Of a stretch of DNA of 64,000 nucleotides, positions 1-64,000 are shown one piece after another; positions within the stretch are counted from its first letter, which is position 1; the number at the start of each line of letters is the position of its first letter. The position numbers and the translations under genes are program-made. Source of the DNA: a virus; IMG/VR virus record IMGVR_UViG_3300042453_002354, positions 92,878-156,877 of that record, one strand, 5' to 3'. A model generated the notes under the pieces. The model was not told where the DNA came from, did no database searches, and saw only the letters and a list, made by a program, of their open reading frames with translations.

Positions 1-974
1 CCTATGAAATCAATATAACTTTGTCCACTCCCTGTTCTACCATTTCCGATTTGTATTAAACAAGACTGTGTACTTGTATTTGAGTTTCCGACATAAAATT
101 CGGCGCCTTGTTTACTTACTGTAACGTTACCATCTGAACCTATTCTAAATCTTTCAGTAAATCCTGTACCAGTTTTAATTACGAGATTATCCGATGTTCC
201 TATTGTTCTAATGGAATTTGTGATGACATCGCCAGAAGATGAAAATCCGCCTGAGTTTATAATTCCAGTGACATCAATATCAGTTCCCCAGAGTTTTCCT
301 ACTCTACTTCCCGATGCACCAATGTCATAAGTTGAATTTGGTATAAATGCCGCATTTGTTCCATTTGCTATGCGCCATTGATAAGCACCGCCATTTGAAC
401 CAAGATATAATGATTGCCCAGTTCCAGAATTTAATTGATTTCCAAAAATTTGAGATAATGCATTAGTAGTAGCTCCGAAATTTTGACTATTGGCGGTAGA
501 GGGTATTAAGTTTCCTCCGCTATCTAGATTCCATTTTGTTGCGCCACCGGCTGCTAGAGCTAGTGTGGTATCTGAGGTAATCTTTCTAGAAAATGTTTCA
601 GCTAGATTGAAACCAGAGCGTCCTATCTTTAATTGATTGTTGATCAGAGGTAATAAATCGCCAGATGAACCATTGACTCCTTCTATTTTCCAATAGTCAG
701 TTCCTCGTGCTTTAAACTTTATACTGGCATCGTGAGAAGAAACAAACGGTACATCGGTAAAAATTCCTAATCCAGAATCTGTATCAAATTCAATTCTGGA
801 AAAACTAGCTTGGGTTGACGTACCTTGTGATAGAAATAATTTTGAAGGTACTGTGGAATTTGTGCTATGTACGAAAACGCCTAGCGTTTCACTAGCAAGA
901 ACTGGCAATTCTTGTAATGATGGTGTCGTATCATCACTAACTACAAGTTTATTAATCCCTTTATTTCTGGACAT
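1..974 (-). CDS. Tail fibre-like virion protein (3' end runs off the window; not in supplied ORF track)
   Basis: ATG at 974 (MSRNKGINKLVVSDD...); same frame at window edge reads LIQIGNGRTGSGQSYIDFI; G/S/T/N-rich; downstream of a TATAAATA late promoter and adjacent to fibre genes. Confidence 0.65.
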   Translation of the reverse strand, partial: MSRNKGINKLVVSDDTTPSLQELPVLASETLGVFVHSTNSTVPSKLFLSQGTSTQASFSRIEFDTDSGLGIFTDVPFVSSHDASIKFKARGTDYWKIEGVNGSSGDLLPLINNQLKIGRSGFNLAETFSRKITSDTTLALAAGGATKWNLDSGGNLIPSTANSQNFGATTNALSQIFGNQLNSGTGQSLYLGSNGGAYQWRIANGTNAAFIPNSTYDIGASGSRVGKLWGTDIDVTGIINSGGFSSSGDVITNSIRTIGTSDNLVIKTGTGFTERFRIGSDGNVTVSKQGAEFYVGNSNTSTQSCLIQIGNGRTGSGQSYIDFI

Positions 975-1008
975 AGTAATCCCTCTGCTACAATGTTATT
1001 TGCACTTC

Positions 1009-1016
1009 TATTTATA
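1009..1016 (-). promoter_or_regulatory. T4-type late promoter TATAAATA
   Basis: Exact T4 late consensus on minus strand, overlapping stop of the upstream gene, ~35 nt before ATG at 974. Confidence 0.65.
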
Positions 1017-2118
1017 GTGCGACAGAAGTGATTGCCTGATATCTAATTGTAGCTGCCCAATGTACTGTGTTGGTTGGATGTCCAACTACCATTACTTGTA
1101 CATTAGTTCCCGATACTTGTACGAATGCATTATAATCAGAACTGTCTGTGCCAGATATGTTTTGTTGTATACCAACTAAAGAGGTCGCAATTACATTCCT
1201 TTTGGCACCGCCTTTTATGTTTATCCAACAATTTTCATCAGCACTTACATTCAATCCTACCATATCAACTTCAAACCAAATTGCTGAATTTGCAACACCA
1301 GATGGAACATTCGGTAATTCAAAGTTCCAAAGTATTGTTGGTGATGAATCGGTAGTCATTACCGCATTAGTTAAAATGTGATGACCAGATTGTGCAAATC
1401 CTGAATGTGTTTTTAATTCTATTTCGGAAGAATTGATATAAGTTATAGGATTATCCGCAACTAAATTTTTTACATATATTGCTTCGCATTTATTTGAAGG
1501 ACTGCCTATGGTTATATTATTTGCTAGTTTATCTCCTGTTATACTAGCTGCATCCACTGTTTTGATATCAGATCTTTCTACTGCGTGTACATAAATGTCA
1601 ACTATAGAAAGTCCACTTGGTGCTGAATTGAATATGATTGTATTCCCTACTTTAAGATCTGGCGAAACATTCAAAGTCCAATCATTTCCAAACTGTAAAG
1701 GTACTTTATTTAAAAATACCGTCATACCTTCTTCTCTTAATAGTCCAAGATCAGGAGGTAAGAATCCTAAACTAGAAAGATCGAATGTTGTTGTACTTCC
1801 ATTCAAAGTTGGTGCTTCTAATCGTATTCGTAAACAATAATTTCCCGAAACAGCAGGAACAGAAATTTCTCTACCCAAATAAACAATATAAATTCTTTCG
1901 CCGAGTAGTGGAGGATATGAAAATGCAATTTTTCTTCCGCCTTCAATTAAACCATATGAAAAGTTTGGTTCTTGTACGACACCATCACTAATAACTAAAA
2001 TGGAAGATGAATGTCCAACTTGATATGTTAGTGTAAATTCAGTCGTAAGACCGTCTGGAGAAATAACTTGTTTCTCAAAAACTCCGTATGCTGCTCCCGA
2101 ACCTAGATACTTTGCCAT
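1012..2118 (-). CDS. Virion structural / tail fibre-associated protein
   Basis: 368 aa; N-terminal 'YLG...DGxTTEFTL...DGVVQEP..Y' beta-sandwich repeats also present in the neighbouring fibre protein; structural module context. Confidence 0.6.
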   Translation of the reverse strand: MAKYLGSGAAYGVFEKQVISPDGLTTEFTLTYQVGHSSSILVISDGVVQEPNFSYGLIEGGRKIAFSYPPLLGERIYIVYLGREISVPAVSGNYCLRIRLEAPTLNGSTTTFDLSSLGFLPPDLGLLREEGMTVFLNKVPLQFGNDWTLNVSPDLKVGNTIIFNSAPSGLSIVDIYVHAVERSDIKTVDAASITGDKLANNITIGSPSNKCEAIYVKNLVADNPITYINSSEIELKTHSGFAQSGHHILTNAVMTTDSSPTILWNFELPNVPSGVANSAIWFEVDMVGLNVSADENCWINIKGGAKRNVIATSLVGIQQNISGTDSSDYNAFVQVSGTNVQVMVVGHPTNTVHWAATIRYQAITSVAL

Positions 2119-2121
2119 ATT

Positions 2122-4698
2122 TTAAATCTTTATAATATAATTTAATACTATGTATGGTGGGTTTGCGGAGAAACTTGTTCCGGGCCCTGGCGCAGAAATC
2201 TGTCCTGTGGTATTTGTAGATCTACCTAAAGATGTGATATTACTATCACCAGAAACGCCTCCTGTAACCTTTCCTATCTTACCAGTGAAAGATCCGGTTG
2301 GATGAGTATGCTCTCCGTTACTTGAGCTATTACCAGTAAATGCAGGAATATTTATTGTATGCTGGTGAGAGGAATTAGTTCCTGGTACAGTACCTCTTAC
2401 AACGTGGTCGTGTGTAGAACCTGTTGTGCTTATTGACACAGAAGACAAATTGTGTGTATGTGTAGCACTTTCTGTTGTAGTTGTTACGGTTAAATCGTGA
2501 TCGTGATCTCCATCATAATTGGCCGAATTCGCTCTTAAATTTTTATCCGAAGACAATCCACTGCTTACAGTTCCAATCACAAAGTGATAATTAGTCGATG
2601 ACCCAATATTTCCAGCACGTTCAATATCAATCGTTGAAACTGAGTGAGTATGATTTGCAAGTCCAGTACCAGTTTCTGTAATTGCATCGGCGGCGTGTGT
2701 GTGATTAACTGAGTTTGCGCTAGTGGTTCCTGATAATTCGTGAGTATGTGCAGGATTTCTAGCTGATAAAACCCCAGAGATTGCCAATTGTTCAGATGAT
2801 GCAAAAACTTGTCTACTCACTGAAGATGTGTCACCTACGCTACCCAGAACGTGTTCGTGTGATCCTTCTGTTAAAGATGTTGAAAATGTGGTATGAGTGT
2901 GTGACGTTGAAGTACTATGAGTACCAGAATTTACAGTAATCGCTAAATTTGATCCATTTGATATGTTATGTTCGTGATGATGAGCAGGGACTAAATGAGT
3001 GTGTGAGTCATCGTGTGTATGATCGGGTAATTCGTGAAAATGATCGAACTGGCCTCCTGTGGCACCCAGAATGTTTGTAGGTGCCGATGCAGATTTACCG
3101 ATAGGAATTCTTTGTCTTAAATCTGGAACATTAAAACTTGTTCCGGCAACGCCTCCATATTTTACTCCTATAACGCTATATAGCGAAGGATACAAGCTAG
3201 AAGAATAACTCGATCCATCACATAATAACCATCCTGGTGGTGCAGTTTCGCCGCCAAATTGTATTATACCACCTATAGGAAACCCAAACTCAAGTAATTG
3301 TACTCTATCTTCTAAATCTGATATGTCAACACCATCTACAACTCCACCAACTGTTATATCGCCAGTAACGTTTAATGTAGGTGTTGATATATTTCCTGAA
3401 TCGATGGTGATCGATTGACCAACAACGGATTCATCAACTTTAATTGGGCCATTTAAATGTAATTCTTTAAATGGGTTTGCAGTAGTACCCAAATCTTTTG
3501 GTGATGCTGGAATGATATCACCATTAATACTAAAGTTTGTTGGTGATGTTAAGACCACAGAATTTGACGTATTCAATTTTACCAAATCAACGGCAGTTCC
3601 AGTGGAATTTTTTGATCTTAATGCTTGATTGTTATTCAGTAAAATTTTACTACCATTTACCGCATCGTCGGCAATTTTAGTTGAAATGACTGCACCATCT
3701 ACTAATTTTGCAGTGCTTACTGAATCATTTTGTAGTTCATAAGAACCTACCGAACTAGGAGGAACTACCAGTGCACTTTGATTTGGCGAGTATAGTGCTC
3801 TTCTGGAAACTGTAGAGAATCCTAAGTGTAAAATTCTTATTATTTTACCAACAGCGGGAGCAACATCAAATGTTATTCTGTCGAAAACTCCAGAACCCGA
3901 TGAAGTTTCTGTCAAAGACCAAGTTCCTGAAGAAAATCCTAAACTATCACCATCTACTATCACACCATCAACGGTAACTAATAATGACTTAGAATCTATT
4001 GCAGGTTGTGAAAGTGAAAAATTAACTTGTGAACCTGTTCCGGTATGTCTATCAACTACAAAATTTCTAAGATTTTGTTGTAATTGATCTGGACCCACAG
4101 AACCGGCAGTAGGAACAAAATTATATGTCGCTTCTCCTCTGTGAAGAACATAAATTTTTTCTTCTTCTTTTGGTGCTGAACTAAATCCAATTTGTTTATT
4201 ATATAAAGATCCTATACCAGAAATTGTGTAATCTGTTCCTGGTTGTAGAACTTCCCAATTGTCATAATATCCGTGAATTATTTCTACGTTTACATCACCG
4301 CTATCTGCTGGTAATATATTTCCATCGACTGTTATAGAAATATCAGTTCCATTATAATCTACCGCTGTGACGGCATAAGTTCCTAAGCTATCAACGGATG
4401 ATGGACCAGCAACTATTAAAAAATCGCCAGGAGCAAATCTTGATAATGCTGCCGCTAAATCTTGATCTGTTGTTGAAATTTGGTCGCCTAAAACAGTATT
4501 TTCAAAAACTAAATTTGTTGTATTTTTTACTACCGATCTGGTAATGTATTTCTGTCTAATTACGGTTATGTTCTCTTCATAACCGCCTGGCACTTCTTGT
4601 GATAAATCAAAAATTGTTTTTGTGCCATCGGGCACAATATCATCTCTGGTATTTGGACCAAAAATTAGAGGCGATTTTGCATTTCCTATGTAACTCAT
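2122..4698 (-). CDS. Tail fibre protein with phage tail-collar domain and His-x-His-rich tip (T4 gp12/gp37-like)
   Basis: FPIGGIIQFGGETAPPGWLLCDG...FNVPDLRQRIPIG collar motif; many HxH motifs; C-terminal NPPYIVLNYIIKI. Confidence 0.85.
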   Translation of the reverse strand: MSYIGNAKSPLIFGPNTRDDIVPDGTKTIFDLSQEVPGGYEENITVIRQKYITRSVVKNTTNLVFENTVLGDQISTTDQDLAAALSRFAPGDFLIVAGPSSVDSLGTYAVTAVDYNGTDISITVDGNILPADSGDVNVEIIHGYYDNWEVLQPGTDYTISGIGSLYNKQIGFSSAPKEEEKIYVLHRGEATYNFVPTAGSVGPDQLQQNLRNFVVDRHTGTGSQVNFSLSQPAIDSKSLLVTVDGVIVDGDSLGFSSGTWSLTETSSGSGVFDRITFDVAPAVGKIIRILHLGFSTVSRRALYSPNQSALVVPPSSVGSYELQNDSVSTAKLVDGAVISTKIADDAVNGSKILLNNNQALRSKNSTGTAVDLVKLNTSNSVVLTSPTNFSINGDIIPASPKDLGTTANPFKELHLNGPIKVDESVVGQSITIDSGNISTPTLNVTGDITVGGVVDGVDISDLEDRVQLLEFGFPIGGIIQFGGETAPPGWLLCDGSSYSSSLYPSLYSVIGVKYGGVAGTSFNVPDLRQRIPIGKSASAPTNILGATGGQFDHFHELPDHTHDDSHTHLVPAHHHEHNISNGSNLAITVNSGTHSTSTSHTHTTFSTSLTEGSHEHVLGSVGDTSSVSRQVFASSEQLAISGVLSARNPAHTHELSGTTSANSVNHTHAADAITETGTGLANHTHSVSTIDIERAGNIGSSTNYHFVIGTVSSGLSSDKNLRANSANYDGDHDHDLTVTTTTESATHTHNLSSVSISTTGSTHDHVVRGTVPGTNSSHQHTINIPAFTGNSSSNGEHTHPTGSFTGKIGKVTGGVSGDSNITSLGRSTNTTGQISAPGPGTSFSANPPYIVLNYIIKI

Positions 4699-4708
4699 TA
4701 TTTCATCC

Positions 4709-5053
4709 TTATGTGTTTACGTCTTCTATTAAAGAACTTTGCACATCAAATAAAATACCAGCGGATTCGGATTTAACTTCAACATAATCTCCAGGTTCTA
4801 AAACTAATTTATTACCTTCGATCAAACAAGGCAAAGCACTTCCTTCTGGAACTGGTGCGCCCTTTACGGTGTATGTTGACACACTAGCGGAACTATCATA
4901 AACTCTAACAGAAACCTGACCACCACCATTTATGGATGCGACACTAATATGGATAAAATAACTAGTCTTACCACTAGGCGCCGTGTATAACGTTTGCCAA
5001 GAAGCACCAACATCTTTCAAATTTGCATTTTTAAAATTGCTGTTTATTGCCAT
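4709..5053 (-). CDS. Small virion-associated hypothetical protein
   Basis: 114 aa, LYTAP...KLVLEPGD pattern typical of small T4-like tail proteins; AGGA RBS. Confidence 0.55.
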   Translation of the reverse strand: MAINSNFKNANLKDVGASWQTLYTAPSGKTSYFIHISVASINGGGQVSVRVYDSSASVSTYTVKGAPVPEGSALPCLIEGNKLVLEPGDYVEVKSESAGILFDVQSSLIEDVNT

Positions 5054-5065
5054 ATATTTTTCCTA

Positions 5066-5293
5066 TTAGCTCATCGCTATTGCTCTAGCAAGTAATAATC
5101 TATCGTTCTCTAGTGAGGAGAAAATTGAATTGATTGCAGAAACTAAGTTTGGTTCCGCTGCTGCAATAAAATTAGGATCAGTTTTAATCCTAATGTCCAA
5201 AAGATCAAGATCGCCTATCGCAACTCCCAATTCATTTGTTTTTTCCCACCATAATTTTACGGTGGCGTAATCGGGAACTTTAATTTCTGCCAT
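5066..5293 (-). CDS. Hypothetical protein (fibre/fibritin N-terminal-like motif WxxKTN)
   Basis: 75 aa, WWEKTNELG..IGDL..NLVSAIN; overlaps upstream gene. Confidence 0.5.
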   Translation of the reverse strand: MAEIKVPDYATVKLWWEKTNELGVAIGDLDLLDIRIKTDPNFIAAAEPNLVSAINSIFSSLENDRLLLARAIAMS

Positions 5294-5540
5294 TTAGTTT
5301 CTCCAAAACTTGTAATAAAAGATCCTTCATACCAAATAATTCTGATTTTATATTTTCAACATCTTGCTGTAGATTATTTATCTTGTCTTTTTGTATTTGT
5401 TTTTCTAAATTTTGTTTATCTCTAATCTTCTTGGCATTTTGATGTGCTTGCCAAGAAGATTCATCCACATTTACAATAGCACCACTTTGCATATCTCTGA
5501 CGAGACCTTCTCTATCTTTAACCTTATAGTATCTAGTCAT
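5280..5540 (-). CDS. Conserved T4-like phage coiled-coil hypothetical protein
   Basis: YYKVKDREGLVRD..SGAIVN followed by heptad-rich C-terminus; start overlaps stop of DUF4815 gene. Confidence 0.6.
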   Translation of the reverse strand: MTRYYKVKDREGLVRDMQSGAIVNVDESSWQAHQNAKKIRDKQNLEKQIQKDKINNLQQDVENIKSELFGMKDLLLQVLEKLNGRN

Positions 5541-8500
5541 TATGAATCCAGTGCGATAACTTGAAGATCTTTGACTCTTATTGGTTTAGTAGAATCATTA
5601 CCAGTTAATACTAGTTTAACTGCAACTTCACTAAATGGTGCCAATAGAGTTTCTTCATATTCAAAATCATTAAATGTATTACTATCTATCGAATTGCCTG
5701 GAAGTTTGTTTCCTACAGGAGTCAATTTGATGTAACGTACATTATCGAATTTTTCATTTTCATCCGAACCTGACATTTTTGCAAATGCTTCTACAGATTG
5801 ACCTTCTTGAACATTTGCCAAGAATCTAACTTTAAGAGCCGTGGCAGGATGTCTTAGGATCATTCTTTTTGTTACATACTTACAAGGTGCGGTGTGTCCA
5901 GTCGGTGATTCTGAACTATAGAAATCTTCTATACCCAAAACCGTCACATTAGATGATGTGGATGCCGGATCGTAATCTGAATCATATTTTACTTCAATTC
6001 TCAATTTGTAATCTGGTGAAGAATCTATAATTTCACTTATTTTTGTAATTTCATAAGTCGCATCATTTTTATTATCGGTAGAATTCATAACTTTAACATA
6101 TTGTCCAGATCTCATAGAAGAGAGAACAGATTTACCAATTTCTCTTGCTTGTGCATATGTTGCCAATCCATCACTCGAACAGGTTATTACATCTCTATAG
6201 TAAGAAATATCTACGGAAGTACCTATTCCTGTAAGATCTGCATCAACCCTGACGGTCATACTAGTTGAATCCGGTCTAGTAACACTGATTAATCTTACCG
6301 TCTTCTTTGACGTTCCGTTAATTCCTAACAACATACCAGGAAACAATTCACTCAAGGTCGATATTACTGCATAATTGCTTGTCGAGAACGAGTCGCCAGA
6401 AATTGAAACGGTTGCATTTTCTGCTACCATAACTTCTTCATCACCAAAAGACCAAACATCCAATCCCGAACTTGAACAAGTTGCAGTCGATGATGTGATT
6501 GTGAATTTTTTATCCACAGTCAACTGACTAGAAACAATGCTTGTAATTTTCCTTAAATTCTTACTGGTTCCACTCTGTACTAATACATAACCACCAACGT
6601 GATAGATTGAGGGTGTTGGTACGGATATTGTATTTGTATTTGCGGTCACACTACAAGTCGCCGAATCTTGTTTCCATCCAAAGAATACATAATCTGTTGG
6701 ATCGGCAATGGTTCTATACTCATCTATTAGTCCTGGATCAGAAACTTTATTTCCGATAATACCAAAATTCGATCTAGAAATGTCCAGAATAGGTGTAATG
6801 TTTGGATTATCACTAGACAACGTTGCTTGTACAAATAAACTCTTTGATGAACCTTCTATATTTCCTGGCGTTGTGATTATTCCAGCTATCGTAGGTTCAT
6901 CTAGAGTCCATTCTCCTTCGTTTGCAACACTTGCAATCAATTTAGGTTCCTCGAATATTACATTTTCGCCTGGTTGCACATCTTCAAAATCTGCAACGTC
7001 TGGCAAAACATAAGGATTTACATCACTGCCGTGCACACCCGAACCAGAAGTAATTCTATAATTATAATTAATTTCAGTTCCTTCTAGCTTCATATCAACT
7101 AAATTTGCGGTTATCTCATCAGCTTGAATGTCTGCTGTTGCGAATATCGTAGAACCACCTGCCGAATAATTAGTTTCTGATGCATCTTTTGGATTTCCAT
7201 TTTCATCAAAAATTTCTATTGAATACGAATCATAGTCCAAAACTGTTACATCGTGATACAATCTAACGGAATCTGAAGACTCGGTATTAATGTATTTTGT
7301 ATCTATACCGCCGACAGATTCGACCAAACCACTAATTTTTACTCTAGGTTTTCTATTGTCTTCCACTCGGTTTCTCATTCCGTGATTTTTGTGGAAAACT
7401 TTCAGTACATTACATCCTGCTTCAACCTTGAATGGATTATTTTTTAATTTGTCGAACGACAAGTTCTCGTTCACCAAAGTTACAATAGGATTTTTACTTA
7501 TATCAAATTCTGCTTTATGTAATTTGAACATTAAATCTGCTTGTTGATCTGGTGTCCAAGTAGAAGAGTTGGCGGACTTCAAAAACACACCATTGTATGA
7601 TGCGGTATTTTGTATAATGTCGGCCTTTCCTACAATCGACTGTCCGATTCTGGCATACCAAACTTCATAGTCTTGAGTATTTGCCATAACTACTATAGCA
7701 TATTCAGATTTTTCTTGTAGATATACGGGATAATCAAATTCAAAATAAGTTCCTACAAAACCGGCTTCAAAGTTTGAACTTTGTGGACCATATCCATTCA
7801 CAAATGATCTAGTTTTAGTATTCCATTTTGCTTCTGTATCAGGATCTGAAGAGAATGTTTCAAATGGTCCATAGTGATAATGATCTGTTGTTGTCCAAAA
7901 TGATGGATCACTTTCACTAACCGTAGGATGTACAGGTACACTAATATACAATCTTCCTACATTTCTACCACTCGGATCGTCTATCGGAGTATCACCATCT
8001 ATATCGTTTATAACTATTTGGTTTGGATACAAGTAAGTTTTCGATCCAGGAACTAATTTTGGTCCAGGAACGCCTGCAACGGTTTCTCTAATCTCAACAC
8101 TAACGGGAATGACAGGATTCGCAGAGCCTGATCTATCTTTAAATTGAATCGATCTACTTCCAGAACCAACGTGCGGTTTATTTCTAAAATATAAAGTTAC
8201 ACCAGTTATGAATGCACCACCTTCATCAGTTATGTTTATTGTTTCTGCTATCGGATCGACCCAACAGACTTTGTTCAACTTATAACTATTTTCTGTGCTA
8301 GTGCTTATGGTTTTCTCAAAATTGTCATATTCTGTCGACAATTTGGCACCACGTGTTGAGAGTATAGTTTCTTGTCTCTTTTCTATTAATCCTTTACATT
8401 CAAATCTGGCAGAACCTGAGGACTCTGAATCAGCTTGAATGTTTTGTGCGCTGTCTATAAATTTTATTACTTTAGTTCCTGTCTTAAAGCTAGGATTATC

Positions 8501-11500
8501 GGAAGAATCCTCCAAAACTTTACCCGTAGATGTGTAGATTGGTTTACCATCAGGAATGTGCAGATAACCCGTTATTGCACCTGTGCTATCGGCAATTAAT
8601 GGAAAATCGCCTGATGCATTTTTACTTCCAATCACTGGGTTAAAATAAACAACATTAGTCGAAGAGCTTGCACTTCCGGAAACCACCGGAAAACTATTCT
8701 TCACACTTTCAATTAATTCATCTCTAACTTTAAATGAAACAGGTCTTTCGACCTTAGACATTACAATTTCTTTACCGGCAGATGAAGGTATACAGAAATG
8801 TGTTACTGGAATGTTATCAATAAAAGCATATACTCTGACATTTGGCTTAAATCCATTTAATGTAAATTTAACAATTTGACTTCTACAAAATTCTGCAAAA
8901 TTAATTTCTTTAACAGATTCGCCAATTGACTGATTAATCACGCTAGGTGTGACCTTTAGTTTAACGCCACCTCTTGCTGTCGTTTCTTTACTAGTAATAG
9001 TTCTTTCGCCCTGAACTTGTAATCTTGGATACTTGTTCTGTGGCGGTGTAGTTCTACCATTAATATATTTTTTTAATTTTTTAATCTCAGTTTCAATTCC
9101 CTTTATCTTATTTGATAATCCTTTCTTTTCTTTCTGATCTTTAGAACTTGCGAGTTTACCTCTAAGCTGTTCTAGATCTCTTTCTCTTCTTTGTAGATCC
9201 GACTGCTTCTTCATTCTATTATTCAGCCATTGCATCTGCTGATTTGGTCTCATTCCATTACCAAATGCAGGTCCAGGAAGAGGTGGTGAAGTTATGGAGT
9301 CTATTTCGGTTTTTGTTCCAACTACATTAGTACTGAATTGCGTAGCATCTTTAGTGTATACAGTTCCCAATCCTTCGGAGAGATTAGTCAATGCATCGGC
9401 CAATCCATTATCAAAGTTTACGGATAAAGGTTCTGACTTTTCTGTATTTTTAAATTCATCCGATTCTGGTTCTAATTTTACCTGTCCAACAAATGTAACT
9501 ACATCGAATGGATTAATATTAATAAAATCGGAAGCAATTCTTTGTGATACGGACTCGACACTTTCATATGGTAACATAATCAAATCGTTTTTCATCGTGT
9601 ATCCGATTTGATTTCTTTCCACATTTCCTGCATTTCCGCTAGAAATTTCAGTAAATCCTAGAGGATTGGTTTCATATGACTGAACTTCTTTCAATTCAAT
9701 CATTCTTTCTACAAATGCAGGTCTCAACTCACCTTCTTTAGGATCTACTGCACAACTATAATCTTCATTCTGTACATCGCCTACGGCATGTCCTCTGAAG
9801 TTATCTACTAAAAATCCATTTTTAAATCTATCGTTGCCGTCTGCATCTTTTATTACTAGAGTTTCTGTATTTTTCTCTAAAAGCGAAAGTGAAGTGTAGT
9901 ATTCAATTTGTGTTATTCTATCTTCAATTTTGCCAATATCTCGCATTGTATATCTGCGATTATTTCTGTGTGTTAGAACAACTTTCTTTAGATCTGAGGT
10001 CAAGGCAGGCAATTCTACCTCGGCTACAACCATACCATCAAGAGGATCGTCGGGCATAACAGGTTTCAAAGATGAAACACCTTCGACAATGCCAAATGAA
10101 CCGTCAGTTCTTATATAAATTTTATCATTTCTATGTAAAAAGTGTTCAAACTGTATGAATATATCACTTTCTGGTACATAGCAAATTTTGCTATTAAAGG
10201 TTCCGGTATTTGATTTCGTGGATCTAAAATCCAAAACATCTGCTAATGGATATGAAGTTCCCGAATCGGTTGATGTATATTTTGGTATATCCGATATTGA
10301 AAACCCTGCACCCACTGGATAAGATTCGATTGAAAAGTAGTTACCATCGACCGAGTGTTCAAAATAATCAAAAACAATAGCAAGTCTTCCGGTAGGAGGT
10401 TGTGCACCTCTTTTCAATTTGATCGATGCGATATCATAAAAGGAGTCTCTTTGTCCATCATCCAATTCATATCTATCAACAATGTCTATATTGGATGCCG
10501 ATGGTGCTGTCGTAAAATCAGAGGACATGTAAATATGTTTTACTCTAATTACATCCTCAACACCTAATGATATACTTTGTAGATCGGTTTTTAATGCATC
10601 AGTTAAGACATAGTATTGACCACTAGGAGTACCAGTATTCTGATACGTACCCGTTCTTAGTGTTTTTTGCTTAGGTGAAGCATTGTTCTCGCCTGATATT
10701 CTACAAGGTACAATAGCTGTTATGTTTCCAGCAGTAACCAAAGAGCTAAATGTTACTACAACTTCAGTTGAACTATTAAAAGTCACATTTTCTGCCTTTA
10801 GCGTATTGCCTGCGCTATCGGAAAAGAACCATTCAGTTGGCGAATAGGAAGGAAATGCACCCTGATCTGCACTTAAAATGATTGTTATTGTGTTAGATGA
10901 TAACGTTCTAACAAAAAGTTTTTGTGCAGTATAATCAAACTTATCTTCGTCTATAGATCTAATGAATCCTTTAGGAATCACATATAATAGAACACTAGCA
11001 TCTTGATCTTCCAGATCGGTATAGACTCTACTTATTGTTATATTTGTCTTTGCGTCCGATTTGGCCGCATCTAATTGAACCTTTTGATTGTCCAATGGTG
11101 CATTTACCACATAATAATGATATTTAACTTGATTAGAATCTTCGTGTATGATGCAATCATTTTTGGATAGCTGTTGATACTCCGTAGTTCTCCAATATGT
11201 CCCATTACCAGTCGCTACGCCTCTAAAATTTGAAGCAGGTGTTATAGTTATATCGGCACCCTCAAATGGTTCTGAAAATTGAATTACATCACAAGAAAAT
11301 CCAGCAGTACCATCTGCGCCGCCCTGAAAAATAGATTGAACGTGTTCAAATGAATGATCATCTTTTGTTATTTGTATATCTGTTAGATGCAATCTGTATG
11401 CGGCTGCGGAAGTACCAGGAGTTCCATCATCGAAATCGAAATACAAAACTCTAGCGGTTCCTATACAATATGCAGAGTCTATAGTTTTTGTCGGTCCAGT

Positions 11501-12970
11501 TAGAAATGAACCGTCTGCCGCTGGTGGTGCTTTTGGCGAACTTGTATTTTCCATAAATTCTCTTGTTCTACTAAAAAGTAGAACTTGTCTCATGGATTGC
11601 TTCGTTGTTGTAGATTCACCCCATAATGTGATCGGTAGACCTTTAATGTTTGTTACTCTAATGAATGGACCCTTCATTGTTCTAACAATTTCTGGTTTTG
11701 ATGTAACAAAATCCAAAGCCTTTTTACCTACAAGTCTGGATCTGTCAAGTTTTTCCAATTCATAACCCTTAACATATGCCTTGCCAGGATCTATTTGATA
11801 CACCATTCTGGTGTCGGCGGCCGCAAGAAATGCTTCTTCATTGACTCCAGGTAAATATCCATCATTATATACGTGATAACCTGATATTCCCAAAAATTGC
11901 TGTCCTATTAATTCAGCCGCATTTGGTGTGCTTCTCTTGAGCATATCCTTGGTATAATGACCACTATTAGTTCCATCATTGAAAAATTCACTAGGAACTA
12001 CAACGAAAGGTTTTATAGTGTAATTGCCAGATTCATCAAACGTTCTTCTGGCCAATTCGTCTTGAATTAAATTATAATTTGTTTTGTTAGGAGGCGTTGC
12101 GGGAATACCATCAATCAGTCTAATCAATTCTATGAAATTTTTATCAGTTACGGACGTAGTTGTTAATTTATCAATCGCCCTTGTCGATAATACTAGATCT
12201 ATTTTTAATCTATGTGCTCCTGGCGCCGCATAGTTTGGAGAACCTTGAGCATTATCCAATAAACTCTCATCTTCTTCTGGTGTAACTATAGATTGAACTA
12301 TTGACAATCCTATGCTTCCAGTATGTCTATCATTTTCAGGATCGACAACAATCGATTGTTGTTTTACTACTGCAAAAAATCCATTAGTAAAATAAACACC
12401 TTCTTTAATGTTGGCACCTGTTCCTGTACCAATTACCGAATTTGAATTGTTTAAGGTTTCTAATTGTATTCCAGAATCTTCTACACTTAATATTTCATTT
12501 GCAAGAAATGTTTTTAATGCACCTTGCAATCCACCACTAGACTCTGTTCCGGCAGTTAAATATTTGACATATAATCTTATTACACCAGCTCCATCAATTG
12601 GTGTATAATTAACGATTCTTGCTTTTACGCCGGTCGTACTTGATATAACTTTATTTAAAAAATTAGTTTGAATTGCAACATCATCTACAAAATAAATCGA
12701 ATTGTCAATTCCGCCTGTCTTGTTTACATATATTTTAACGTAGGTGTAATTTGAATCAAAAGTTGTGATGCCAGGAATGACCATAGCACCTTCTTTGAAG
12801 AAGTGTTGTCCCATTCTATCGATTTGGGACTGGAACATAGTTTGTAATTGCGTCAGCTCTCTGGCCTGTACCGCAAACCTTGGTCTGAAAAGCATCCTAT
12901 AGAATTGCTTATCCGAATCATAATCATCAAAGTAAGGAGCACTTTTTAATTGATCTTTTATATCGGTCAT
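5540..12970 (-). CDS. DUF4815 / VrlC-like large virion (baseplate-associated) protein
   Basis: 2476 aa; PYFDDYD..KQFYRMLFRP.FAVQARELTQLQ; LLDNAQGSPNYAAPGAHRLKI; RYTMRDIGKIEDRI..IEYYTSLSLLE; DRFKNGFLVDNF. Confidence 0.85.
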   Translation of the reverse strand: MTDIKDQLKSAPYFDDYDSDKQFYRMLFRPRFAVQARELTQLQTMFQSQIDRMGQHFFKEGAMVIPGITTFDSNYTYVKIYVNKTGGIDNSIYFVDDVAIQTNFLNKVISSTTGVKARIVNYTPIDGAGVIRLYVKYLTAGTESSGGLQGALKTFLANEILSVEDSGIQLETLNNSNSVIGTGTGANIKEGVYFTNGFFAVVKQQSIVVDPENDRHTGSIGLSIVQSIVTPEEDESLLDNAQGSPNYAAPGAHRLKIDLVLSTRAIDKLTTTSVTDKNFIELIRLIDGIPATPPNKTNYNLIQDELARRTFDESGNYTIKPFVVVPSEFFNDGTNSGHYTKDMLKRSTPNAAELIGQQFLGISGYHVYNDGYLPGVNEEAFLAAADTRMVYQIDPGKAYVKGYELEKLDRSRLVGKKALDFVTSKPEIVRTMKGPFIRVTNIKGLPITLWGESTTTKQSMRQVLLFSRTREFMENTSSPKAPPAADGSFLTGPTKTIDSAYCIGTARVLYFDFDDGTPGTSAAAYRLHLTDIQITKDDHSFEHVQSIFQGGADGTAGFSCDVIQFSEPFEGADITITPASNFRGVATGNGTYWRTTEYQQLSKNDCIIHEDSNQVKYHYYVVNAPLDNQKVQLDAAKSDAKTNITISRVYTDLEDQDASVLLYVIPKGFIRSIDEDKFDYTAQKLFVRTLSSNTITIILSADQGAFPSYSPTEWFFSDSAGNTLKAENVTFNSSTEVVVTFSSLVTAGNITAIVPCRISGENNASPKQKTLRTGTYQNTGTPSGQYYVLTDALKTDLQSISLGVEDVIRVKHIYMSSDFTTAPSASNIDIVDRYELDDGQRDSFYDIASIKLKRGAQPPTGRLAIVFDYFEHSVDGNYFSIESYPVGAGFSISDIPKYTSTDSGTSYPLADVLDFRSTKSNTGTFNSKICYVPESDIFIQFEHFLHRNDKIYIRTDGSFGIVEGVSSLKPVMPDDPLDGMVVAEVELPALTSDLKKVVLTHRNNRRYTMRDIGKIEDRITQIEYYTSLSLLEKNTETLVIKDADGNDRFKNGFLVDNFRGHAVGDVQNEDYSCAVDPKEGELRPAFVERMIELKEVQSYETNPLGFTEISSGNAGNVERNQIGYTMKNDLIMLPYESVESVSQRIASDFININPFDVVTFVGQVKLEPESDEFKNTEKSEPLSVNFDNGLADALTNLSEGLGTVYTKDATQFSTNVVGTKTEIDSITSPPLPGPAFGNGMRPNQQMQWLNNRMKKQSDLQRRERDLEQLRGKLASSKDQKEKKGLSNKIKGIETEIKKLKKYINGRTTPPQNKYPRLQVQGERTITSKETTARGGVKLKVTPSVINQSIGESVKEINFAEFCRSQIVKFTLNGFKPNVRVYAFIDNIPVTHFCIPSSAGKEIVMSKVERPVSFKVRDELIESVKNSFPVVSGSASSSTNVVYFNPVIGSKNASGDFPLIADSTGAITGYLHIPDGKPIYTSTGKVLEDSSDNPSFKTGTKVIKFIDSAQNIQADSESSGSARFECKGLIEKRQETILSTRGAKLSTEYDNFEKTISTSTENSYKLNKVCWVDPIAETINITDEGGAFITGVTLYFRNKPHVGSGSRSIQFKDRSGSANPVIPVSVEIRETVAGVPGPKLVPGSKTYLYPNQIVINDIDGDTPIDDPSGRNVGRLYISVPVHPTVSESDPSFWTTTDHYHYGPFETFSSDPDTEAKWNTKTRSFVNGYGPQSSNFEAGFVGTYFEFDYPVYLQEKSEYAIVVMANTQDYEVWYARIGQSIVGKADIIQNTASYNGVFLKSANSSTWTPDQQADLMFKLHKAEFDISKNPIVTLVNENLSFDKLKNNPFKVEAGCNVLKVFHKNHGMRNRVEDNRKPRVKISGLVESVGGIDTKYINTESSDSVRLYHDVTVLDYDSYSIEIFDENGNPKDASETNYSAGGSTIFATADIQADEITANLVDMKLEGTEINYNYRITSGSGVHGSDVNPYVLPDVADFEDVQPGENVIFEEPKLIASVANEGEWTLDEPTIAGIITTPGNIEGSSKSLFVQATLSSDNPNITPILDISRSNFGIIGNKVSDPGLIDEYRTIADPTDYVFFGWKQDSATCSVTANTNTISVPTPSIYHVGGYVLVQSGTSKNLRKITSIVSSQLTVDKKFTITSSTATCSSSGLDVWSFGDEEVMVAENATVSISGDSFSTSNYAVISTLSELFPGMLLGINGTSKKTVRLISVTRPDSTSMTVRVDADLTGIGTSVDISYYRDVITCSSDGLATYAQAREIGKSVLSSMRSGQYVKVMNSTDNKNDATYEITKISEIIDSSPDYKLRIEVKYDSDYDPASTSSNVTVLGIEDFYSSESPTGHTAPCKYVTKRMILRHPATALKVRFLANVQEGQSVEAFAKMSGSDENEKFDNVRYIKLTPVGNKLPGNSIDSNTFNDFEYEETLLAPFSEVAVKLVLTGNDSTKPIRVKDLQVIALDS

Positions 12971-13083
12971 AATGAAATTCCGCTAAAGTGTGATTTTGTT
13001 ATATTTAGTCGATAATAACCGAGATTATTTTTAGTAGATTTTTATGTTCTAGAATATTATTTGTATAGTGTATCATATACAAA

Positions 13084-14736
13084 TTAAAATTCTATGATAA
13101 CTTTTATGGTTTCAGTTTGATCTGGCGATCTTAAAATAGGTCTACGATTTTCAAAATAAATTATGTCGCCACTATATTTTTGGACTTCTGGATTCACTAT
13201 TGCGCTAATTGTGGCAGAAGCACTTCCAGAAATTACCGAGTTTCCTACATTAAAGGTTTCGTAACCAGTTTCTGGTATTTGCACAAATACTAAATCTTTA
13301 TTAGTACCGTTATCTAATACCTCTATCAAGAACCCCTGTGCGACTCCAGGCGTTTGTTCTACCAATGTACTATCAAGAGCAAAGGTACCTACTATCGAGC
13401 TAACAGTGAGTCTCGAACTGGCACTTGCTGTCAATCCTGAAAAAATTGTTCCAGAAGATCCGAATGTTTCTGGATTTCTAATAATGCCAATTTGTCTATA
13501 ATCATTTGATATTGGAAAATCGCCAGAACCTTCTGAGTAAGTTAAATCGACATTGAGCATAACATAGTGTCCGCCCAATTCTTCGACGGGATCTGCGCCG
13601 TGACCTTGACTTGGTGGTAAAACAACAACGACCTGTGCCAAATTACTTCCGCTATTTGCTCCGGTAACAGTTGCGGTTGCGTAAGAATAACCAGTTCCTG
13701 CATTAATTAATGATACAGACGTTATTCCATTTGGTGATGAAAAATTTATATTTGCCTTTGCTCTAGCACCCGTACCATCGCCGGTGATATTTACTGTAGG
13801 CAAAACTTGAAATTGAGAAGTTAAATCTATAGATAATGTAGATTCTAGAACGAATTCTTTAGTAGATCCTAGATAACTTATAACCTTGGAAGAACTTCCT
13901 GCTCCGGTCCCCGATACTATCCACACAGTAGCTCCTGCATACCATCCATTGTTGGTAACGGCAGAAGAGCTAGGTGCTGAAATGGATTGATTTGGTCCTA
14001 CTAATCCTATACTCTCCACAGGAGTTGTATTTAAAACTCTATCATATAGAGTTCCAGCATTAATCACTTGAATGGAATCTATTACTCCAGTATTTTCTGC
14101 ACCTTGTTGTACATCCCATTGTGTCGAACCATCATCAGACTCTAGAGTTTTGACTGGCATCCAATGATCGGTTAAATATTTTAATGCATCGCCGGTTTGT
14201 ACGGTGTACATATATTTCCACCTATAACCATCAGCTAAACTTATAACCAGCAAAGGATTACTTTCATCCGCTACGGGTTCTATTGTAGATTTAACGCCGC
14301 CATTGTTGGACAAACATTTAAAAACTTGAAAATATTGATTCATTGCATAAATGTTTCCTGGTGTGTAACCATTGGCATTTCCGCTCGTAACTTCACTGGA
14401 AGTCGGATGCTCGAATATGTGCGGATCTTGGTCAGAATATGCAACATAAACTGTATTTCCTGTTGCGTCCCAATTCCATCTAGGAATAACAAAAGAAGAA
14501 TTATTAGGTGTAATTTTTTTGAGACCCATCATTCCGTCCCAAATTCTTCTTTCACTGTATAGTGTATCTTTCGGAACATCGGGTATTAAATCGGCGTTGG
14601 TGGTTGCTGTGTTCCACGCCTGTGGTCTGCTTACAAACAAATAATGCGTATCTGCACCCACGGAAGAGTCTTCTATCGCATCTTTAAATATGCGAGCCTG
14701 CATGAATCGAAATTTATTAGTTATTATTGCAACCAT
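13084..14736 (-). CDS. gp8: Baseplate wedge subunit
   Basis: MVAIITNKFR; VFKCLSNNGG..ST.EP; DGYRWKYMYT; GHGADPVEELGG; DYRQIGIIRNP; YSGDIIYFENR.PI.RS.DQ.E.IK.IIEF. Confidence 0.88.
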   Translation of the reverse strand: MVAIITNKFRFMQARIFKDAIEDSSVGADTHYLFVSRPQAWNTATTNADLIPDVPKDTLYSERRIWDGMMGLKKITPNNSSFVIPRWNWDATGNTVYVAYSDQDPHIFEHPTSSEVTSGNANGYTPGNIYAMNQYFQVFKCLSNNGGVKSTIEPVADESNPLLVISLADGYRWKYMYTVQTGDALKYLTDHWMPVKTLESDDGSTQWDVQQGAENTGVIDSIQVINAGTLYDRVLNTTPVESIGLVGPNQSISAPSSSAVTNNGWYAGATVWIVSGTGAGSSSKVISYLGSTKEFVLESTLSIDLTSQFQVLPTVNITGDGTGARAKANINFSSPNGITSVSLINAGTGYSYATATVTGANSGSNLAQVVVVLPPSQGHGADPVEELGGHYVMLNVDLTYSEGSGDFPISNDYRQIGIIRNPETFGSSGTIFSGLTASASSRLTVSSIVGTFALDSTLVEQTPGVAQGFLIEVLDNGTNKDLVFVQIPETGYETFNVGNSVISGSASATISAIVNPEVQKYSGDIIYFENRRPILRSPDQTETIKVIIEF

Positions 14737-14780
14737 CGAACATTTCCTTAAAATGTTATTATGTCATTATTTAGTATTGT

Positions 14781-17700
14781 TTAATTACGTTTAATTGCGG
14801 CCGCTTGTCCTTGTCCACCGCCTGATATTAATAACCAATCGGTATCGGTTCCTATTTGAGTAAATGTTAATACGCTAGTATTTTGAAGTACACCAAGTCC
14901 TAGAGGAGCCTCCATATTGTCGGTTCCGGCTGCCCATAGCGTGCCGTCCGTTTTAATGGCAAATGTAGATAAATCCCTACCTTCAATTAATCTCCAGTTA
15001 GTATCAGAACCTATTTGTATAGGAACGAGTGAATCGGTAGTTGTTCCGTTTCCAAACACTCTGTAGTTATTCCATCCCCAAGCCCATAATGTTCCATTAT
15101 TTTTAATCGCAAATGTATATTGATATCCTGCATATATTTCTTTCCAATCCGTATCGGTTCCTATTTGTATTGGAGATGTTTTTTGTATTGTTGTACCATC
15201 ACCAAGTTGGCCGTAAGCGTTATATCCCCAAGCCCAAAGAGTTCCATTATTTTTTAGTGCTATAGTGTGTGAATTTCCTGCGGAAACTTTCATCCAATTC
15301 GTATCACTTCCTATTTGAACTGGCGAATTTCTTTGAGTGGTAGTACCGTCTCCAAGACGACCATTTACGTTATATCCCCAAGCCCAGAGGGTACCATTGC
15401 TCTTGATTGCAACTGTGTGGAATTGTCCTCCCGACACACTACTCCAATTCGTATCACTTCCTATTTGAGTAGGTGAAGTTCTTCCGGTTGTATCTCCCAC
15501 TCCCAATCGACCATATAAACCAGCACCCCAAGTCCAGAGGGTACCATTGCTTTTAATTGCAAGACTATGATAGTTGCCCGCCGAGATGTAAGTCCAGTCA
15601 CTATCACTTCCTATTTGTGCAGGAGTTCCATTTGCATTATTGTTTGTGGTTGTGCCTTTTCCTAACTGTCCGTTGGTGTTTAATCCCCAAGACCATATTG
15701 TTCCGTCCAATTTTAGTGCAATCATATGCTGATAGCCTACGGAAATATCTTTCCATTTTACTCCACTACTAATCAAAGTGGGACTTGATTTGTCAGAATC
15801 TAACGCATCAGTTTGATATGAACCATTTCCAAGCACACCATAAAGTGCATCGCCCCAAGTGTATAATAAACCATTAGAACCTAATAATTCAGTTTGTCCA
15901 AAAGATTCTCCTGTACTTATACCACCACAGAAAATCGGTTCAGGAGAACTTGCGTCAAGTAATGCACCAACATGCCATCCATTTGCTTCAATTTTGTTCC
16001 ATGTTAAATATGTTGTAATTTTTTCTGGTGTTGTAACAAATTCAGTAAAACTTGATGTGATTGGTAGTCGGTAGTTACTACCCCAAGCCCATAAAGAGCC
16101 ATCAACTTTTAATGCAAATGAATATGCTGCATTATTAAATATAACGTAAGCACCTGCAACATCATCCCAGTCTGTTTCTGTGCCCACCTGAATTGGTTCA
16201 AGAACTGTGCTAGTAATACTACCTATTCCTAATTCGCCAGTATATTGAGTACCCCAAGACCAAAGTGTTCCGTTAGTTTTAACTCCTAATGTATGCCAAC
16301 CACCCGATGCGACAGTTTTCCAATCCGTATCAGTGCCCACTTGAGTTGGTGTTGTTCTATCTACGGTCGTTCCATCACCAAGCTGACCGGAGGCATTGTG
16401 ACCCCAAGCCCACAGCGTTCCGTCTACTTTTATTGCAAACGATCTGAGGTGGATTGCGAATATAGATGACCAATTCGAGTCTGTTCCGATTTGTACAGGA
16501 GTTAATCTATCTACATTTGTACCATCGCCTAATTGACCTTCGGCATTTCTACCCCAAGCCCATAAAGTTCCATCAGATTTCAATCCAAGGAAATGATTAA
16601 CGCCCGCATCTATATCAGTCCAGATATTTGAATCAAATAACGTAGGATTTGGCGATGGGTTAAGTGCGCCGTTGTAAAATTGTCCGTTATACGTATTTGA
16701 CCATAGGGTTCCATCATTTCTAATTGATATTATAGTTGCACCATCGTTCCACGGTGCGCCACTATTCGTTATTGATGTTTTTATCCAAGCCGATCCTAAG
16801 ACATCCATTGAGCCGTCAAATCTTCCAGCCCAATTTGTCTGATCTGATTTAATGGCGGAAAACATTCTACCAAAAAGATTAAAATCGGACCAAGTGTTGT
16901 CACGTTGCTCTACCGGAACTCCATACGACACATCACTTCTTCCTGTTACTTTTTTTATAAAATTATCCCTATGCCATCCCCATAACGTATTTGTCGGAGT
17001 TAAATTTGTCTCTTCGGGTGTTGCAATAGTATTACCAAATGCTTCTCCTGTACTTATACCATTACAAAAAATAGGTTTAGGTGATGTTACATCTAAAATT
17101 CCACCACTTTGAAATGCGTGTGTTTGTATTCTATTCCATTTTAAATACGTTGTCAGTTTTTGTGGTGTCGTGCTAATATCTGTACCAGAAGAATCGCTCA
17201 ATAGTCTAGATCCCCATCCCCAACTCCACAATGACTTGTCTGATTTTATTGCATATGAATATCCACCACCGTAAATAAATCCTGTAGCAATTTCCGTCCA
17301 ATCATCATCGGTGTCAATTTGAATTGGTTGAGCCTTTGAAATTGTAGTACCATCACCTAATTGACCTGTGGTGTTATCTCCCCATGCCCACAGAGTTCCG
17401 TTCGATTTTATAGCTAAATGGTGTCCACCTGAAGTTGAGACATTAATGCAATTAAAACCTTGTTGTTCGTTTAGATAGTCAAGAGTTGTCCAAATTACAT
17501 TATTAGATTCGTCTGTTATTTTTATTGCTATTCCACTCGGATTGTCGGGATTCGGGTGTGGTTCATTGATATAAGAAGCTACAAGTACATGTGTTCCGGC
17601 GGTTAAAGTGATAGATATGTTTGAACTTGAACCGAAATTATTTGAAGAAGTCCAAGTCTGTCCTGCTATGCTATAAGATCCGAGATTATCGGCAGCATAT

Positions 17701-20399
17701 TGAAAGTTATATGTTCCACTGATCGGTATATGTATGGAAGTTGTAAATTCAAATGTTCCTACAGTATTAATATTTCCATAATTAATGGACCAATCATTCA
17801 TGAATTGACCCCACGCATAGTGAGATGACTTAAACCAAGTAGGATCGATTAAAACCTTTGTTATGGTCGTTCCGATTTTCCAAAGTGTTCCATCATTTTT
17901 AATTGCAAATGACGCATATCCACCTGCCGCTATAAAAGACCAATCTGTATCAGTGCCCACTTGAATCGGGGTTATTGAATCTACAGTTGTTCCATCGCCA
18001 AGCTGACCTTCAACGTTTCGTCCCCACGACCACAAGGTTCCATCAGACTTTAGTGCTAAAAAGTGGTTAATTCCGCTGTCAAGACTTACCCAATCAGTAT
18101 CGGCGTTCAATAAGGTTGGTGCTGTGTGTGTAGAAGATTCGTACCAAAGATAGTGTGGCCAAGTCCAGAGCGTACCGTCATCTTTAATTCCGGCATTTCC
18201 GTAATTTCCTCCCCCAACGTACTGAACGCCTGTAATTTTGACAAAATTTGAATCTCTATTAAATGTTAAACCGGCAAATATATTATCTTCCCATAGTTGT
18301 CCATCTTGCTTGAGTGCCATCAACAATTCGCCACTACCAAATCCTCCTTTTAGTATAACATCTGAGTATGGTATTAAATTGTCTTCATTTATTGGAGTCG
18401 ATTGTAATTTTGGTAAAGTTCCATTTCCAACGTATCCCCAAGTGTACAAAGTTTCTTCGGGAGGCAAAACTATCGGAGATAGACCAAGATCTATATTGAC
18501 ACTACCAAACTGTTCATTAGAATTTATAGATGAAGTTAAGATCGATGTCGCACCACTCAATATTGAAGGAGTTCCAAATATTTCTTGTGTGTGAATGTTG
18601 ATAGTAAATAACTGTTTTGATCCGCTAGGAAAGGGTGATGCAGTATCGCATAAAGGATCTTTTAAAATTGGTTCTGGTTGTATCTTGGTTCTTAACCAAG
18701 GTTTCATCCAAAAATCACCAACAATGATATCAAAGAAATCTTTTATTTGATAATTTGCAAAATCGGTTTTCCAATAATTTGAATTACCCGAATATAACAA
18801 TCTATCTTCATCATTTCCACCATTTGGTTTATATGTAAATTTAAATCTATCGATGCTGTTTAATGATGCACCATTTCTGTATCTGACTAGACTTTCTAGT
18901 TGATATTCATCGAGTTCAGGTTGTATGTTAGGATCGACTTCTAATTTTAATTCTACATCTAACGGCTTAAATGAAATATCATTATACTCAACTTCGTTGT
19001 GCCAAGTAATCTGTAAATTATTTTGTACTTTCGTCTCACTTGAAATAAAGTTTTCACTTAAAAAGTTTCCAAATAATTTTAAACCCGATGGATGAATTAA
19101 ATCTTTAACAAAAGATTCATAAAAGTCAAAAGATTCACTAACCTTGATTACATAAGAAAATTGTTGATAGTAAAAACTATCTTGTATAAATTTTGCATCA
19201 CTTAATTTTCCATCATCATTTAAGAAATATCCTTTATATTTTATTATTGTACCAACTTGAGGAATTATGTGTAATTGATTATCACCATCCGGTTCGTAAA
19301 CTAATATATTGTTGTAAGTTCTTTCACCAATTTTTACTTCACTAAATGCTGTTGGTGGTATTTTAAATCCTGGAGAAACAATATCAACTTTTGTTACATT
19401 GCCTAAAGTATTTACGGTAGATACAGTGGCCTTAAAATCTTGAATATTAAAGTTTTGAAAATTACTGACTATCTCAGTTCCTATGGAATAGTTTGAACCT
19501 TTGTCGAATAATTTAAAACCAGTTACGCAAGTTACAGGATTTGCGAAAACGTTTGGAGCCTCATCGGAGTATAGAGTCTCGCCAGGATAGAATTCTCCTG
19601 TTATTGAACTTCTATTTAAAAATAACTCGTATACTACATTTAAACCTATCTCAAGTTTTATGGCATATTCAACAAATGCGGAACTTTGACTATTTTGCCC
19701 AATTATTTTTTTATTGATGAATGCAAATGGAGTATCTGCCGAATTGGTTGGCATCTCAACTCTAACAGAATAGTTTTGAATCCATTTTCCATCAGATGGT
19801 CGGAGCATATCCACACGAGGATAATAGAAATCAATTTCAGCACCTAATATTAATCTAAACAAATATTTGTATGCTCTTTCTGTTCCTTTTGCACCATAAA
19901 ATTGCACAATGTTTTTTATGGCATTTTGTATCTTAACTCTATTGTTTGGATTTGCAGGATCTACGTATAATTCTTTAGGAAATCTAGACATCACTTCTTT
20001 TTGAAGTGAATGTAAAAATGGGTCTTCAGTTGTGTCAAGATCTTGCAATCTAGGTAGATCTTTACTTAATCCTAAAGCATTGCCTCTGATTTCCATCCAT
20101 TCGTAATATTTTTCTAGAAAATCTATAAATCTAGGAAAATCAGATTGAACATATTGTGGCAATCTATGCTTAACTATTTTTGCTATGCTTTGAATTTGTC
20201 TCGGTTGTTTTATGACGGTAGGAGATCCGTGAACTTCTCCGGAAGCAATTGAAGAAGGAACTAAATTTTGTAAATTAACCTTTGGTGAGCTAACGATAGA
20301 AGCTGTCGAAATTGAGGATGGTTTAACGACACCAACCATCACATGGTTTGATGATGAAAATCCAGAACTTATGCCAGTACATGTTATAGATTGTGACAT
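14781..20399 (-). CDS. gp7: Baseplate wedge initiator (gp7-like) fused to C-terminal RCC1/BLIP-II-like repeats
   Basis: LPQYVQSDFPRFIDFLEKYYEWME, FYGAKGTERAYKYLFR, PSDGKW, IQDSFYYQQFSYVIK, LIHPSGLKLFG; lies between gp6 and gp8; C-terminal ~1200 aa of IKxDGTLWAWGxNxxGQLGDGTT repeats. Confidence 0.8.
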   Translation of the reverse strand: MSQSITCTGISSGFSSSNHVMVGVVKPSSISTASIVSSPKVNLQNLVPSSIASGEVHGSPTVIKQPRQIQSIAKIVKHRLPQYVQSDFPRFIDFLEKYYEWMEIRGNALGLSKDLPRLQDLDTTEDPFLHSLQKEVMSRFPKELYVDPANPNNRVKIQNAIKNIVQFYGAKGTERAYKYLFRLILGAEIDFYYPRVDMLRPSDGKWIQNYSVRVEMPTNSADTPFAFINKKIIGQNSQSSAFVEYAIKLEIGLNVVYELFLNRSSITGEFYPGETLYSDEAPNVFANPVTCVTGFKLFDKGSNYSIGTEIVSNFQNFNIQDFKATVSTVNTLGNVTKVDIVSPGFKIPPTAFSEVKIGERTYNNILVYEPDGDNQLHIIPQVGTIIKYKGYFLNDDGKLSDAKFIQDSFYYQQFSYVIKVSESFDFYESFVKDLIHPSGLKLFGNFLSENFISSETKVQNNLQITWHNEVEYNDISFKPLDVELKLEVDPNIQPELDEYQLESLVRYRNGASLNSIDRFKFTYKPNGGNDEDRLLYSGNSNYWKTDFANYQIKDFFDIIVGDFWMKPWLRTKIQPEPILKDPLCDTASPFPSGSKQLFTINIHTQEIFGTPSILSGATSILTSSINSNEQFGSVNIDLGLSPIVLPPEETLYTWGYVGNGTLPKLQSTPINEDNLIPYSDVILKGGFGSGELLMALKQDGQLWEDNIFAGLTFNRDSNFVKITGVQYVGGGNYGNAGIKDDGTLWTWPHYLWYESSTHTAPTLLNADTDWVSLDSGINHFLALKSDGTLWSWGRNVEGQLGDGTTVDSITPIQVGTDTDWSFIAAGGYASFAIKNDGTLWKIGTTITKVLIDPTWFKSSHYAWGQFMNDWSINYGNINTVGTFEFTTSIHIPISGTYNFQYAADNLGSYSIAGQTWTSSNNFGSSSNISITLTAGTHVLVASYINEPHPNPDNPSGIAIKITDESNNVIWTTLDYLNEQQGFNCINVSTSGGHHLAIKSNGTLWAWGDNTTGQLGDGTTISKAQPIQIDTDDDWTEIATGFIYGGGYSYAIKSDKSLWSWGWGSRLLSDSSGTDISTTPQKLTTYLKWNRIQTHAFQSGGILDVTSPKPIFCNGISTGEAFGNTIATPEETNLTPTNTLWGWHRDNFIKKVTGRSDVSYGVPVEQRDNTWSDFNLFGRMFSAIKSDQTNWAGRFDGSMDVLGSAWIKTSITNSGAPWNDGATIISIRNDGTLWSNTYNGQFYNGALNPSPNPTLFDSNIWTDIDAGVNHFLGLKSDGTLWAWGRNAEGQLGDGTNVDRLTPVQIGTDSNWSSIFAIHLRSFAIKVDGTLWAWGHNASGQLGDGTTVDRTTPTQVGTDTDWKTVASGGWHTLGVKTNGTLWSWGTQYTGELGIGSITSTVLEPIQVGTETDWDDVAGAYVIFNNAAYSFALKVDGSLWAWGSNYRLPITSSFTEFVTTPEKITTYLTWNKIEANGWHVGALLDASSPEPIFCGGISTGESFGQTELLGSNGLLYTWGDALYGVLGNGSYQTDALDSDKSSPTLISSGVKWKDISVGYQHMIALKLDGTIWSWGLNTNGQLGKGTTTNNNANGTPAQIGSDSDWTYISAGNYHSLAIKSNGTLWTWGAGLYGRLGVGDTTGRTSPTQIGSDTNWSSVSGGQFHTVAIKSNGTLWAWGYNVNGRLGDGTTTQRNSPVQIGSDTNWMKVSAGNSHTIALKNNGTLWAWGYNAYGQLGDGTTIQKTSPIQIGTDTDWKEIYAGYQYTFAIKNNGTLWAWGWNNYRVFGNGTTTDSLVPIQIGSDTNWRLIEGRDLSTFAIKTDGTLWAAGTDNMEAPLGLGVLQNTSVLTFTQIGTDTDWLLISGGGQGQAAAIKRN

Positions 20400-22222
20400 T
20401 ATCTATTCTCATTAATAACTGTAACTTTTACATCCGTCTGTTGAATTAATAACATTCTATTTCTACTTGCGAAAAAATCACCATTCGATGGCGTAGCATA
20501 GAAATATAGTTTATTACCGCCATCACTTAATCCTTGTATACTTAGGCTAGATATTTGAATCGCACCAGTTTCATAATTTACAGAACCTATATTGTCATTT
20601 ACTATAATTTTATTTGAGCCGAATGGTCTGTATGCAAATAGTTTTCCATTACCATCATCAGTTATAAATGTTTCAAAACCGTTGAATATAAATCCAGAAC
20701 TTTTTATTGTTCTTATATCATGTAGTACATCGCCCAAATCAAGAGAAGATTGAAACGAAAAATTATATTGAACTGGTACATTAAACGGTGGCGTTACGGC
20801 ATATTTCAAGTAGACTGAAGTGATATTACCAGTTATTGAATCATCAGCTTGATCGATATATCTCAAAAGCGTACTGTATCTAAAGGTAGTATCAAATCCA
20901 CTCAACTTCTCTGCCGCAAATTTATTTATCGACTCTCTAACAGAGTTTTCTATCTGACCTGAAGATTTGCTATTTTTCCTGCCTTCAAATCTAACCGTAG
21001 TTTCTATGCCAATATTCATATACTCTGGATCTACCATTTCAACTTCAATGGCGACCATATTTCTAGGTCTAATAATTGTATTAATAATAGATTCTTTTTC
21101 TATTGTATTAAAGGTCAATCCATTCTTTGGTTTGGCAGAAACGAAAACAACACCATACTTTGGTGGTGAATTGTCTTCACCTCCCCAGACTCTAACGTGT
21201 TCTATTTGTGGATAGTCTTTAATCAATAAAGTTTCGTAATCCGATTTTGTCACCGCTCTAGCTTGTGTGTCATAATATAATGGTGCTTTAAATTTTACAC
21301 TCTCTATAGTTTCTTTATCTGAACCATTTCTCAAAGATTCTAGTGTGGTTATCGATATGTATTGTGGTGGAATCGTAACGCTATTTGGTGCAGTCAAGCT
21401 GGTAGTAGTAAACTTACTCAATCCGTGATATAATGGACCGTCAGTTACAAAATATGTTGCAGAGATTTGATTGCCATCTACTAATTTTTTTCCTATAAAC
21501 CCATCACCAAAGTAGAGTTCCAAAAATTCATTATCTGCTTCTTGTAGAAAGTAAACATTGTCATTAGGACCAACTTCAGTTACATCCTTTGCTAAAGTCC
21601 AAGTGTCTCCTTGTGCAACACCTGAGTTTTGTAATATAGTAACAAAAAGTTTTGTACTGTCTATATTAGCATTTGGCAAAATGAATCTTTGGGTTGAATT
21701 TAATTCATTGTCTACAGTAAATTTGTGAGTTATTTTTTTGCCTTGATAGATGTCTATATCAGCGGAATATTGCTGTACACCCCCAACTAGGGTTGTTTTT
21801 GGAAGAACAACCCTATCCATCGTATAAAGTTGTATTGGCTGATTAGAAGATCTAGAGGTAAATTCGTGGTGTAATGGAACTATTATGTACTCAGGAAATT
21901 CGGGAAAGGCTGAACTAGGCAATTTAACTGTTAAGTTAAGTTTTGCATAAGGTGCCCTAATACTAGTAGGAACATAACCCAAAGATTTAGCTCTTGAGAT
22001 TACATTATTTCTCAATATGGCACTATCCAGAAATGATTCGTTCGCAATCATATTTGAATAAAATGCATTGTAACCTGTATTATATGCAAGAACATCTAAT
22101 AGCAAGTTTATTCCAGAACCTTCAAAATTGTAATCCTGAAACTCTGGTTGATTTCTTAAAAAATCTTTGAGATTTTGTTTAATCTGCTGAAAATCCAATT
22201 CAGTGAACTTTTTGATTGTCAT
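20399..22222 (-). CDS. gp6: Baseplate wedge subunit
   Basis: LDFQQIKQNLK..L..Q.EF.DYNFEGSG...LLDVLAYNT.YNAFY.NM.ANESFLDSA; RAVT..DY; VWGGEDN.PP.YG.VF. Confidence 0.93.
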   Translation of the reverse strand: MTIKKFTELDFQQIKQNLKDFLRNQPEFQDYNFEGSGINLLLDVLAYNTGYNAFYSNMIANESFLDSAILRNNVISRAKSLGYVPTSIRAPYAKLNLTVKLPSSAFPEFPEYIIVPLHHEFTSRSSNQPIQLYTMDRVVLPKTTLVGGVQQYSADIDIYQGKKITHKFTVDNELNSTQRFILPNANIDSTKLFVTILQNSGVAQGDTWTLAKDVTEVGPNDNVYFLQEADNEFLELYFGDGFIGKKLVDGNQISATYFVTDGPLYHGLSKFTTTSLTAPNSVTIPPQYISITTLESLRNGSDKETIESVKFKAPLYYDTQARAVTKSDYETLLIKDYPQIEHVRVWGGEDNSPPKYGVVFVSAKPKNGLTFNTIEKESIINTIIRPRNMVAIEVEMVDPEYMNIGIETTVRFEGRKNSKSSGQIENSVRESINKFAAEKLSGFDTTFRYSTLLRYIDQADDSITGNITSVYLKYAVTPPFNVPVQYNFSFQSSLDLGDVLHDIRTIKSSGFIFNGFETFITDDGNGKLFAYRPFGSNKIIVNDNIGSVNYETGAIQISSLSIQGLSDGGNKLYFYATPSNGDFFASRNRMLLIQQTDVKVTVINENR

Positions 22223-22630
22223 TTATCGGACCCTTTTTAGTGAAAATGTAATCTGCTTCGATTCGGTTTCTCCAACTATGTAGAACTGAATTTGTAACAC
22301 CAAAGTATTTTGATTTAGTAGATTTTTTGATGGTGGAGACATAACCTGTATTGATTGTATTCTAACTCTAGGCTCATAATCACGAATGGCCTCTTGAATC
22401 TTAGTTTTTATGATGTGTTCTGTCTGTGAATCGTACTGTTCAAACAATTGAGAAATTACATTTCCACCGAAAGATGGATTATAAAACTTTTCATAAAAAT
22501 TAGTCGATACAATTTGTCGAACGGCTCTTGCGATGGCCCTATCACCTCTAAGTGGTATCAAATCGCCTGTGTCTGGATGTGGAGTGAAAGATAGATCTAA
22601 ATCGCTATATCTTCTTTTTTCTAGAGCCAT
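22223..22630 (-). CDS. gp25: Baseplate wedge subunit (GPW/gp25 family)
   Basis: YSDLDLSFT.HP.TGD; TNFYEK.YNP.FG; AI..YEPRV; adjacent to gp6. Confidence 0.9.
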   Translation of the reverse strand: MALEKRRYSDLDLSFTPHPDTGDLIPLRGDRAIARAVRQIVSTNFYEKFYNPSFGGNVISQLFEQYDSQTEHIIKTKIQEAIRDYEPRVRIQSIQVMSPPSKNLLNQNTLVLQIQFYIVGETESKQITFSLKRVR

Positions 22631-22670
22631 AAACTATTGATGCCTAAACTAAAAGTCTTACGACTTTTAT

Positions 22671-23012
22671 TTATACTAGGATCAAAAAATAGTATGACCA
22701 ACAGAACATTACATAAACATAGAAAGAATTCACTGTAAAAAGTGATGTAAGTAAAAATTTACTGTTCAATATCGATTCTGTATGATATGCATAAGACAAT
22801 ACGAATAGTGCTAATGACTTTACCAAAGATAATCCAAACATTGCGCCAAGGTGATAACAAAGCCATTTCACCAATGGATTACCTTCAATTTCCACAGAAC
22901 CGTGATTTAATATACCAAAATATGTAAAATTCATGTCCAAAAATTGAACAATTAGTAGCGATACGATAAGTACTTTGTTTAATTTTTTAATCATGTCTAA
23001 ATTTACCATCAT
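22671..23012 (-). CDS. Small membrane protein (DUF5658-like)
   Basis: Three hydrophobic segments; LD..FTY.GI...EGNPLV..L motif. Confidence 0.6.
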   Translation of the reverse strand: MMVNLDMIKKLNKVLIVSLLIVQFLDMNFTYFGILNHGSVEIEGNPLVKWLCYHLGAMFGLSLVKSLALFVLSYAYHTESILNSKFLLTSLFTVNSFYVYVMFCWSYYFLILV

Positions 23013-25620
23013 ATACTAAGAATTCACGAGTGTTGTCGGATATAATAAATTGTTTTGGATAATCTTTGGCATATTTTGAAAATCTATAGTGATCTCTACC
23101 ACCATTTGCATTACCAGCAAATCTAGGCCTTTCAATCACATTACCTTTTCTGTGTTTCGGTGCGGTGACTTGCCATTTAGAAAAATCTCCTGGTCCGTGA
23201 TCGTAATAGATGAAAAACGTTTCCAATTCACCTGTCGGCAATGCTTCATACATCACTATTGGTCCACTGCCCGGCGGAACTAGAACGACTGGTTTACCAT
23301 CACTATCTGCTTTTGGTTTGTAGAGATAGTTGCTTTGACTCGGATCGTATGAACCATTAGAAAATCTAATTCTAAATCCAGGCTTGAAGTTGGAAGAGGT
23401 TTGTTCGGTAGTACTTTCAGCTTCTGGTATGAATGGAGGTTCTAAGTTTGGTGTATAAATGGGCGAGAATGTCGGAAACAAATTAGCAACACCTGCCACA
23501 TTAAATGAGGCGGTATTGTTTCCGATAGTAGGAGATTCAAATATGATAGATGAAGCAGCTCTCATTGAAATATAACTCAAAGATTCAAATGCTATCGTAT
23601 CTGCGATTATTTTAACTTTACCGTCAACCTTTAATACGTAATCGCCACCTACTTCTACTTCTTTATTATCTGCGATCTTTTGTGCGTGACCACCTTCCAT
23701 TTCTTGAAAGGTTGTGCCAGATTTAATAGATAAACCACCTGTACTTATTGTAGTTGAACCAGATTCGATTGTCAATTCGGTTTCTGATTTTATTTTTGTG
23801 GATTCATCGGAAGTTAAGTTTATATTTTTATTGCTTGCTATGTACATATCGGCCACCGATATTGTGTACAGTTTATTCAAGCACTTATCGACCAGTGTAC
23901 CATCAGGATGAATTTCTCTAAATGTGCCAGAACGATGATACCAATGCAATCTTTCTGCCTTTGGTGTATCATCTATTTCTATGTAATGTCCAGATTCGGA
24001 TTGATATACGTGATTGTATGGCCATTTTGCAGCATAAGGCGTTGCAGGTTCTTCAAAGGGTTCGCCTTCGACTGGTAGTTGATCTTTTGTTTCGCCCTTT
24101 GTCTCTGTTTTTTGTGGATTAACAATCCTCGGTAAAGATGGACTTAATTTCATTCCTTTTACTGGTTCATATGCGGCCGCCGAAAAGGAGGAAACATTTG
24201 AATTCTTTTTACCTACGATGGTATCTTCTATTTTTTGATTTCTGGCAAGTCTTGGTGTTACTGGTTCATTTAAGTATGGTTCAAGTGGATATCTACTAGC
24301 AGAATAAACTGGCGTGTTGTATGTCGCTGAAGACTGTTCTTCGGCGGTGCTTGTTGCCGATGGTCTTAGTAACTCCGCATCTGCTTCATCGTAAACACCA
24401 TCATTGTTTACGTCATACGGAAAGTTTTGTATATCAAAATCTTTTTGTAAAACACCAACTGCGGTTCCTTGTGTGAATAGTTTATTTTCATTCCTAAGAG
24501 GATCATTACTTTCTCTTTCATTTTCAAATTCTATCGGAACCAATTCTTCATCATTTGCACCAAAATCTAGTCCCAAAAATTCTGAGATTTTTTGTGCTGT
24601 ACTTCTTCCAAACCTTGATATCATCTCAAGTGGATTGTTAATTGGAATCAAGGCAGTTATGACGGAAGAAACATTACTTACAACATCGCCATTAAACAAT
24701 TGAGTAACTTCAAATGTTCCACCATTTTGTATGTTCGATAAAATCAAATTAATAGGACTAGAAGGACCAAGAGTGGAAAGAGATTGTGATACTTCTGGTG
24801 GTATTATATTATTGACATATGATGTTATTCTATTAGTCACCTCAGATTGTAAGACATCTTTAAAATTCAGCAACAAATCTGGATTAGCTGACATTTGATT
24901 CAATATGACATTTAATCCGTCCGTTACATTTCTTCTGTTTGTGTCTGACAGATTTTTAGCGGAAGAAATTCCCATTCCATTGATCAAGTTATCAAAACTA
25001 TTTGCACTCAAATCTTCAGATAATAGCGATAGACCATTTGAAGGATTTAAAAATGTTTGAGCCAAATTTAATGTCGATTGTGAATTAAACTTTGGCAATT
25101 GCTGTACTAGATTGTCTATTTTCGTTCTATCATTTACTGGTACTTGATAACGCACATCAGTTAAAAACTTATTGACTGAAGTTTTGGATGCATCTTGCAT
25201 TCCAGTTACAAAATTGGAGCCAAAATCATACGAACCACCGAACTCTGGAGGTCTAGGTACTTCACCATTGCTTAATTGTTCGGGTGTGGTAGGATCGTTA
25301 AATCCTACGTCAGGTACAGAGGTTTGTGTCGGTATGCCTGGTATCATACCTATCACACAAGGCATTTGGCATATGGTAGAATCCATAAAAAAGCCAAAAA
25401 CCCAGTCACCTTCCCTGAGTCCTACGACATTGTTTCCGTGATCGATTGGTAAACAAACCTGAGCCCAAGGTAGAGTATCAGTCGGTATTTGACTCTTATC
25501 TTCGGTGTGTAGTCCAAAAATGCGTACACGAACACGACCTAGCATTAGAGGGTCCATTCGATCCTCTACTACGCCTTTCCACCACACGAAACCGTCTAAG
25601 CCTTCAAAGTTTTTTAACAT
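22987..25620 (-). CDS. gp5: Baseplate hub / central spike protein, no recognisable lysozyme domain
   Basis: OB-fold FVWWKGVVEDR.DPL.LGRVRVRI.G.H; WPYNHVYQSESGH.IEIDDTP..ERLH.YHRSGTF.EIHPDG; beta-helix-like repeats. Confidence 0.9.
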   Translation of the reverse strand: MLKNFEGLDGFVWWKGVVEDRMDPLMLGRVRVRIFGLHTEDKSQIPTDTLPWAQVCLPIDHGNNVVGLREGDWVFGFFMDSTICQMPCVIGMIPGIPTQTSVPDVGFNDPTTPEQLSNGEVPRPPEFGGSYDFGSNFVTGMQDASKTSVNKFLTDVRYQVPVNDRTKIDNLVQQLPKFNSQSTLNLAQTFLNPSNGLSLLSEDLSANSFDNLINGMGISSAKNLSDTNRRNVTDGLNVILNQMSANPDLLLNFKDVLQSEVTNRITSYVNNIIPPEVSQSLSTLGPSSPINLILSNIQNGGTFEVTQLFNGDVVSNVSSVITALIPINNPLEMISRFGRSTAQKISEFLGLDFGANDEELVPIEFENERESNDPLRNENKLFTQGTAVGVLQKDFDIQNFPYDVNNDGVYDEADAELLRPSATSTAEEQSSATYNTPVYSASRYPLEPYLNEPVTPRLARNQKIEDTIVGKKNSNVSSFSAAAYEPVKGMKLSPSLPRIVNPQKTETKGETKDQLPVEGEPFEEPATPYAAKWPYNHVYQSESGHYIEIDDTPKAERLHWYHRSGTFREIHPDGTLVDKCLNKLYTISVADMYIASNKNINLTSDESTKIKSETELTIESGSTTISTGGLSIKSGTTFQEMEGGHAQKIADNKEVEVGGDYVLKVDGKVKIIADTIAFESLSYISMRAASSIIFESPTIGNNTASFNVAGVANLFPTFSPIYTPNLEPPFIPEAESTTEQTSSNFKPGFRIRFSNGSYDPSQSNYLYKPKADSDGKPVVLVPPGSGPIVMYEALPTGELETFFIYYDHGPGDFSKWQVTAPKHRKGNVIERPRFAGNANGGRDHYRFSKYAKDYPKQFIISDNTREFLVYDGKFRHD

Positions 25621-25647
25621 AGTGCGTTTATGAAAAATGATCTCTAG

Positions 25648-25875
25648 TTATGTATCTTTCAAACATTTATCATCTAGCGTCTTTTTCGCTAAAGAGACCA
25701 TTTTTATGTAATCCATCACTATTAAAAAGTCTTCTACGATTTCATCTTCTATTCTGTACATCTCCTCAATACTTAGATCACTGTGCATATTAAAATCGAT
25801 AGAATCTCTGAATAATCTAATCAGAGATTTTCTTGCAGTATTATAGAGATATCGATCATTTACTGGTCTAGTCAT
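25648..25875 (-). CDS. Hypothetical protein
   Basis: ORF; ATG immediately after upstream stop. Confidence 0.5.
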   Translation of the reverse strand: MTRPVNDRYLYNTARKSLIRLFRDSIDFNMHSDLSIEEMYRIEDEIVEDFLIVMDYIKMVSLAKKTLDDKCLKDT

Positions 25876-25876
25876 T

Positions 25877-26530
25877 TTAAGTCCAAAGAAAAAATCTGAT
25901 ATCAATCAGACGATGTAACATTTCTTGATCTTCTTTATCCCAATATTGTTCTAGTTCAAATGAGTTCTGCCGAAGTTCCTTTCTCAACTCTCTCTCACTT
26001 TCAGTAAGTTCATCTTCCATCGTAAGAAATTTAGAACCTTCGATTTCTACAAACTTGTACCATTTTCTACCATCATTGTTTACCTGCTTTATTAATTCTT
26101 CAATCTGAATTAGATTTATATCTACTCTGCCAGGTCTAGCATCTTTCCACCAAAGATAAAGCTCCCTAACTTCTTTAGCGAAATTTCTGTGACCTTCATT
26201 TAAATCTTCACCATCCCTCGATAGTTCTGGACTCATATTTAACCAAAGTTCTAGATATGATAATCCAAGTTCTCGATTAGATAATCCCTTGTAACTAATC
26301 TTTTTAAATCTTCGATGACCTATTTCCATTTTAGCCAATTCGTTCTCGACAAAGTGTGTCAATACTGCAAAATTGGCATATAATAACATCTCACGAGAAT
26401 CTGAAAAGCCAGGTTTAGTTCCTAAGTGTACTACGTGATACTTGTCGTATGTTCTGTGTGCAATCCACGATTTTATTCGGTAAAACTTATGGACAATATC
26501 ATTCAGTATAAGTTTTTGCATCGTCTTCAT
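25877..26530 (-). CDS. Conserved phage hypothetical protein
   Basis: D.RE.LLYANF..L..FVE.E; E.RELYLWWK..RP.R; EDQEMLHRLIDIR..LWT pattern seen in large-phage proteins; start set at MKTMQK. Confidence 0.6.
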   Translation of the reverse strand: MKTMQKLILNDIVHKFYRIKSWIAHRTYDKYHVVHLGTKPGFSDSREMLLYANFAVLTHFVENELAKMEIGHRRFKKISYKGLSNRELGLSYLELWLNMSPELSRDGEDLNEGHRNFAKEVRELYLWWKDARPGRVDINLIQIEELIKQVNNDGRKWYKFVEIEGSKFLTMEDELTESERELRKELRQNSFELEQYWDKEDQEMLHRLIDIRFFLWT

Positions 26531-26555
26531 AATATTATACCAAAAAAATACACAC

Positions 26556-26867
26556 TTATTCTTTGTTGTTTTGTTCGTGTAATTGTTTAAGTGTCTCGCC
26601 GAGAAATACACACTCCATATAAGATTCTGAACAAGGTCTCCATTTTTGCACTTTCTTATACTCTATTCTATTTTGTTTTGCATCTACCCAAAACGGTTCA
26701 TCTTCATCTATGTCCAGATATGCAAGCACATTATCATTTTCTTGTTCAACCCATACCAACATATTCAAACAAGGTCTAACCTTGTGCATAAAATTCCAAT
26801 CATTAAAATTTATGTAGGCAAGTTCAAACTCAAAATCAAAGTCAACCACATCATCAAAGTATATCAT
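26556..26867 (-). CDS. Hypothetical protein
   Basis: 103-aa ORF in dense minus-strand operon. Confidence 0.55.
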   Translation of the reverse strand: MIYFDDVVDFDFEFELAYINFNDWNFMHKVRPCLNMLVWVEQENDNVLAYLDIDEDEPFWVDAKQNRIEYKKVQKWRPCSESYMECVFLGETLKQLHEQNNKE

Positions 26868-27043
26868 TGTAATAATTCCTCTACAAGTTTTTTATAAACG
26901 TCATATGCCTCTAGCAATTCTGAGAGCATCGGTGTTATCTCTTCTTCTTTTAATTCATAAAAGCCGCCTAATAAGATGTCTTCAACATCCTTTATAAGTT
27001 CTTTAAGAATTTCTAACTTTTCTATGGCGATGTCAATTTCCAT
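26864..27043 (-). CDS. Hypothetical helical protein (59 aa, not in ORF track)
   Basis: MEIDIAIEKLEILKELIK...LVEELLQ*; fills gap, ATGA overlap with downstream gene. Confidence 0.55.
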   Translation of the reverse strand: MEIDIAIEKLEILKELIKDVEDILLGGFYELKEEEITPMLSELLEAYDVYKKLVEELLQ

Positions 27044-27046
27044 TTT

Positions 27047-27304
27047 TTAGTCTTCATATAAAAATGCTTCGATTCTTTTTAGTTTTTCTTGTAGCGTTTT
27101 CAATCTTGCTTGCAGCTTCCATCTTTTTGTTGGATTTTTTCTTACCTGAAGTCTACCAAAAACATCCATATATTTTTGTTGATATTTCTGATATGATTTA
27201 AGTGCTTCGGCATTTAACTTTCTAGTAACCGAAGTCTGGTTCGGTTCCGCTGTGCTCAATTCTTGATTGCTCTCCTCTTCCTTTGGTGATAATGTTTCTG
27301 TCAT
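27047..27304 (-). CDS. Hypothetical protein
   Basis: AGGAG RBS before MTETLS; overlaps 3' end of ung. Confidence 0.5.
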   Translation of the reverse strand: MTETLSPKEEESNQELSTAEPNQTSVTRKLNAEALKSYQKYQQKYMDVFGRLQVRKNPTKRWKLQARLKTLQEKLKRIEAFLYED

Positions 27305-27968
27305 TTTTTTCTCCTTCAACTTTAATCGGATTCCAATCTATAATATCTATTTTATGCTTTTTTAGAAACTCATTGCAAGCAGAAAAATGCTTACAATTAA
27401 AAAAACCTCTGTGTGCTGAAAGTGGCGATGGATGTGCAGCTTTCAGTATCAGGTGCTTTTTCTTGTCTATGAATGCAGAACATTTGGCAGATTTCTGACC
27501 CCACAACATAAAAACCACATTTGGCAAAGAATCCGAAATGTGCTTTATAACTCTTTCGGTAAAAATCTCCCACCCCAATCCATAATGAGAACCTGGTCTT
27601 CCGTTCTCTACTGTTAAAACTCTATTCAGTAAAAATACACCCTGATCAATCCAATTTGACAGTCTACCTTGAATTTGGATATCTCCGATGTCTGACTGTA
27701 TTTCCTTAAATATATTGTTCAGAGAAGCGGGTACAGTCTCTTCCGTAGACTCGAATGCAACACCAGTAGCAGCACCATTGTGATAAGGATCTTGTCCTAT
27801 TATAACCACTTTGATTTTGGCTAGTGGCACACTCGCAAAAATTTTAAACGTATTTTCTGGATCTGGATATACTAGCGTCCGTTTTCTCTCATTGGTCACA
27901 CGTAATGCCAAATCCTGAAAATATTGTTCGTGCGATTGTAATGTTAAAAATTCTCTCCACTCTTGCAT
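27222..27968 (-). CDS. ung: Uracil-DNA glycosylase (family 1)
   Basis: KVVIIGQDPYH, P.SL.NIFKE, QGVFLLN..LTV, VFMLWG, HPSPLSA.RGFF. Confidence 0.95.
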   Translation of the reverse strand: MQEWREFLTLQSHEQYFQDLALRVTNERKRTLVYPDPENTFKIFASVPLAKIKVVIIGQDPYHNGAATGVAFESTEETVPASLNNIFKEIQSDIGDIQIQGRLSNWIDQGVFLLNRVLTVENGRPGSHYGLGWEIFTERVIKHISDSLPNVVFMLWGQKSAKCSAFIDKKKHLILKAAHPSPLSAHRGFFNCKHFSACNEFLKKHKIDIIDWNPIKVEGEKNDRNIITKGRGEQSRIEHSGTEPDFGY

Positions 27969-28141
27969 AAATTATTCAATTGCTCCTGTAAAAGTTTCTT
28001 CTTGAGATACAGCTCTTCAAGTTCTCTGAAAAGATTTATGCAACCTATACCAACGCACGAATGTATTGTTCTGTATACATACTGAATTTGGCATTCGGTC
28101 TTTTCAATTTCTTCTCTAATTTCTTTAATCAAGGTCGTCAT
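27944..28141 (-). CDS. Hypothetical protein
   Basis: Short ORF overlapping neighbours. Confidence 0.4.
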   Translation of the reverse strand: MTTLIKEIREEIEKTECQIQYVYRTIHSCVGIGCINLFRELEELYLKKKLLQEQLNNLCKSGENF

Positions 28142-28433
28142 TTTCTGTATTCCCATTTTGTAAATTTTCGCAACGCAAAACATAGTCTTCTGTAACTAAT
28201 TCACAAAATTGCTTTTCGCTAATGTTATTTAAGTCTGATCCTTTTAACTTTAAAATTTTCAACGTCTTTGTAATTGATAATATCATAGTTGAATAGACAG
28301 TGCAATTACTTGCAAAAATTTTATTTGCCACTTCCAAATCAGATAAGGTTGATGATTTTACACTTCTTGCGGTGCCAAATCCTATAACCCAAAATATCAA
28401 AGCAAATACAATATCCACAAAAGTCAAATTCAT
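28125..28433 (-). CDS. Hypothetical membrane-anchored protein
   Basis: N-terminal hydrophobic segment; AGGA RBS. Confidence 0.5.
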   Translation of the reverse strand: MNLTFVDIVFALIFWVIGFGTARSVKSSTLSDLEVANKIFASNCTVYSTMILSITKTLKILKLKGSDLNNISEKQFCELVTEDYVLRCENLQNGNTENDDLD

Positions 28434-28447
28434 TATTTTTCCTATGT

Positions 28448-28738
28448 TTAACGTTTTTGATTATAACCGGATGAAAAACTACTTGATGCGTATGCTTCTT
28501 TTCTTGCATATTGAATTAATTCATTAACTCTAATTTCCAAATTTGTATATCTTTCTCGTCTATACTTTCGACTCTCTTCTTCAATCTTCTGTCTCGAAAT
28601 GCAAGTATACTTTTGGTGCAAAATTACAGATACTTCATAACTAGTGTATACAGAATGTCTTGCCAGATCATAAAACTCGTGGATTAATTCTTCTTGTTTT
28701 ATTAGAAGGTGACTTGTAATTTGAGTCATATTATCCAC
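28448..28738 (-). CDS. Hypothetical protein
   Basis: ORF in operon. Confidence 0.5.
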   Translation of the reverse strand: MDNMTQITSHLLIKQEELIHEFYDLARHSVYTSYEVSVILHQKYTCISRQKIEEESRKYRRERYTNLEIRVNELIQYARKEAYASSSFSSGYNQKR

Positions 28739-29325
28739 CTTAAAAATAATTTTTTAGAATCTGGTCTGTTCATTATATAATCGCAAGTTTCGGCTATAAT
28801 GTCAAGACCGTTTGTTATGAAGTCGGCCTCAGCTTCAGAATATTTTTTAATGTGCTGTAAATACAATTCTTTATAGTGCATTGCATTGTAATAAGATAAC
28901 AACCAATCGTGTTGTTGATATCTATCGATCTTTAATGAATTGATTTTAAGGTTGAAAATATTAAATAGATTTTTCCCTATTGATTTTGTCAATCTAGTAT
29001 CAAATGAATTTTGATTATATTCTGATATGAAATGCCCTATTTTAAATTTGTGATTCTTGTGTATAGAAGATGTAAACTTATATGTTATGGGTGCATACAA
29101 ATTACCGCCCAATGAAGATACCAAACCCTTTTCTGATAAGAACTTCCACTTCTTATAAGAATATTCATTTATACCTTTTTTATTTTCATCTCTCCAAAAA
29201 TCAACTTCTTCACTCTGCGGACAAATTTCTTTGTTGAACATATCGGTAAACTTTTCGATATGCTCTTCGTATTCAAGAAATTTGGCATAGTCCTCAAAGC
29301 GAACTAAAGTGACTTCAGTTGTCAT
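28726..29325 (-). CDS. Hypothetical protein
   Basis: 199-aa ORF with GAGGG RBS. Confidence 0.6.
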   Translation of the reverse strand: MTTEVTLVRFEDYAKFLEYEEHIEKFTDMFNKEICPQSEEVDFWRDENKKGINEYSYKKWKFLSEKGLVSSLGGNLYAPITYKFTSSIHKNHKFKIGHFISEYNQNSFDTRLTKSIGKNLFNIFNLKINSLKIDRYQQHDWLLSYYNAMHYKELYLQHIKKYSEAEADFITNGLDIIAETCDYIMNRPDSKKLFLRWII

Positions 29326-29458
29326 TTATTTCCCTCTGAGATATTTGTGTTCTATTTCCTTTTTTCTTTTTCTTTTTGTTTGCGTGTACAAACACAGAAA
29401 GAAATTTGAAATCAATAAAATGTCTAGTCTTTGTTCTTTTTTTCTTTTTGTTTGCCAT
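29315..29458 (-). CDS. Small highly basic protein
   Basis: MANKKKKRTKTR...KKKKKKG; GGGAGA RBS; directly behind a sigma70 promoter. Confidence 0.45.
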   Translation of the reverse strand: MANKKKKRTKTRHFIDFKFLSVFVHANKKKKKKGNRTQISQREINDN

Positions 29459-29479
29459 ATTGCTTCTCCCTATTTTTAT

Positions 29480-29509
29480 ATTATAACAAAAAGGATCATA
29501 ACATAGCAA
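29480..29509 (-). promoter_or_regulatory. sigma70-type early promoter TTGCTA-N18-TATAAT (extended -10)
   Basis: Reverse complement ttgcta-tgttatgatcctttttgt-tataat. Confidence 0.55.
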
Positions 29510-29516
29510 ATGTTTA

Positions 29517-30641
29517 CTATCTAAAAGTTCCGTGTCGAAATGCTGGATTTACTTTGCCATAAATTTTACCATCAGAACCTCTTAATTTACAAACTCCCGT
29601 ATTTTGGTCTTTTATTGCTTCTTGAGATAATTTATATCCAAATTGATTAAAATAATATCTCCATCTTCCGTCAACGAATGCCAAAGGTGAACTAGATCTG
29701 GCAATAACCTTTCCGCTTTTTGTTACTAACTCAAAATACTTTAATCTGACTGGTGCAATTAGAACCGGCTTATATGCTCTTGGTTCTGGTGGTGTATAGT
29801 GTCTGTCTGAATGTGATTTCCACAACCAATTTGTAGGTAACGATATTCCTTTGCCAGAATCGTTGCGTAAATATTTAATAGATTCTATCAAACTTTTCGT
29901 CGGCCACGATCTTCTTTGTGGTCTCGGCGTTTCATCTGTGACCTTCAATCTGCCATTCATTGCTGGATGCCAAAGAAAAAAGATCTCAGCACCTTTTAAT
30001 GACTCCTTTCTAGTTTGTACATCATCATCAACGGAACTACTACCATCGTGCGAAAAAAGATATGCACCTCTTCTTGGACTTGCTTTTGATCCGTGTACTT
30101 CATTGACTATTCTATCGCCCGTTATGAACGAACCAAAAGGAACCCAAGGATTGTTTACATAGAAACAATTATCACGTTTTGGCAAAACTTTTAAAACTTC
30201 ATCCGCCAGTTCTTTTGCAAGTTCTTTATTGAGAACGTGTTCAGTGGCGCCAGAAAAATACCATATGACATTTTTATATCTTTTAGGAAATTCAGCAAAT
30301 CTTTTTGCTTCTGCTATAATTTTAGGAAAATCATTTCTAGTAAAATTGTGATCGTCTCTCCAAGCCAAGTTCAGTCTTATAGCCGGAGTTCTTCCTCTTC
30401 TAGCAAGGTGTTTTATGACATTTGTTGGATCATCAAATAAATCCTTTTGTGTAAAAAAACCGGCGGCCCAACCACGAGGATGTGAATCTATTATAACTTG
30501 TGGATACTTACCGCCACCAAGATAATCCATACCGAATAGTCTTGGTCTTTTGACTTCTGGTGTTAGCGCAACAGATTGAAATTGGAATGGTAGGCATAAT
30601 AAAAGCAATACGACTAATACCTTGATTCTATGAAAATTCAT
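29517..30641 (-). CDS. Secreted/virion protein of unknown function; C-terminal domain resembles the gp5 C-terminal extension
   Basis: Signal-peptide-like MNFHRIKVLVVLLLLCLPF after GAGG; C-terminal WLWK..SD...KPVLIAP...GKVIAR...DGR.RYYF...FRH. Confidence 0.65.
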   Translation of the reverse strand: MNFHRIKVLVVLLLLCLPFQFQSVALTPEVKRPRLFGMDYLGGGKYPQVIIDSHPRGWAAGFFTQKDLFDDPTNVIKHLARRGRTPAIRLNLAWRDDHNFTRNDFPKIIAEAKRFAEFPKRYKNVIWYFSGATEHVLNKELAKELADEVLKVLPKRDNCFYVNNPWVPFGSFITGDRIVNEVHGSKASPRRGAYLFSHDGSSSVDDDVQTRKESLKGAEIFFLWHPAMNGRLKVTDETPRPQRRSWPTKSLIESIKYLRNDSGKGISLPTNWLWKSHSDRHYTPPEPRAYKPVLIAPVRLKYFELVTKSGKVIARSSSPLAFVDGRWRYYFNQFGYKLSQEAIKDQNTGVCKLRGSDGKIYGKVNPAFRHGTFR

Positions 30642-30685
30642 TTTGAGTATGAACACCTCTCGATTTAGTATACTCGGTGTATTTT

Positions 30686-30722
30686 TATTTATGTCGATTC
30701 GCAAAATCCAAAATAATAAATA
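30686..30722. promoter_or_regulatory. Divergent late-promoter-like sites (CATAAATA minus, AATAAATA plus)
   Basis: One-mismatch matches to TATAAATA between divergent genes. Confidence 0.4.
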
Positions 30723-30767
30723 GTATGTAATTAAAAATGAATATTGTGATCATTCCAAGAATAGAAA

Positions 30768-32060
30768 ATGGCACAATACAGCAAGAGAACAAATAATTAC
30801 CTAACACACGCAAAAACATTGTTTGAAGTTGTGATGATTGCCGACCAAAATGGCAATCCAACTTCCGTCAATAACCCTACGGGCACTGCCGTAGATGCAT
30901 TTGGCAGAATGCGTGTATCAAATCCTGTCACACTATTCGATAGTTTTAACAGATATCAAATCAATTCTCATTTCTCCACTTTAACGTCAGTTTCTGGTGG
31001 TTCAATTTCTTATAATGAATTTGATAGCTCAATTTTATTAAATGTAGACACATCTTCAGGTTCTTTTGTAAAAAGAGAGACGACAAGAGTATTTGCATAT
31101 CAACCAGGTAAGTCATTACAAATTTTAGCAACATTTTGTTTTGATGTGGCACAAAGTGGACTCAGACAAAGAGTTGGATACTTTAATGATAATAACGGAG
31201 TTTTCTTAGAGCAAGATAATAGCGTAATTAGTTTTGTGATAAGATCTAGCGTATCCGGTTCTGTGAGCGATCTGAATCGTGTTGCTAAAACCGATTGGAA
31301 TATAGACAAATTAGACGGTACTGGACCATCCGGAAAAACTTTAGATTTAACCACAGCACAAATATTTTGGACAGATATTGAATGGTTGGGTGTCGGATCT
31401 GTTCGTTGTGGTTTTGTAATAGATGGGCAATTCGTACACTGTCATACATTTCATCACGCAAATCATATAGAAAGCACCTATATGACAACAGCTTGCTTGC
31501 CAATAAGATATGAAATACAAAACACGGCAAACACTTCGGTATCAAGCTCGTTAAGACAAATTTGCTGTAGTGTGATATCTGAAGGTGGTTATGAACTGAG
31601 AGGAAGAAATAAAAGCGCAGGAAGTTCCTCTTTAATAAATTTACCAACAGCAGGAACGTTTTACAATTTAATGTCAATAAGATTGAAAGTAGATAGATTG
31701 GATGCTATCGTAGTGCCAAAAAACATAAGCGTTTTTGGCAAAGGTAATAATACCAGAATACATTGGAAAATATTATCAGGTGGTACGATTACTGGTGGAT
31801 CTTGGAATTCTGCTGGTAGCGATTCTGCCGTTGAGTATAACAACACGGGTACTCTAACTGGTGGTTCGTCTTTAGTCGAAGGTTATATTGGCATAGATGC
31901 ACAAAGCTCACAAACCGCCAGTTTAGATTCAGGAATGTTCAAATTTCAATTAGAAAGAAATGGATTAACAGGCCAGTCTGTAATTTTTACTCTAGCCGCA
32001 ACGGGTGGAGTGGATGACGACAAAGCACTGGGTGCAATGGTTTGGGAAGAAATAACATAA
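30768..32060 (+). CDS. Conserved T4-like phage virion structural protein
   Basis: DAFGRMRVSNP.TLFD, YQPGKS, QIFW.D.EWLGVG.VR.GF, YMTTACLPIRYEI motifs common in large myovirus proteins. Confidence 0.7.
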   Translation: MAQYSKRTNNYLTHAKTLFEVVMIADQNGNPTSVNNPTGTAVDAFGRMRVSNPVTLFDSFNRYQINSHFSTLTSVSGGSISYNEFDSSILLNVDTSSGSFVKRETTRVFAYQPGKSLQILATFCFDVAQSGLRQRVGYFNDNNGVFLEQDNSVISFVIRSSVSGSVSDLNRVAKTDWNIDKLDGTGPSGKTLDLTTAQIFWTDIEWLGVGSVRCGFVIDGQFVHCHTFHHANHIESTYMTTACLPIRYEIQNTANTSVSSSLRQICCSVISEGGYELRGRNKSAGSSSLINLPTAGTFYNLMSIRLKVDRLDAIVVPKNISVFGKGNNTRIHWKILSGGTITGGSWNSAGSDSAVEYNNTGTLTGGSSLVEGYIGIDAQSSQTASLDSGMFKFQLERNGLTGQSVIFTLAATGGVDDDKALGAMVWEEIT

Positions 32061-32097
32061 GTTTAAAACACACACATACAAAAAAAAAGGAAGAAAA

Positions 32098-33159
32098 ATG
32101 ACAGACTTTTTACCCCCAATTGAAATATTCGAGGATGTTGCCGCAGTTTATTCCAATGGACGACCTGGCAGTATCGATCCATCAGTTCCAACGAGAAATG
32201 GTTGGTATTTTAGAAATGCATTAGCAGGACAAAAAATAAATTGGTATTTCTTTGATGGATATGTTAATAACATTACTGTGCAAAATTTCTCTGCATACGC
32301 CGTAGTTACTCTAGATTCTACTGTATCTAAACCGTATCTAGCCGTTTATACCAAACCAACAGGATCTGGGGATTTTGCGCCTTGGTATAAATCTAGCAAA
32401 GTGTTTTTGATGTCTTCTGGTGTTGTTGGTACAAAATATTTGGTATATTTTGGACAAGATCCACAAGTTCATCTAGATTTACCTAGAATTCAACTAACAC
32501 CTGGATTGACAAATGGTTCGTTTGGCAATAGTGAAGAAATATTAACCATTGCATTCAGCACCGACTCGGGTGCGGCTGTAAATTCAGTTAAATTGTTGAC
32601 AGAAAGTTTAGGAATTAATGCCACAACATTCAAGCAAGAATACGAACTTGAAATAAGAAATCCAGCAGGACTTTGGAGTTTGAATAATCCTCCTTTATGG
32701 CCAAAGAAGTGTAAAGAATATAAAAACGATTCTATAGTACTGACTCAATCCGGATGGACCGTTTTGAGAACAGGCGAAGTTCTAGTCGCAATGGGCGGAA
32801 GACTGATCGATGCAGGAGTGTCGGATGTTGTTGATATTAAATTTACAGAAGAATCATATGAAAGGGGCGATCCTTTAACCGTTAAAGTTGTATTCAACGA
32901 AAAGGTTGATGTCACGGCCGGTGCTACGGTATCAGTTTCTTGGACTGGTGGTAATTTTAACTGCTCAGTTCCTTCAAACTTGACCGGAGTATATGAAGTT
33001 TTATTTCAGGGTGTAGTTCCTTCTGCCGCTGGTACGTTGAGTTTGTCACCTGAAACAAAAATTACGGGAACTATTAGAGATACTGGTACAGTAAATGCAT
33101 CGAACTTGAACGTTCCTGTATTCTTGAATCCGTTCTTTAAATCTGCAACGGTTGCATAA
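32098..33159 (+). CDS. Putative virion structural protein
   Basis: 353 aa beta-rich; GW...TGEVLVAM motif and C-terminal Ig-like V.FNEKVDVT.G; follows 30768 gene on same strand. Confidence 0.55.
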   Translation: MTDFLPPIEIFEDVAAVYSNGRPGSIDPSVPTRNGWYFRNALAGQKINWYFFDGYVNNITVQNFSAYAVVTLDSTVSKPYLAVYTKPTGSGDFAPWYKSSKVFLMSSGVVGTKYLVYFGQDPQVHLDLPRIQLTPGLTNGSFGNSEEILTIAFSTDSGAAVNSVKLLTESLGINATTFKQEYELEIRNPAGLWSLNNPPLWPKKCKEYKNDSIVLTQSGWTVLRTGEVLVAMGGRLIDAGVSDVVDIKFTEESYERGDPLTVKVVFNEKVDVTAGATVSVSWTGGNFNCSVPSNLTGVYEVLFQGVVPSAAGTLSLSPETKITGTIRDTGTVNASNLNVPVFLNPFFKSATVA

Positions 33160-33175
33160 TTACTGCAATGAATTG

Positions 33176-33249
33176 TGGAGCCCTCACCTAGAATCGAACT
33201 AGGAATTGATGATTACAAATCAACTGTTATACCTTTTAACTATAAGGGC
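33176..33249 (-). tRNA. tRNA-Thr(UGU)
   Basis: GCCCTTA...TGAGGGC-T-CCA acceptor; anticodon loop TT-TGT-AA; T-loop GTTCGATT; encoded CCA. Confidence 0.88.
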
Positions 33250-33250
33250 G

Positions 33251-33290
33251 AAGGTGCTAGATTGAATAAATCTAGCACCTTTATTAATTT
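33251..33290 (+). terminator. Intrinsic terminator for the plus-strand 30768-33159 unit
   Basis: 13-bp perfect inverted repeat aaggtgctagatt-gaata-aatctagcacctt followed by T-rich tract on plus strand. Confidence 0.65.
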
Positions 33291-33293
33291 ATA

Positions 33294-34064
33294 TCAAGAA
33301 TTATTTTTAATAGTTTCAAGAATCCAATTTCTACCGGCGGGTACACTAGCATAAACGCCAGGATAAACACTACTTGCACACTCAAATCCCCACGATGTAA
33401 TACCGTAGAGAACCCTTCGGTTCAATGAGGTAATTGGTCCACCACTGTCACCATTACAAGTATCACCACCATCCAGCACTTCATTAGACGAAGACAATTT
33501 GGCCCCACAAATCATTGTTTTGTCGTCAAATTGATCACCCAAAACAGTACTGCATTGACTCTGTTGCCAAATTGGAAACTTTAACTCTTTCAATTGAGAT
33601 GATATTGCACCCGATTCGGTAATACCCCAACCAAAAGCTCTATGACTTCCCACGACATTCTTTGTTGCCAGTTTTGGATACAATCTTGATTTTAATTTTC
33701 TCTTTAATTTAAAGAGTGCCCAGTCCCGTTTATATGTAAAACCACTCCAATTATCAAAAAATACAGATTCTACTCCGGATCTTGCCTTTGGATGAGAAAG
33801 ACTCTTACCACCAACACCTACCTTGAAGAAAGATAGGTCATAATTCCTTGTCAATTCAGCACAGTGTGCCGCCGTCAGCACCCAACCAGGTCTGATGAGC
33901 GTTCCACCACAAAAGAATTCACCATCGAGGTATAGTGCAGTCATATATGGTACAGCACGATTGACCGTTATACCATTAATAATTCTTTCAGTAGTTTGTG
34001 CGTGTGACTTTACACACACAAACAAAGATAATGCCAATAGTCCAATTTTTGTTTTAATTTTCAT
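33294..34064 (-). CDS. Secreted trypsin-like (S1) serine protease
   Basis: Signal peptide; R-IING activation site; CGG.LI...WVLTAAHC; DWAL; GDTCNGDSGGP; GITSWG..C....PGVY. Confidence 0.93.
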   Translation of the reverse strand: MKIKTKIGLLALSLFVCVKSHAQTTERIINGITVNRAVPYMTALYLDGEFFCGGTLIRPGWVLTAAHCAELTRNYDLSFFKVGVGGKSLSHPKARSGVESVFFDNWSGFTYKRDWALFKLKRKLKSRLYPKLATKNVVGSHRAFGWGITESGAISSQLKELKFPIWQQSQCSTVLGDQFDDKTMICGAKLSSSNEVLDGGDTCNGDSGGPITSLNRRVLYGITSWGFECASSVYPGVYASVPAGRNWILETIKNNS

Positions 34065-34078
34065 ATATTCTCACAGTT

Positions 34079-34174
34079 TTATTTCATTTCATCAAATTCA
34101 TCCAAGATCATTTGCACTAGAATGACCACGAAAATGATAATCGCAAATACAAGTATAAAGTAAAGTTCCATCAT
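34079..34174 (-). CDS. Small single-pass membrane peptide (31 aa, not in ORF track)
   Basis: MMELYFILVFAIIIFVVILVQMILDEFDEMK fills the cobS-protease gap. Confidence 0.4.
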   Translation of the reverse strand: MMELYFILVFAIIIFVVILVQMILDEFDEMK

Positions 34175-34176
34175 AG

Positions 34177-35064
34177 TTAAAACAGTTCAATTTCAGTGTC
34201 TTCTTTTTTCAATTCTTCTATATCGGTTTGTCCATCTAAGATTTTTATCTCCTCTAGATTATACATTTTATCCCACAGTGTGTAAAAGGTTTCTTGGGTA
34301 GACTTATCGAATCGACTTAAACATAGTTTTACTGAATCATTAATATTTCCTATAATGTTATTGGTTTGTAATATATGAACCAAACGACGAGTGGTTACTA
34401 CTTCATTCGATCCACCATCATCAAATGTATCACGAATTGATTCCGACCACGAGAGTAGAGTATTGACAATTTTTTCATCGCCTCTAGTCATTATCTTGGT
34501 AAGAATCTTTTTCTCATTCGCTTTACTTGGATATTTTTGTTCCAGTGTGATTGCAAACCTTTCCAGAAATGCTTCATTCAAAAAGTTAGTACCGATAAAC
34601 TTACCAGTTTCATCACCTTGACCTTTCGTATTGGCGGTAGCGATTATGGTAAAGCCAGGTGCTGGCGTTACGACCTCATTTATTTTCTTTATGTACAACG
34701 AATTACCTTCAAGTACAGGTTGTAGACACATAATTCTGTTAGATGCCAAATCAACCTCGTCTAGCAAAAGAACAGCACCTTCCCGCATTGCTTCAACGAC
34801 CGGACCATAATGCCATACGGTGTCGCCATCCTTTAATCTAAAACCACCGATCAAATCATCTTCATCCGTTTCAATGGTTACGTTTATTCTGATCAATTTT
34901 CTTTTCAGATCGGCGCATACTTGTTCTACCATCATAGTTTTACCGTTACCGGACAAACCAGTAATAAAGACAGGAAAGAAATTTTGACTACCAACAATCT
35001 GTGAAAGTAGATTATGATGACCCCATTTTACATAGTTGTTATTTTTGGCCGGTACAATTGACAT
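34177..35064 (-). CDS. cobS: CobS/MoxR-like AAA+ ATPase of T4-like phages
   Basis: Walker A GLSGNGKT; RINVTIETDEDDLIGG; Walker B LLLDEVD; ATANTKGQG; NEAFLERF; TRRL; GGAG RBS before MSIVPAK. Confidence 0.88.
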   Translation of the reverse strand: MSIVPAKNNNYVKWGHHNLLSQIVGSQNFFPVFITGLSGNGKTMMVEQVCADLKRKLIRINVTIETDEDDLIGGFRLKDGDTVWHYGPVVEAMREGAVLLLDEVDLASNRIMCLQPVLEGNSLYIKKINEVVTPAPGFTIIATANTKGQGDETGKFIGTNFLNEAFLERFAITLEQKYPSKANEKKILTKIMTRGDEKIVNTLLSWSESIRDTFDDGGSNEVVTTRRLVHILQTNNIIGNINDSVKLCLSRFDKSTQETFYTLWDKMYNLEEIKILDGQTDIEELKKEDTEIELF

Positions 35065-35103
35065 AACAATGATCTCCAAGATAAACAATTTTTCTATAAT
35101 TAA

Positions 35104-35132
35104 ATTATCACACAATCAAACTAACAGATCAA
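35104..35132 (-). promoter_or_regulatory. sigma70-type promoter TTGATC-N17-GATAAT upstream of cobS
   Basis: 17-nt spacer and TG extension on minus strand. Confidence 0.45.
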
Positions 35133-36390
35133 CAATTTTTTCGGAAATAATTTTTAAAGATTTTGTCTTGACTAAACTTTTGGTCATATCTCTGCCAATT
35201 TTGTTTATTTCTTTTTTTACATTTTCGACTTGTTTTGGTCTTTTGACATAGATATCTTTATCCAAATCATCATCCAGTCCTTCATCATCCAAAGATTCTA
35301 CGTCATTCCAAAAATCACTTCGTTGTATTATATCAAAACATCCGAATACACTTTTATTAAGACAAATAAAAGTATTGAAAGATTGTGGCAAATTATTAAC
35401 TTTAACTTTGATATCATCTGAGGAGAATCTATCACTGTGAATATAGAATTCGTGGCACTTCAATGATTGACCAAAGTGTTTTCTTAATGCAGAAACTAAC
35501 GTATGATATTGAGCCGGTTTCCAATCGATCTGATGATACATCATATTGTCGTTTCTATTTCTAATTAATCCATTTTTCACAAGTGTTTCATAATTAGACA
35601 AAACATCATAAAAGTAACTTTTGTTTTTATACTTTATGTTTAAAGATGTTTGTCCGCTAAGTGAGTCTCTGGAAAATAATTGGTTTCCGTTTTCAATTGT
35701 ATCCGTTGCATCGCCATCGGTTATGACGATTAAGTGAGTTATATCCTTTTTGTGTTTTTGTTGAAAATTATCTACTACCTTAAAACATTCAAACATTGAA
35801 TTATTCAGTGGAGTACCAGAGAGTCCGTATCCGAATGAGTGTGCATAACTCGAATCGGCGGCGGCTCTAGCAAGATAATAAAATGCTCTAGATTGCATTT
35901 GAAAATCTAGCTTCGATGATGAAGATGATAAAAAATTATATAATCTGCATTTGTCCGGAGGTGCATTAAATGGATAATGTTCAGACTCATAACTATGTAC
36001 TCTAAAATCACTAAACCCATAAACATCAAACGGCAAACCGGCCTTTTTACAAAACTTGGCAAACAATAAAATTTGTAGTATGCAAGGCAAATATTCAGAA
36101 CCCATACTACCAGACATATCAAACAATACGACAAAACCGTAACTGTCGCCTTTATAATCGATCTGTTTTCTAATAAAAATATCTTCCGATAGTTTATGTT
36201 TGGATAATGATTGAGTGTCTAGTATACCAGTTTTTTTGAATTGCGTTTTGTGATATTCTCTGGTTTTTTGTTTTCTTAGAAACAATTGCGTCATATGACT
36301 CGAAATCATTTCTAATGCACGATCCATTTTTTCATAATCAGATTTATATCTTGCTGCATTATCTCTGGTATAGTAATTCATTTTTATCAA
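35116..36390 (-). CDS. VWA (MIDAS) domain protein, CobT-like partner of the AAA ATPase
   Basis: KTG.LD...L...K..EDIF; DMSGSM; LSGTPLN; LIVITDG. Confidence 0.8.
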   Translation of the reverse strand: MIKMNYYTRDNAARYKSDYEKMDRALEMISSHMTQLFLRKQKTREYHKTQFKKTGILDTQSLSKHKLSEDIFIRKQIDYKGDSYGFVVLFDMSGSMGSEYLPCILQILLFAKFCKKAGLPFDVYGFSDFRVHSYESEHYPFNAPPDKCRLYNFLSSSSSKLDFQMQSRAFYYLARAAADSSYAHSFGYGLSGTPLNNSMFECFKVVDNFQQKHKKDITHLIVITDGDATDTIENGNQLFSRDSLSGQTSLNIKYKNKSYFYDVLSNYETLVKNGLIRNRNDNMMYHQIDWKPAQYHTLVSALRKHFGQSLKCHEFYIHSDRFSSDDIKVKVNNLPQSFNTFICLNKSVFGCFDIIQRSDFWNDVESLDDEGLDDDLDKDIYVKRPKQVENVKKEINKIGRDMTKSLVKTKSLKIISEKIVDLLV

Positions 36391-37319
36391 CCTTCATAAT
36401 ATGATAAAATTCGATGTAGCACATCAGCAGTGAATAATTTGCTATTACTAATGATATCGCAATTACTAATTTCAATGCAAGTGATATTTTTAGATAATGC
36501 TTCTTGTAAACTTTCATTCATTTTCTGTTCAAAGGTGTTTTGGATTTCAGAAAAGAATTCGCCAGAATCATTCTTCGTTGGTTTCTGTGGTTGAATCTGT
36601 TCGGATTGTTGTTGTGTTTCATTTTGTTCATTTTGACCACCATCAGAAGTCTCAGTGCCAGAAACTTCTACTTTTTGCATTTGGGATTCATTCTCTTGGT
36701 CTTCTTTGTTTTCTTGATCTTTTTCTTTTTCTCTCTTTAGATACTCTAGAATTTCTCTCGATACTGTTATAACACTTTCAAAGTTATAACAAGTTATGCA
36801 TTTCTTAACCAATGAAAGTTCTTCGGTGTTAAAGACTATTCTACCATAGGATTCATAATTGGCTTTTACCTTGAGGTATAATACCAATCTATCCAAAAAT
36901 GTTTTGTAATTAATTTTGTGTAATGAGTGTGATATTTTTTCTTCGTTACCAAAGAAATCATTTTCCAACAACCATTTAATTCCGTTTTTATAATCAGAAA
37001 CCAAGCCAGGATATTTTTGTTTTATCTTTATATCGATTCGATAGTCTTCTACTATATTGATGATTGGTTTTAATTCTTTACCCTCTTCACTCACAAATAT
37101 ATCATCATACGGAGTAAACAATGCGTGGCCAACTTCGTGTCCTATAACGAAATGATATAATTGTTCTTGCTTGAAGTCCCAGAATGGTAAATATAAAGTT
37201 CTGTTCTTTATATCAAAGGCTGCGGTAGTCAAACTCTGATTAAGAACAACGCCGATATTTTCACTAGCAAACAGTTTTGCCAGTAGCTCATAATTCTGTA
37301 TTGCATTGTTTGATTTCAT
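36387..37319 (-). CDS. Zincin-like metallopeptidase domain protein
   Basis: LAKL.A.ENI; TAAFD.KNR.L.LP.W; GHEVGHALFTP; NIVED.RI...IK.KYPG; acidic linker at C-terminus. Confidence 0.8.
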   Translation of the reverse strand: MKSNNAIQNYELLAKLFASENIGVVLNQSLTTAAFDIKNRTLYLPFWDFKQEQLYHFVIGHEVGHALFTPYDDIFVSEEGKELKPIINIVEDYRIDIKIKQKYPGLVSDYKNGIKWLLENDFFGNEEKISHSLHKINYKTFLDRLVLYLKVKANYESYGRIVFNTEELSLVKKCITCYNFESVITVSREILEYLKREKEKDQENKEDQENESQMQKVEVSGTETSDGGQNEQNETQQQSEQIQPQKPTKNDSGEFFSEIQNTFEQKMNESLQEALSKNITCIEISNCDIISNSKLFTADVLHRILSYYEG

Positions 37320-37329
37320 TTTAAAAATC

Positions 37330-37551
37330 TCAGTATACTAAAGATAAATCTTCACAAATAGCAATCACTTCTTCCTCAAAATCTTTGTAGGAAAAGTTAT
37401 CCGGTAATACTTCATAAGCATGTTCAAGTATCTCGGACACTATATCATTTGTTTTAAATCCATACTTATTCGCAATTTCAGTAGCTATCTTTTTACATTG
37501 TATCATTTGTTGCGATGAATTTCTAGGGAATTGATATATTTTAGCAGACAT
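37330..37551 (-). CDS. Hypothetical protein
   Basis: ORF, start overlaps upstream stop. Confidence 0.5.
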   Translation of the reverse strand: MSAKIYQFPRNSSQQMIQCKKIATEIANKYGFKTNDIVSEILEHAYEVLPDNFSYKDFEEEVIAICEDLSLVY

Positions 37552-37766
37552 TATTGAACCTCATCCATTTGGTGTTCAGTCAAAAACTTATTAAGAGCTA
37601 CATAATGTAAGTCTATGGCCTTTTTAGTTTCTAGTGCTTTCTCATATTCCTCCTCAGAATAAAATTTAGTGTATAATTGTTGTAGTTGTTTAAGATTGTC
37701 TAAGACCTTTCTTAATACTACAGACAATTCTTCTTTCGTTAATTGTTCTGGATATTTGTATTCCAT
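37551..37766 (-). CDS. Hypothetical protein
   Basis: ORF directly behind promoter. Confidence 0.5.
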   Translation of the reverse strand: MEYKYPEQLTKEELSVVLRKVLDNLKQLQQLYTKFYSEEEYEKALETKKAIDLHYVALNKFLTEHQMDEVQ

Positions 37767-37793
37767 ACTTATCTCGATTTACCCTACTATTTT

Positions 37794-37822
37794 AGTATAT
37801 CGTATTAGATGCCGAGGTTCAA
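37794..37822 (-). promoter_or_regulatory. sigma70-type promoter TTGAAC-N17-TATACT
   Basis: 17-nt spacer, upstream of the peptidase/VWA operon. Confidence 0.5.
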
Positions 37823-38170
37823 TCATTTTTTATGAAGTTTAAGGCATTCCTTCAGACTGACTATGAGTTTATTTAAGGCATCGGTTTTATTGAAGTTCTT
37901 TTTGCCAAATTGCTCTCGTAGGACAACTTGTGGTGCATCCTTGTTATTTGCTATCTCAAACTGAATCCAAAACTTATCAGCATCGGAATCGTCTTCTTCT
38001 ACGGTGATAATTTTAAGAGCCTTTATCACGCCGTCTCGGTACAATTCGGTAAGTGATTCATATTCATAGCTACTCAAAACATTTGAATCGCCAATTAATA
38101 CAGGACAACCACCATGCGAATCTGGAAGTGTTGATTGTAAATAATTAATGACATCAAGAATCGTTTTCAT
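37823..38170 (-). CDS. Hypothetical protein
   Basis: AGGAG RBS; 115 aa. Confidence 0.55.
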   Translation of the reverse strand: MKTILDVINYLQSTLPDSHGGCPVLIGDSNVLSSYEYESLTELYRDGVIKALKIITVEEDDSDADKFWIQFEIANNKDAPQVVLREQFGKKNFNKTDALNKLIVSLKECLKLHKK

Positions 38171-38705
38171 TTTCTCCTTGTTTAATTGTTATACCATTTT
38201 CGATAGGATCTATATCTTTCATTTTCTCTATAATTTGATCGATAGAAACTGGCATATAGTTCCAAACATCGACACCTACATCAGTCGATCTACCAAAATC
38301 TGGCAAGTTTCCGTGTGAATGTCCATATAGATGTATGCCACCATGTCGAATCTTGCTCCAGGTTCTGTGTGCGTAGTGTGACAAGAAAAAGTGATAGCCA
38401 TATTTCTTTATGGAGTGTACATCTTTGACAAAATTAAATCTCTTGTGTTTTGTGACAAATTCATTATCGTGATTTCCTTTTATTAGGTTTATGTTGCCGT
38501 GCAACCTTCCTATGATTCTATCGGAATTAATGAATCCAAAATCACCAAGATGATAGATGGTATCACCCCCTTTAACTGTGTTGTTCCAATTTTGCATTAG
38601 AATCTCATCGTGCTCTTCAATTGAAGAGAATGGACGATTACAATATTTTATTATGTTTCTATGTCCGAAGTGTGTGTCGGCTATGAACCAAACGTTGTGT
38701 TTCAT
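38154..38705 (-). CDS. Calcineurin-like metallophosphoesterase
   Basis: ADTHFGH, HLGDF, GNHD, LSHY, LYGHSH. Confidence 0.9.
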   Translation of the reverse strand: MKHNVWFIADTHFGHRNIIKYCNRPFSSIEEHDEILMQNWNNTVKGGDTIYHLGDFGFINSDRIIGRLHGNINLIKGNHDNEFVTKHKRFNFVKDVHSIKKYGYHFFLSHYAHRTWSKIRHGGIHLYGHSHGNLPDFGRSTDVGVDVWNYMPVSIDQIIEKMKDIDPIENGITIKQGENENDS

Positions 38706-38884
38706 TGCTTTAGATTTTCTATCAGTCGATTATACATCTCTACGCCATCTCTCAATTCTTCTAATGCATCTTGTCTTTTTTCTAACGGTAAATTTTCACT
38801 AGAAGATAAAATATCTCTACAAACATCTATAACATTTTTTAAAACACCAATTTCATCTAATTGTATTTTAGTCAGAAAATCCAT
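38702..38884 (-). CDS. Hypothetical protein
   Basis: 60-aa helical ORF with ATGA overlap. Confidence 0.5.
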   Translation of the reverse strand: MDFLTKIQLDEIGVLKNVIDVCRDILSSSENLPLEKRQDALEELRDGVEMYNRLIENLKQ

Positions 38885-38892
38885 ATTAACAC

Positions 38893-39171
38893 CTATTCAA
38901 AATAATAGTCATTTTCCGGTCTAATATAGTATTCACTATTCAGATTAACAACTTCTTTCCTTTGTATCATGGATAAAAAATTGTATTTTGTTATTCTTCT
39001 ATTATTAGTATAGATCTCTGCCACACAATTATCAAGAAAAAACTCCCAGTCTTTTACATTTTTGTGCACAAAAGGTTTATTCGATTTTGGATAATCGCCA
39101 AAAACTCGTATAACAAACGATAAGCTATTGGAATTATTTGATACTATTATTTCAGTTGTAACCATTTTCAT
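38893..39171 (-). CDS. Hypothetical protein
   Basis: ORF in operon. Confidence 0.45.
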   Translation of the reverse strand: MKMVTTEIIVSNNSNSLSFVIRVFGDYPKSNKPFVHKNVKDWEFFLDNCVAEIYTNNRRITKYNFLSMIQRKEVVNLNSEYYIRPENDYYFE

Positions 39172-39176
39172 TCGTT

Positions 39177-40448
39177 TTACAAACTTTTGGACAATATCTC
39201 AATAAGTAAATCAACCTCTTCCTTTGAGAATGTCAAAGATGGTCTAAGTCTTACTGAATTAAGACCACATCCTAGCAGAAATAATCCGTTTTGTCTACAT
39301 CTTTTTATTAGTGCATCACGTTCTCTTAAATGGTCAAAGGCACACATTAAACCTTTTCCTCTAGGATTTGAAACACCAAGATCAGTCAACTTCTTCAATA
39401 GATAGTCACCAACAACTTTGGCATTTTCAACTAGATTATCTTCTTTTATTATTTCTAGGTATCTCTGAGAGCGAACCATATCGACTAAATTTCCACCCCA
39501 AGTGGAATTGATTCTAGATTTTTCTACAAAAACATTATCTTTAACTTCCTGTACTCTAGGTCCGCTTAGTATACCACACACTTGCATTTTTTTGCCAAAA
39601 CAGATAATATCTGGTACAACCAAATAATGCTGATGGGCCCAAGTTTTACCAGTTAATCCTAAACCAGTTTGAACCTCATCGTATATCAATAGCATATCGA
39701 ATTTATCTGCCAATGCACGAAGATCCTCGTGAAAATTTCCACTGAAATGATTGTCGCCACCTTCGCCTTGTATTGGTTCAATTATGATTGCTGCACAAGT
39801 ATCCTTTAATTTTTCTATTGTTTCCAGTGCAACGTTATAAAAATTACAATCAAGACTCAATTGCTGTTCTGGTGAATTAGACTGGTGTAATACTGGTGCT
39901 TCAAGTCTAGGCCAATCTGGAAATTTTGGAAATAGTTCATACTTTCTAGGATCATTTGTATTAGTTAAGCTGAGGCTGTAGCCAGAGCGACCATGAAATG
40001 AGTTTTTAAAATGCACGATCTTCAATTCGTTTGGATCGACATTCACTCCCTTTTCTTTAAGTCTCCTATATTTCCAGTCAAAGGCAACCTTCAATGCGTT
40101 CTCTACCGCTAGTGTGCCTCCGGCGATGAAAAAGGAATGAGTAAGATATGGTGGCACTGCCACATCAAAAAATGTTTCAACAAATTCCACAAACTCTTCG
40201 GTGAGAATATCAGAGTTTGACGGATTTGTCCTAGCACACCTCAATAGTTTTTCACTAAATCGTTCATCGAACATTTTAGGATGATTGTGTCCTATGGGGT
40301 TGCTGGCAATAAAGCTAAATGCATCAAGATATTCTTTGCCTGTGTTCTTATCTACAAGAAAATTGCCGTGGCTCTTGTCAATATCAAAGACAGTATCAAA
40401 ATGATCTAACAGTATAAACTTTGAAATTCTTTCGTGAAGGTCGGACAT
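39177..40448 (-). CDS. lat: L-lysine 6-transaminase (class III PLP aminotransferase)
   Basis: PSNSDI, FFI.GG.LAVENALK.AFDWK, FHGRSGY.LSLTNT.DPRK, EPIQGEGGDNHF, DEVQTG, FGKK.QVCG (PLP lysine), SRINSTWGGNLVDMVR. Confidence 0.9.
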   Translation of the reverse strand: MSDLHERISKFILLDHFDTVFDIDKSHGNFLVDKNTGKEYLDAFSFIASNPIGHNHPKMFDERFSEKLLRCARTNPSNSDILTEEFVEFVETFFDVAVPPYLTHSFFIAGGTLAVENALKVAFDWKYRRLKEKGVNVDPNELKIVHFKNSFHGRSGYSLSLTNTNDPRKYELFPKFPDWPRLEAPVLHQSNSPEQQLSLDCNFYNVALETIEKLKDTCAAIIIEPIQGEGGDNHFSGNFHEDLRALADKFDMLLIYDEVQTGLGLTGKTWAHQHYLVVPDIICFGKKMQVCGILSGPRVQEVKDNVFVEKSRINSTWGGNLVDMVRSQRYLEIIKEDNLVENAKVVGDYLLKKLTDLGVSNPRGKGLMCAFDHLRERDALIKRCRQNGLFLLGCGLNSVRLRPSLTFSKEEVDLLIEILSKSL

Positions 40449-40450
40449 GA

Positions 40451-40648
40451 TTACCTCTTTCTAAGTAACAGAACAACTAACAACAAAGACACCGCAAAAC
40501 TAACACTAATACCTGAATACAACTTGACTCTATTATAGCTAGGCACAAGTTCATAGACAGCGTGACCTGCAATAACAGATCCCACACAAAGAAGAAAACA
40601 AAAAAACAGATTTAAAAAAAACTTCACAAAAGACAATAACTTTGACAT
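40451..40648 (-). CDS. Small two-TM membrane protein
   Basis: Two hydrophobic segments, basic C-terminus, GAGGA RBS. Confidence 0.55.
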   Translation of the reverse strand: MSKLLSFVKFFLNLFFCFLLCVGSVIAGHAVYELVPSYNRVKLYSGISVSFAVSLLLVVLLLRKR

Positions 40649-40672
40649 ATTTCCTCACAATTCATACAAGGT

Positions 40673-41113
40673 TCATTTCTTTGAAGAACGAAATCCCGAA
40701 ACAAAGGCCCACTTCACCCAATCACTAAGCATTCTGGTTCTATCTACAGAATCTTCTAGTTTGCAAGTGGAGCGAAACCATTCAGATCTGGTAGAGTACT
40801 CACCATATAAATCATTAAACCACTCGTCAAATTTCTGTAAGGCGAGTTTTTCTTCATCAATCGATTGTTCCTCCTTACTATCATTACTATCACGTTCCTC
40901 ATTCATAGACTCCCACCTCTCTTCACACTGTTGCTCTATGTTCACGCCCAGCATCAAACTGGCATAAGAAATTAAATCATCAGGTGTATGAATTTGAAGT
41001 CCATAGTTAGGATACACATCAATCAGAATCTCTCTAACTCGACTCTTAGTGCATCCAAATTGAACCCTTAGCAATTGAATCCATTTACAATCAACATAAG
41101 AAAGTACCATCAC
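40673..41113 (-). CDS. Hypothetical protein
   Basis: 146 aa; its 5' part is duplicated at 41611-41712. Confidence 0.6.
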   Translation of the reverse strand: MMVLSYVDCKWIQLLRVQFGCTKSRVREILIDVYPNYGLQIHTPDDLISYASLMLGVNIEQQCEERWESMNEERDSNDSKEEQSIDEEKLALQKFDEWFNDLYGEYSTRSEWFRSTCKLEDSVDRTRMLSDWVKWAFVSGFRSSKK

Positions 41114-41610
41114 ACACCCTCAGACAAAGATTTCATTCTCTTCAAATCAAACACGGAAACTCTTGAGGTACCGTTTTCCGGCCCAAAGACGACAAGCATA
41201 AGCGGTTGAGGAAGACCATGTGGGGCATCTCCGAATTTGGGTCGACCGCATATAAACAAAACCTCTTCGGCTTTCATGCAATAGTCCCGAAACCATGTGG
41301 TATTTGTGCGGGCAGGTATAAGCATAACCACCCGACAACGCCCCGCATTTGACTCGTTATAAGCCTTTACAATCCAATCTTTAAGTTTACTCTTTCGACA
41401 ACCGTAAGGCGGATTTAACCAACATGAGCCATGCCATTCTTGCCTTAACCCATCTGCTTCTTCATCAAAAAACTTTTCACATTTGGTGTTTTCGGCATCT
41501 GCCGCAAGGTCTGTGGCAAAATGGTATCGAGCGTCCAATGCCCTAAAAAGGTCATTGGGAGTTGTCCACTCCTGCTTTGCGGAATCGAATTTGTTTTTGA
41601 ATACTGCCAT
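41110..41610 (-). CDS. Phage DNA N6-adenine methyltransferase (phage Dam-like family)
   Basis: EWTTP, F..DLAA, GL.Q.W, WLNPPY, VVMLIPART.T.WF, F..GR.KF. Confidence 0.88.
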   Translation of the reverse strand: MAVFKNKFDSAKQEWTTPNDLFRALDARYHFATDLAADAENTKCEKFFDEEADGLRQEWHGSCWLNPPYGCRKSKLKDWIVKAYNESNAGRCRVVMLIPARTNTTWFRDYCMKAEEVLFICGRPKFGDAPHGLPQPLMLVVFGPENGTSRVSVFDLKRMKSLSEGV

Positions 41611-41712
41611 ACTCCCACCTCTCTTCACACTGTTGCTCTATGTTCACGCCCAGCATCAAACTGGCATAAGAAATTAAATCCATTTACAATCAACATAAGA
41701 AAGTACCATCAC
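41611..41712 (-). pseudogene. Duplicated, internally deleted remnant of the 5' end of the 40673-41113 gene
   Basis: 41611-41680 identical to 40909-40978 (70 bp); 41677-41712 identical to 41078-41113 (36 bp); joined at AATC microhomology, reads MMVLSYVDCKWI*. Confidence 0.8.
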
Positions 41713-42077
41713 GCACTCCTAGACAAAGATTTTTCAGCAAGCCTCACAAAAAAATCATTCAAACTAATATTAACAGATTGAAACAAAGAATTCAAACTTT
41801 CTATTTGATCCAATTTAAGTTCCGCCAACACCACATTGTCCACTTTGAGAATTGCCACTGACTGAGACTCAAGATCGGTACTATTAGAAAGTGAAAACGT
41901 AAAGACAAAATTATTATTAAAACTAAAGTCTCTTACAAACCAAAACTCAATATAAGGATTACCATTTCCATCGTCATCGGGATTTCCATAAGAGAACCTA
42001 CGCTCCCATCCATGAGAAAAAGAAATTTTTGAACAAAGAGTAACATCACCTAATTCATTGATTAAGTTTAAATTCAT
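41709..42077 (-). CDS. Hypothetical protein
   Basis: 122 aa; AGGGA RBS. Confidence 0.55.
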   Translation of the reverse strand: MNLNLINELGDVTLCSKISFSHGWERRFSYGNPDDDGNGNPYIEFWFVRDFSFNNNFVFTFSLSNSTDLESQSVAILKVDNVVLAELKLDQIESLNSLFQSVNISLNDFFVRLAEKSLSRSA

Positions 42078-42153
42078 TTATAGAGTCCCTTACAGTAGTA
42101 GATAGTTTATAATAGTGATTGCCAGATCTAGGATTTTTTTTCCTCGCCAAATT

Positions 42154-42594
42154 CTATTCAACCACATCAAACTTCAAACACGCATCACACGTACCGGCAC
42201 CACACAAAAATGTGGCCACGCCAGCTCTGTGCAATGCGGCCAGCTCTTTCTTCAACTGTCTCGACTGTTCGCTTGTGATCTGAAACAATCCTCTATAGGC
42301 CACAAGATTGCCCTCGACACTACTAAGACAGTATACGAAATGCCTGTGTGCGAGATTTTGCAAGAATTTTTCCTTTGGTAGTAGATTCTTAATAGACTCC
42401 CGATGAGCATTTTGTCTTAGCTTAATGCCATGCTTATCCACTATGGCATTCAATTTTCTACGCACCTTCTTTAGTCTACGAATATGAAGAACGGTTTGTT
42501 GCTGTGTTTTCTTTCTCTTCAATAGTTCTTCCTGTAGTATTCGTCGCCGTCGATGGAATTCTTCTTCGGCCTTCTGCATTTGTTTACAATTCAT
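42154..42594 (-). CDS. Hypothetical basic protein with C-terminal Cys cluster
   Basis: Behind promoter at 42625-42653 and GGGAG RBS; C..G.C..C motif. Confidence 0.55.
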   Translation of the reverse strand: MNCKQMQKAEEEFHRRRRILQEELLKRKKTQQQTVLHIRRLKKVRRKLNAIVDKHGIKLRQNAHRESIKNLLPKEKFLQNLAHRHFVYCLSSVEGNLVAYRGLFQITSEQSRQLKKELAALHRAGVATFLCGAGTCDACLKFDVVE

Positions 42595-42624
42595 ATGGAC
42601 TCCCTTGTTTGTGATTGTTGTTGA

Positions 42625-42653
42625 ATAATAACATAGTAAAGGATAGTAGTCAA
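42625..42653 (-). promoter_or_regulatory. sigma70-type promoter TTGACT-N17-TATTAT
   Basis: 17-nt spacer, TG extension. Confidence 0.55.
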
Positions 42654-42672
42654 CTATGTAAGTGAACTGTTT

Positions 42673-43059
42673 CTATTTTTGAAACAGTTCGTTTAAGCTA
42701 TTCAGCATCCAATAGTGCCAAGTATCGACCTCGTAATTATGCTGTACTCCTTGGTCGTTTACAATAAAAAACTTTGCTTCGATGTCTTTATATGGCAAGA
42801 ATTGTGCGTTTAGTGTGTTATTTAAGTGTGTACGAATACGCTCGGCCACACGCTTGGCCGCTTCACCATACGTGTCATTACAGAATGCATCACGATTGTA
42901 TTGTATGCCAGATGGTTTTAGCGTTATCAGTACGGCGTTGTTACTCTCGTCCATAATGTCCAGTCTTGGTTCATCGGGCGTTACTATTTTAATGTCGTCT
43001 TCTGTGAACCATTTTGCTATAGAGCCGTACTGTGCGGCAACGTCGAATAAGTCTGTCAT
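42673..43059 (-). CDS. Hypothetical protein
   Basis: AAGGAG RBS; 128 aa. Confidence 0.6.
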   Translation of the reverse strand: MTDLFDVAAQYGSIAKWFTEDDIKIVTPDEPRLDIMDESNNAVLITLKPSGIQYNRDAFCNDTYGEAAKRVAERIRTHLNNTLNAQFLPYKDIEAKFFIVNDQGVQHNYEVDTWHYWMLNSLNELFQK

Positions 43060-43083
43060 TTTAGTCTATCTCCTTTGAATAAG

Positions 43084-43263
43084 TTATTTTGGTTGTGGCG
43101 GTTCAGGTGGCCGTGGTGGTTCCATTTTGTTTGGTTGTGGTGTACTGTGGGGCACTATGTAAATGATTTGTATGTCCACGCTTGGTTTTGTTGTTGGTGT
43201 TGGTGTGACTGTGGTCGTGGGGGTCGGGGCCACTATTAGTAGTAATGATAAAAATTCTAACAT
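43084..43263 (-). CDS. Small Pro/Thr-rich protein with hydrophobic N-terminus
   Basis: MLEFLSLLLIVAPTPTTTVTPTPTTKP...PPRPPEPPQPK. Confidence 0.45.
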   Translation of the reverse strand: MLEFLSLLLIVAPTPTTTVTPTPTTKPSVDIQIIYIVPHSTPQPNKMEPPRPPEPPQPK

Positions 43264-43382
43264 GGTGAAAAAATTTTGCTGAAAAAAAATTAACATGAGT
43301 GGTTTTTCTGTTAAATAGTCTCGCACGTTTTCGAGGCCCTCCGCAACAAAAAGCCACCTGAAACACGATCACTTTTTTTATA

Positions 43383-43874
43383 TTATTGGCTTTCTCTTTG
43401 TTCCACTTCTTCCATTCTTCTCCATAATCTCTTTATCATATCCTCATCATTCTTAAACACAACCAGCCACATTGCCCAATTCTTGCGGCCCATAGCGGTA
43501 TCCACTATTTGATCACGCATTTCAACGGAATCACTACGGTTCAACCTAGTTTTCGCCAATTTTACTTTGGCCCATTCTGTTTTTATTTTTTTCTTATTTT
43601 CTTCATTCAAATACTCATCAGGCACACTATTAGCACCGGCCCACACTAAGTGATTTTCATAATCAAATATCTGTACCAAAGTGTATATAGATGAAGCAAA
43701 AGAAAAATGCGGCTCCTTCCACACTCCTTTACTGAGTAATCGTTTGCCAAAGTTTATTACCTTTTCCTTTTCCTCATATAGTGGATAGGAATGCGAATCC
43801 TCTACTCCTTTGAATTTTCCCTCTACGTACACCATGGTGGACTTTATGGTGTGCCATTCCTTATTGTTTATCAT
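43383..43874 (-). CDS. Hypothetical protein
   Basis: 163 aa; GGAGG RBS. Confidence 0.6.
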   Translation of the reverse strand: MINNKEWHTIKSTMVYVEGKFKGVEDSHSYPLYEEKEKVINFGKRLLSKGVWKEPHFSFASSIYTLVQIFDYENHLVWAGANSVPDEYLNEENKKKIKTEWAKVKLAKTRLNRSDSVEMRDQIVDTAMGRKNWAMWLVVFKNDEDMIKRLWRRMEEVEQRESQ

Positions 43875-44124
43875 AGGCCTCCACTCTTACGGATAGAAAG
43901 TCTTTAACGAATTTGGTTGTTACGGCAGTTACTAGTGAGCATTCTTTTCTGGCCTCTTGGAATTTTTCAAAGGCCTCTCCTATTATTCTTTTTTGTGCTG
44001 GACCTAGTTCTGATAGTTCTTGATCGGTGTATATTACTTTCACGGATGGAAGTGATTGTTTTTCATCGGATAATTGTTCGGTGAATTGATCAATTATCTG
44101 TATGGTAAATTTAAATGATTCCAT
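43861..44124 (-). CDS. Hypothetical protein
   Basis: AGGAGG RBS. Confidence 0.55.
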   Translation of the reverse strand: MESFKFTIQIIDQFTEQLSDEKQSLPSVKVIYTDQELSELGPAQKRIIGEAFEKFQEARKECSLVTAVTTKFVKDFLSVRVEAYDKQ

Positions 44125-44133
44125 GGCGGCCTC

Positions 44134-44367
44134 CTATTTTTTAATAATAATATATTTCACTTTATGGTTAGTCAAAAGGTTTTTGTTGTCTTCTTCTGAT
44201 ACTCTTGCTCTATAGTCTGATCGCTTCTCCTGCATGGCGTTATTGTATCGTGTAATTAGTCTAGGAATCATTTCTTGATCTAGTAATATTTTACCGCTTA
44301 CGTGTAAACTAAATTCGTTTGCCGTGAATCGTTTTATCGTTTGTTTTCCTTCGTATATTTCGATCAT
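44134..44367 (-). CDS. Hypothetical protein
   Basis: GAGGA RBS. Confidence 0.55.
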   Translation of the reverse strand: MIEIYEGKQTIKRFTANEFSLHVSGKILLDQEMIPRLITRYNNAMQEKRSDYRARVSEEDNKNLLTNHKVKYIIIKK

Positions 44368-44380
44368 GGCGTTTCCTCAA

Positions 44381-44677
44381 CTATCTCAAATAGGATGGCC
44401 CGTATGGTGTAAGATATCTCATACCATTATGATCATCAAAGATGTTTCCTCTAGCGTGTTTTGCTGGTGCTGCCCAAGATGCTGGTTTTAGTATGTCGCC
44501 GTTTTCTTTGTCTATGAATGCCCAGGCGGAAGTGCCCACAACGATCTTTATGTATCGCTTGCCTTCGTTTTTCTTGATAGGTCTTATTTGATTGTATTTT
44601 TGATCATGTTCTTTTAGAAAATTTGTTACTAGTGCGAACCATGATTCAAATTTGTTTTGGAATTGTTCTTGTGTCAT
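44381..44677 (-). CDS. Conserved phage early protein
   Basis: KRYIKIV...SAWAFID..NGDILKPASW.APAKHARGNI pattern widespread in T4-like phages; start at MTQEQ after AAGGAG. Confidence 0.7.
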   Translation of the reverse strand: MTQEQFQNKFESWFALVTNFLKEHDQKYNQIRPIKKNEGKRYIKIVVGTSAWAFIDKENGDILKPASWAAPAKHARGNIFDDHNGMRYLTPYGPSYLR

Positions 44678-44690
44678 GGTATTATCTCCT

Positions 44691-44864
44691 TTAGTCTTCT
44701 GTCTCTTCTTCCTCTTCTTCTTCCTCAATAAATCCAGCACAATGCGCCAGGTCGGCTACATCACGTTCACTCATATACGAAAGACACTCTCTTGCTAGTG
44801 TTTCCCAGTCTAGTACACCTTGTTCACACAATTCGATCAATTCGGTTGTTGCTTCTCTTGCCAT
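44691..44864 (-). CDS. Small acidic protein (57 aa, not in ORF track)
   Basis: MAREATTELIELCEQGVLDWETLARECLSYMSERDVADLAHCAGFIEEEEEEEETED; first gene behind repeat copy 1 with AAAGGA RBS. Confidence 0.65.
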   Translation of the reverse strand: MAREATTELIELCEQGVLDWETLARECLSYMSERDVADLAHCAGFIEEEEEEEETED

Positions 44865-44880
44865 ATCGATTTCCTTTATT

Positions 44881-44929
44881 TGATCACTATCTCTATTATT
44901 AGTATCTCAAATTTGGCCCTCCATGTCAA
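44881..44929 (-). promoter_or_regulatory. Repeated early promoter/leader element, copy 1
   Basis: TTGACA-tggagggccaaatttga-GATACT-aataatagagatagtgatca. Confidence 0.85.
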
Positions 44930-44991
44930 TGGTTTTTTGGTTATTTTATTTGTCAATTGTGAGTTTACAAATCGTGAATAATTTAAACCAC

Positions 44992-45186
44992 TTACAATCT
45001 ATAAATTTTGTCGTTTAATCTTACGGTACTTAAAACAAGGTCAACGGTTAGTATATCCTTGGCCGATGTTGAGAATACGTGATCGCCACCATGGCGGCCA
45101 AGGTATGTAACTTCCTTCGGTTTGTCAATGATACCTAATTTTTTCAATAGAAGAATAGCGGTAAGTGTTGGTGAATACGCTTTCAT
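44992..45186 (-). CDS. Hypothetical protein
   Basis: AGGA RBS. Confidence 0.5.
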   Translation of the reverse strand: MKAYSPTLTAILLLKKLGIIDKPKEVTYLGRHGGDHVFSTSAKDILTVDLVLSTVRLNDKIYRL

Positions 45187-45207
45187 GATATATCCTATAG
45201 TACTTCA

Positions 45208-45807
45208 TTAAAATTTTTCATTAAAATGAGATTCCCATATACTGTTAAGGTGTGATTCTGATACTATCACACACTCACTCAAGAGAGGCAACCATATATT
45301 AGTGGCCTTGTATGAATCGGCCGTCACTCTGTAACGCTTACCATCGGCCGTTCCCACAATTGTTATAGAGGAATCAAAGGGATCACGTGTAGCAAAAACA
45401 ATTAGATCAGGCGATTTATTTCTTCGCATAGATTCTTCCAGTTTTTGCATTTCATGTTTCCGATATTCTTCGGGATCTGGTTCATACTGCAATTCTATCA
45501 AATAATCAGGATACCATCTAGATAACTTCTTGATTAGATCGGTTTCTGATAGTGGCGATACTAACAATTTTTTGGATTTTGGTACTTCAAAGAATATGAT
45601 GTATGCGGCACAATCTTCCTCATAAGCTAGATGATTGAGCCCCCAGTTTCCGCCACGCTTAATTGCCGATCTAGTGAGATGTTTTTCTGCGTATTTTCTC
45701 GTGACTAGGAATCCACCATGGCCGGCCGTGCTATGAAAGGTCACTCCTCTTTCAATGATTGTTGATTGTTGTGATTTTCCCCAAGGCGTTTGTGTTGACA
45801 TAATCAT
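45208..45807 (-). CDS. DUF7007-like hypothetical protein
   Basis: TPWG..Q, STAGHGG, YEEDC motifs; behind repeat copy 2. Confidence 0.6.
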   Translation of the reverse strand: MIMSTQTPWGKSQQSTIIERGVTFHSTAGHGGFLVTRKYAEKHLTRSAIKRGGNWGLNHLAYEEDCAAYIIFFEVPKSKKLLVSPLSETDLIKKLSRWYPDYLIELQYEPDPEEYRKHEMQKLEESMRRNKSPDLIVFATRDPFDSSITIVGTADGKRYRVTADSYKATNIWLPLLSECVIVSESHLNSIWESHFNEKF

Positions 45808-45817
45808 TTCCTTTATT

Positions 45818-45866
45818 TGATCACTATCTCTATTATTAGTATCTCAAATTTGGCCCTCCATGTCAA
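45818..45866 (-). promoter_or_regulatory. Repeated early promoter/leader element, copy 2
   Basis: Identical to copy 1 over the element. Confidence 0.85.
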
Positions 45867-45979
45867 TACTTTTTGACAAAAAATTGGCGTTTTATTGAAA
45901 AAAAAAGGTGAACAATATCACTAGGATACTGTTCACCAAAACCGGCGACCTGCGCCTAGTGATTTACAACCTTGTTAGT

Positions 45980-46378
45980 TTAACCCTTTCTTTTAAATGG
46001 TACTTTCGCTATTCTCTCAAGGTTATAAACTCCTCTTTTCTGCCCTGTAGTATTTTCGGCACCTGTAACATAACACTCGGTAGCATTAAAGATGAAGGCG
46101 AACGAATTCCAAGGCCTACCACTATCGGGATCAACGAGAGATTTTAGTTCTTGTCTCGTTACAACTACACGGCCAAAGGTATCCACAATTTCTTGCAAGA
46201 ATGCGACTTTTTCGCTGTTTGTTCTGCTATTGTAAATACGCTTCTTTTTCTTGGTTCCCGACAAAACGCCCGTATTCGTAACTTTTGCGGAAACATCGGC
46301 CACAATAGTAGCTTCAGTAGTTTCGCCAAAATTCGTGTTTTCGGTAGTATTTGTCACATTTTCAGTAGTTATGCTCAT
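45980..46378 (-). CDS. Putative DNA-binding protein
   Basis: AGGAG RBS; T/E/N-rich N-terminus, basic patch, FG..VVTRQEL...KRGVYNL. Confidence 0.55.
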   Translation of the reverse strand: MSITTENVTNTTENTNFGETTEATIVADVSAKVTNTGVLSGTKKKKRIYNSRTNSEKVAFLQEIVDTFGRVVVTRQELKSLVDPDSGRPWNSFAFIFNATECYVTGAENTTGQKRGVYNLERIAKVPFKRKG

Positions 46379-46394
46379 AATATTATCTCCTATG

Positions 46395-46470
46395 TTTTTT
46401 CACACTTTTTCACACTTTTTTCGATTTTTTCACACTTTTTTGCGTTTTTTCTCGTTTTTCCTCATTTTTA
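46395..46470. repeat. Phased T/A-tract array (T5-6 every 9-11 bp; TTTTTCACAC x3)
   Basis: ttttttcacac tttttcacac ttttttcga ttttttcacac ttttttgcg ttttttctcg tttttcctca ttttt. Confidence 0.75.
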
Positions 46471-46701
46471 TTCATAAAGTTTTAGATCACGGCTATTCAA
46501 AAATTCATTCAATAATTGTCTAGCCTCGAACCAAATTTCATCTTCCGCTATTACTCTAGGTTCTGCAATGTATTTGTGATTAGCACGAAGTTTCTGATCA
46601 AGGTCCCATATCGCATCCTTCCATTTCTGTACGTCTGCCAGGTCTCTGGCAAACTGGTTAAACTCATTTTCATCCTCAAATGTTCGTGTAAATGTTATCA
46701 T
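46468..46701 (-). CDS. Hypothetical protein
   Basis: 77 aa; AIWDLDQ.LR...KY motif. Confidence 0.55.
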   Translation of the reverse strand: MITFTRTFEDENEFNQFARDLADVQKWKDAIWDLDQKLRANHKYIAEPRVIAEDEIWFEARQLLNEFLNSRDLKLYE

Positions 46702-46711
46702 AGCATTACCA

Positions 46712-46990
46712 TTAAAACGGATTATTCTCTAGTCTAAACGATCCATTACCTTCTGTCAATACTTTTGACACAATTGCCAAAAATTTATCGTGATCAATCT
46801 TTCTAAGAGTTAGTCCATGCTTTTTTGCGTATTTGTTGATATGTTTTGAAGTGGTTGTACTGTAAAACTGTTCACTAGCAACGGCGCCCTGGCCAGCTTC
46901 ATATACAACCACTGGCGTTTTATATGAAAACAGTATTGAAGCTGCACCAAAATTGAAAACTAGTTCGGTTGCGTTTGCCTTGCTCATAAT
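46712..46990 (-). CDS. Conserved phage hypothetical protein
   Basis: ILFSY.TPV, YSTTTSKHINK; AAGGAG RBS after half-copy of the repeat. Confidence 0.65.
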   Translation of the reverse strand: MMSKANATELVFNFGAASILFSYKTPVVVYEAGQGAVASEQFYSTTTSKHINKYAKKHGLTLRKIDHDKFLAIVSKVLTEGNGSFRLENNPF

Positions 46991-47006
46991 CATTCTCCTT
47001 ATATCA

Positions 47007-47023
47007 ATCACTATCTCTATTAT
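47007..47023 (-). repeat. Leader-only half copy of the repeated element
   Basis: ATAATAGAGATAGTGAT, its TAA is the stop of the upstream ORF. Confidence 0.65.
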
Positions 47024-47193
47024 CTGTCTTTCAATCTCTTAAACACATCAGCAGTAGCATCGAGAGTCTGAGAAAGAAACTCAAAGCACAATTCTTTGAA
47101 TTCTTCCATTTCTATATCGGTGTTTCGGCCTTCGGAAACGTTAGCGAAAAGAGTCCAGTAACGAGAAACCTTTTCTTCATCGAATCTTTCCAT
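47020..47193 (-). CDS. Hypothetical protein
   Basis: MERFDEEK after GGAGG; behind repeat copy 3. Confidence 0.55.
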   Translation of the reverse strand: MERFDEEKVSRYWTLFANVSEGRNTDIEMEEFKELCFEFLSQTLDATADVFKRLKDR

Positions 47194-47210
47194 ATCGCCT
47201 CCATCACTCA

Positions 47211-47257
47211 ATCACTCTCTCTATTATTAGTATCTCAAATTTGGCCATCCATGTCAA
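47211..47257 (-). promoter_or_regulatory. Repeated early promoter/leader element, copy 3
   Basis: TTGACA-N17-GATACT-aataatagagagagtgat. Confidence 0.85.
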
Positions 47258-47286
47258 TACTTTTTCGCCAAAATAATAAAAATATT

Positions 47287-47490
47287 TTAGTAAAGATACT
47301 CGATCAATTTTTCATAAACAAAATCACGATGTTGCGAATTAAGCTGATCCAGCTCATCTTCAGTCAGGGCGACACCATTTTTCCAAAATGCACCAGAAAT
47401 ATAAGCATCACAATAGTCTGGACAATCGGAATGATCAACGCCATCGAATGTTATATCATCAATTTTCAATATATTAAACATAGTACTCAC
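47287..47490 (-). CDS. Conserved small phage protein
   Basis: DGVD..D.PDYCDAYI..A....G..LT.DELD.LN. Confidence 0.6.
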   Translation of the reverse strand: MSTMFNILKIDDITFDGVDHSDCPDYCDAYISGAFWKNGVALTEDELDQLNSQHRDFVYEKLIEYLY

Positions 47491-47500
47491 TTTTTTATCT

Positions 47501-47713
47501 TTAATCCTGAAAAGCTACAGCCCAAGTCCGTGCAGAATCTCTAATCGCTTCACCGTTTGGATCATCTATGTAACAATCGTTTCCATCAGGGCCCCATACG
47601 TGAGACTCTGCGGCCTCTAGTGTAGAGTAAACACCTGCCACTGTTACAACTCCGGTAGAATCGGATAACACCACGAAAACTCTTTTCACATCATTCTTTG
47701 TATTCATAATCAT
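47501..47713 (-). CDS. Hypothetical protein
   Basis: Behind repeat copy 4; GVYST.EAA motif. Confidence 0.55.
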   Translation of the reverse strand: MIMNTKNDVKRVFVVLSDSTGVVTVAGVYSTLEAAESHVWGPDGNDCYIDDPNGEAIRDSARTWAVAFQD

Positions 47714-47723
47714 TCTCTTTACT

Positions 47724-47772
47724 TGATCACTATCTCTATTATTAGTATCTCAAATTTGGCCTCCTATGTCAA
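47724..47772 (-). promoter_or_regulatory. Repeated early promoter/leader element, copy 4
   Basis: TTGACA-N17-GATACT plus leader; preceded by inverted repeat ttggcgaaaata/tattttcgccaa (~47779-47809). Confidence 0.85.
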
Positions 47773-47827
47773 TACTTTTTGGCGAAAATAATGAAAATAT
47801 TTTCGCCAATTAAATCAATCACTTAGA

Positions 47828-48172
47828 TTAATCTGCTAGTGAATCGGGAAATTCATCCTCATACCCTAAAAGTACGTAATCTCCATGTTCCCATAGTGCG
47901 ATGAAATCAAAGGGCATTAGTGCATTATTAATAAGGCCGTCTAGTTCTTCAATCATTTCATCAAATAGTATTAGATCATCTTCATCATATTCATCAAGTT
48001 CCTGTAATAGTGAAACCGTAGGAATGAATAACTCTTCAGCAAGTTCAACCATTTTCAATATAGTTTGCTTTGGTGTTCGTGGTATAGCACCATCAATCCA
48101 ACAACCTTGAAGATTAATCAATTTTTGTGATATTTCACGGGCCGCCGGTGTTTCAAACGATTCTATTGCCAT
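47828..48172 (-). CDS. Hypothetical acidic protein (paralogue of 54808-55146)
   Basis: AGGAG RBS before MAIESF; G.WID and MIE..D.LIN...P...IALW..G.Y. Confidence 0.6.
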   Translation of the reverse strand: MAIESFETPAAREISQKLINLQGCWIDGAIPRTPKQTILKMVELAEELFIPTVSLLQELDEYDEDDLILFDEMIEELDGLINNALMPFDFIALWEHGDYVLLGYEDEFPDSLAD

Positions 48173-48182
48173 ATAGTCTCCT

Positions 48183-48728
48183 TTATATGTTAAACCACTC
48201 TGGTTTATGTTCAGGTATTCTCCATGTCGCAAATCTTGCTTTATCGTGTATATAATAGGTACGATATGCATCAACGGCACTCGTAGGGCTTTTGTATGCA
48301 TCAGGCATTGCTTGAGCAAATGTCGTTAAACCTTTACTCTGTAAGGCCGCCGGCGGTTCTCTTAATATGTTCATCAGTTCATCATTTCTTTCGCAAGCGT
48401 GAATTTTACCATATCTCCGTGTATACTCTTTGCACATTTCTACAAAATGACGAAACAACCATTCATAATTTTCGGTTGTTTCTCTTGTCCATATTGTACA
48501 AGGATGGTTTATATGCGTGATCTTGTATAGTATGGATTCTTTGTATGGTGAATGGTGTTTGTATCGCTTCTTCTTGCTACCTTTTGCTGGTGGCAGTTCT
48601 TCACCATCAATTATATGGTGTGTGGTGGACAACAATTGGGCCGATTCCAGAATCATCTTAACCACATGCTTATCACACAATGATCGTGCGGCCAGTTCCG
48701 GATTCTCATCAATCACGAATATATTCAT
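48183..48728 (-). CDS. Pyrimidine-dimer DNA glycosylase / endonuclease V-like family protein
   Basis: MNIF..D.NP..AA...CDKHVVKMILESAQLLST; LYK.TH.NHPCT.W; EYT.RYGK.H; QAMPD.YK; AYR.YY. Confidence 0.75.
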   Translation of the reverse strand: MNIFVIDENPELAARSLCDKHVVKMILESAQLLSTTHHIIDGEELPPAKGSKKKRYKHHSPYKESILYKITHINHPCTIWTRETTENYEWLFRHFVEMCKEYTRRYGKIHACERNDELMNILREPPAALQSKGLTTFAQAMPDAYKSPTSAVDAYRTYYIHDKARFATWRIPEHKPEWFNI

Positions 48729-48744
48729 AGAATCACATAATAAA

Positions 48745-48819
48745 TGGCTGGCGAGGTTGGGATCGAACCAACGACGAGCTGATTAACAGTCAGCCATTCT
48801 ACCACTGAATTACTCGCCA
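48745..48819 (-). tRNA. tRNA-Asn(GUU)
   Basis: TGGCGAG/CTCGCCA acceptor stem, G discriminator, CCA; anticodon arm GCTGA-CT-GTT-AA-TCAGC; GGTTCGATCC T-arm. Confidence 0.93.
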
Positions 48820-48829
48820 ATACTCCTTT

Positions 48830-48858
48830 ATATTAACATACAGAAAGATCTTGGTCAA
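48830..48858 (-). promoter_or_regulatory. sigma70-type promoter for tRNA-Asn (TTGACC-N17-TAATAT)
   Basis: -10 ends ~10 nt upstream of tRNA 5' end. Confidence 0.55.
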
Positions 48859-48861
48859 TAC

Positions 48862-49095
48862 TTAAAACACATTCTTAAACAGTCCATGCGCCTTTTCTTG
48901 GTGTTCTATTCTAGAGAATTGTAACAGTTCAAAGTTAGTAAGATTACCATAACCATGATGGAATATGCTATCAAGTGCATCAGGATTCTTAGCTAGGGCC
49001 TTAATCAAGGCCTTGTATGCGGTCATCGAATTACGAAAACTTTTAGGAAAACTATTTTTGAATCGTAGGGTCACTCTTGTTGATTTAGTTGCCAT
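48862..49095 (-). CDS. Hypothetical protein
   Basis: Behind repeat copy 5. Confidence 0.55.
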   Translation of the reverse strand: MATKSTRVTLRFKNSFPKSFRNSMTAYKALIKALAKNPDALDSIFHHGYGNLTNFELLQFSRIEHQEKAHGLFKNVF

Positions 49096-49111
49096 AATCA
49101 TTTCCTTTACT

Positions 49112-49160
49112 TGATCACTATCTCTATTATTAGTATCTCAAATTTGGCCTTCTGTGTCAA
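49112..49160 (-). promoter_or_regulatory. Repeated early promoter/leader element, copy 5
   Basis: TTGACA-N17-GATACT plus leader. Confidence 0.85.
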
Positions 49161-49172
49161 CACTTTTTGTAA

Positions 49173-49442
49173 TTATTGTAAAAATGATTGAACAATCTTT
49201 ACAAGGCCAACGGAATAGTTAGCATCATCAGAAAATTCATCGGCGTATTCTTCAGCGGCATCAAGGTCACTGAATTGTATTATATTGTCTTCACGCACAC
49301 ACCATATTTTATCATTCACTATGGCCACTTTGTATAAATGCTTGCTCAATTCAGAGGCCACAATTGAAAAATCTTTTGCTTCCGTTAAATTAAAGAATTC
49401 GATGATGTTTGATTCTCTTACGCACCACACTTCTGTTTTCAT
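49173..49442 (-). CDS. Hypothetical protein with internal tandem duplication
   Basis: WCVRESNIIEF..L.EA..F / WCVREDNIIQF..L.AA..Y; GGAGG RBS. Confidence 0.6.
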   Translation of the reverse strand: MKTEVWCVRESNIIEFFNLTEAKDFSIVASELSKHLYKVAIVNDKIWCVREDNIIQFSDLDAAEEYADEFSDDANYSVGLVKIVQSFLQ

Positions 49443-49457
49443 ATCGCCTCCGTATTA

Positions 49458-49504
49458 ATCACTCTCTATAATATTATAATGACACAATTGGCCCGCTATC
49501 GCAA
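49458..49504 (-). promoter_or_regulatory. Degenerate copy of the repeated element (TTGCGA-N17-CATTAT)
   Basis: Retains GGCCAATT spacer core and AGAGAGTGAT leader. Confidence 0.45.
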
Positions 49505-49600
49505 GCATTTTTATTGTGGTAGGCCATAATAAAAGTACTTGACAATCAAAATTTTTTATGTACGAAGGCCTTGCGGAAAAATTTCTTGACAGCTTAGTGT

Positions 49601-49695
49601 ATGGCCACCACATCCACCACAACAATACAATGGCCACCACAACCACCACAATACAATGGCCACCACAACCACCACAACAATACAGCGGCCACCAC
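49601..49695. repeat. Tandem repeat of 26-29 bp unit ATGGCCACCACAACCACCACAA(CAA)TACA; 7 CCACCAC cores
   Basis: CCACCAC at 49605, 49614, 49634, 49643, 49660, 49669, 49689. Confidence 0.85.
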
Positions 49696-49706
49696 TATAC
49701 TATTCT

Positions 49707-50069
49707 CTATTCACCTCTACTATAAATCTCCCATACATCGGACAGTGATACATGGAGATTATTTCTAATACCCTTTGGTATAGGTTCCCAGTATTGCTCA
49801 TCATCAGGGAATACACATACAAAACTTTTTACTATCTCGCTCATCAATTCGGCATCTTGTTTGCGATCATTTGTCTTTAACTGATTGAAGAAGAATTGTA
49901 CTAATCTGTCTATTAGATTGGCCGATGGAATTACATCAGGATGGTTTACTAGTCTTGATAATGCGTTCTTGTCACATCCACTCTTTTCTGATATTTCCTT
50001 TAGTGTAATTTTTCGCTTTTCTTTTTGTTCTAGTCTCTGTGTCATTTTTGCAAGATCAAAACGTATCAT
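49707..50069 (-). CDS. XRE/Cro-like HTH transcriptional regulator
   Basis: MIRF.L......E.KE.R.ITLKEISEKSGCDKNALSRL; AGGAG RBS; paralogue at 54418. Confidence 0.75.
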   Translation of the reverse strand: MIRFDLAKMTQRLEQKEKRKITLKEISEKSGCDKNALSRLVNHPDVIPSANLIDRLVQFFFNQLKTNDRKQDAELMSEIVKSFVCVFPDDEQYWEPIPKGIRNNLHVSLSDVWEIYSRGE

Positions 50070-50298
50070 GGCAATCTCTCCTATCAATGTTTCATAATGT
50101 AATCAAAACCGAACCTATCGATTCGTTTCCTTGAATGGGTATGGCCGTCACGCAATCCATTTTTGAAAACTACCTTCCGACTGGCGGAATCTTATTTTCC
50201 ATTTTACGATACTTGAATATGACGACCACCCAAGTATCAACCAATCTCTTAACAAGGCTCACTAGATCCGGTTTTCATCACACTATGATTTTTGTTTA

Positions 50299-50496
50299 CT
50301 ACTCGTCAATCTCTTCCCAAACAATGCGCTTGGCTAGCTTCCATCTTATTTTATTAAGTTCATTCAGTATTACATCTTGATTACTTTGTGATTTCAATTC
50401 AAGCTCAATTTTCTCAACCATTTCTAGAACCTCATCTCGGTCTACGATGGCCAATGCTCTCATTTCTGAATTGTTTCTCAAATCAACCATTTTCAT
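50299..50496 (-). CDS. Hypothetical protein
   Basis: Behind repeat copy 6; GAGGT RBS. Confidence 0.55.
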   Translation of the reverse strand: MKMVDLRNNSEMRALAIVDRDEVLEMVEKIELELKSQSNQDVILNELNKIRWKLAKRIVWEEIDE

Positions 50497-50513
50497 TTGA
50501 CCTCACCATTTTT

Positions 50514-50560
50514 ATCATTCTCTCTATTATTAGTATCTCAAATTTGGCCTTCTGTGTCAA
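50514..50560 (-). promoter_or_regulatory. Repeated early promoter/leader element, copy 6
   Basis: TTGACA-N17-GATACT-aataatagagagaatgat. Confidence 0.8.
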
Positions 50561-50838
50561 TCGTTTTTTGTCTTTCTATTATTCTTTATAGTCTGTACAA
50601 TCTCATTATAATCTGAACAATCTTCACCACATCCAGCACAAAACAGATTGTCCGGATCAATATCTGCACCACTTATCAGAAACAGTCTATTTCCAAAATC
50701 GGCCATTACTGTGGCACAACTCTCGCAATACGCATCTCCTATCATTTCATCACACAATATGATAGAATATGGAAACTGTTTGTGTTTCACGATGGTTTTA
50801 TATTCTGCTTTGTTTGTAATGAAGTGGCGCATCGTCAT
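50557..50838 (-). CDS. Small protein with two CxxC motifs (putative zinc finger)
   Basis: CESC ... CAGC; behind repeat copy 7. Confidence 0.6.
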   Translation of the reverse strand: MTMRHFITNKAEYKTIVKHKQFPYSIILCDEMIGDAYCESCATVMADFGNRLFLISGADIDPDNLFCAGCGEDCSDYNEIVQTIKNNRKTKND

Positions 50839-50848
50839 TCTCCTTTGT

Positions 50849-50897
50849 TGATCACTATCTCTACTATTAGTATCTCAAATTGGCCACACTCGATCAA
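50849..50897 (-). promoter_or_regulatory. Repeated early promoter/leader element, copy 7
   Basis: TTGATC-N17-GATACT-aatagtagagatagtgatca. Confidence 0.8.
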
Positions 50898-50905
50898 GTA
50901 TTTTA

Positions 50906-51118
50906 TTAAGATGATCCATATTTTTTGTTGATCGGCGCTCCACTATGCTCATAATGTTTCAATTCATTCAATAACTCTGTTACAGCATTAGTTACTTTAA
51001 AACAGGCAATTCTTAATCTATCTTTTTGGTAGCATTCACCAAAACGCTCTATTTCTTTTCTTATTGTAGATTGAGTTTGTTGTAGAGATTCTAATAATTC
51101 TTTTTGGAATTCGCTCAT
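50906..51118 (-). CDS. Hypothetical protein
   Basis: AAGGAG RBS before MSEFQK. Confidence 0.5.
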   Translation of the reverse strand: MSEFQKELLESLQQTQSTIRKEIERFGECYQKDRLRIACFKVTNAVTELLNELKHYEHSGAPINKKYGSS

Positions 51119-51119
51119 T

Positions 51120-51314
51120 TTATTCTCCTTCATTCAATTTTTGTGCCGTTATTGTCCAAGATATGGTTGAGATAACATCACCTATTTTCAGCTTAGTTTC
51201 TAGATCATCCACTTTACCCATAATGTCCACTAGATCGATGAATGAATATTCTAGTTGCTTTGATATGCTTTTTTCTGAGAAGTCCTGCCACCATTCTCTA
51301 TCAAATTTTTCCAT
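51120..51314 (-). CDS. Hypothetical protein
   Basis: Behind repeat copy 8. Confidence 0.55.
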   Translation of the reverse strand: MEKFDREWWQDFSEKSISKQLEYSFIDLVDIMGKVDDLETKLKIGDVISTISWTITAQKLNEGE

Positions 51315-51330
51315 TTCGTTTCTCCTATTG

Positions 51331-51379
51331 TTATCTCTTCCTCTATTATTAGTATCTCAAAACTGGCGTTCTGTGTCAA
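51331..51379 (-). promoter_or_regulatory. Repeated early promoter/leader element, copy 8
   Basis: TTGACA-N17-GATACT-aataatagaggaagagataa; leader identical to copy 9 through the ATG. Confidence 0.8.
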
Positions 51380-51397
51380 TGCTTTTTATGGACTATT

Positions 51398-51592
51398 TTA
51401 ATTCTCTAGTGTGAAAATATAGGTTTCTCCGTCATCATTGATCACTACTTCATCACCACTAAGAATTTTACTTAGTTCTTTTTCTGATATCTCCCACATG
51501 TCATATCGTTCTGAAAACAGGTCTACCGAAACATGATCAAAATTTAATCCGTCAATTTTCGATTCCATTCTTATCACTACTTGACTGGCCAT
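51398..51592 (-). CDS. Hypothetical acidic protein
   Basis: Behind repeat copy 9. Confidence 0.55.
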   Translation of the reverse strand: MASQVVIRMESKIDGLNFDHVSVDLFSERYDMWEISEKELSKILSGDEVVINDDGETYIFTLEN

Positions 51593-51608
51593 TTCGTTTC
51601 TCCTATTG

Positions 51609-51657
51609 TTATCTCTTCCTCTATTATTAGTATCTCAAATTTGGCCATCCATTGCAA
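51609..51657 (-). promoter_or_regulatory. Repeated early promoter/leader element, copy 9
   Basis: TTGCAA-N17-GATACT plus leader. Confidence 0.8.
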
Positions 51658-51742
51658 CCATTTTTTGGCTTTTTTTATTTTTTGTTGGTGTAGTGATATG
51701 AGGAATTTTGATTCAAAACGTCATTTTTGACGCTATTTTGAA

Positions 51743-51798
51743 CTAAGTGGTTGATTTTACTAGAATCGACCACTTAGCTAAGTTATTGATTTTACTAG
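51743..51798. repeat. Inverted plus direct repeat of CTAAGT(G/T)(G/A)TTGATTTTACTAG
   Basis: ctaagtggttgatt-ttactag-aatcgaccacttag immediately followed by ctaagttattgattttactag. Confidence 0.7.
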
Positions 51799-51800
51799 TG

Positions 51801-52208
51801 TTAGGAATTTAGTAGGGGTCTTGTTACAGTCTCGTAAACATCAGTTACGAACCACTTTCCAGTAAGATCCATCAGGTAAACATACTCTTGACCCGATCCT
51901 ACCGCATCATGCAAGAACGATTCGAGAGTAGATACCTTGGCCTCGGTCTCGGTGTCGCTTCTATCTCTTCCGTATGCTATGCACACACCATCTTGCGGTA
52001 CTGAAAAGTTATGCTGACCTGTGGGATGCATTTCATCAGCAAGTACGGAAAGATCGCCCAGCTCCATCAATTCGAGTACTCGTTCTCTTGTATTGTATGA
52101 TCTTAATAGCGTATCGCCCACACCTTCCGGATAACCGTCCCAGTGACAGTAAATATGCTTTATGCTTTGATCGTTCAATTGAATTGCTATAGTTGATCTA
52201 GTTGACAT
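51801..52208 (-). CDS. Conserved phage hypothetical protein
   Basis: MSTRS.I...IYCHWDGYPEGVG..L; C.AYGRDR; EY.YL....W. Confidence 0.75.
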   Translation of the reverse strand: MSTRSTIAIQLNDQSIKHIYCHWDGYPEGVGDTLLRSYNTRERVLELMELGDLSVLADEMHPTGQHNFSVPQDGVCIAYGRDRSDTETEAKVSTLESFLHDAVGSGQEYVYLMDLTGKWFVTDVYETVTRPLLNS

Positions 52209-52210
52209 GA

Positions 52211-52456
52211 TTACTCCTTAATTGTTTCAAGTATGGTTACAATTTTTTGTGCGGCATTTTGTGCATCGGATACTTGATCCACAACGTTATTCACTGCCCA
52301 ATTAAGTCGACTGTATATGTTACAATTCGGAAGACACGGCACAAATTTCCAATCTCTGATATCATTATCAGTGAAAAATTGGAGAATGTCTTCAAGCTCC
52401 TGTACAATCGTTTGGACTGCCTCTATTGCTTCTTGTTTATTATTCACTTTTGTCAT
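52211..52456 (-). CDS. Hypothetical protein
   Basis: AAGGAG RBS. Confidence 0.55.
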   Translation of the reverse strand: MTKVNNKQEAIEAVQTIVQELEDILQFFTDNDIRDWKFVPCLPNCNIYSRLNWAVNNVVDQVSDAQNAAQKIVTILETIKE

Positions 52457-52481
52457 TTCATTCTCCTTATTTCATAAGTTA

Positions 52482-52826
52482 TCAATCATCAGCACCATCA
52501 TAGTATGCGGGTAATCCTAATGCTTGAATTTTTTCTGCAATTGCTTTGGCCTGTGCTAGTGCCCTACCATCAGAGTTATCATATCCTACGTAAATTGCTC
52601 TATCTCCGGCTCCGTATGCTTTTCCTATGTATCTTAATCCTGCCCTTTCGGCACCTTGCTTATATGCATTCAATACCTTTGCTGGTACTTTGGTTAAACA
52701 CACATAAGCTCTACCGCAACCAAAACCACGGCCACTTGATCTTACCTGTAATCCTTCTAGAATTGCTTTGGTGATACTTTCTGATAACTGTTTCACTTGT
52801 GATTTATCGAGATTGTCTAGGTTCAT
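52482..52826 (-). CDS. Hypothetical protein
   Basis: GCGRAYV motif; behind repeat copy 10. Confidence 0.6.
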   Translation of the reverse strand: MNLDNLDKSQVKQLSESITKAILEGLQVRSSGRGFGCGRAYVCLTKVPAKVLNAYKQGAERAGLRYIGKAYGAGDRAIYVGYDNSDGRALAQAKAIAEKIQALGLPAYYDGADD

Positions 52827-52841
52827 ATCGTCTCCATTATT

Positions 52842-52890
52842 TGATTACTATCTCTATTATTAGTATCTCAAATTTGGCCTTCCGTGTCAA
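52842..52890 (-). promoter_or_regulatory. Repeated early promoter/leader element, copy 10
   Basis: TTGACA-N17-GATACT plus leader. Confidence 0.85.
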
Positions 52891-52911
52891 TACCTTTTTG
52901 GCTTTTTTTTA

Positions 52912-53187
52912 TTAAAATAATGTCATTTCAATTTTTTCATCATCGAATGTTTTCAACCACTTATCTATGGAATCGATATAATGCGCTCTAAAATTCAATA
53001 ATTCACCGACCACTATTTGATTTTCAAATAATTGTATGATCTTAAATTGATCTTGTCTTTTGTCATCGCCCCAGTATACACACTCGGCGATCAAAACGTG
53101 TTTTCCGTCATTGCTTTTCCACTTGTACGTATCGAGAACGGATTTACATTTACCATAGATCAAATCAGAAAATAGTTTCATAATCAT
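52912..53187 (-). CDS. Hypothetical protein
   Basis: AAGGAG RBS. Confidence 0.5.
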   Translation of the reverse strand: MIMKLFSDLIYGKCKSVLDTYKWKSNDGKHVLIAECVYWGDDKRQDQFKIIQLFENQIVVGELLNFRAHYIDSIDKWLKTFDDEKIEMTLF

Positions 53188-53414
53188 TCTCCTTTAATAT
53201 CTTTAGGAATGGTGATACCGCCAGCTTGCTTCAATTGTAACACCGATTTACACAAATTTTCATACGCTACCCACATCGTGTCTAATACTGCATGATTAGT
53301 AGGACTAGTTTCGTATAGTCTATGAATATTAAACAAAACCGTTTCTTGTAATTCCTCTAGTGTGTTTATCATATCTCTCTCACTAGAATATGGTATTAAA
53401 AGGTCTTCATACAT
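53184..53414 (-). CDS. Hypothetical protein
   Basis: ORF in operon. Confidence 0.5.
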   Translation of the reverse strand: MYEDLLIPYSSERDMINTLEELQETVLFNIHRLYETSPTNHAVLDTMWVAYENLCKSVLQLKQAGGITIPKDIKGE

Positions 53415-53424
53415 AGTGAATCCA

Positions 53425-53637
53425 TTATTTCACGTTTGAATAACCAAAACTCTTGTTCACATTTTTTACTGTATAAAACAATCTTGCCAGCTTGATTCTT
53501 TCATCAAGGCCTTTTCGGTCTTCACTGTAATCATATTCATCTATAGCATTAAGAAAGTTTCTTTTGCTTATCTTTTTATCGAATTCTATTTGAAATCTTT
53601 CGCCTTTATGGTTTTCACACTGTAAGAATCTTTTCAT
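53425..53637 (-). CDS. Hypothetical protein
   Basis: Behind repeat copy 11. Confidence 0.55.
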   Translation of the reverse strand: MKRFLQCENHKGERFQIEFDKKISKRNFLNAIDEYDYSEDRKGLDERIKLARLFYTVKNVNKSFGYSNVK

Positions 53638-53652
53638 ATCGTCTCCATTATT

Positions 53653-53701
53653 TGATCACTATCTCTATTATTAGTATCTCAAATTTGGCCTCCCATGTCA
53701 A
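53653..53701 (-). promoter_or_regulatory. Repeated early promoter/leader element, copy 11
   Basis: TTGACA-N17-GATACT plus leader. Confidence 0.85.
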
Positions 53702-53733
53702 TACTTTTTTGGTTTTTTTATTCGCCAATCATA

Positions 53734-54030
53734 TCAATCACTTAACCATTCAGACTGATAGCGATCAAAATCTTTTCTAAAGGTTGTTAGTGCATCATCT
53801 ACGGTTGCATAGTAGTATCGAGTTATATGCTCATTATCCAATCTCAAGCACAATCCAAGCCAGAGCCTTACAGAAATTCCATCTTCCGTGTCTATGTTCA
53901 GTGTGTTCAAATCAACTTCCGTTATGTCATAGTTTCCTTTTTCATTCAATTCAATCAAATCATTCTCATCAACATAAAATTGCCGATTCGAGTATCTTGG
54001 TGTAGTCTTCTTTACATAAAAATATTTCAT
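53734..54030 (-). CDS. Hypothetical protein
   Basis: GGGAG RBS. Confidence 0.55.
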   Translation of the reverse strand: MKYFYVKKTTPRYSNRQFYVDENDLIELNEKGNYDITEVDLNTLNIDTEDGISVRLWLGLCLRLDNEHITRYYYATVDDALTTFRKDFDRYQSEWLSD

Positions 54031-54062
54031 GATGCTTCTCCCTTAATCACTACAACCACAAA

Positions 54063-54320
54063 TCAATCTTTAAATGTTTTCGGTATATGAGTTATCACTT
54101 TTTGCCCATTCTTCAGTATAGCATCGAATTGTTTCGCATATCGAAACAATGGTTTCCAGCTTTCAAGATCTTCATTGTTGCGAAATATTGTATGAAGTTT
54201 CTTATTACCTTCAATCTGAAAAATGTCACCGAATTCACCGAATGACTGTCTAGTGGTTTTTATATTGAATCCAAGTGCCTTTATCTCTTTTCTGAATTGT
54301 GCAAGCTCAATCGTGTTCAT
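54063..54320 (-). CDS. Hypothetical protein
   Basis: Behind repeat copy 12. Confidence 0.55.
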   Translation of the reverse strand: MNTIELAQFRKEIKALGFNIKTTRQSFGEFGDIFQIEGNKKLHTIFRNNEDLESWKPLFRYAKQFDAILKNGQKVITHIPKTFKD

Positions 54321-54336
54321 GATGATTTCCTTTATT

Positions 54337-54385
54337 TGATCACTATCTCTATTATTAGTATCTCAAAATTGGCCTTCCGTGTCAA
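54337..54385 (-). promoter_or_regulatory. Repeated early promoter/leader element, copy 12
   Basis: TTGACA-N17-GATACT plus leader. Confidence 0.85.
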
Positions 54386-54417
54386 TACCTTTTTGGCTTT
54401 TTTATTCGTCAATCATA

Positions 54418-54792
54418 TCAACTACTTGCTTGATTATTGTAAATGTCCCACACATCATCTAACGAAACACTAGGGTTATCTTGAATACCTTTAGGAATTT
54501 GTTTCCAATACTTTTGATCATCGGGAAATATTGATACAAAATTGTGGATGATTTCTTTGATCAATGCTTCATGCTTTGTTTGATCATCATCTTTTAGTTC
54601 GTTGAACAAGAATTGAACCATCTTATCGATCACTGTTGCTGAGGGTATGACATCCGGCGCACTTCTCATTCTGGAAAGCACATTTCTATCACAACCACTT
54701 CTTTCAGATAATTCTTTTAGTGTAAGACGGCGACCTTCTCTTTCTTCTAGCAATTTTAACACGTATCCAAGATTGAATCGTATCATAGTCAC
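54418..54792 (-). CDS. XRE/Cro-like HTH transcriptional regulator (paralogue of 49707-50069)
   Basis: LTLKELSERSGCDRNVLSRM..PDVIPSA..ID..VQF; FPDD..YW..IPKGI. Confidence 0.75.
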   Translation of the reverse strand: MTMIRFNLGYVLKLLEEREGRRLTLKELSERSGCDRNVLSRMRSAPDVIPSATVIDKMVQFLFNELKDDDQTKHEALIKEIIHNFVSIFPDDQKYWKQIPKGIQDNPSVSLDDVWDIYNNQASS

Positions 54793-54807
54793 ACCATAAC
54801 ATAAAAA

Positions 54808-55146
54808 TTATTGAATTACGTCACTTTGCTCAAACAAGCAATCCACAACATAATAGCCATCTTTCCATAATGCAACTAAACCGTTTGGTCTAATCTTTTC
54901 GTTTATAAGAAAATCAATATCTTCAATCATATCGTTGTAAAATTGTTTTCTGGAAGATCTTTTCAATTTTTTCTTGTTTCTTTCGAGAAAATTGTGTAAT
55001 GTCATTACAAAACCGTACACGTCAATTTCAAAGGAATGTGCCATATCAAGAAATTGAAGCAAAAGATCATAGGCGTTTAGCTTTTCGGTATTGTCAATCC
55101 AACGACCCTTAACGATCTTCACCTTTGTTGATGATGTTTCTTCCAT
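54808..55146 (-). CDS. Hypothetical protein (paralogue of 47828-48172)
   Basis: KGRWID; MIEDIDFLINEKIRPNGLVALWKDGYYVV; behind repeat copy 13. Confidence 0.6.
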   Translation of the reverse strand: MEETSSTKVKIVKGRWIDNTEKLNAYDLLLQFLDMAHSFEIDVYGFVMTLHNFLERNKKKLKRSSRKQFYNDMIEDIDFLINEKIRPNGLVALWKDGYYVVDCLFEQSDVIQ

Positions 55147-55180
55147 GTTCTACCCCCACATTTTCATGAATAATAGTGTT

Positions 55181-55222
55181 TATCTCTATTATTAGTATCT
55201 CAAAATTGGCCAACCATTGCAA
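55181..55222 (-). promoter_or_regulatory. Repeated early promoter/leader element, copy 13
   Basis: TTGCAA-N17-GATACT-aataatagagata. Confidence 0.8.
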
Positions 55223-55286
55223 CAAAAAATAAAAAATTATTCTTCAGTGTTATCGAGGGTTTAGTTCACAACATAGTGCTTGACAA

Positions 55287-55547
55287 TTAGCTTTGATTGT
55301 GATCGTGCAATGGTATCTCTTCAATTGGTTGATCGATTCTTTCCTCCACCACGAATACATCAAAATGCTTTTCATCTTCTGGATGACAAATCTGTTCTAC
55401 AAACTTGTGATCGAATTTTGTTCGCCAATAAACAAATCTTTGAATAGTTGCATTCCATCGTGCTTGTGTCGCATTTCTGCATCTGCCACTATAGTATGCA
55501 CCATGTTCTAGGTTCGTTTTGGCTATTTTTGGTGTGTATCTTGACAC
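55287..55547 (-). CDS. Conserved phage hypothetical protein
   Basis: L.HGAYY.G.CRNA..ARW....F.YWR.KF....E.I.HPED...FDVF. Confidence 0.65.
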   Translation of the reverse strand: MSRYTPKIAKTNLEHGAYYSGRCRNATQARWNATIQRFVYWRTKFDHKFVEQICHPEDEKHFDVFVVEERIDQPIEEIPLHDHNQS

Positions 55548-55548
55548 A

Positions 55549-55770
55549 TCATTTCCTACTTTCTGTCATCCATTTCCAATCATCTTTTGCTTCTTGTAGT
55601 TTTTTCTCTAGTTCTCTGATTCTTTCTTTGAGCGTTTCAACTTCTCTCGCACCTGTTTCGTAACCATCGTACCAAGCTATTTCGACATCAGTGGCCGACC
55701 ATTCTGCCTCACGATTGAATTGATTTACATATTCTTCTGCCAATAGTTCTGGTTCTTTTGTCATTTCCAT
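55549..55770 (-). CDS. Hypothetical coiled-coil protein
   Basis: GAGGA RBS; promoter TTGCAA-N17-TAACAT at 55803-55831. Confidence 0.55.
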   Translation of the reverse strand: MEMTKEPELLAEEYVNQFNREAEWSATDVEIAWYDGYETGAREVETLKERIRELEKKLQEAKDDWKWMTESRK

Positions 55771-55857
55771 ATTGTTATCCTCGTTGTTGTCTGGTATATT
55801 TTATGTTACTATACTATAGAACACGTTGCAATAGAAAAGTAAGAATAAATATTGTAT

Positions 55858-56367
55858 ATGGTATTACGCTTTAATCAATTCATATCAGAAACATTAGTGG
55901 TATATCGAGGCTCTTTCGGTGTGTCCAATTCTCCTATTCTTTGGGTCAGTACCTCCAAGGAACATGCTGGCATTTATTCGTTTGATAGAAAAACTGGCGC
56001 AAAAGGTGAGGTCACTGAATACCGCATAACCAAAAGAATTGACGATATTGATCTTGGATTTCGTGCAGCAGAGATTTCTGTACCATTTGAAGAAGTTCGT
56101 GGCAGATTAAAAACTGCACTAATGGATCGATATGAAGAAAACAGAGTTACTGAAAAAACAGCAATCGATATCGCAGAAAAGCTAGATTCACTCAAATATT
56201 CAGGTAGCAAGCCTGTTTGGTTTTGGATGTACAAACCTGCTGTTATTCAATCAATTCGTTCAATGGGGTTTAATTGTATCAAACAACGTGAAGGTATACA
56301 ATCACACACTGGTAATGTCATCACTTATGGCATTCTTGATAGATCGATGATTTCTAAGATTTCTTAA
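55858..56367 (+). CDS. Putative ADP-ribosyltransferase-fold internal virion protein
   Basis: MVLRFNQFISE N-terminus; VYRG, WVSTS..HA..Y, G.V..Y pattern of ART-like folds; AATAAATA at 55844-55851. Confidence 0.5.
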   Translation: MVLRFNQFISETLVVYRGSFGVSNSPILWVSTSKEHAGIYSFDRKTGAKGEVTEYRITKRIDDIDLGFRAAEISVPFEEVRGRLKTALMDRYEENRVTEKTAIDIAEKLDSLKYSGSKPVWFWMYKPAVIQSIRSMGFNCIKQREGIQSHTGNVITYGILDRSMISKIS

Positions 56368-56482
56368 TTTTTACTTCTGCTCTCTTAGCTTTCTGAATAT
56401 GAAAATTTTATTCAATTTGGCAATCAAAGATCCTTTCCGGAAACGATAAAAAAGGCTTTTTAAAAGGTTTTTACTTTTGGAT

Positions 56483-57481
56483 TTAGCTCCAAAGCTGTCT
56501 AAAGTGATCCTTAACAGACTCTATCTCTTTTTGTATTTTATTCACATCTTTTAGTTTTTTCAGCTTTCTGATCAATTCTATGGTTTCTGGCACTTCTGGT
56601 GCTCTGAATATTTGTACAGTTTTTTGAAGTGGTACTAGTCTCATAGATCCTGGCTTCACTCTTTGATATAGCTCTATCGAATACGCTGGTGTTCTCATCA
56701 GCACGCTTCTCGTCACCAATATGCCGTTCAGTTCGTCTAGTGGTATGAATACCATTGTACCTAGATTATCCATATCTTGTGCTTGCATTTCTTTGGTGAG
56801 GAATGAACGCATATCAGCTTTTGTGATTTTCTTTTTTGCTGTTTCTTGTTCTAGTTTGTTCTTCGGAAACAGAGACTCCGGCGAGTTCATCGCTTTTGAT
56901 ACGGTCACAGAATTGTACACCTTTTGTGTCATCTTGATTTTCTTGCCATTTTTGTAAGCAAAAGATCTCATAGAGATTTCTTGTTCTGCATCACCACCAC
57001 CAAGTGAGGCAACGGGACGTTCTGAGTTCATAATGCTGAGTTCAAAGTATTTTGTTCTGTCTTTGTTGTGAACAGTTAGTGTGATGTACCAAAACCAAAC
57101 ACCTTTGTTCTTTACGTGTTCTCTATTGGTTTCGATCTTGCTTTCAAAGTTCTCTTTGAATATCGACTCAAAGTGTTTTTCGTATGCGGCTACGTTTAGA
57201 TTTTTGACCATCGCATCGAGCACTTGTAGCACTCTTTCGTTTGTATTGACTGTCGGTGTAGTTTTTGCGGTTCTTGATGAGGATTTCAATAGCTCGTAAG
57301 CCAAATTGATCTTCTGCATCATTTCTTTTGAACCACCCTTGTCTGGATGATTCGCAATGGCGGCAACTTTGTATGCTTTCTTGACATCATCTGACGTATA
57401 GCTAGAGGGCAGTTTGAGAATAGTTTCTGCCTCTCCTCTTGATAGTGTGATTTCAATGAGAAAGTTCTTAAAGTTTTTCAT
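56483..57481 (-). CDS. J-domain (DnaJ N-terminal) protein with capsid-targeting-like N-terminus
   Basis: MKNFKNFLIE; A..IL.L......VKKAYK..A...HPDKGGS.E.MQKIN.AYE.LK; AATAAATA at 57514-57521. Confidence 0.8.
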   Translation of the reverse strand: MKNFKNFLIEITLSRGEAETILKLPSSYTSDDVKKAYKVAAIANHPDKGGSKEMMQKINLAYELLKSSSRTAKTTPTVNTNERVLQVLDAMVKNLNVAAYEKHFESIFKENFESKIETNREHVKNKGVWFWYITLTVHNKDRTKYFELSIMNSERPVASLGGGDAEQEISMRSFAYKNGKKIKMTQKVYNSVTVSKAMNSPESLFPKNKLEQETAKKKITKADMRSFLTKEMQAQDMDNLGTMVFIPLDELNGILVTRSVLMRTPAYSIELYQRVKPGSMRLVPLQKTVQIFRAPEVPETIELIRKLKKLKDVNKIQKEIESVKDHFRQLWS

Positions 57482-57527
57482 AGCTAATAGAAACCTTTGA
57501 TCTTGCTTTCATCTATTTATTGTTATT

Positions 57528-57704
57528 TTATAGTGACTTTCCCCATTGCACTCGTAACCAAATCCTTTCGTGTGCATAGTGTGCAAATATCATCAGAACG
57601 TTGATTGCTATTGCACCTTGAAGTCCCGTCCAAAATGCTGTGATTAGTGTTGCAGTTACTCTCCAACTTAAAGCTCTTGTTATTGTTCTTTTGTGAGTTT
57701 CCAT
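57528..57704 (-). CDS. DUF2061-like small membrane protein
   Basis: ET..R...RALSWR..AT..T; Y.HERIW.RV.WG; AAAGGA RBS. Confidence 0.7.
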   Translation of the reverse strand: METHKRTITRALSWRVTATLITAFWTGLQGAIAINVLMIFAHYAHERIWLRVQWGKSL

Positions 57705-57775
57705 TGATTTTCCTTTGAATAAATAATATAATGGGTGGCATTGTGTCATATAATAATCATAGGATCAAGAACAAA

Positions 57776-58456
57776 ATGAAAAGTTTTCAAGAGTTCTTCA
57801 TATCAGAAGGCGTTAGTGATCAGGGTATCTTTAAAGCGGTATTTCTTGCCGGTGGACCTGGTTCTGGTAAATCTTTTGTTTCTAAAAACACACTGCCAAA
57901 CGCTATTCTTGGATTAAAAGTTATCAATTCGGATGAGGTTTTGGAGTTTCTACTCAAAAAACATAATGTAGGTTCAAATATGAATCTAATGTCACCGGAT
58001 GAATTGAAGAAGTTTGCTGACATAAGAGACAAAGCCAAAAAAATAACAGCAAAAAGAGAAGAAATATATCTCGAAGGTAGATTAGGTCTTGTCATAGATG
58101 GTACTGGAAGAGACTATGACAAAATTGCCAAAAAGAAAGCAGAATTAGAAAAGCTCGGTTATGATACTTATTTGCTGTTTGTGAATACTTCACTTGAAGT
58201 CGCCAGAGAACGTAATCGCAAAAGGGCTCGTAGTGTTTCGGATGATCTTGTAGTTCAGTATTGGAACGATGTTCAAAGCAATATAGGAAGATTTCAAAGT
58301 TTGTTCGGTTCACAAAATTTTACCGTTGTTGACAATAATAATGCAGATGAGGCCATATTGAACGATGTGTTCAAAGGTATTAAAAGGTTTGTAGATAAAC
58401 CACCTCGTTCACAACAAGCTAGACAGTGGATTACAGCTAAATCAGGAAATAAGTGA
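57776..58456 (+). CDS. P-loop kinase (zeta-toxin/AAA_33-like) with capsid-targeting-like N-terminus
   Basis: MKSFQEFFISE-GV; FKAVFLAGGPGSGKS; VINSD; LVIDGTG; FVNTSLEVA.ERN..R.R; AATAAATA at 57718-57725. Confidence 0.8.
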   Translation: MKSFQEFFISEGVSDQGIFKAVFLAGGPGSGKSFVSKNTLPNAILGLKVINSDEVLEFLLKKHNVGSNMNLMSPDELKKFADIRDKAKKITAKREEIYLEGRLGLVIDGTGRDYDKIAKKKAELEKLGYDTYLLFVNTSLEVARERNRKRARSVSDDLVVQYWNDVQSNIGRFQSLFGSQNFTVVDNNNADEAILNDVFKGIKRFVDKPPRSQQARQWITAKSGNK

Positions 58457-58882
58457 ATCTAGTGCTGGTTTTGTCTTCTTAAACCAATCGACTAATTTTT
58501 TGTTTGCATCTTCTATTGAAGTTTTTGATGTGATTTTTCTAAACTTCACAACGTCTCTCTGTTTGTAGTGTGAAGAGACTAACTCCCAAGAAACGGAAGA
58601 AAGATTTACGAGTTTACCGTAATTAGAAGAAAGATGCATCATTAATTTTATGCTTGCTGGTGAATTCTCTGCTATGTTATTATATGGTTTCGTGTCGTGT
58701 ATGTGTAGGTATATGTGATTACCAAGATTTTTTGAAGCCTTTTTGAATACAACATATCTATCACCCAAAACAGACTTCAGATCAGATGATAACTTTTCAG
58801 CTAAATCTACAAAATTGTCGTCGATGTATTTTGCGGTCAGTTTTTCAGACTGTTCAGCTAAAAATGTTTTCAAATCTTTCAT
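58442..58882 (-). CDS. Hypothetical protein with capsid-targeting-like N-terminus
   Basis: MKDLKTFLAE; behind repeat copy 14. Confidence 0.6.
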   Translation of the reverse strand: MKDLKTFLAEQSEKLTAKYIDDNFVDLAEKLSSDLKSVLGDRYVVFKKASKNLGNHIYLHIHDTKPYNNIAENSPASIKLMMHLSSNYGKLVNLSSVSWELVSSHYKQRDVVKFRKITSKTSIEDANKKLVDWFKKTKPALDSLIS

Positions 58883-58909
58883 GACATTTTCCTACAATTT
58901 TCTGTTATT

Positions 58910-58958
58910 TGATCACTATCTCTATTATTAGTATCTCAAATTTGGCCTGCGTTGTCAA
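58910..58958 (-). promoter_or_regulatory. Repeated early promoter/leader element, copy 14
   Basis: TTGACA-N17-GATACT-aataatagagatagtgatca. Confidence 0.85.
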
Positions 58959-58982
58959 TACTTTTTTTTTGATAAAAAGCAC

Positions 58983-60242
58983 CTATAAAACTTTGGAAAA
59001 ATGTATTCCCACCTGTTCGGCGAGATATACAGGAACGGCATTACCGATCTGAGTATATTTTGGCAACTCACGATCAAATATTCCTTGATGAGGATTTCCC
59101 GCCCTTCTCAAACCACCAGTGGTTCTACTTCCGGCAAACTGATACCAGTCTGGGAATCCTTGAAGTCTAGCCCATTCTCTTACCGTTAAAATTCGTGCTT
59201 GCGAAAAATGAACGTAGTCATCGGGTAGAGAAGTTACAGTTATTGATGGACCACTTTTATTCCAACGAGCGGGAAGAAGTCGTTGAGCGAATTTCTTAGT
59301 TTTAAGATGTGGTGGTATCTCTCCATTGTGTTTCAACATATGAGTGAATTTTTCTATCACCTTATCCGAATGATTAGAATACTCTTGTTCAGTTAGTACA
59401 GCACCCTCTGGAGCAACTTTTCCATCTATACCAGTACGAATAAGTTTCTGATATTCGTTCATTGCCTCATTAAGATACTTATCTGTGCTACTACCGTATT
59501 GAAAATTAGGATCAATTAGATCACCAAGTAGATCAATTAAGTCAGGAGCACCATAAGTAGGTTTAGGTAAAAAACCATCGGCCACTTTGCTGTCAATCTT
59601 TTCCCAAATCGATGTATCAACATCATCCCTTACACCAACAACTAGTACTCTTGGTCGATTCTGTGGAGCACCGTAATCTTTAGACAGAACCAAGGCGTGA
59701 CTAACACGATAGCACTTAATTGAATTAAAAGAATGTAAAACATCTTCAAATATTTCACCTTTAGTTCCGTTTGGTGTCCACTTAGCTGAGAGTAGACCTT
59801 TTACATTTTCAAAAAGAAAAATCTTTGGTTTAAGTTTATTAACAACCCAAGCCATATCTTGATATAAATGATTAGATGGTAGTTGTTCTTTATGTACGGA
59901 ATATGAACGTCTATGTCCAATACCGGAGAATCCTTGACATGGCGGACCTCCTACCACCAAATCCAGATCTCCATCCTCAATAGAAATCTTAAATTCTCTT
60001 TTAAGAGAATTCATGATTTTCTTAATTACTCCTTCTTTCGTAACTATATTTTTAATGTCATATTCGTGGAATTCAGGATTAGTCAATCTTGGTTCTATTA
60101 TTTGCCGATTCATCAAATAACTACTCATAGCATTTTTGTTAAGTTCGTTTACGAATACAGGATGAAATCCTGCTTTCTCCAAACCTAATGAAAGACCACC
60201 ACAACCAGCAAATAGATCGACTGCAAATTTTTTAGATTTCAT
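58983..60242 (-). CDS. DNA (cytosine-5) methyltransferase
   Basis: DLFAGCGG, GGPPCQGFS, FENVKG, PQ.R.RV, LTVRE.ARLQGFPD, QIGNAVP. Confidence 0.95.
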   Translation of the reverse strand: MKSKKFAVDLFAGCGGLSLGLEKAGFHPVFVNELNKNAMSSYLMNRQIIEPRLTNPEFHEYDIKNIVTKEGVIKKIMNSLKREFKISIEDGDLDLVVGGPPCQGFSGIGHRRSYSVHKEQLPSNHLYQDMAWVVNKLKPKIFLFENVKGLLSAKWTPNGTKGEIFEDVLHSFNSIKCYRVSHALVLSKDYGAPQNRPRVLVVGVRDDVDTSIWEKIDSKVADGFLPKPTYGAPDLIDLLGDLIDPNFQYGSSTDKYLNEAMNEYQKLIRTGIDGKVAPEGAVLTEQEYSNHSDKVIEKFTHMLKHNGEIPPHLKTKKFAQRLLPARWNKSGPSITVTSLPDDYVHFSQARILTVREWARLQGFPDWYQFAGSRTTGGLRRAGNPHQGIFDRELPKYTQIGNAVPVYLAEQVGIHFSKVL

Positions 60243-60297
60243 GTTTTTGAATTTTGCGAGGACTCAATTATCTTAATATTTAAATATACTATCTATT

Positions 60298-60326
60298 ACT
60301 ATATCACAAATGATACTACATCACAA
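60298..60326 (-). promoter_or_regulatory. sigma70-type promoter TTGTGA-N17-TATAGT upstream of the C5 MTase (distant variant of the repeat)
   Basis: tttgtgatatagtaatagatagt resembles tttgagatactaataatagagatagt. Confidence 0.5.
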
Positions 60327-60356
60327 CTGATAATTGATCAAAGTCGTTTGCATCTT

Positions 60357-61163
60357 TTATTTCATTTTCTTTTTGAGACGTTCTAAATCGGCGTTAGTGA
60401 GACTACCGAATAATTTTACAAACTGATCGCCATTTTCTAAGCTATATGGCGATTTAGTAGCACCTTGTTTTTTCAATCGACCCTGTACTCGCATGTTACC
60501 ACTGGCCACTTTAATTTTAAGAGTTTGATTCATCTTGCTACCTGCTGCACCCAATCGTAGTTCTAGGTTCATGGCAGTATTTAATTGTGGTATGGGTAAG
60601 TTTAATGGATTTTCCTTCAGATAAAACAAACCATAACCACCTATTTGTATGTAATAACACTTTTTCTTTGCATAATGATCGTGTAAGAAATCTACCCCTA
60701 CTTCTATTTTACCATTTAAGGGTCTTAAAAAGGCCTCGTCTCTTAGTTCATCCCATAGCTCACGTGGTGCAGTGAGTGGTAATCCGTTGATTGATTCGGA
60801 TAATACTTTTGGTGCATTTTTTTTGGCATACAGCAATAGTTTATCTAATGCAGTCTTTTTGCCTTTTAATGTTTTCATGATCATTTCATGAATACCAGAA
60901 TCTATTACAGTTTTCTCGGATGCATAAAACTTACCAGTCTTTTTGTCATAGTTATAGCTACCACCACCCATTTGAGCATCTATGTCCATCTTGATCTCTA
61001 CACGAATCTCGGTGTCGTCATATAGTAAAACCAAATCAGGAAGATTAGATGCAAAACCTGCCGGTAATTCTTTTATTTTTAATTTTGGTAACTTTTTGAT
61101 ATTTCTATTAAGAACGGCCATTACCTTCTTTTCATACTCTTCTCCGCCTTTTCCTACAGTCAT
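60357..61163 (-). CDS. PD-(D/E)XK restriction-endonuclease-fold protein
   Basis: G.EYE..V helix, then PDL.L......RVEIK; AGGA RBS before MTVGKGG; adjacent to C5 MTase. Confidence 0.6.
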   Translation of the reverse strand: MTVGKGGEEYEKKVMAVLNRNIKKLPKLKIKELPAGFASNLPDLVLLYDDTEIRVEIKMDIDAQMGGGSYNYDKKTGKFYASEKTVIDSGIHEMIMKTLKGKKTALDKLLLYAKKNAPKVLSESINGLPLTAPRELWDELRDEAFLRPLNGKIEVGVDFLHDHYAKKKCYYIQIGGYGLFYLKENPLNLPIPQLNTAMNLELRLGAAGSKMNQTLKIKVASGNMRVQGRLKKQGATKSPYSLENGDQFVKLFGSLTNADLERLKKKMK

Positions 61164-61209
61164 TTTATTCCTATAAAAACGTAATGAAGACAACTATTGC
61201 AAGTTTACA

Positions 61210-61217
61210 TATTTATA
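61210..61217 (-). promoter_or_regulatory. T4-type late promoter TATAAATA
   Basis: Exact consensus ~47 nt upstream of the nuclease ATG. Confidence 0.55.
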
Positions 61218-61241
61218 TTATGATTAAATTATTAGTCCAAT

Positions 61242-61778
61242 TTACGAAAAATACCTGTTCAATGTCATTAAAAGTTCTTCGTGATTATTTGAATTGTTCG
61301 TTATTACTTTTCTCACTTTCAGTTCTTGATGAAAATCTCCACTTTGATCGATTAATACAGTCAATTGTGCTTTCTTTTCTGGATTCGACCAAGACACCTT
61401 CAATCGTTCGTTTTCAATTACAGTGCTCTGTGGCATATAACAAGGGTAGCTAGAGATCAATTCTATAAACGATAGAATGCGTTCGCTATCTATCTCTACA
61501 TCATCGAGCAATGTGGACAATCTATTTTGAATTCTTTCCTCTTCATTCATTATCGACTTCAATGCATCTTTATAATTATCAAATCTTAGTATAGTTTTGG
61601 CTTTTGTGTGATATAAAGTGACTTCAACTTCATTATTCTTTGTTGACATTGCAACTACGTGATCACCCTTTTCAAAAAACTCTCTAGGAAAATATCTATT
61701 CATTTGTGTGTTTACCGACTTCTCACTAAAGCCGAGTTTATTCAATCCCTTTAAAAAGCCACTTCTACTTGTGCTCAT
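61242..61778 (-). CDS. Hypothetical protein
   Basis: 178-aa ORF. Confidence 0.6.
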   Translation of the reverse strand: MSTSRSGFLKGLNKLGFSEKSVNTQMNRYFPREFFEKGDHVVAMSTKNNEVEVTLYHTKAKTILRFDNYKDALKSIMNEEERIQNRLSTLLDDVEIDSERILSFIELISSYPCYMPQSTVIENERLKVSWSNPEKKAQLTVLIDQSGDFHQELKVRKVITNNSNNHEELLMTLNRYFS

Positions 61779-61781
61779 ATT

Positions 61782-62363
61782 TTACCTATCATTTTTTGAT
61801 AATACATCGCTATTGTTATCAATCCATTTAATTTTCGGATCATCCGAATATCCATTCTCAAAAATGTACCAAGCATACACCATCATACCTGTGTTGTATT
61901 TTCCATCTTCTCTCAAAGACTCGCCCAACATAGGATAGCGTGTAAACACATAGACACACTTTAAACCATAATTTCTATCTGAATAGACTTCATCAAATCT
62001 TTTTTTACCGTGAAGATATGATAAAGGCAAGAGCATAGCAAATTTGTTCTTCGCTACTCTTTTGGCCACTTGTATAAAATCAAAAGCTATGGAAAACGGA
62101 GGGTTTGTTATAATATAATCATACTGTTCGGTTTCGGTTAAAAAGTTCTTTTCAATGTCATAACCTGTTATTTTTGTGTTTTGCCAGTTCTCTGATAGAA
62201 TTTTTACTATAGCACCACTACCTTGTGCCGGTTCAAGTACACTCAAATCGTAATTAAACTTTTCAACATTTAATAAATGTCTAGTTATTGAATATGGCGT
62301 TTCGTAGAAATCCGATGCTTTACGTTTACCGGATGCATTGTTTGTGCTAAAGTTTTTACCCAT
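61782..62363 (-). CDS. DNA amino (N6-adenine/N4-cytosine) methyltransferase
   Basis: DFYETP, VLEPA.G.GAI, IITNPPF, AMLLPL..L.G..R, YAW.IF. Confidence 0.85.
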   Translation of the reverse strand: MGKNFSTNNASGKRKASDFYETPYSITRHLLNVEKFNYDLSVLEPAQGSGAIVKILSENWQNTKITGYDIEKNFLTETEQYDYIITNPPFSIAFDFIQVAKRVAKNKFAMLLPLSYLHGKKRFDEVYSDRNYGLKCVYVFTRYPMLGESLREDGKYNTGMMVYAWYIFENGYSDDPKIKWIDNNSDVLSKNDR

Positions 62364-62366
62364 AAC

Positions 62367-62807
62367 TTATAGTTTGCTCCCAATAGAATTTGATACATTT
62401 CGCTGAGACAGAAAAAGAACAAACAATAGCTTTTGTAATTTTGATTTATGTTCTTCTAGGTTTTCAAACTTTATAGTGTGACCTGCACTAGTAAATTCGT
62501 ATTGATCGTATACGTGGTCTTTGTTTAGTGACAACAAAATGTTATTAGTTTGCTTCTCATACAAAAATACTTGTGTGTACAAAGGCCTTGACCAGATTCT
62601 AATTGAATGATCTATTCTATTTTTAAAGTCATATCCGTGTGCTGAGTATAATTGTAATTTTTTTGCGTTGTGTGTTGTGGTAAAAGGATTACAATCAATG
62701 AACTCTACATCGAAATTATTTCTAATCGTGGGACAAATAGTTTTATGACCATCGGAATAGTGCCAGTTTCTAATCTCATCTATGATGTTCAGCTTTTTTT
62801 GTTCCAT
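62367..62807 (-). CDS. Hypothetical protein (tandem paralogue family)
   Basis: ME.KK.NI..EI..W/Y..P.I.NNF N-terminus shared with neighbours. Confidence 0.55.
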   Translation of the reverse strand: MEQKKLNIIDEIRNWHYSDGHKTICPTIRNNFDVEFIDCNPFTTTHNAKKLQLYSAHGYDFKNRIDHSIRIWSRPLYTQVFLYEKQTNNILLSLNKDHVYDQYEFTSAGHTIKFENLEEHKSKLQKLLFVLFLSQRNVSNSIGSKL

Positions 62808-63321
62808 ATATTATTCTCACAATAGTATCAATTCTATCTTTTTGTGTAAAAGAAGATATCTCTAGCTTTTCTCCATACTTTCTATGAATGGTAGTTCTGT
62901 CATCGGCGAATACTATGTAAGGACCACTTTTACTACCGGCAACGGCGCAAGGTGGACATTCAACATATATAATTGAATTGTACTTCATTCCTGTATTCTT
63001 AGTCAACACGTAAAATACAATTAATTCAAAATCGACAGGAGAAATTCCAACTATTGCCAAAACTTGATATTTACCTTCTTCAAATACGTAACACATTGAC
63101 AACTTGTGATTTACGTTTAGACAATATGGTACGACACTTTGATTTTTTAGAATGATTTTTTCCATCAATTCCAAATAAGGCAAATGATATTCTCGCTCAC
63201 AATCAACAATAAAGTTTTCTAATATTGGATTATCGTGTTTAAGTAAGTGTGTTCCAATACCATAAGTATTATGATACTGAAGTATCTCTTTGGTGATGTT
63301 TATGGTTTTTTTATCTTCCAT
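62776..63321 (-). CDS. Hypothetical protein (tandem paralogue family)
   Basis: MEDKKTINITKEILQYHN...NPILENF. Confidence 0.55.
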   Translation of the reverse strand: MEDKKTINITKEILQYHNTYGIGTHLLKHDNPILENFIVDCEREYHLPYLELMEKIILKNQSVVPYCLNVNHKLSMCYVFEEGKYQVLAIVGISPVDFELIVFYVLTKNTGMKYNSIIYVECPPCAVAGSKSGPYIVFADDRTTIHRKYGEKLEISSFTQKDRIDTIVRIIYGTKKAEHHR

Positions 63322-63367
63322 ATTGATTAACATCCTTTCGGGAAACCATAAAAAAAGGTCTTAAAAA

Positions 63368-63997
63368 CTATTTGAAATCAGATTTAACGTTTTTAAGCAG
63401 CACATATTTAATGATTTCCTCAAACCATTCATTACATTTTACCGAATTAAAATTAGCACCAAGGTTTCGATATACACGATCACTATGTCTGCGCTCAAAT
63501 GTAAACTCGCCATGCTTCGTCGCATATCTGTTTGGCCCTCTTATTCTATTATTCGATGAACTAGGAACACACACATAAGAAATATTAAAATTTGGATCTA
63601 TTACAGATGGAGTCTTATCGTCACTGTTATTAAATTCTAATACAAAAAATCCTATAGCAATTTCACTCGAATTAGAAACATATGAAGTCAATTCGCCTAT
63701 AATAAACTCAATCGATATATCAGGAAACTCTTCCAAAAAAAATGTATAGCACTGTGAGTTAGAAAGTTTGATATCCCAAAGAAAATTTACTATATGAAAT
63801 ATCTGTGTATGATCTATGCCATAAGACATCGCCTTTGCGAATATTGATTTTGCGGTTTGTAGTACAATGGCCTGTCGAGTAAAACTTCTGCTTGAATTGA
63901 AATTGGTTAATATGGGATCTGTGGCCACACTGTGTGGCGAAACTTCTGCTCGATTTACAGAATTATAATAATCAAAAAGAATTTTAGTAATATTCAT
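63368..63997 (-). CDS. Hypothetical protein (tandem paralogue family; start at window edge)
   Basis: MNITKILFDYYN...DPILTNF. Confidence 0.55.
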   Translation of the reverse strand: MNITKILFDYYNSVNRAEVSPHSVATDPILTNFNSSRSFTRQAIVLQTAKSIFAKAMSYGIDHTQIFHIVNFLWDIKLSNSQCYTFFLEEFPDISIEFIIGELTSYVSNSSEIAIGFFVLEFNNSDDKTPSVIDPNFNISYVCVPSSSNNRIRGPNRYATKHGEFTFERRHSDRVYRNLGANFNSVKCNEWFEEIIKYVLLKNVKSDFK

Positions 63998-64000
63998 CAA

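Follow-up and report, generated by a model that had tools for sequence, protein, structure and literature searches.

Promoter-early stem-loops (PeSLs) have been described from the T4-type phages RB49/phi1, PST/T4 and nt-1/KVP40 (PMC2839356; PMC4122927). Shuffling of this kind has been published before for phages of the T4 type (Arbiol et al., 2010; Comeau, 2014), and a likeness to integrons was noted as well (Arbiol et al., 2010; PMC2839356). PeSLs occur in T4-type genomes and conserve about 100 nt that comprise an AT-rich tract, a sigma-70-like -35/N17/-10, a Shine-Dalgarno (SD) sequence and an ATG; they cluster in a hyperplastic region of ORFans, include degraded “half” copies and, where close relatives are compared, coincide with indels, replacements and displacements, a dedicated recombinase not being known. 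In RB49 the copies also share the leader and the SD. All of these traits recur at the locus that we describe here. A second point of comparison is provided by the early promoters of T4, which are recognized by the host sigma-70, carry an A-rich upstream tract, resemble each other beyond the hexamers and are used for the immediate-early genes. The present promoters would likewise be of the host sigma-70 type, with an A-rich upstream tract and likeness past the hexamers, but the T4 copies are far less alike and lie scattered round the genome. T4 also switches to middle transcription by means of AsiA/MotA, whereas AsiA, like RegB, gave no match in our genome in searches that were run without a positive control.

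The window analyzed, a stretch of 64,000 nucleotides, covers positions 92,878 to 156,877 of the IMG/VR record IMGVR_UViG_3300042453_002354, which is 156,877 bp long, roughly 92% complete and derived from an uncultured freshwater (lake-water) phage. The genome is that of a distant T4-like phage: it encodes matches to Gp23 (E = 1e-126) and RegA (1e-42), a UvsX homologue (1e-34), and baseplate wedge and gp5-like proteins, so that the T4 core set is represented, although identities to cultured T4-like phages are only about 28–35%. An early idea, that of an SPO1/Twort-type terminal-repeat host-takeover module, was abandoned after these T4-type core genes turned up. When the array was compared by megablast with 50,697 phage records, no match was obtained. 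The array is very probably a hyperplastic region of early genes in a T4-like myovirus that is uncultured and lives in freshwater.

The array consists of 14 near-identical units of promoter, leader and ribosome-binding site (E1–E14), all on the minus strand and co-oriented, each standing before small genes (cassettes C1–C14). The modules and associated features are as follows.

58880–58984, minus strand: E1, full module heading C1 (a 146-aa ORF and following genes); -35 at 58958–58953, -10 at 58935–58930, predicted +1 at about 58923, ATG at 58882, leader of 41 nt
60267–60326, minus strand: distant degenerate promoter, TTGTGA-N17-TATAGT after TG, before a C5-cytosine methyltransferase gene
55144–55248, minus strand: E2, -35 TTGCAA, leader divergent and 41 nt long, heading C2 (a 112-aa ORFan and an HTH_3 protein)
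54318–54411, minus strand: E3, canonical, heading C3 (85-aa and 98-aa ORFans)
53635–53727, minus strand: E4, canonical, heading C4 (three ORFans)
52824–52916, minus strand: E5, canonical, heading C5 (114, 81 and 135 aa)
51590–51683, minus strand: E6, with -35 TTGCAA and a variant leader, heading the single-gene C6 (64 aa, 51398–51592)
51312–51405, minus strand: E7, leader identical to that of E6, heading C7 (64 and 70 aa)
50830–50923, minus strand: E8, with -35 TTGATC, heading C8 (91 aa)
50494–50586, minus strand: E9, heading C9 (an ORFan of 65 aa, an HTH_3 paralogue and, following a degenerate copy, an 89-aa ORF)
49425–49535, minus strand: degenerate copy TTGCGA-N17-CATTAT with related spacer and leader, before the 89-aa ORF (49173–49442)
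49093–49186, minus strand: E10, canonical, heading C10 (a 77-aa ORF, tRNA-Asn, a denV-like glycosylase and a 114-aa ORF)
47705–47798, minus strand: E11, canonical, heading C11 (68 and 64 aa)
47191–47283, minus strand: E12, heading C12 (57 aa)
46985–47034, minus strand: E12b, a “half” element of leader and RBS remnant without promoter, heading C12b (91, 77 and 132 aa)
45937–45897: intrinsic terminator just upstream of E13
45799–45892, minus strand: E13, canonical, heading C13 (a DUF7007 protein and a 64-aa ORF)
44862–44955, minus strand: E14, canonical, heading C14 (57, 98, 77, 87 and 163 aa, and onward)

Each unit of ~95 nt runs through an A-tract, TTGACA, a 17-nt spacer, GATACT, an AT-rich discriminator, the leader and the SD to the ATG. 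The -35 is the consensus TTGACA in 11 of the 14 copies, TTGCAA in two (E2, E6) and TTGATC in one (E8); the 17-nt spacer and the -10 GATACT are present in all 14, and TG at -15/-14 ends every spacer as an extended -10. The A-tract lies at -36 to -55 in every canonical copy, the SD (AAGGA/GGAG) 5–8 nt ahead of the ATG, and the leader measures 29–30 nt in 12 copies and 41 nt in E1 and E2. Conservation extends from about -45, in the A-tract, through the ATG: an exact 20-mer is common to 13 copies, a 26-mer to 10 and a 32-mer to seven, and the 26-nt core finds 11 matches at ≤3 mismatches against 0.00 expected (100 shuffles). Within the spacer a 7-nt patch is free to vary and the following 11 nt are invariant; the spacer box GCCAAATTTGA occurs 10 times, in elements only, against 0.1 expected, and contains an 8-bp palindrome, CAAATTTG, that is broken in four of the 14 copies (E2, E3, E7, E8). 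All 14 copies carry the non-consensus GATACT, which speaks for common descent rather than convergence. An earlier note on this DNA had reported the 14 minus-strand copies, their co-orientation at a spacing of ~0.3–3.7 kb and conservation beyond the -35 and -10, and all of this is borne out: the distances between copies range from 278 to about 3,730 nt, and a position weight matrix scan of the whole 156,877-bp genome, which the note had suggested, confined this promoter type to the array. Both degenerate copies on its list (49458, 60298) are confirmed, though diverged. Two more were found, a remnant at about 46759 that is promoter-like and, at 47015–47034, a copy of the leader only, which brings the degenerate copies to four. 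Its comparison with lambda PL also holds, as hexamers and spacing (TTGACA-N17-GATACT) are identical; the likeness is, however, limited to these 12 bases, for OL-type operators are lacking here and the spacer, discriminator and leader are unrelated.

At the sequence level the promoter is thus sigma-70-like, as in PeSLs, and each repeat, with its UP-like A-tract, would be a complete unit of expression read by the host sigma-70 RNA polymerase, with promoter activity, strength and early timing all predicted; initiation is expected about 7 nt past GATACT, for E13 near 45831. The array differs from known PeSLs in several respects: the exact 20-mer occurs 13 times, compared with ≤4 times in RB49; the copies are all gathered in a single 14-kb array, the roughly 30 of RB49 being distributed among several regions; GATACT serves as the -10, together with the extended -10 TG; and the host and phage lineage is another one, here uncultured and from freshwater. 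A further difference is that the repeat contains no stem-loop. The best hairpin within 90 nt upstream of the elements averages -8.6 kcal/mol, compared with -7.1 in 60 control windows, and upstream hairpins accompany only 2–4 of the 14 copies, no more than in controls. A terminator-like hairpin lies upstream of E1; a hairpin with a T-run occurs only at E13 and E1, those at E11 and E6 being without one. The spacer has no hairpin potential and the leaders are unstructured and A/U-rich; neither the stem-loop search upstream of the elements nor leader folding revealed a family-wide structure, and the terminator or attenuator that PeSLs have in or beside the promoter is not a trait of this family. 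As the repeat lacks a stem-loop, most cassettes are probably not transcriptionally insulated. Two RNA and two DNA runs were examined as contigs, which end at the repeats in RNA and DNA runs alike, and no circular joint was observed among them. Two weak hints were noted in these data: RNA depth over 45915–47246 is 4–8 times that of its neighbors, DNA depth being nearly flat, and one RNA contig ends inside the terminator (45937–45907).

The cassette genes fit the ORFan-rich hyperplastic region of a T4-type genome. Among 30 array proteins, 26 were without a Pfam match, and in a largely overlapping set of 30 scanned against PHROGs 24 had no family. Those recognized include two Cro/C1-type HTH_3 paralogues, 56% identical, in C2 (54418–54786) and C9 (49707–50069). 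A free-standing HNH endonuclease gene occurs at two array sites, and the endonuclease may drive part of the plasticity of the array. A role of the cassette genes in host takeover or anti-defence is only a guess.

The comparison of related genomes, which the earlier note had named beforehand as a test of a recombination-driven, PeSL-type cassette array, speaks for that reading: cassettes have been inserted, deleted and relocated, with joints inside the element. One relative, G001, is 96% identical to our genome (G000); over roughly 41 kb of flanking DNA the two are colinear and no indel exceeds 40 bp, whereas in the 14-kb array the match breaks up into some 10 blocks. At E4, a further unit of promoter and gene, 343 nt in length (CX, 77 aa), is inserted in G001 and likewise in L021 and L027, and another extra cassette (CY) at E3 in haplotype L024, which fits joints in run X2. 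C6 sits at E13 in G001, L020 and L023, i.e., it has moved 5.5 kb; the donor site is empty and both E13 joints are chimeric within the shared core, with crossovers between the spacer and about +10. C11 is missing from G001 and L020, the deletion joint lying in the leader at +20 to +25. Seven events were found in all, two of which are microhomology or illegitimate deletions and not element-to-element exchanges: the E9 core and the first C9 gene were deleted in G001 at an ATTGA microhomology, and the whole E10 promoter is gone in G001, L020 and run X4, with 11 nt in its place. The order of G000 is also found in L019, L026 and L028. Of the 14 breakpoints in the array between G001 and G000, 12 are found no more than 62 nt from an element anchor. 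This enrichment has P = 1.6e-9 relative to the length of the array and P = 1.1e-3 with breakpoints restricted to gene junctions. Gene conversion is evident as well: a 33-nt promoter block is 97–100% identical among three G001 copies, but in comparison with the positional orthologues the block is only 58–76% and the flanks are 94–97% identical. Exchange points in the motif thus accompany gain, loss and relocation of cassettes between close relatives, as in PeSLs. Searches further afield brought little: scanning viral contigs with a 16-mer produced some 100 isolated matches that were judged to be due to chance, L018 and L029, from 20-mer/17-mer scans, were chance matches without promoter context, and in 80 loci of more distant relatives no repeated 13-mer exceeded five copies and no comparable array was seen, a weak negative since these loci were found through the denV-like gene and not selected for early regions.

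We consider it very likely, therefore, that PeSL-type shuffling takes place here, with homologous recombination of the phage exchanging expression-ready cassettes between promoter-leader repeats. The 14 direct copies share 50 to 95 nt of near-identity and so are usable as portable homology by the phage recombination machinery, which includes a UvsX homologue. Exchange between two copies would remove the intervening cassette, presumably as a circle with one hybrid element, comparable to the cassette mini-circles that are a trait of PeSLs during infection; recombination of such a product, or of a co-infecting relative, with any other copy would insert a cassette already equipped for expression, and non-reciprocal exchange would maintain the uniformity of the copies. 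This would be the mechanism of Arbiol et al. (2010), here minus its stem-loop component.

It could be argued that these are ordinary early promoters, alike through selection for strength, and that the indels have no connection with them, having simply survived in intergenic DNA. Because most of the intergenic DNA of the array is element DNA, viable whole-gene indels must indeed end near elements, and selection for intact genes alone would skew the surviving indels toward them; moreover, in two of the seven events the microhomology lies outside the shared core. However, the enrichment persists with gene junctions only, GATACT is shared along with spacer and leader positions that have no known RNA polymerase contact, the chimeric joints fall exactly in the shared core, one cassette moved between two elements, and the 33-nt block was copied among paralogues within one lineage. 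The chimeric joints and the gene conversion already largely refute this explanation, which we regard as very unlikely. The layout is integron-like, as was noted earlier: small, co-oriented, mostly unknown genes with one repeat between them, in single- or few-gene cassettes that are gained, lost and moved. Together with the palindrome in the spacer box it might suggest a site-specific system in which a dedicated recombinase cuts at a fixed point and the repeats act as att-type sites. Only the layout stands, however. The lack of an integrase, which had been stated for the window, extends to the whole, roughly 92%-complete genome, in which neither a tyrosine recombinase (PF00589, IntI included; controls matched in 14 of 14) nor a serine recombinase (PF00239) was matched; no hairpin resembles attC, the imperfect inverted repeat that follows each promoterless integron cassette, every cassette here is supplied with a promoter where an integron relies on the single Pc, and the palindrome is broken in four of the 14 copies. 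Crossover positions, furthermore, differ between events (compare C6 with C11), which argues for exchange by homology at variable points. We therefore judge a site-specific system to be extremely improbable. Finally, short-read assemblers break or mis-join at repeats, and Logan contigs end at every element, so that the differences between G000 and G001 might be thought artefacts of metagenome assembly. Yet the exact shared core of 26–50 nt is below read length, each arrangement recurs in 2–3 assemblies from different samples and in run contigs, and the blocks differ by 3–12% in point substitutions, in step with the arrangement; this possibility can practically be dismissed.

A further proposal is compatible with PeSL-type shuffling and would add to it, namely that the extra conservation reflects regulatory operators besides descent, with the spacer box as candidate site for the two array-encoded HTH paralogues and the end of the leader, AAAUGAUUAUG, as candidate site for RegA. 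In T4, the sites of RegA are A/U-rich, lack structure and take in the AUG, with aaAAUUGUUAUGUAA as the SELEX consensus and AAAUUAUGAUU as the gene 44 site (PMC3014915). The genome encodes regA, the leaders of the array are unstructured like those sites, the HTH_3 paralogues are at hand in C2 and C9, the free 7-nt patch lies directly beside 11 invariant nt, and AsiA went undetected in the search mentioned above. Against this, gene conversion alone is able to hold non-functional positions identical, the palindrome is lost in the four copies named, and the TTTGA part of the box is accounted for by the extended -10. We thus consider operators unlikely, and rate as equally doubtful the wider idea that the array is one regulon in which the HTH paralogues shut off the 14 promoters together and RegA silences the messages, via the GCCAAATTTGA box and the fixed 30-nt leader ending in AAAUGAUUAUG, invariant parts for which neither RNA polymerase nor the ribosome has a known requirement. 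If true, a newly captured gene would at once inherit early expression and a timed shut-off, and such a shared shut-off would matter in a T4-like phage without detected AsiA.

As we read it, the array adds to the cultured coliphages and vibriophages with PeSL-type shuffling a distant lineage of T4-like phages that is uncultured and from freshwater. The data come from natural populations, in which C6 occupies two different elements in haplotypes that coexist, and the promoter blocks are visibly homogenized. The array also indicates that the stem-loop is dispensable for the role in recombination, about 50 nt of shared promoter and leader being enough. With the module as marker, about 35 predicted early ORFans can be picked out as a pool of candidates for host takeover or counter-defence, and the module may serve as a conserved primer or bait site for the recovery of variable cassettes from metagenomes.

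The 14 positions at which the earlier note had placed promoter-leader-ribosome-site modules (E1 to E14) were all recovered by repeat finding combined with a fuzzy search, which also found a leader-only copy at 47015-47034. The degenerate copies that it had listed at 49458 and 60298 are real, and a further remnant of the module lies at ~46759. A 26-nt core consisting of GATACT and the first 20 nt of the leader gave 11 matches on the minus strand at <=3 mismatches (0.00 in shuffles). Conservation indeed continues past the -35 and -10 boxes, the aligned module spanning an A-tract at ~-45 to the ATG.

Parts of the aligned module (minus strand, 5' to 3')
A-tract: about -45, the 5' end of the aligned module
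-35: TTGACA in 11 copies, TTGCAA in 2, TTGATC in 1
17-nt spacer: first 7 nt variable, then near-invariant GCCAAATTTGA
-10: GATACT
Discriminator: AATAAT
Leader: 29-30 nt in 12 copies, 41 nt in E1 and E2
3' end: Shine-Dalgarno site, then ATG

The GCCAAATTTGA of the spacer provides the TG of an extended -10, and the quoted architecture of lambda PL (TTGACA-N17-GATACT) is correct. Both a PWM scan of the whole 156,877-bp record, whose final 64 kb make up the window, and an exact-pattern scan confined this promoter type to the array; even with the hexamers and TG alone scored, the PWM scan gave no match outside it. The leaders are unstructured, folding at energies from 0 to -5 kcal/mol (mean z +0.19). 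Terminator-like hairpins occur upstream of E13 and E1 only, so that most cassettes would also be read through from upstream.

An exact-word scan for relatives yielded G001, an IMG/VR contig of 60,979 bp, and 12 metagenome-contig stretches, two of them from one contig; one stretch, L018, was rejected as a chance match. G001 is ~96% identical to and colinear with our record (G000), with no gap >40 bp across 20.6 kb of one flank and 21 kb of the other, whereas the 14-kb array is broken into ~10 blocks. Relative to G000, G001 carries one more promoter-plus-gene unit at E4 (CX, 77 aa) and lacks cassette C11 (the E11-to-E12 stretch), and its C6 sits 5.5 kb away, at E13 instead of between E6 and E7. 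The E10 promoter is gone (11 nt in place of 77 nt), the E9 promoter core and the first C9 gene are lost at an ATTGA microhomology with the upstream A-tract of E9 kept, and the methyltransferase region is replaced up to the -10 of E1. At the left joint of C6 in G001 the E13 upstream flank is fused to the E6 leader, at the right joint the E7 upstream flank is fused to the E13 leader, and the donor site is a single hybrid element; these three junctions are classic products of repeat-to-repeat exchange. The C6 crossovers fall between the spacer and ~+10 and that of the C11 deletion at leader +20 to +25, a difference in position that favours homologous over site-specific exchange. Of the 14 array breakpoints, 12 are <=62 nt from an element anchor (P=1.6e-9 against array length; P=1.1e-3 under a stricter null of gene junctions only). 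The proposal of a recombination-driven array was therefore borne out by the gene order of relatives, in which cassettes were gained, lost and moved and the C6 joints are chimeric within the element.

Misassembly is an unlikely source of these rearrangements because they recur independently in other assemblies and run contigs: C6 at E13 is also found in L020 and L023, CX in L021 and L027, and the G000 order in L019, L026 and L028 at 99-100% identity, while the E10-less joint is present as a contig in sequencing run X4. A third haplotype (L024), with C2 replaced and a new cassette, CY, at E3, is consistent with two joints in run X2. An integron is ruled out by the lack of an integrase and of attC and by the separate promoter of every cassette; the absence of an integrase, which the earlier note had stated for the window, holds for the whole genome, since a search that did detect its controls gave no tyrosine or serine recombinase. 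A block of 33 nt, made up of the proximal A-tract, the -35 and the spacer, is common to three G001 copies at 97-100% identity, and the spacer CCGTATG to five copies. Compared with its positional orthologues in G000, this block is only 58-76% identical amid flanks of 94-97%, so promoter sequence was copied between positions. Because of this copied block and the non-consensus GATACT in every copy, the modules are seen to reflect common descent with gene conversion, not convergence. It is rather improbable that the invariant spacer box serves as an operator for the HTH paralogues of the array and the fixed leader end (AAAUGAUUAUG) as one for RegA; in T4, the RegA site of gene 44 reads AAAUUAUGAUU, beside a SELEX consensus of aaAAUUGUUAUGUAA (PMC3014915). 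Gene conversion and the extended -10 account for much of the conservation, and four copies do not keep the CAAATTTG palindrome intact.

The genome is, judging from its proteins, a distant T4-like myovirus. Its baseplate wedge and hub proteins match T4-type PHROGs, with 28-35% identity to cyanophage, Pelagibacter and Ochrobactrum T4-likes, and Gp23 (E=1e-126), RegA (1e-42) and a UvsX homologue (1e-34) are present. G001 (38552-60979) runs from the G000 end (window 64000) into G000 position 1, with ~223 bp overlap, and the "linear" record is therefore a complete genome that is either circular or circularly permuted. The array-bearing runs are metagenomes of lake, freshwater and aquatic origin.

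The cassettes carry ~35 small genes. No Pfam match was obtained for 26 of 30 scanned proteins and no PHROGs family for 24 of 30 in a largely overlapping set, the exceptions being two HTH_3 paralogues (56% identical), a denV-like pyrimidine-dimer glycosylase, a DUF7007 protein and a few PHROGs of unknown function. Other features in and around the cassettes and three DNA methyltransferase loci that vary between haplotypes are as follows.

Other features (window positions)
33176-33249: tRNA-Thr(TGT), further downstream
48745-48819: tRNA-Asn(GTT), inside C10, with a 77-aa ORF on one side and the denV-like gene on the other
46395-46454: four phased T-tract units, 10-bp period (TTTTTTCACAC-like), between two of the C12b genes; could be intrinsically bent DNA
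49601-49695: C9 tandem repeat, three units of 26-29 nt each (ATGGCCACCAC...); RNA-run contigs differ in length by 3 nt at 49647
55852-56367, plus strand: 171-aa ORF of C1, opposing the array direction
56483-57481, minus strand: DnaJ-domain protein of C1
57731-58456, plus strand: Zeta-toxin/AAA_33 kinase-like protein of C1, opposing the array direction
40909-41732: Dam-family gene (41110-41610) within a ~600-700 bp duplication flanked by 64-70-nt direct repeats; single-copy in G001
58983-61193: C5-cytosine methyltransferase (58983-60242) and neighbouring 268-aa ORF, replaced in G001 by an opposite-strand 240-aa ORF with no Pfam match
61782-62363: N6-methyltransferase-like ORF, precisely missing from G001

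The differences at the three methyltransferase loci suggest that an arms race over restriction-modification takes place beside the array. Two haplotypes have a free-standing HNH endonuclease gene (~280 aa; copies 83% identical) at different places in the array: L024:372-1212, where it replaces E2 and most of C2, and L025:1785-2631, just upstream of E1, where it replaces the methyltransferase (coordinates counted in array orientation). It resembles a mobile homing-endonuclease gene and may add double-strand breaks to the plasticity of the region.

The RNA runs contain the region as contigs only, which break at the repeats. In two metatranscriptome runs a contig over C12 and C12b, the cassette behind a promoterless leader remnant (window 45915-47246), has 4-8x the depth of its neighbours, with DNA runs nearly flat, and one RNA contig stops inside the terminator hairpin 45937-45907, where DNA contigs run on. 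Both observations hint, weakly, at high expression at 45915-47246 and at termination at 45937-45907.

The PeSLs (promoter-early stem-loops) of the T4-type phage RB49 share with our modules the A-tract, TTGACA, N17, a conserved leader and a AGGAGAATCAAA-ATG ribosome site, but their spacer holds a GGGG...CCCC hairpin and the copies are less alike (<=4 occurrences of an exact 20-mer in RB49 vs 13 in the array). Since only the stem-loop is lacking among the testable PeSL features, all others being present, we file the array as a probable stem-loop-less variant of the PeSL kind rather than as something new. In the PeSL model, mini-circles are excised between neighbouring motifs and can re-enter elsewhere (PMC2839356; PMC4122927). 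Likewise, the direct repeats of the array would act as homology patches for the general recombination system of the phage, exchange between neighbouring motifs releasing putative mini-circles that could re-enter at other motifs. As each module joins what is predicted to be a strong promoter for the host polymerase to an unstructured leader and a ribosome site, a gene arriving behind any of them would be expressed at once upon infection, if promoter activity and early timing are as predicted.

Follow-up and report, generated by a model that had tools for sequence, protein, structure and literature searches.

Why would four unrelated proteins, encoded next to one another on alternating strands, begin with almost the same ten or eleven residues? 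Their genes lie in a window of 64,000 nucleotides (the whole stretch of DNA that we analysed), which is the end of the 157-kb genome of a phage of the T4 superfamily whose nearest relatives are Melnitz and HTVC008M. The original prediction was that these N-termini are capsid targeting sequences (CTS) like those of the T4 internal proteins, and that the proteins behind them are virion cargo. Our analyses point the same way: since all four carry leaders of the type that loads proteins into the T4 head, they are probably targeted to the head, trimmed by the prohead protease and injected with the DNA, with packaging in this phage deduced from sequence. A 98% relative retains all four genes, and a megablast search with the four-gene cluster against phage records gave no match. 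The features of the locus, in window coordinates, are as follows (here and below a slash within a motif marks a cut or the equivalent junction).

55844..55851, + strand: AATAAATA, late-promoter-like element of ORF1, ending 6 nt before the ATG
55858..56367, + strand: ORF1, 169 aa, an 11-residue CTS-like leader (55858-55890) and a compact ART-fold domain
56483..57481, - strand: ORF2, 332 aa, a 10-residue CTS-like leader (57452-57481), a J-domain and an Rki-type C-terminal domain, with an extension at the C-terminus
57514..57521, - strand: AATAAATA, late-promoter-like element of ORF2, its first base 40 nt upstream of the ATG
57528..57749, - strand: small hydrophobic ORF of 73 aa between ORF2 and ORF3, kept in the 98% relative
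57718..57725, + strand: AATAAATA, late-promoter-like element of ORF3, its first base 58 nt upstream of the ATG
57776..58456, + strand: ORF3, 226 aa, an 11-residue CTS-like leader (57776-57808) ending FISE/GV, then a Zeta_toxin/AAA_33 P-loop kinase
58442..58882, - strand: ORF4, 146 aa, a 10-residue CTS-like leader (58853-58882) and an alpha/beta domain; its end overlaps that of the convergent ORF3 by 15 nt
58924..58958, - strand: sigma70-type promoter module heading ORF4, belonging to a set of 15 nearly identical modules in the window

The N-termini are as they had been quoted: MVLRFNQFISE, MKNFKNFLIE, MKSFQEFFISE and MKDLKTFLAE for ORF1 to ORF4, and the proteins are unrelated as claimed, with a separate family or fold behind each leader. 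All four leaders are CTS-like in the T4 style and terminate in [LI]-x-Glu. In the T4 record ipII and ipIII begin MKTYQEFIAE/A and ipI begins MKTFKEF...ITE/A, gp23 is cleaved at FLTE/A, and gp22 and gp24 begin with leaders of the L-x-E type. Mutagenesis of the T4 CTS assigned targeting to residues 4 and 7 and processing to residues 8 and 10 (PMC9026906). The leaders studied here show the corresponding features, being at the extreme N-terminus and within the size class of about 10-19 residues, with hydrophobic or aromatic residues at 4 and 7, an aliphatic residue at 8 and a Glu where cleavage would occur; ORF2 and ORF4 fit the T4 determinant positions exactly, and ORF1 and ORF3 fit them with one extra residue. 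An exact fit is also seen in the products of at least two further genes elsewhere in the genome that bear the same tag, a DUF5661 gene and a DUF6267 (ligase-like) gene; we found no literature on either family.

How exceptional is such a leader in this genome? In the genome-wide scan that the original prediction had proposed, the core motif [FLY]..F[ILF].{1,2}E was found 17 times in the 49,288 residues of 210 called proteins. It begins at residue 4 or 5 in six proteins (a count that takes in upstream ATG starts of ORF1 and of the DUF6267 gene), versus 0.11 expected from the internal rate of the motif (Poisson 2.5e-9); none of the six is a replication or metabolism protein, and four adjoin each other. 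A strict leader pattern at the DNA level gave only three matches in five cultured relatives, from which it appears that the tag has not been uniformly expanded in the clade. Features of ORF1, ORF2, ORF4 and the DUF6267 protein, in the last of which the Pfam profile begins at residue 13, indicate that the leader is a separable module.

The phage also encodes the machinery on which such a leader would depend: a prohead protease of the gp21 type (Peptidase_S77, PF03420 at 134.5 bits), a scaffold of the gp22 type (matches to T4_CASP and phrog_237), a Gp23 capsid protein and a gp55 homologue. The capsid protein is only about 54% identical to those of the nearest cultured relatives, with T4 farther still. 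The N-terminus of the phage's own scaffold contains ...KLIQE/A, and its capsid protein has LNE/A twice immediately ahead of the mature domain.

Promoter types, and with them the predicted timing of expression, divide the four genes. NATAAATA behaves as the late promoter of this phage: 35 of its 49 copies lie at most 100 nt upstream of same-strand starts versus 3.3 expected (P about 2e-30), the genes behind the copies are mostly structural, and the element precedes five of the seven leader genes (P = 0.0015). The late-promoter-like element claimed for three of the genes is indeed there, as AATAAATA before ORF1, ORF2 and ORF3, and ORF4 has none. At ORF1 the element stands so near the ATG that there is no Shine-Dalgarno sequence between the two and no room for a ribosome-binding site; the same 6-nt spacing recurs in a 37%-identical ORF1 homologue (L021) and at gene g095 of this genome. 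In two other loci (L019 and L020) three tagged genes adjoin one another behind AATAAATA. At ORF3 the element overlaps a sigma70-like TTGATT-17-TATAAT site. Sigma70-like sites as a class are no commoner in the cluster than in shuffled sequence (14 versus 11.2), and the repeated module before ORF4, which is identical in type to the module heading early small-gene cassettes, alone stands out among them.

What are the proteins behind the leaders? The ART fold proposed for ORF1 was confirmed by a wide VIA structural search with its model (pLDDT 84.5, residues 1-11 disordered), in which the first 31 rows were all chains of the ART superfamily (Z 7.4 to 4.3); Foldseek rows with the same model were mostly ARTs too, all at E above 0.001. 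The invariant triad Y16-R17-G18, S31-T32-S33 and Q143-x-E145 lies on strands 14-19, 28-31 and 140-145, in the beta-1, beta-2, beta-5 order (R/STS/QxE) of an ART. The nearest structures are ARTs of the diphtheria-toxin-like, RES, ParT and AcrIF11 kinds, a language model puts ORF1 closest to the ART-PolyVal and AcrIF11 clusters, and a Pfam search gave no ART family at E < 0.1. ORF1 shares with T4 Alt the superfamily and an R/S/E-type motif, and Alt has a propeptide of similar style (MELITELFDE), but Alt has 682 aa and ORF1 169. BLASTP detected no homology between them (E = 0.2), and by sequence ORF1 does not group with the T4 Alt/ModA/ModB family. The late expression of Alt and its delivery with the DNA are likenesses that we propose for ORF1, whose homologues retain the leader.

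ORF2 has the J-domain ascribed to it (PF00226, 34.3 bits versus a cut-off of 27.8), with an invariant H45-P46-D47, and it matches phrog_13942 at 2.3e-38. Its C-terminal domain is of the Rki type, with F104, P201, F205, P206 and K209 invariant in the alignment. RB43 Rki (ORF057w) is the one relative of ORF2 that has been studied; it is cytoplasmic, appears early, binds DnaK and stabilises sigma32 (PMC3486835). The J-domain of Rki is 36% identical to that of ORF2 and has the HPD, and the C-terminal domains are homologous with an invariant P..FP..K. Rki, however, lacks a leader (its alignment begins at ORF2 residue 8) and is made early from a sigma70 early promoter, whereas ORF2 has a leader and a late-type motif and is longer at the C-terminus by about 100 residues. 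The homologue in Vibrio phage VmeM-32 (ALY07140.1) has the leader MKSTKQFLME, and a perfect TATAAATA begins about 48 nt ahead of its start codon. By analogy with Rki, ORF2 should engage host DnaK; the further proposal of a takeover before transcription that includes DnaK recruitment would thus extrapolate from a protein that is early and untagged. The 73-aa hydrophobic ORF next to ORF2 may not belong to the tagged set.

The zeta-like kinase assignment of ORF3 also held (PF06414, 45.9 bits versus a cut-off of 22.3; PF13671, 49.2 bits versus 27; Walker A GPGSGKS), and we propose that the enzyme acts on a nucleotide-like or polynucleotide substrate. Zeta toxins proper are UDP-GlcNAc kinases with an epsilon-type antitoxin as partner; no antitoxin-family match was seen among the neighbours scanned, which took in part of the small ORFs. 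Methylophilales phage Melnitz and Pelagibacter phage HTVC008M both have tagged homologues of the kinase, and in HTVC008M the homologue is in an operon with a DUF6267 gene and an NMNAT-like gene. The family has at least 7,965 relatives and is very abundant in marine metagenomes. PDB sequence searches with ORF3, the DUF6267 protein and an ORF4 profile returned nothing.

It is this kinase that provides a link to virion proteomics. Gp53 of Agrobacterium phage Atu_ph07 (AUZ94865.1), which shares 46% identity with ORF3 across 214 aa, was detected in virions by ESI-MS/MS (31 unique peptides, coverage 45.5%), and this 87-kDa protein peaks in a gel band of about 21-kDa proteins (PMC6102473 Table S5); those virions were purified by PEG only, and some entries in the protein list are likely contaminants. 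Gp53 has 778 aa and several domains, with the kinase as an internal one, whereas ORF3 stands alone behind its 11-residue leader, but the domain starts at the same Glu/Gly-Val junction. It is flanked by VTE/GV and LTE/L, at Glu252 and Glu458, giving a piece of about 23 kDa, and Atu_ph07 has a gp21 homologue. Thus gp53 is apparently processed in virions, with a cut at the E/G junction equivalent to that of ORF3. We also considered gp53 as a Rosetta-stone link between ART and kinase, and rejected it: its N-terminal part has a YRG and no similarity to ORF1. Virion data for Ralstonia phage RsoM2USA, whose ORF254 is a tagged homologue, were uninformative, ORF254 not being among the ten strongest bands, which were the only ones analysed, and a marine phage proteomics paper (PMC12014285) covered no relatives.

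The fourth protein had been called an ORFan, a description that did not survive, as ORF4 has 92 related representative clusters. Leaders of the form MK.F..F..E are present in at least 26 of these 92 relatives, and other relatives have none. The ORF4 model places the leader in a helix predicted with confidence (residues 4-15, pLDDT about 78). A fold search gave no convincing PDB match, and its BFVD matches were uncharacterised viral proteins only.

We consider it fairly likely that the 10-11 N-terminal residues are a T4-type CTS and that the proteins are packaged, trimmed and injected. The proteins would be synthesised mainly late, ORF1, ORF2 and ORF3 from NATAAATA/gp55 promoters; the leader would dock each onto the gp22-type scaffolding core of the forming prohead, and the gp21-type protease would cut it off after the Glu of [LI]-x-E. 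The mature proteins would remain with the DNA inside the capsid and accompany it into the next host, where they could therefore be active ahead of any phage transcription, ORF1 as an analogue of T4 Alt, ORF2 as a DnaK partner, ORF3 as a P-loop kinase and ORF4 as a conserved protein of the set.

Could the resemblance have arisen otherwise? That four N-termini are alike by chance in an AT-rich genome might be entertained for so short and degenerate a motif, but the counts given above effectively refute it, and the motif is kept in homologues at 37-50% identity. The shared N-terminus might instead be another kind of element, for instance a helix that docks onto some other partner from phage or host, or a favoured AT-rich translation-initiation region, with the proteins acting in the producing cell only. 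The AT-rich codons of Lys, Phe, Asn and Ile do favour initiation, and the leader is so nearly universal in the kinase family that it could be a built-in part of the N-terminus there. However, it is amino-acid positions (aromatic 4, Phe/Tyr 7, aliphatic 8, Glu 10 or 11) that are conserved and not codons; these positions coincide with the mapped T4 determinants, the [LI]-x-E end is that of the phage's own scaffold and capsid propeptides, the motif is associated with late promoters, and a kinase homologue is found in virions, seemingly cut at the equivalent junction. We regard this explanation as quite improbable.

Somewhat less improbable, though still unlikely, is that the set is mixed: the tag would be a CTS for some of the proteins (the kinase, and probably the ART and the J-domain protein), and ORF4 and possibly others would be early cytoplasmic proteins in which the leader was inherited and is unused, or is used only by the fraction surviving to head assembly. 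ORF4 is where this has its force, with an early module common to 14 early cassettes, no late motif, a leader modelled as a helix rather than a floppy tail, and many relatives that lack the leader. Yet more than a quarter of its distant relatives retain a leader in which spacing and terminal Glu are unchanged, which argues for selection on it, and an early-type promoter is compatible with packaging, as T4 ipI has a sigma70-like site without TATAAATA within 80 nt (T4 record).

If the leaders are CTS, then the mechanism would be that known from T4 and the cargo (a J-domain co-chaperone, a compact ART, a zeta-like kinase and a conserved protein) would be new. With the T4 internal proteins IPI, IPII and IPIII (Mullaney and Black 1996; PMC9026906, PMC3012670) the system has in common a leader of 10-19 residues that starts with MK, has an aromatic residue at 4, Phe at 7 and an aliphatic residue at 8, and ends in Glu at the cut site; it also shares the gp21/gp22/gp23 head machinery, the use of one tag on cargo proteins that are otherwise unrelated, and the location of the genes in a variable region. 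The T4 proteins are small and basic, whereas the cargo here consists of enzymes or co-chaperones of 146-332 aa, two of the leaders are one residue longer, and the system is known from its sequence. The same idea, that enzymes such as ARTs travel in the head and pre-empt the host once infection has delivered them, applies to polyvalent proteins, the P1 Dar proteins and the N4 vRNAP (PMC5512222), but those are large, have several domains and are loaded through MuF, portal linkage or other routes, and here small separate proteins each have a probable cleavable tag of the T4 type.

We suggest tentatively, and at somewhat less than even odds, that the phage delivers a protein toolkit before transcription (a co-chaperone of DnaK, an ART, a kinase for nucleotides or polynucleotides and a ligase-like enzyme encoded elsewhere), and that the Rki family is delivered in two ways, by early transcription in RB43 and by packaging in this phage and several others. 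If this is true, gain or loss of a ten-residue tag together with a promoter swap would be an evolutionary switch between an early gene and an injected protein. The Rki homologues, some tagged and late by promoter type and some untagged and early, offer a clean natural comparison that bears on the choice between injecting an effector and expressing it early. Should the tag function as it does in T4, short leaders could reveal directly from sequence which proteins uncultured T4-like phages inject, and three enzyme classes, the J-domain co-chaperone, the compact ART and the zeta-like kinase, would be added to the proteins that phages deliver. Since the kinase family is so abundant in marine metagenomes, any role that it has as virion cargo would be ecologically important.

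The four leaders are real: as the original prediction had it, four neighbouring genes on alternating strands start with 10 or 11 residues resembling the T4 capsid targeting sequence (CTS), and their positions and first residues are exactly those it gave.

55858-56367, plus strand: ORF1, ART-fold protein, MVLRFNQFISE
56483-57481, minus strand: ORF2, J-domain protein, MKNFKNFLIE
57776-58456, plus strand: ORF3, zeta/AAA_33-type kinase, MKSFQEFFISE
58442-58882, minus strand: ORF4, MKDLKTFLAE

ORF3 and ORF4 are convergent and overlap by 15 nt. The genome-wide scan proposed with the prediction, run on the 210 genes called in the whole genome, returned 17 matches to the core [FLY]..F[ILF].{1,2}E in 49,288 residues. 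Six of them start at residue 4 or 5 of a protein, where the internal rate would give 0.11 (Poisson 2.5e-9). Two other tagged proteins bear the core motif at the N-terminus.

Genome 27263-27532: DUF5661 protein
Genome 44462-45673: DUF6267 protein

The gene immediately upstream of the DUF6267 gene has a looser match, MKTLSKILKE, and the core is absent from all recognisable replication or nucleotide-metabolism proteins among the 210 genes. Looser CTS-like starts also occur in two genes outside the window, g054 (genome 31275-31808; MKTYKVILSE) and g062 (genome 39733-40851; MMKGFKDLE), the latter with the first base of CATAAATA 38 nt 5' of its ATG.

The phage belongs, as a distant member, to the T4 superfamily and has the complete T4 machinery for head maturation, because it codes for a major capsid protein of the Gp23 family (~54% identical to the counterparts in Methylophilales phage Melnitz and Pelagibacter phage HTVC008M), a gp21-type prohead protease (Peptidase_S77), a T4_CASP/gp22-type scaffold, T4-type baseplate, tail-fibre and virion-structural genes, and a homologue of the late sigma factor gp55. 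The IMG/VR virus record is 156,877 bp long (estimated completeness 92%), the window being bases 92,878-156,877. In T4, ipII and ipIII begin MKTYQEFIAE followed by Ala, ipI begins MKTFKEF with its cleavage site after ITE, gp23 is cleaved after FLTE, and the gp22 and gp24 leaders end in IAE and LRE (T4 record); Alt begins MELITELFDE. In the IPIII CTS, residues 4 and 7 serve targeting and residues 8 and 10 processing (review of Black's work; PMC9026906). All four positions agree exactly in ORF2, ORF4, the DUF5661 protein and the DUF6267 protein; ORF1 and ORF3 fit with one additional residue ahead of Glu. Judged from sequence, the [LI]-x-Glu rule plausibly applies in the present phage too, since its own scaffold has an N-terminal leader ending LIQE↓A, and LNE↓A occurs twice in its capsid protein, just N-terminal to the conserved mature region.

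The late motif was found just upstream of three of the four genes, as claimed, with AATAAATA octamers at 55844 (plus strand), 57514 (minus strand) and 57718 (plus strand); ORF4 is headed instead by a sigma70-type module. Overall NATAAATA is rarer than expected (49 copies versus ~118), yet for 35 of these copies a same-strand start follows within 100 nt, versus 3.3 expected (P ~2e-30). It behaves as the late promoter, because the genes served are mostly structural (mainly capsid, portal, sheath, tube and baseplate, with portal, sheath and tube assigned by gene order) and gp55 is present. Its first base lies 40 nt 5' of ORF2 and 58 nt 5' of ORF3, and further copies stand ahead of the DUF5661 gene and of the operon containing the DUF6267 gene, so that the motif heads 5/7 leader genes versus 16% of all genes (P = 0.0015). 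At three genes ATG follows after 6-7 nt, without a Shine-Dalgarno sequence.

55844-55860: ORF1, gap of 6 nt between motif end and ATG
Genome 66979-67000: gene g095
Contig L021, 5962-5979: 37%-identical ORF1 homologue

The tight spacing at ORF1 is probably functional, because it recurs in this homologue on a different contig and in one other gene of the genome, and it perhaps yields a leaderless late mRNA.

The module heading ORF4 is one of 15 near-identical copies (0.2 expected by chance) on the minus strand between 39001 and 58958, each consisting of TTGACA, a variable pentamer and a fixed 24-nt stretch with an extended -10.

44895-44929, minus strand: sigma70-type module
54351-54385, minus strand: sigma70-type module
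58924-58958, minus strand: sigma70-type module of ORF4

The others lie upstream of small-gene early cassettes at 44.9-55.2 kb and, from this shared module, ORF4 is probably transcribed early. The early-type promoter weakens the case for packaging of ORF4 but falls short of refuting it; T4 ipI, too, lacks TATAAATA within 80 nt and has a sigma70-like site, TTTACA-N17-TACTAT (T4 record). Nor is ORF4 an ORFan, as had been supposed: 92 related representative clusters were found, at least 26 of them with leaders of the MK.F..F..E type and some others without. Its model is confident (pLDDT 94.6), and fold searches with it found no informative structural neighbours.

A 98%-identical relative contig (L017) keeps all four genes, leaders and promoter motifs, with one change in the leaders, at the x of L-x-E. 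The cluster borders a variable island, because the adjoining downstream C5 cytosine methyltransferase (58983-60242) gives way in this relative (L017 9146-9898) to an unrelated gene on the plus strand that has a TATAAATA of its own. A small hydrophobic ORF between ORF2 and ORF3 (57528-57749, minus strand), which overlaps the ORF3 promoter region, is also kept in the relative; no family match was found for it.

ORF1 has five homologues, all metagenomic, in which YRG, STS and QxE are invariant. Its AlphaFold model (pLDDT 84.5) has residues 1-11 disordered, and a search against 48,161 chains gave ART-superfamily proteins in all of its top 31 rows (Z 7.4 to 4.3), including diphtheria-toxin homologues, RES, ParT, MbcT, AcrIF11, PARPs and a cyanophage pre-ejectosome protein. 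It adjoins ART-PolyVal and AcrIF11 clusters in a language-model atlas; no sequence similarity to T4 Alt was found, and no Pfam ART model matched. In more distant contigs an ART homologue is flanked by two other tagged genes, behind AATAAATA.

ORF2 has a J-domain with HPD, 36% identical to that of RB43 Rki, and the C-terminal domains are alignable with P..FP..K invariant. Rki, an early protein (PMC3486835), begins where the ORF2 leader ends. CTS-like leaders are present on homologues from Vibrio phage VmeM-32, a Desulfovibrio phage and a Variovorax phage; that of VmeM-32 has a perfect TATAAATA, its first base ~48 nt 5' of ATG.

ORF3 matches Zeta_toxin and AAA_33 and is part of a family with at least 7,965 members, almost all of which begin MK.F..FL.E or the shorter MK.F.ELQE, followed directly by a conserved GV.DP.IFKA. 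Its relative AUZ94865.1 of Agrobacterium phage Atu_ph07 (46% identity over 214 residues) is gp53, by numbering from AUZ94813 as gp1, and its computed mass of 87.07 kDa agrees with the table entry of 87,08 (PMC6102473). In the virion ESI-MS/MS list gp53 has 31 unique peptides (45.5% coverage) and peaks in gel band 9, the running position of ~21-kDa proteins (PMC6102473, Table S5), with the caveat for virion association that the virions were purified by PEG only (PMC6102473). The gp21 homologue of Atu_ph07 is gp204 (PMC6102473). This close relative of ORF3, gp53, is virion-associated and apparently cut at the site equivalent to the ORF3 leader end: its kinase domain lies between VTE↓GV (residue 252) and LTE↓L (residue 458), a piece of ~23 kDa. 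The 778-aa gp53 (L012 1254-3590) resembles a polyprotein in which [LV]-x-E occurs four times, as NE↓A (residue 8), TE↓G (252), TE↓L (458) and NE↓L (582); an identical LFDT motif comes after both the third and the fourth site. HTVC008M has an operon (L010 2248-6441) in which DUF6267 (ligase-like) is joined by a 170-aa protein, a zeta-like kinase homologue and an NMNAT-like/DUF5824 protein, families that sit in two separate places in the window's genome; this company hints at a common nucleotide or RNA-repair-type function.

We consider it rather likely that these genes represent a T4-type capsid targeting system with new cargo, a reading with the best support for ORF3 and the least for ORF4. 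The CTS is possibly a general route by which T4-like phages load varied proteins (PMC9026906; PMC3012670). On this reading the targeting mechanism itself is not new; the cargo is.
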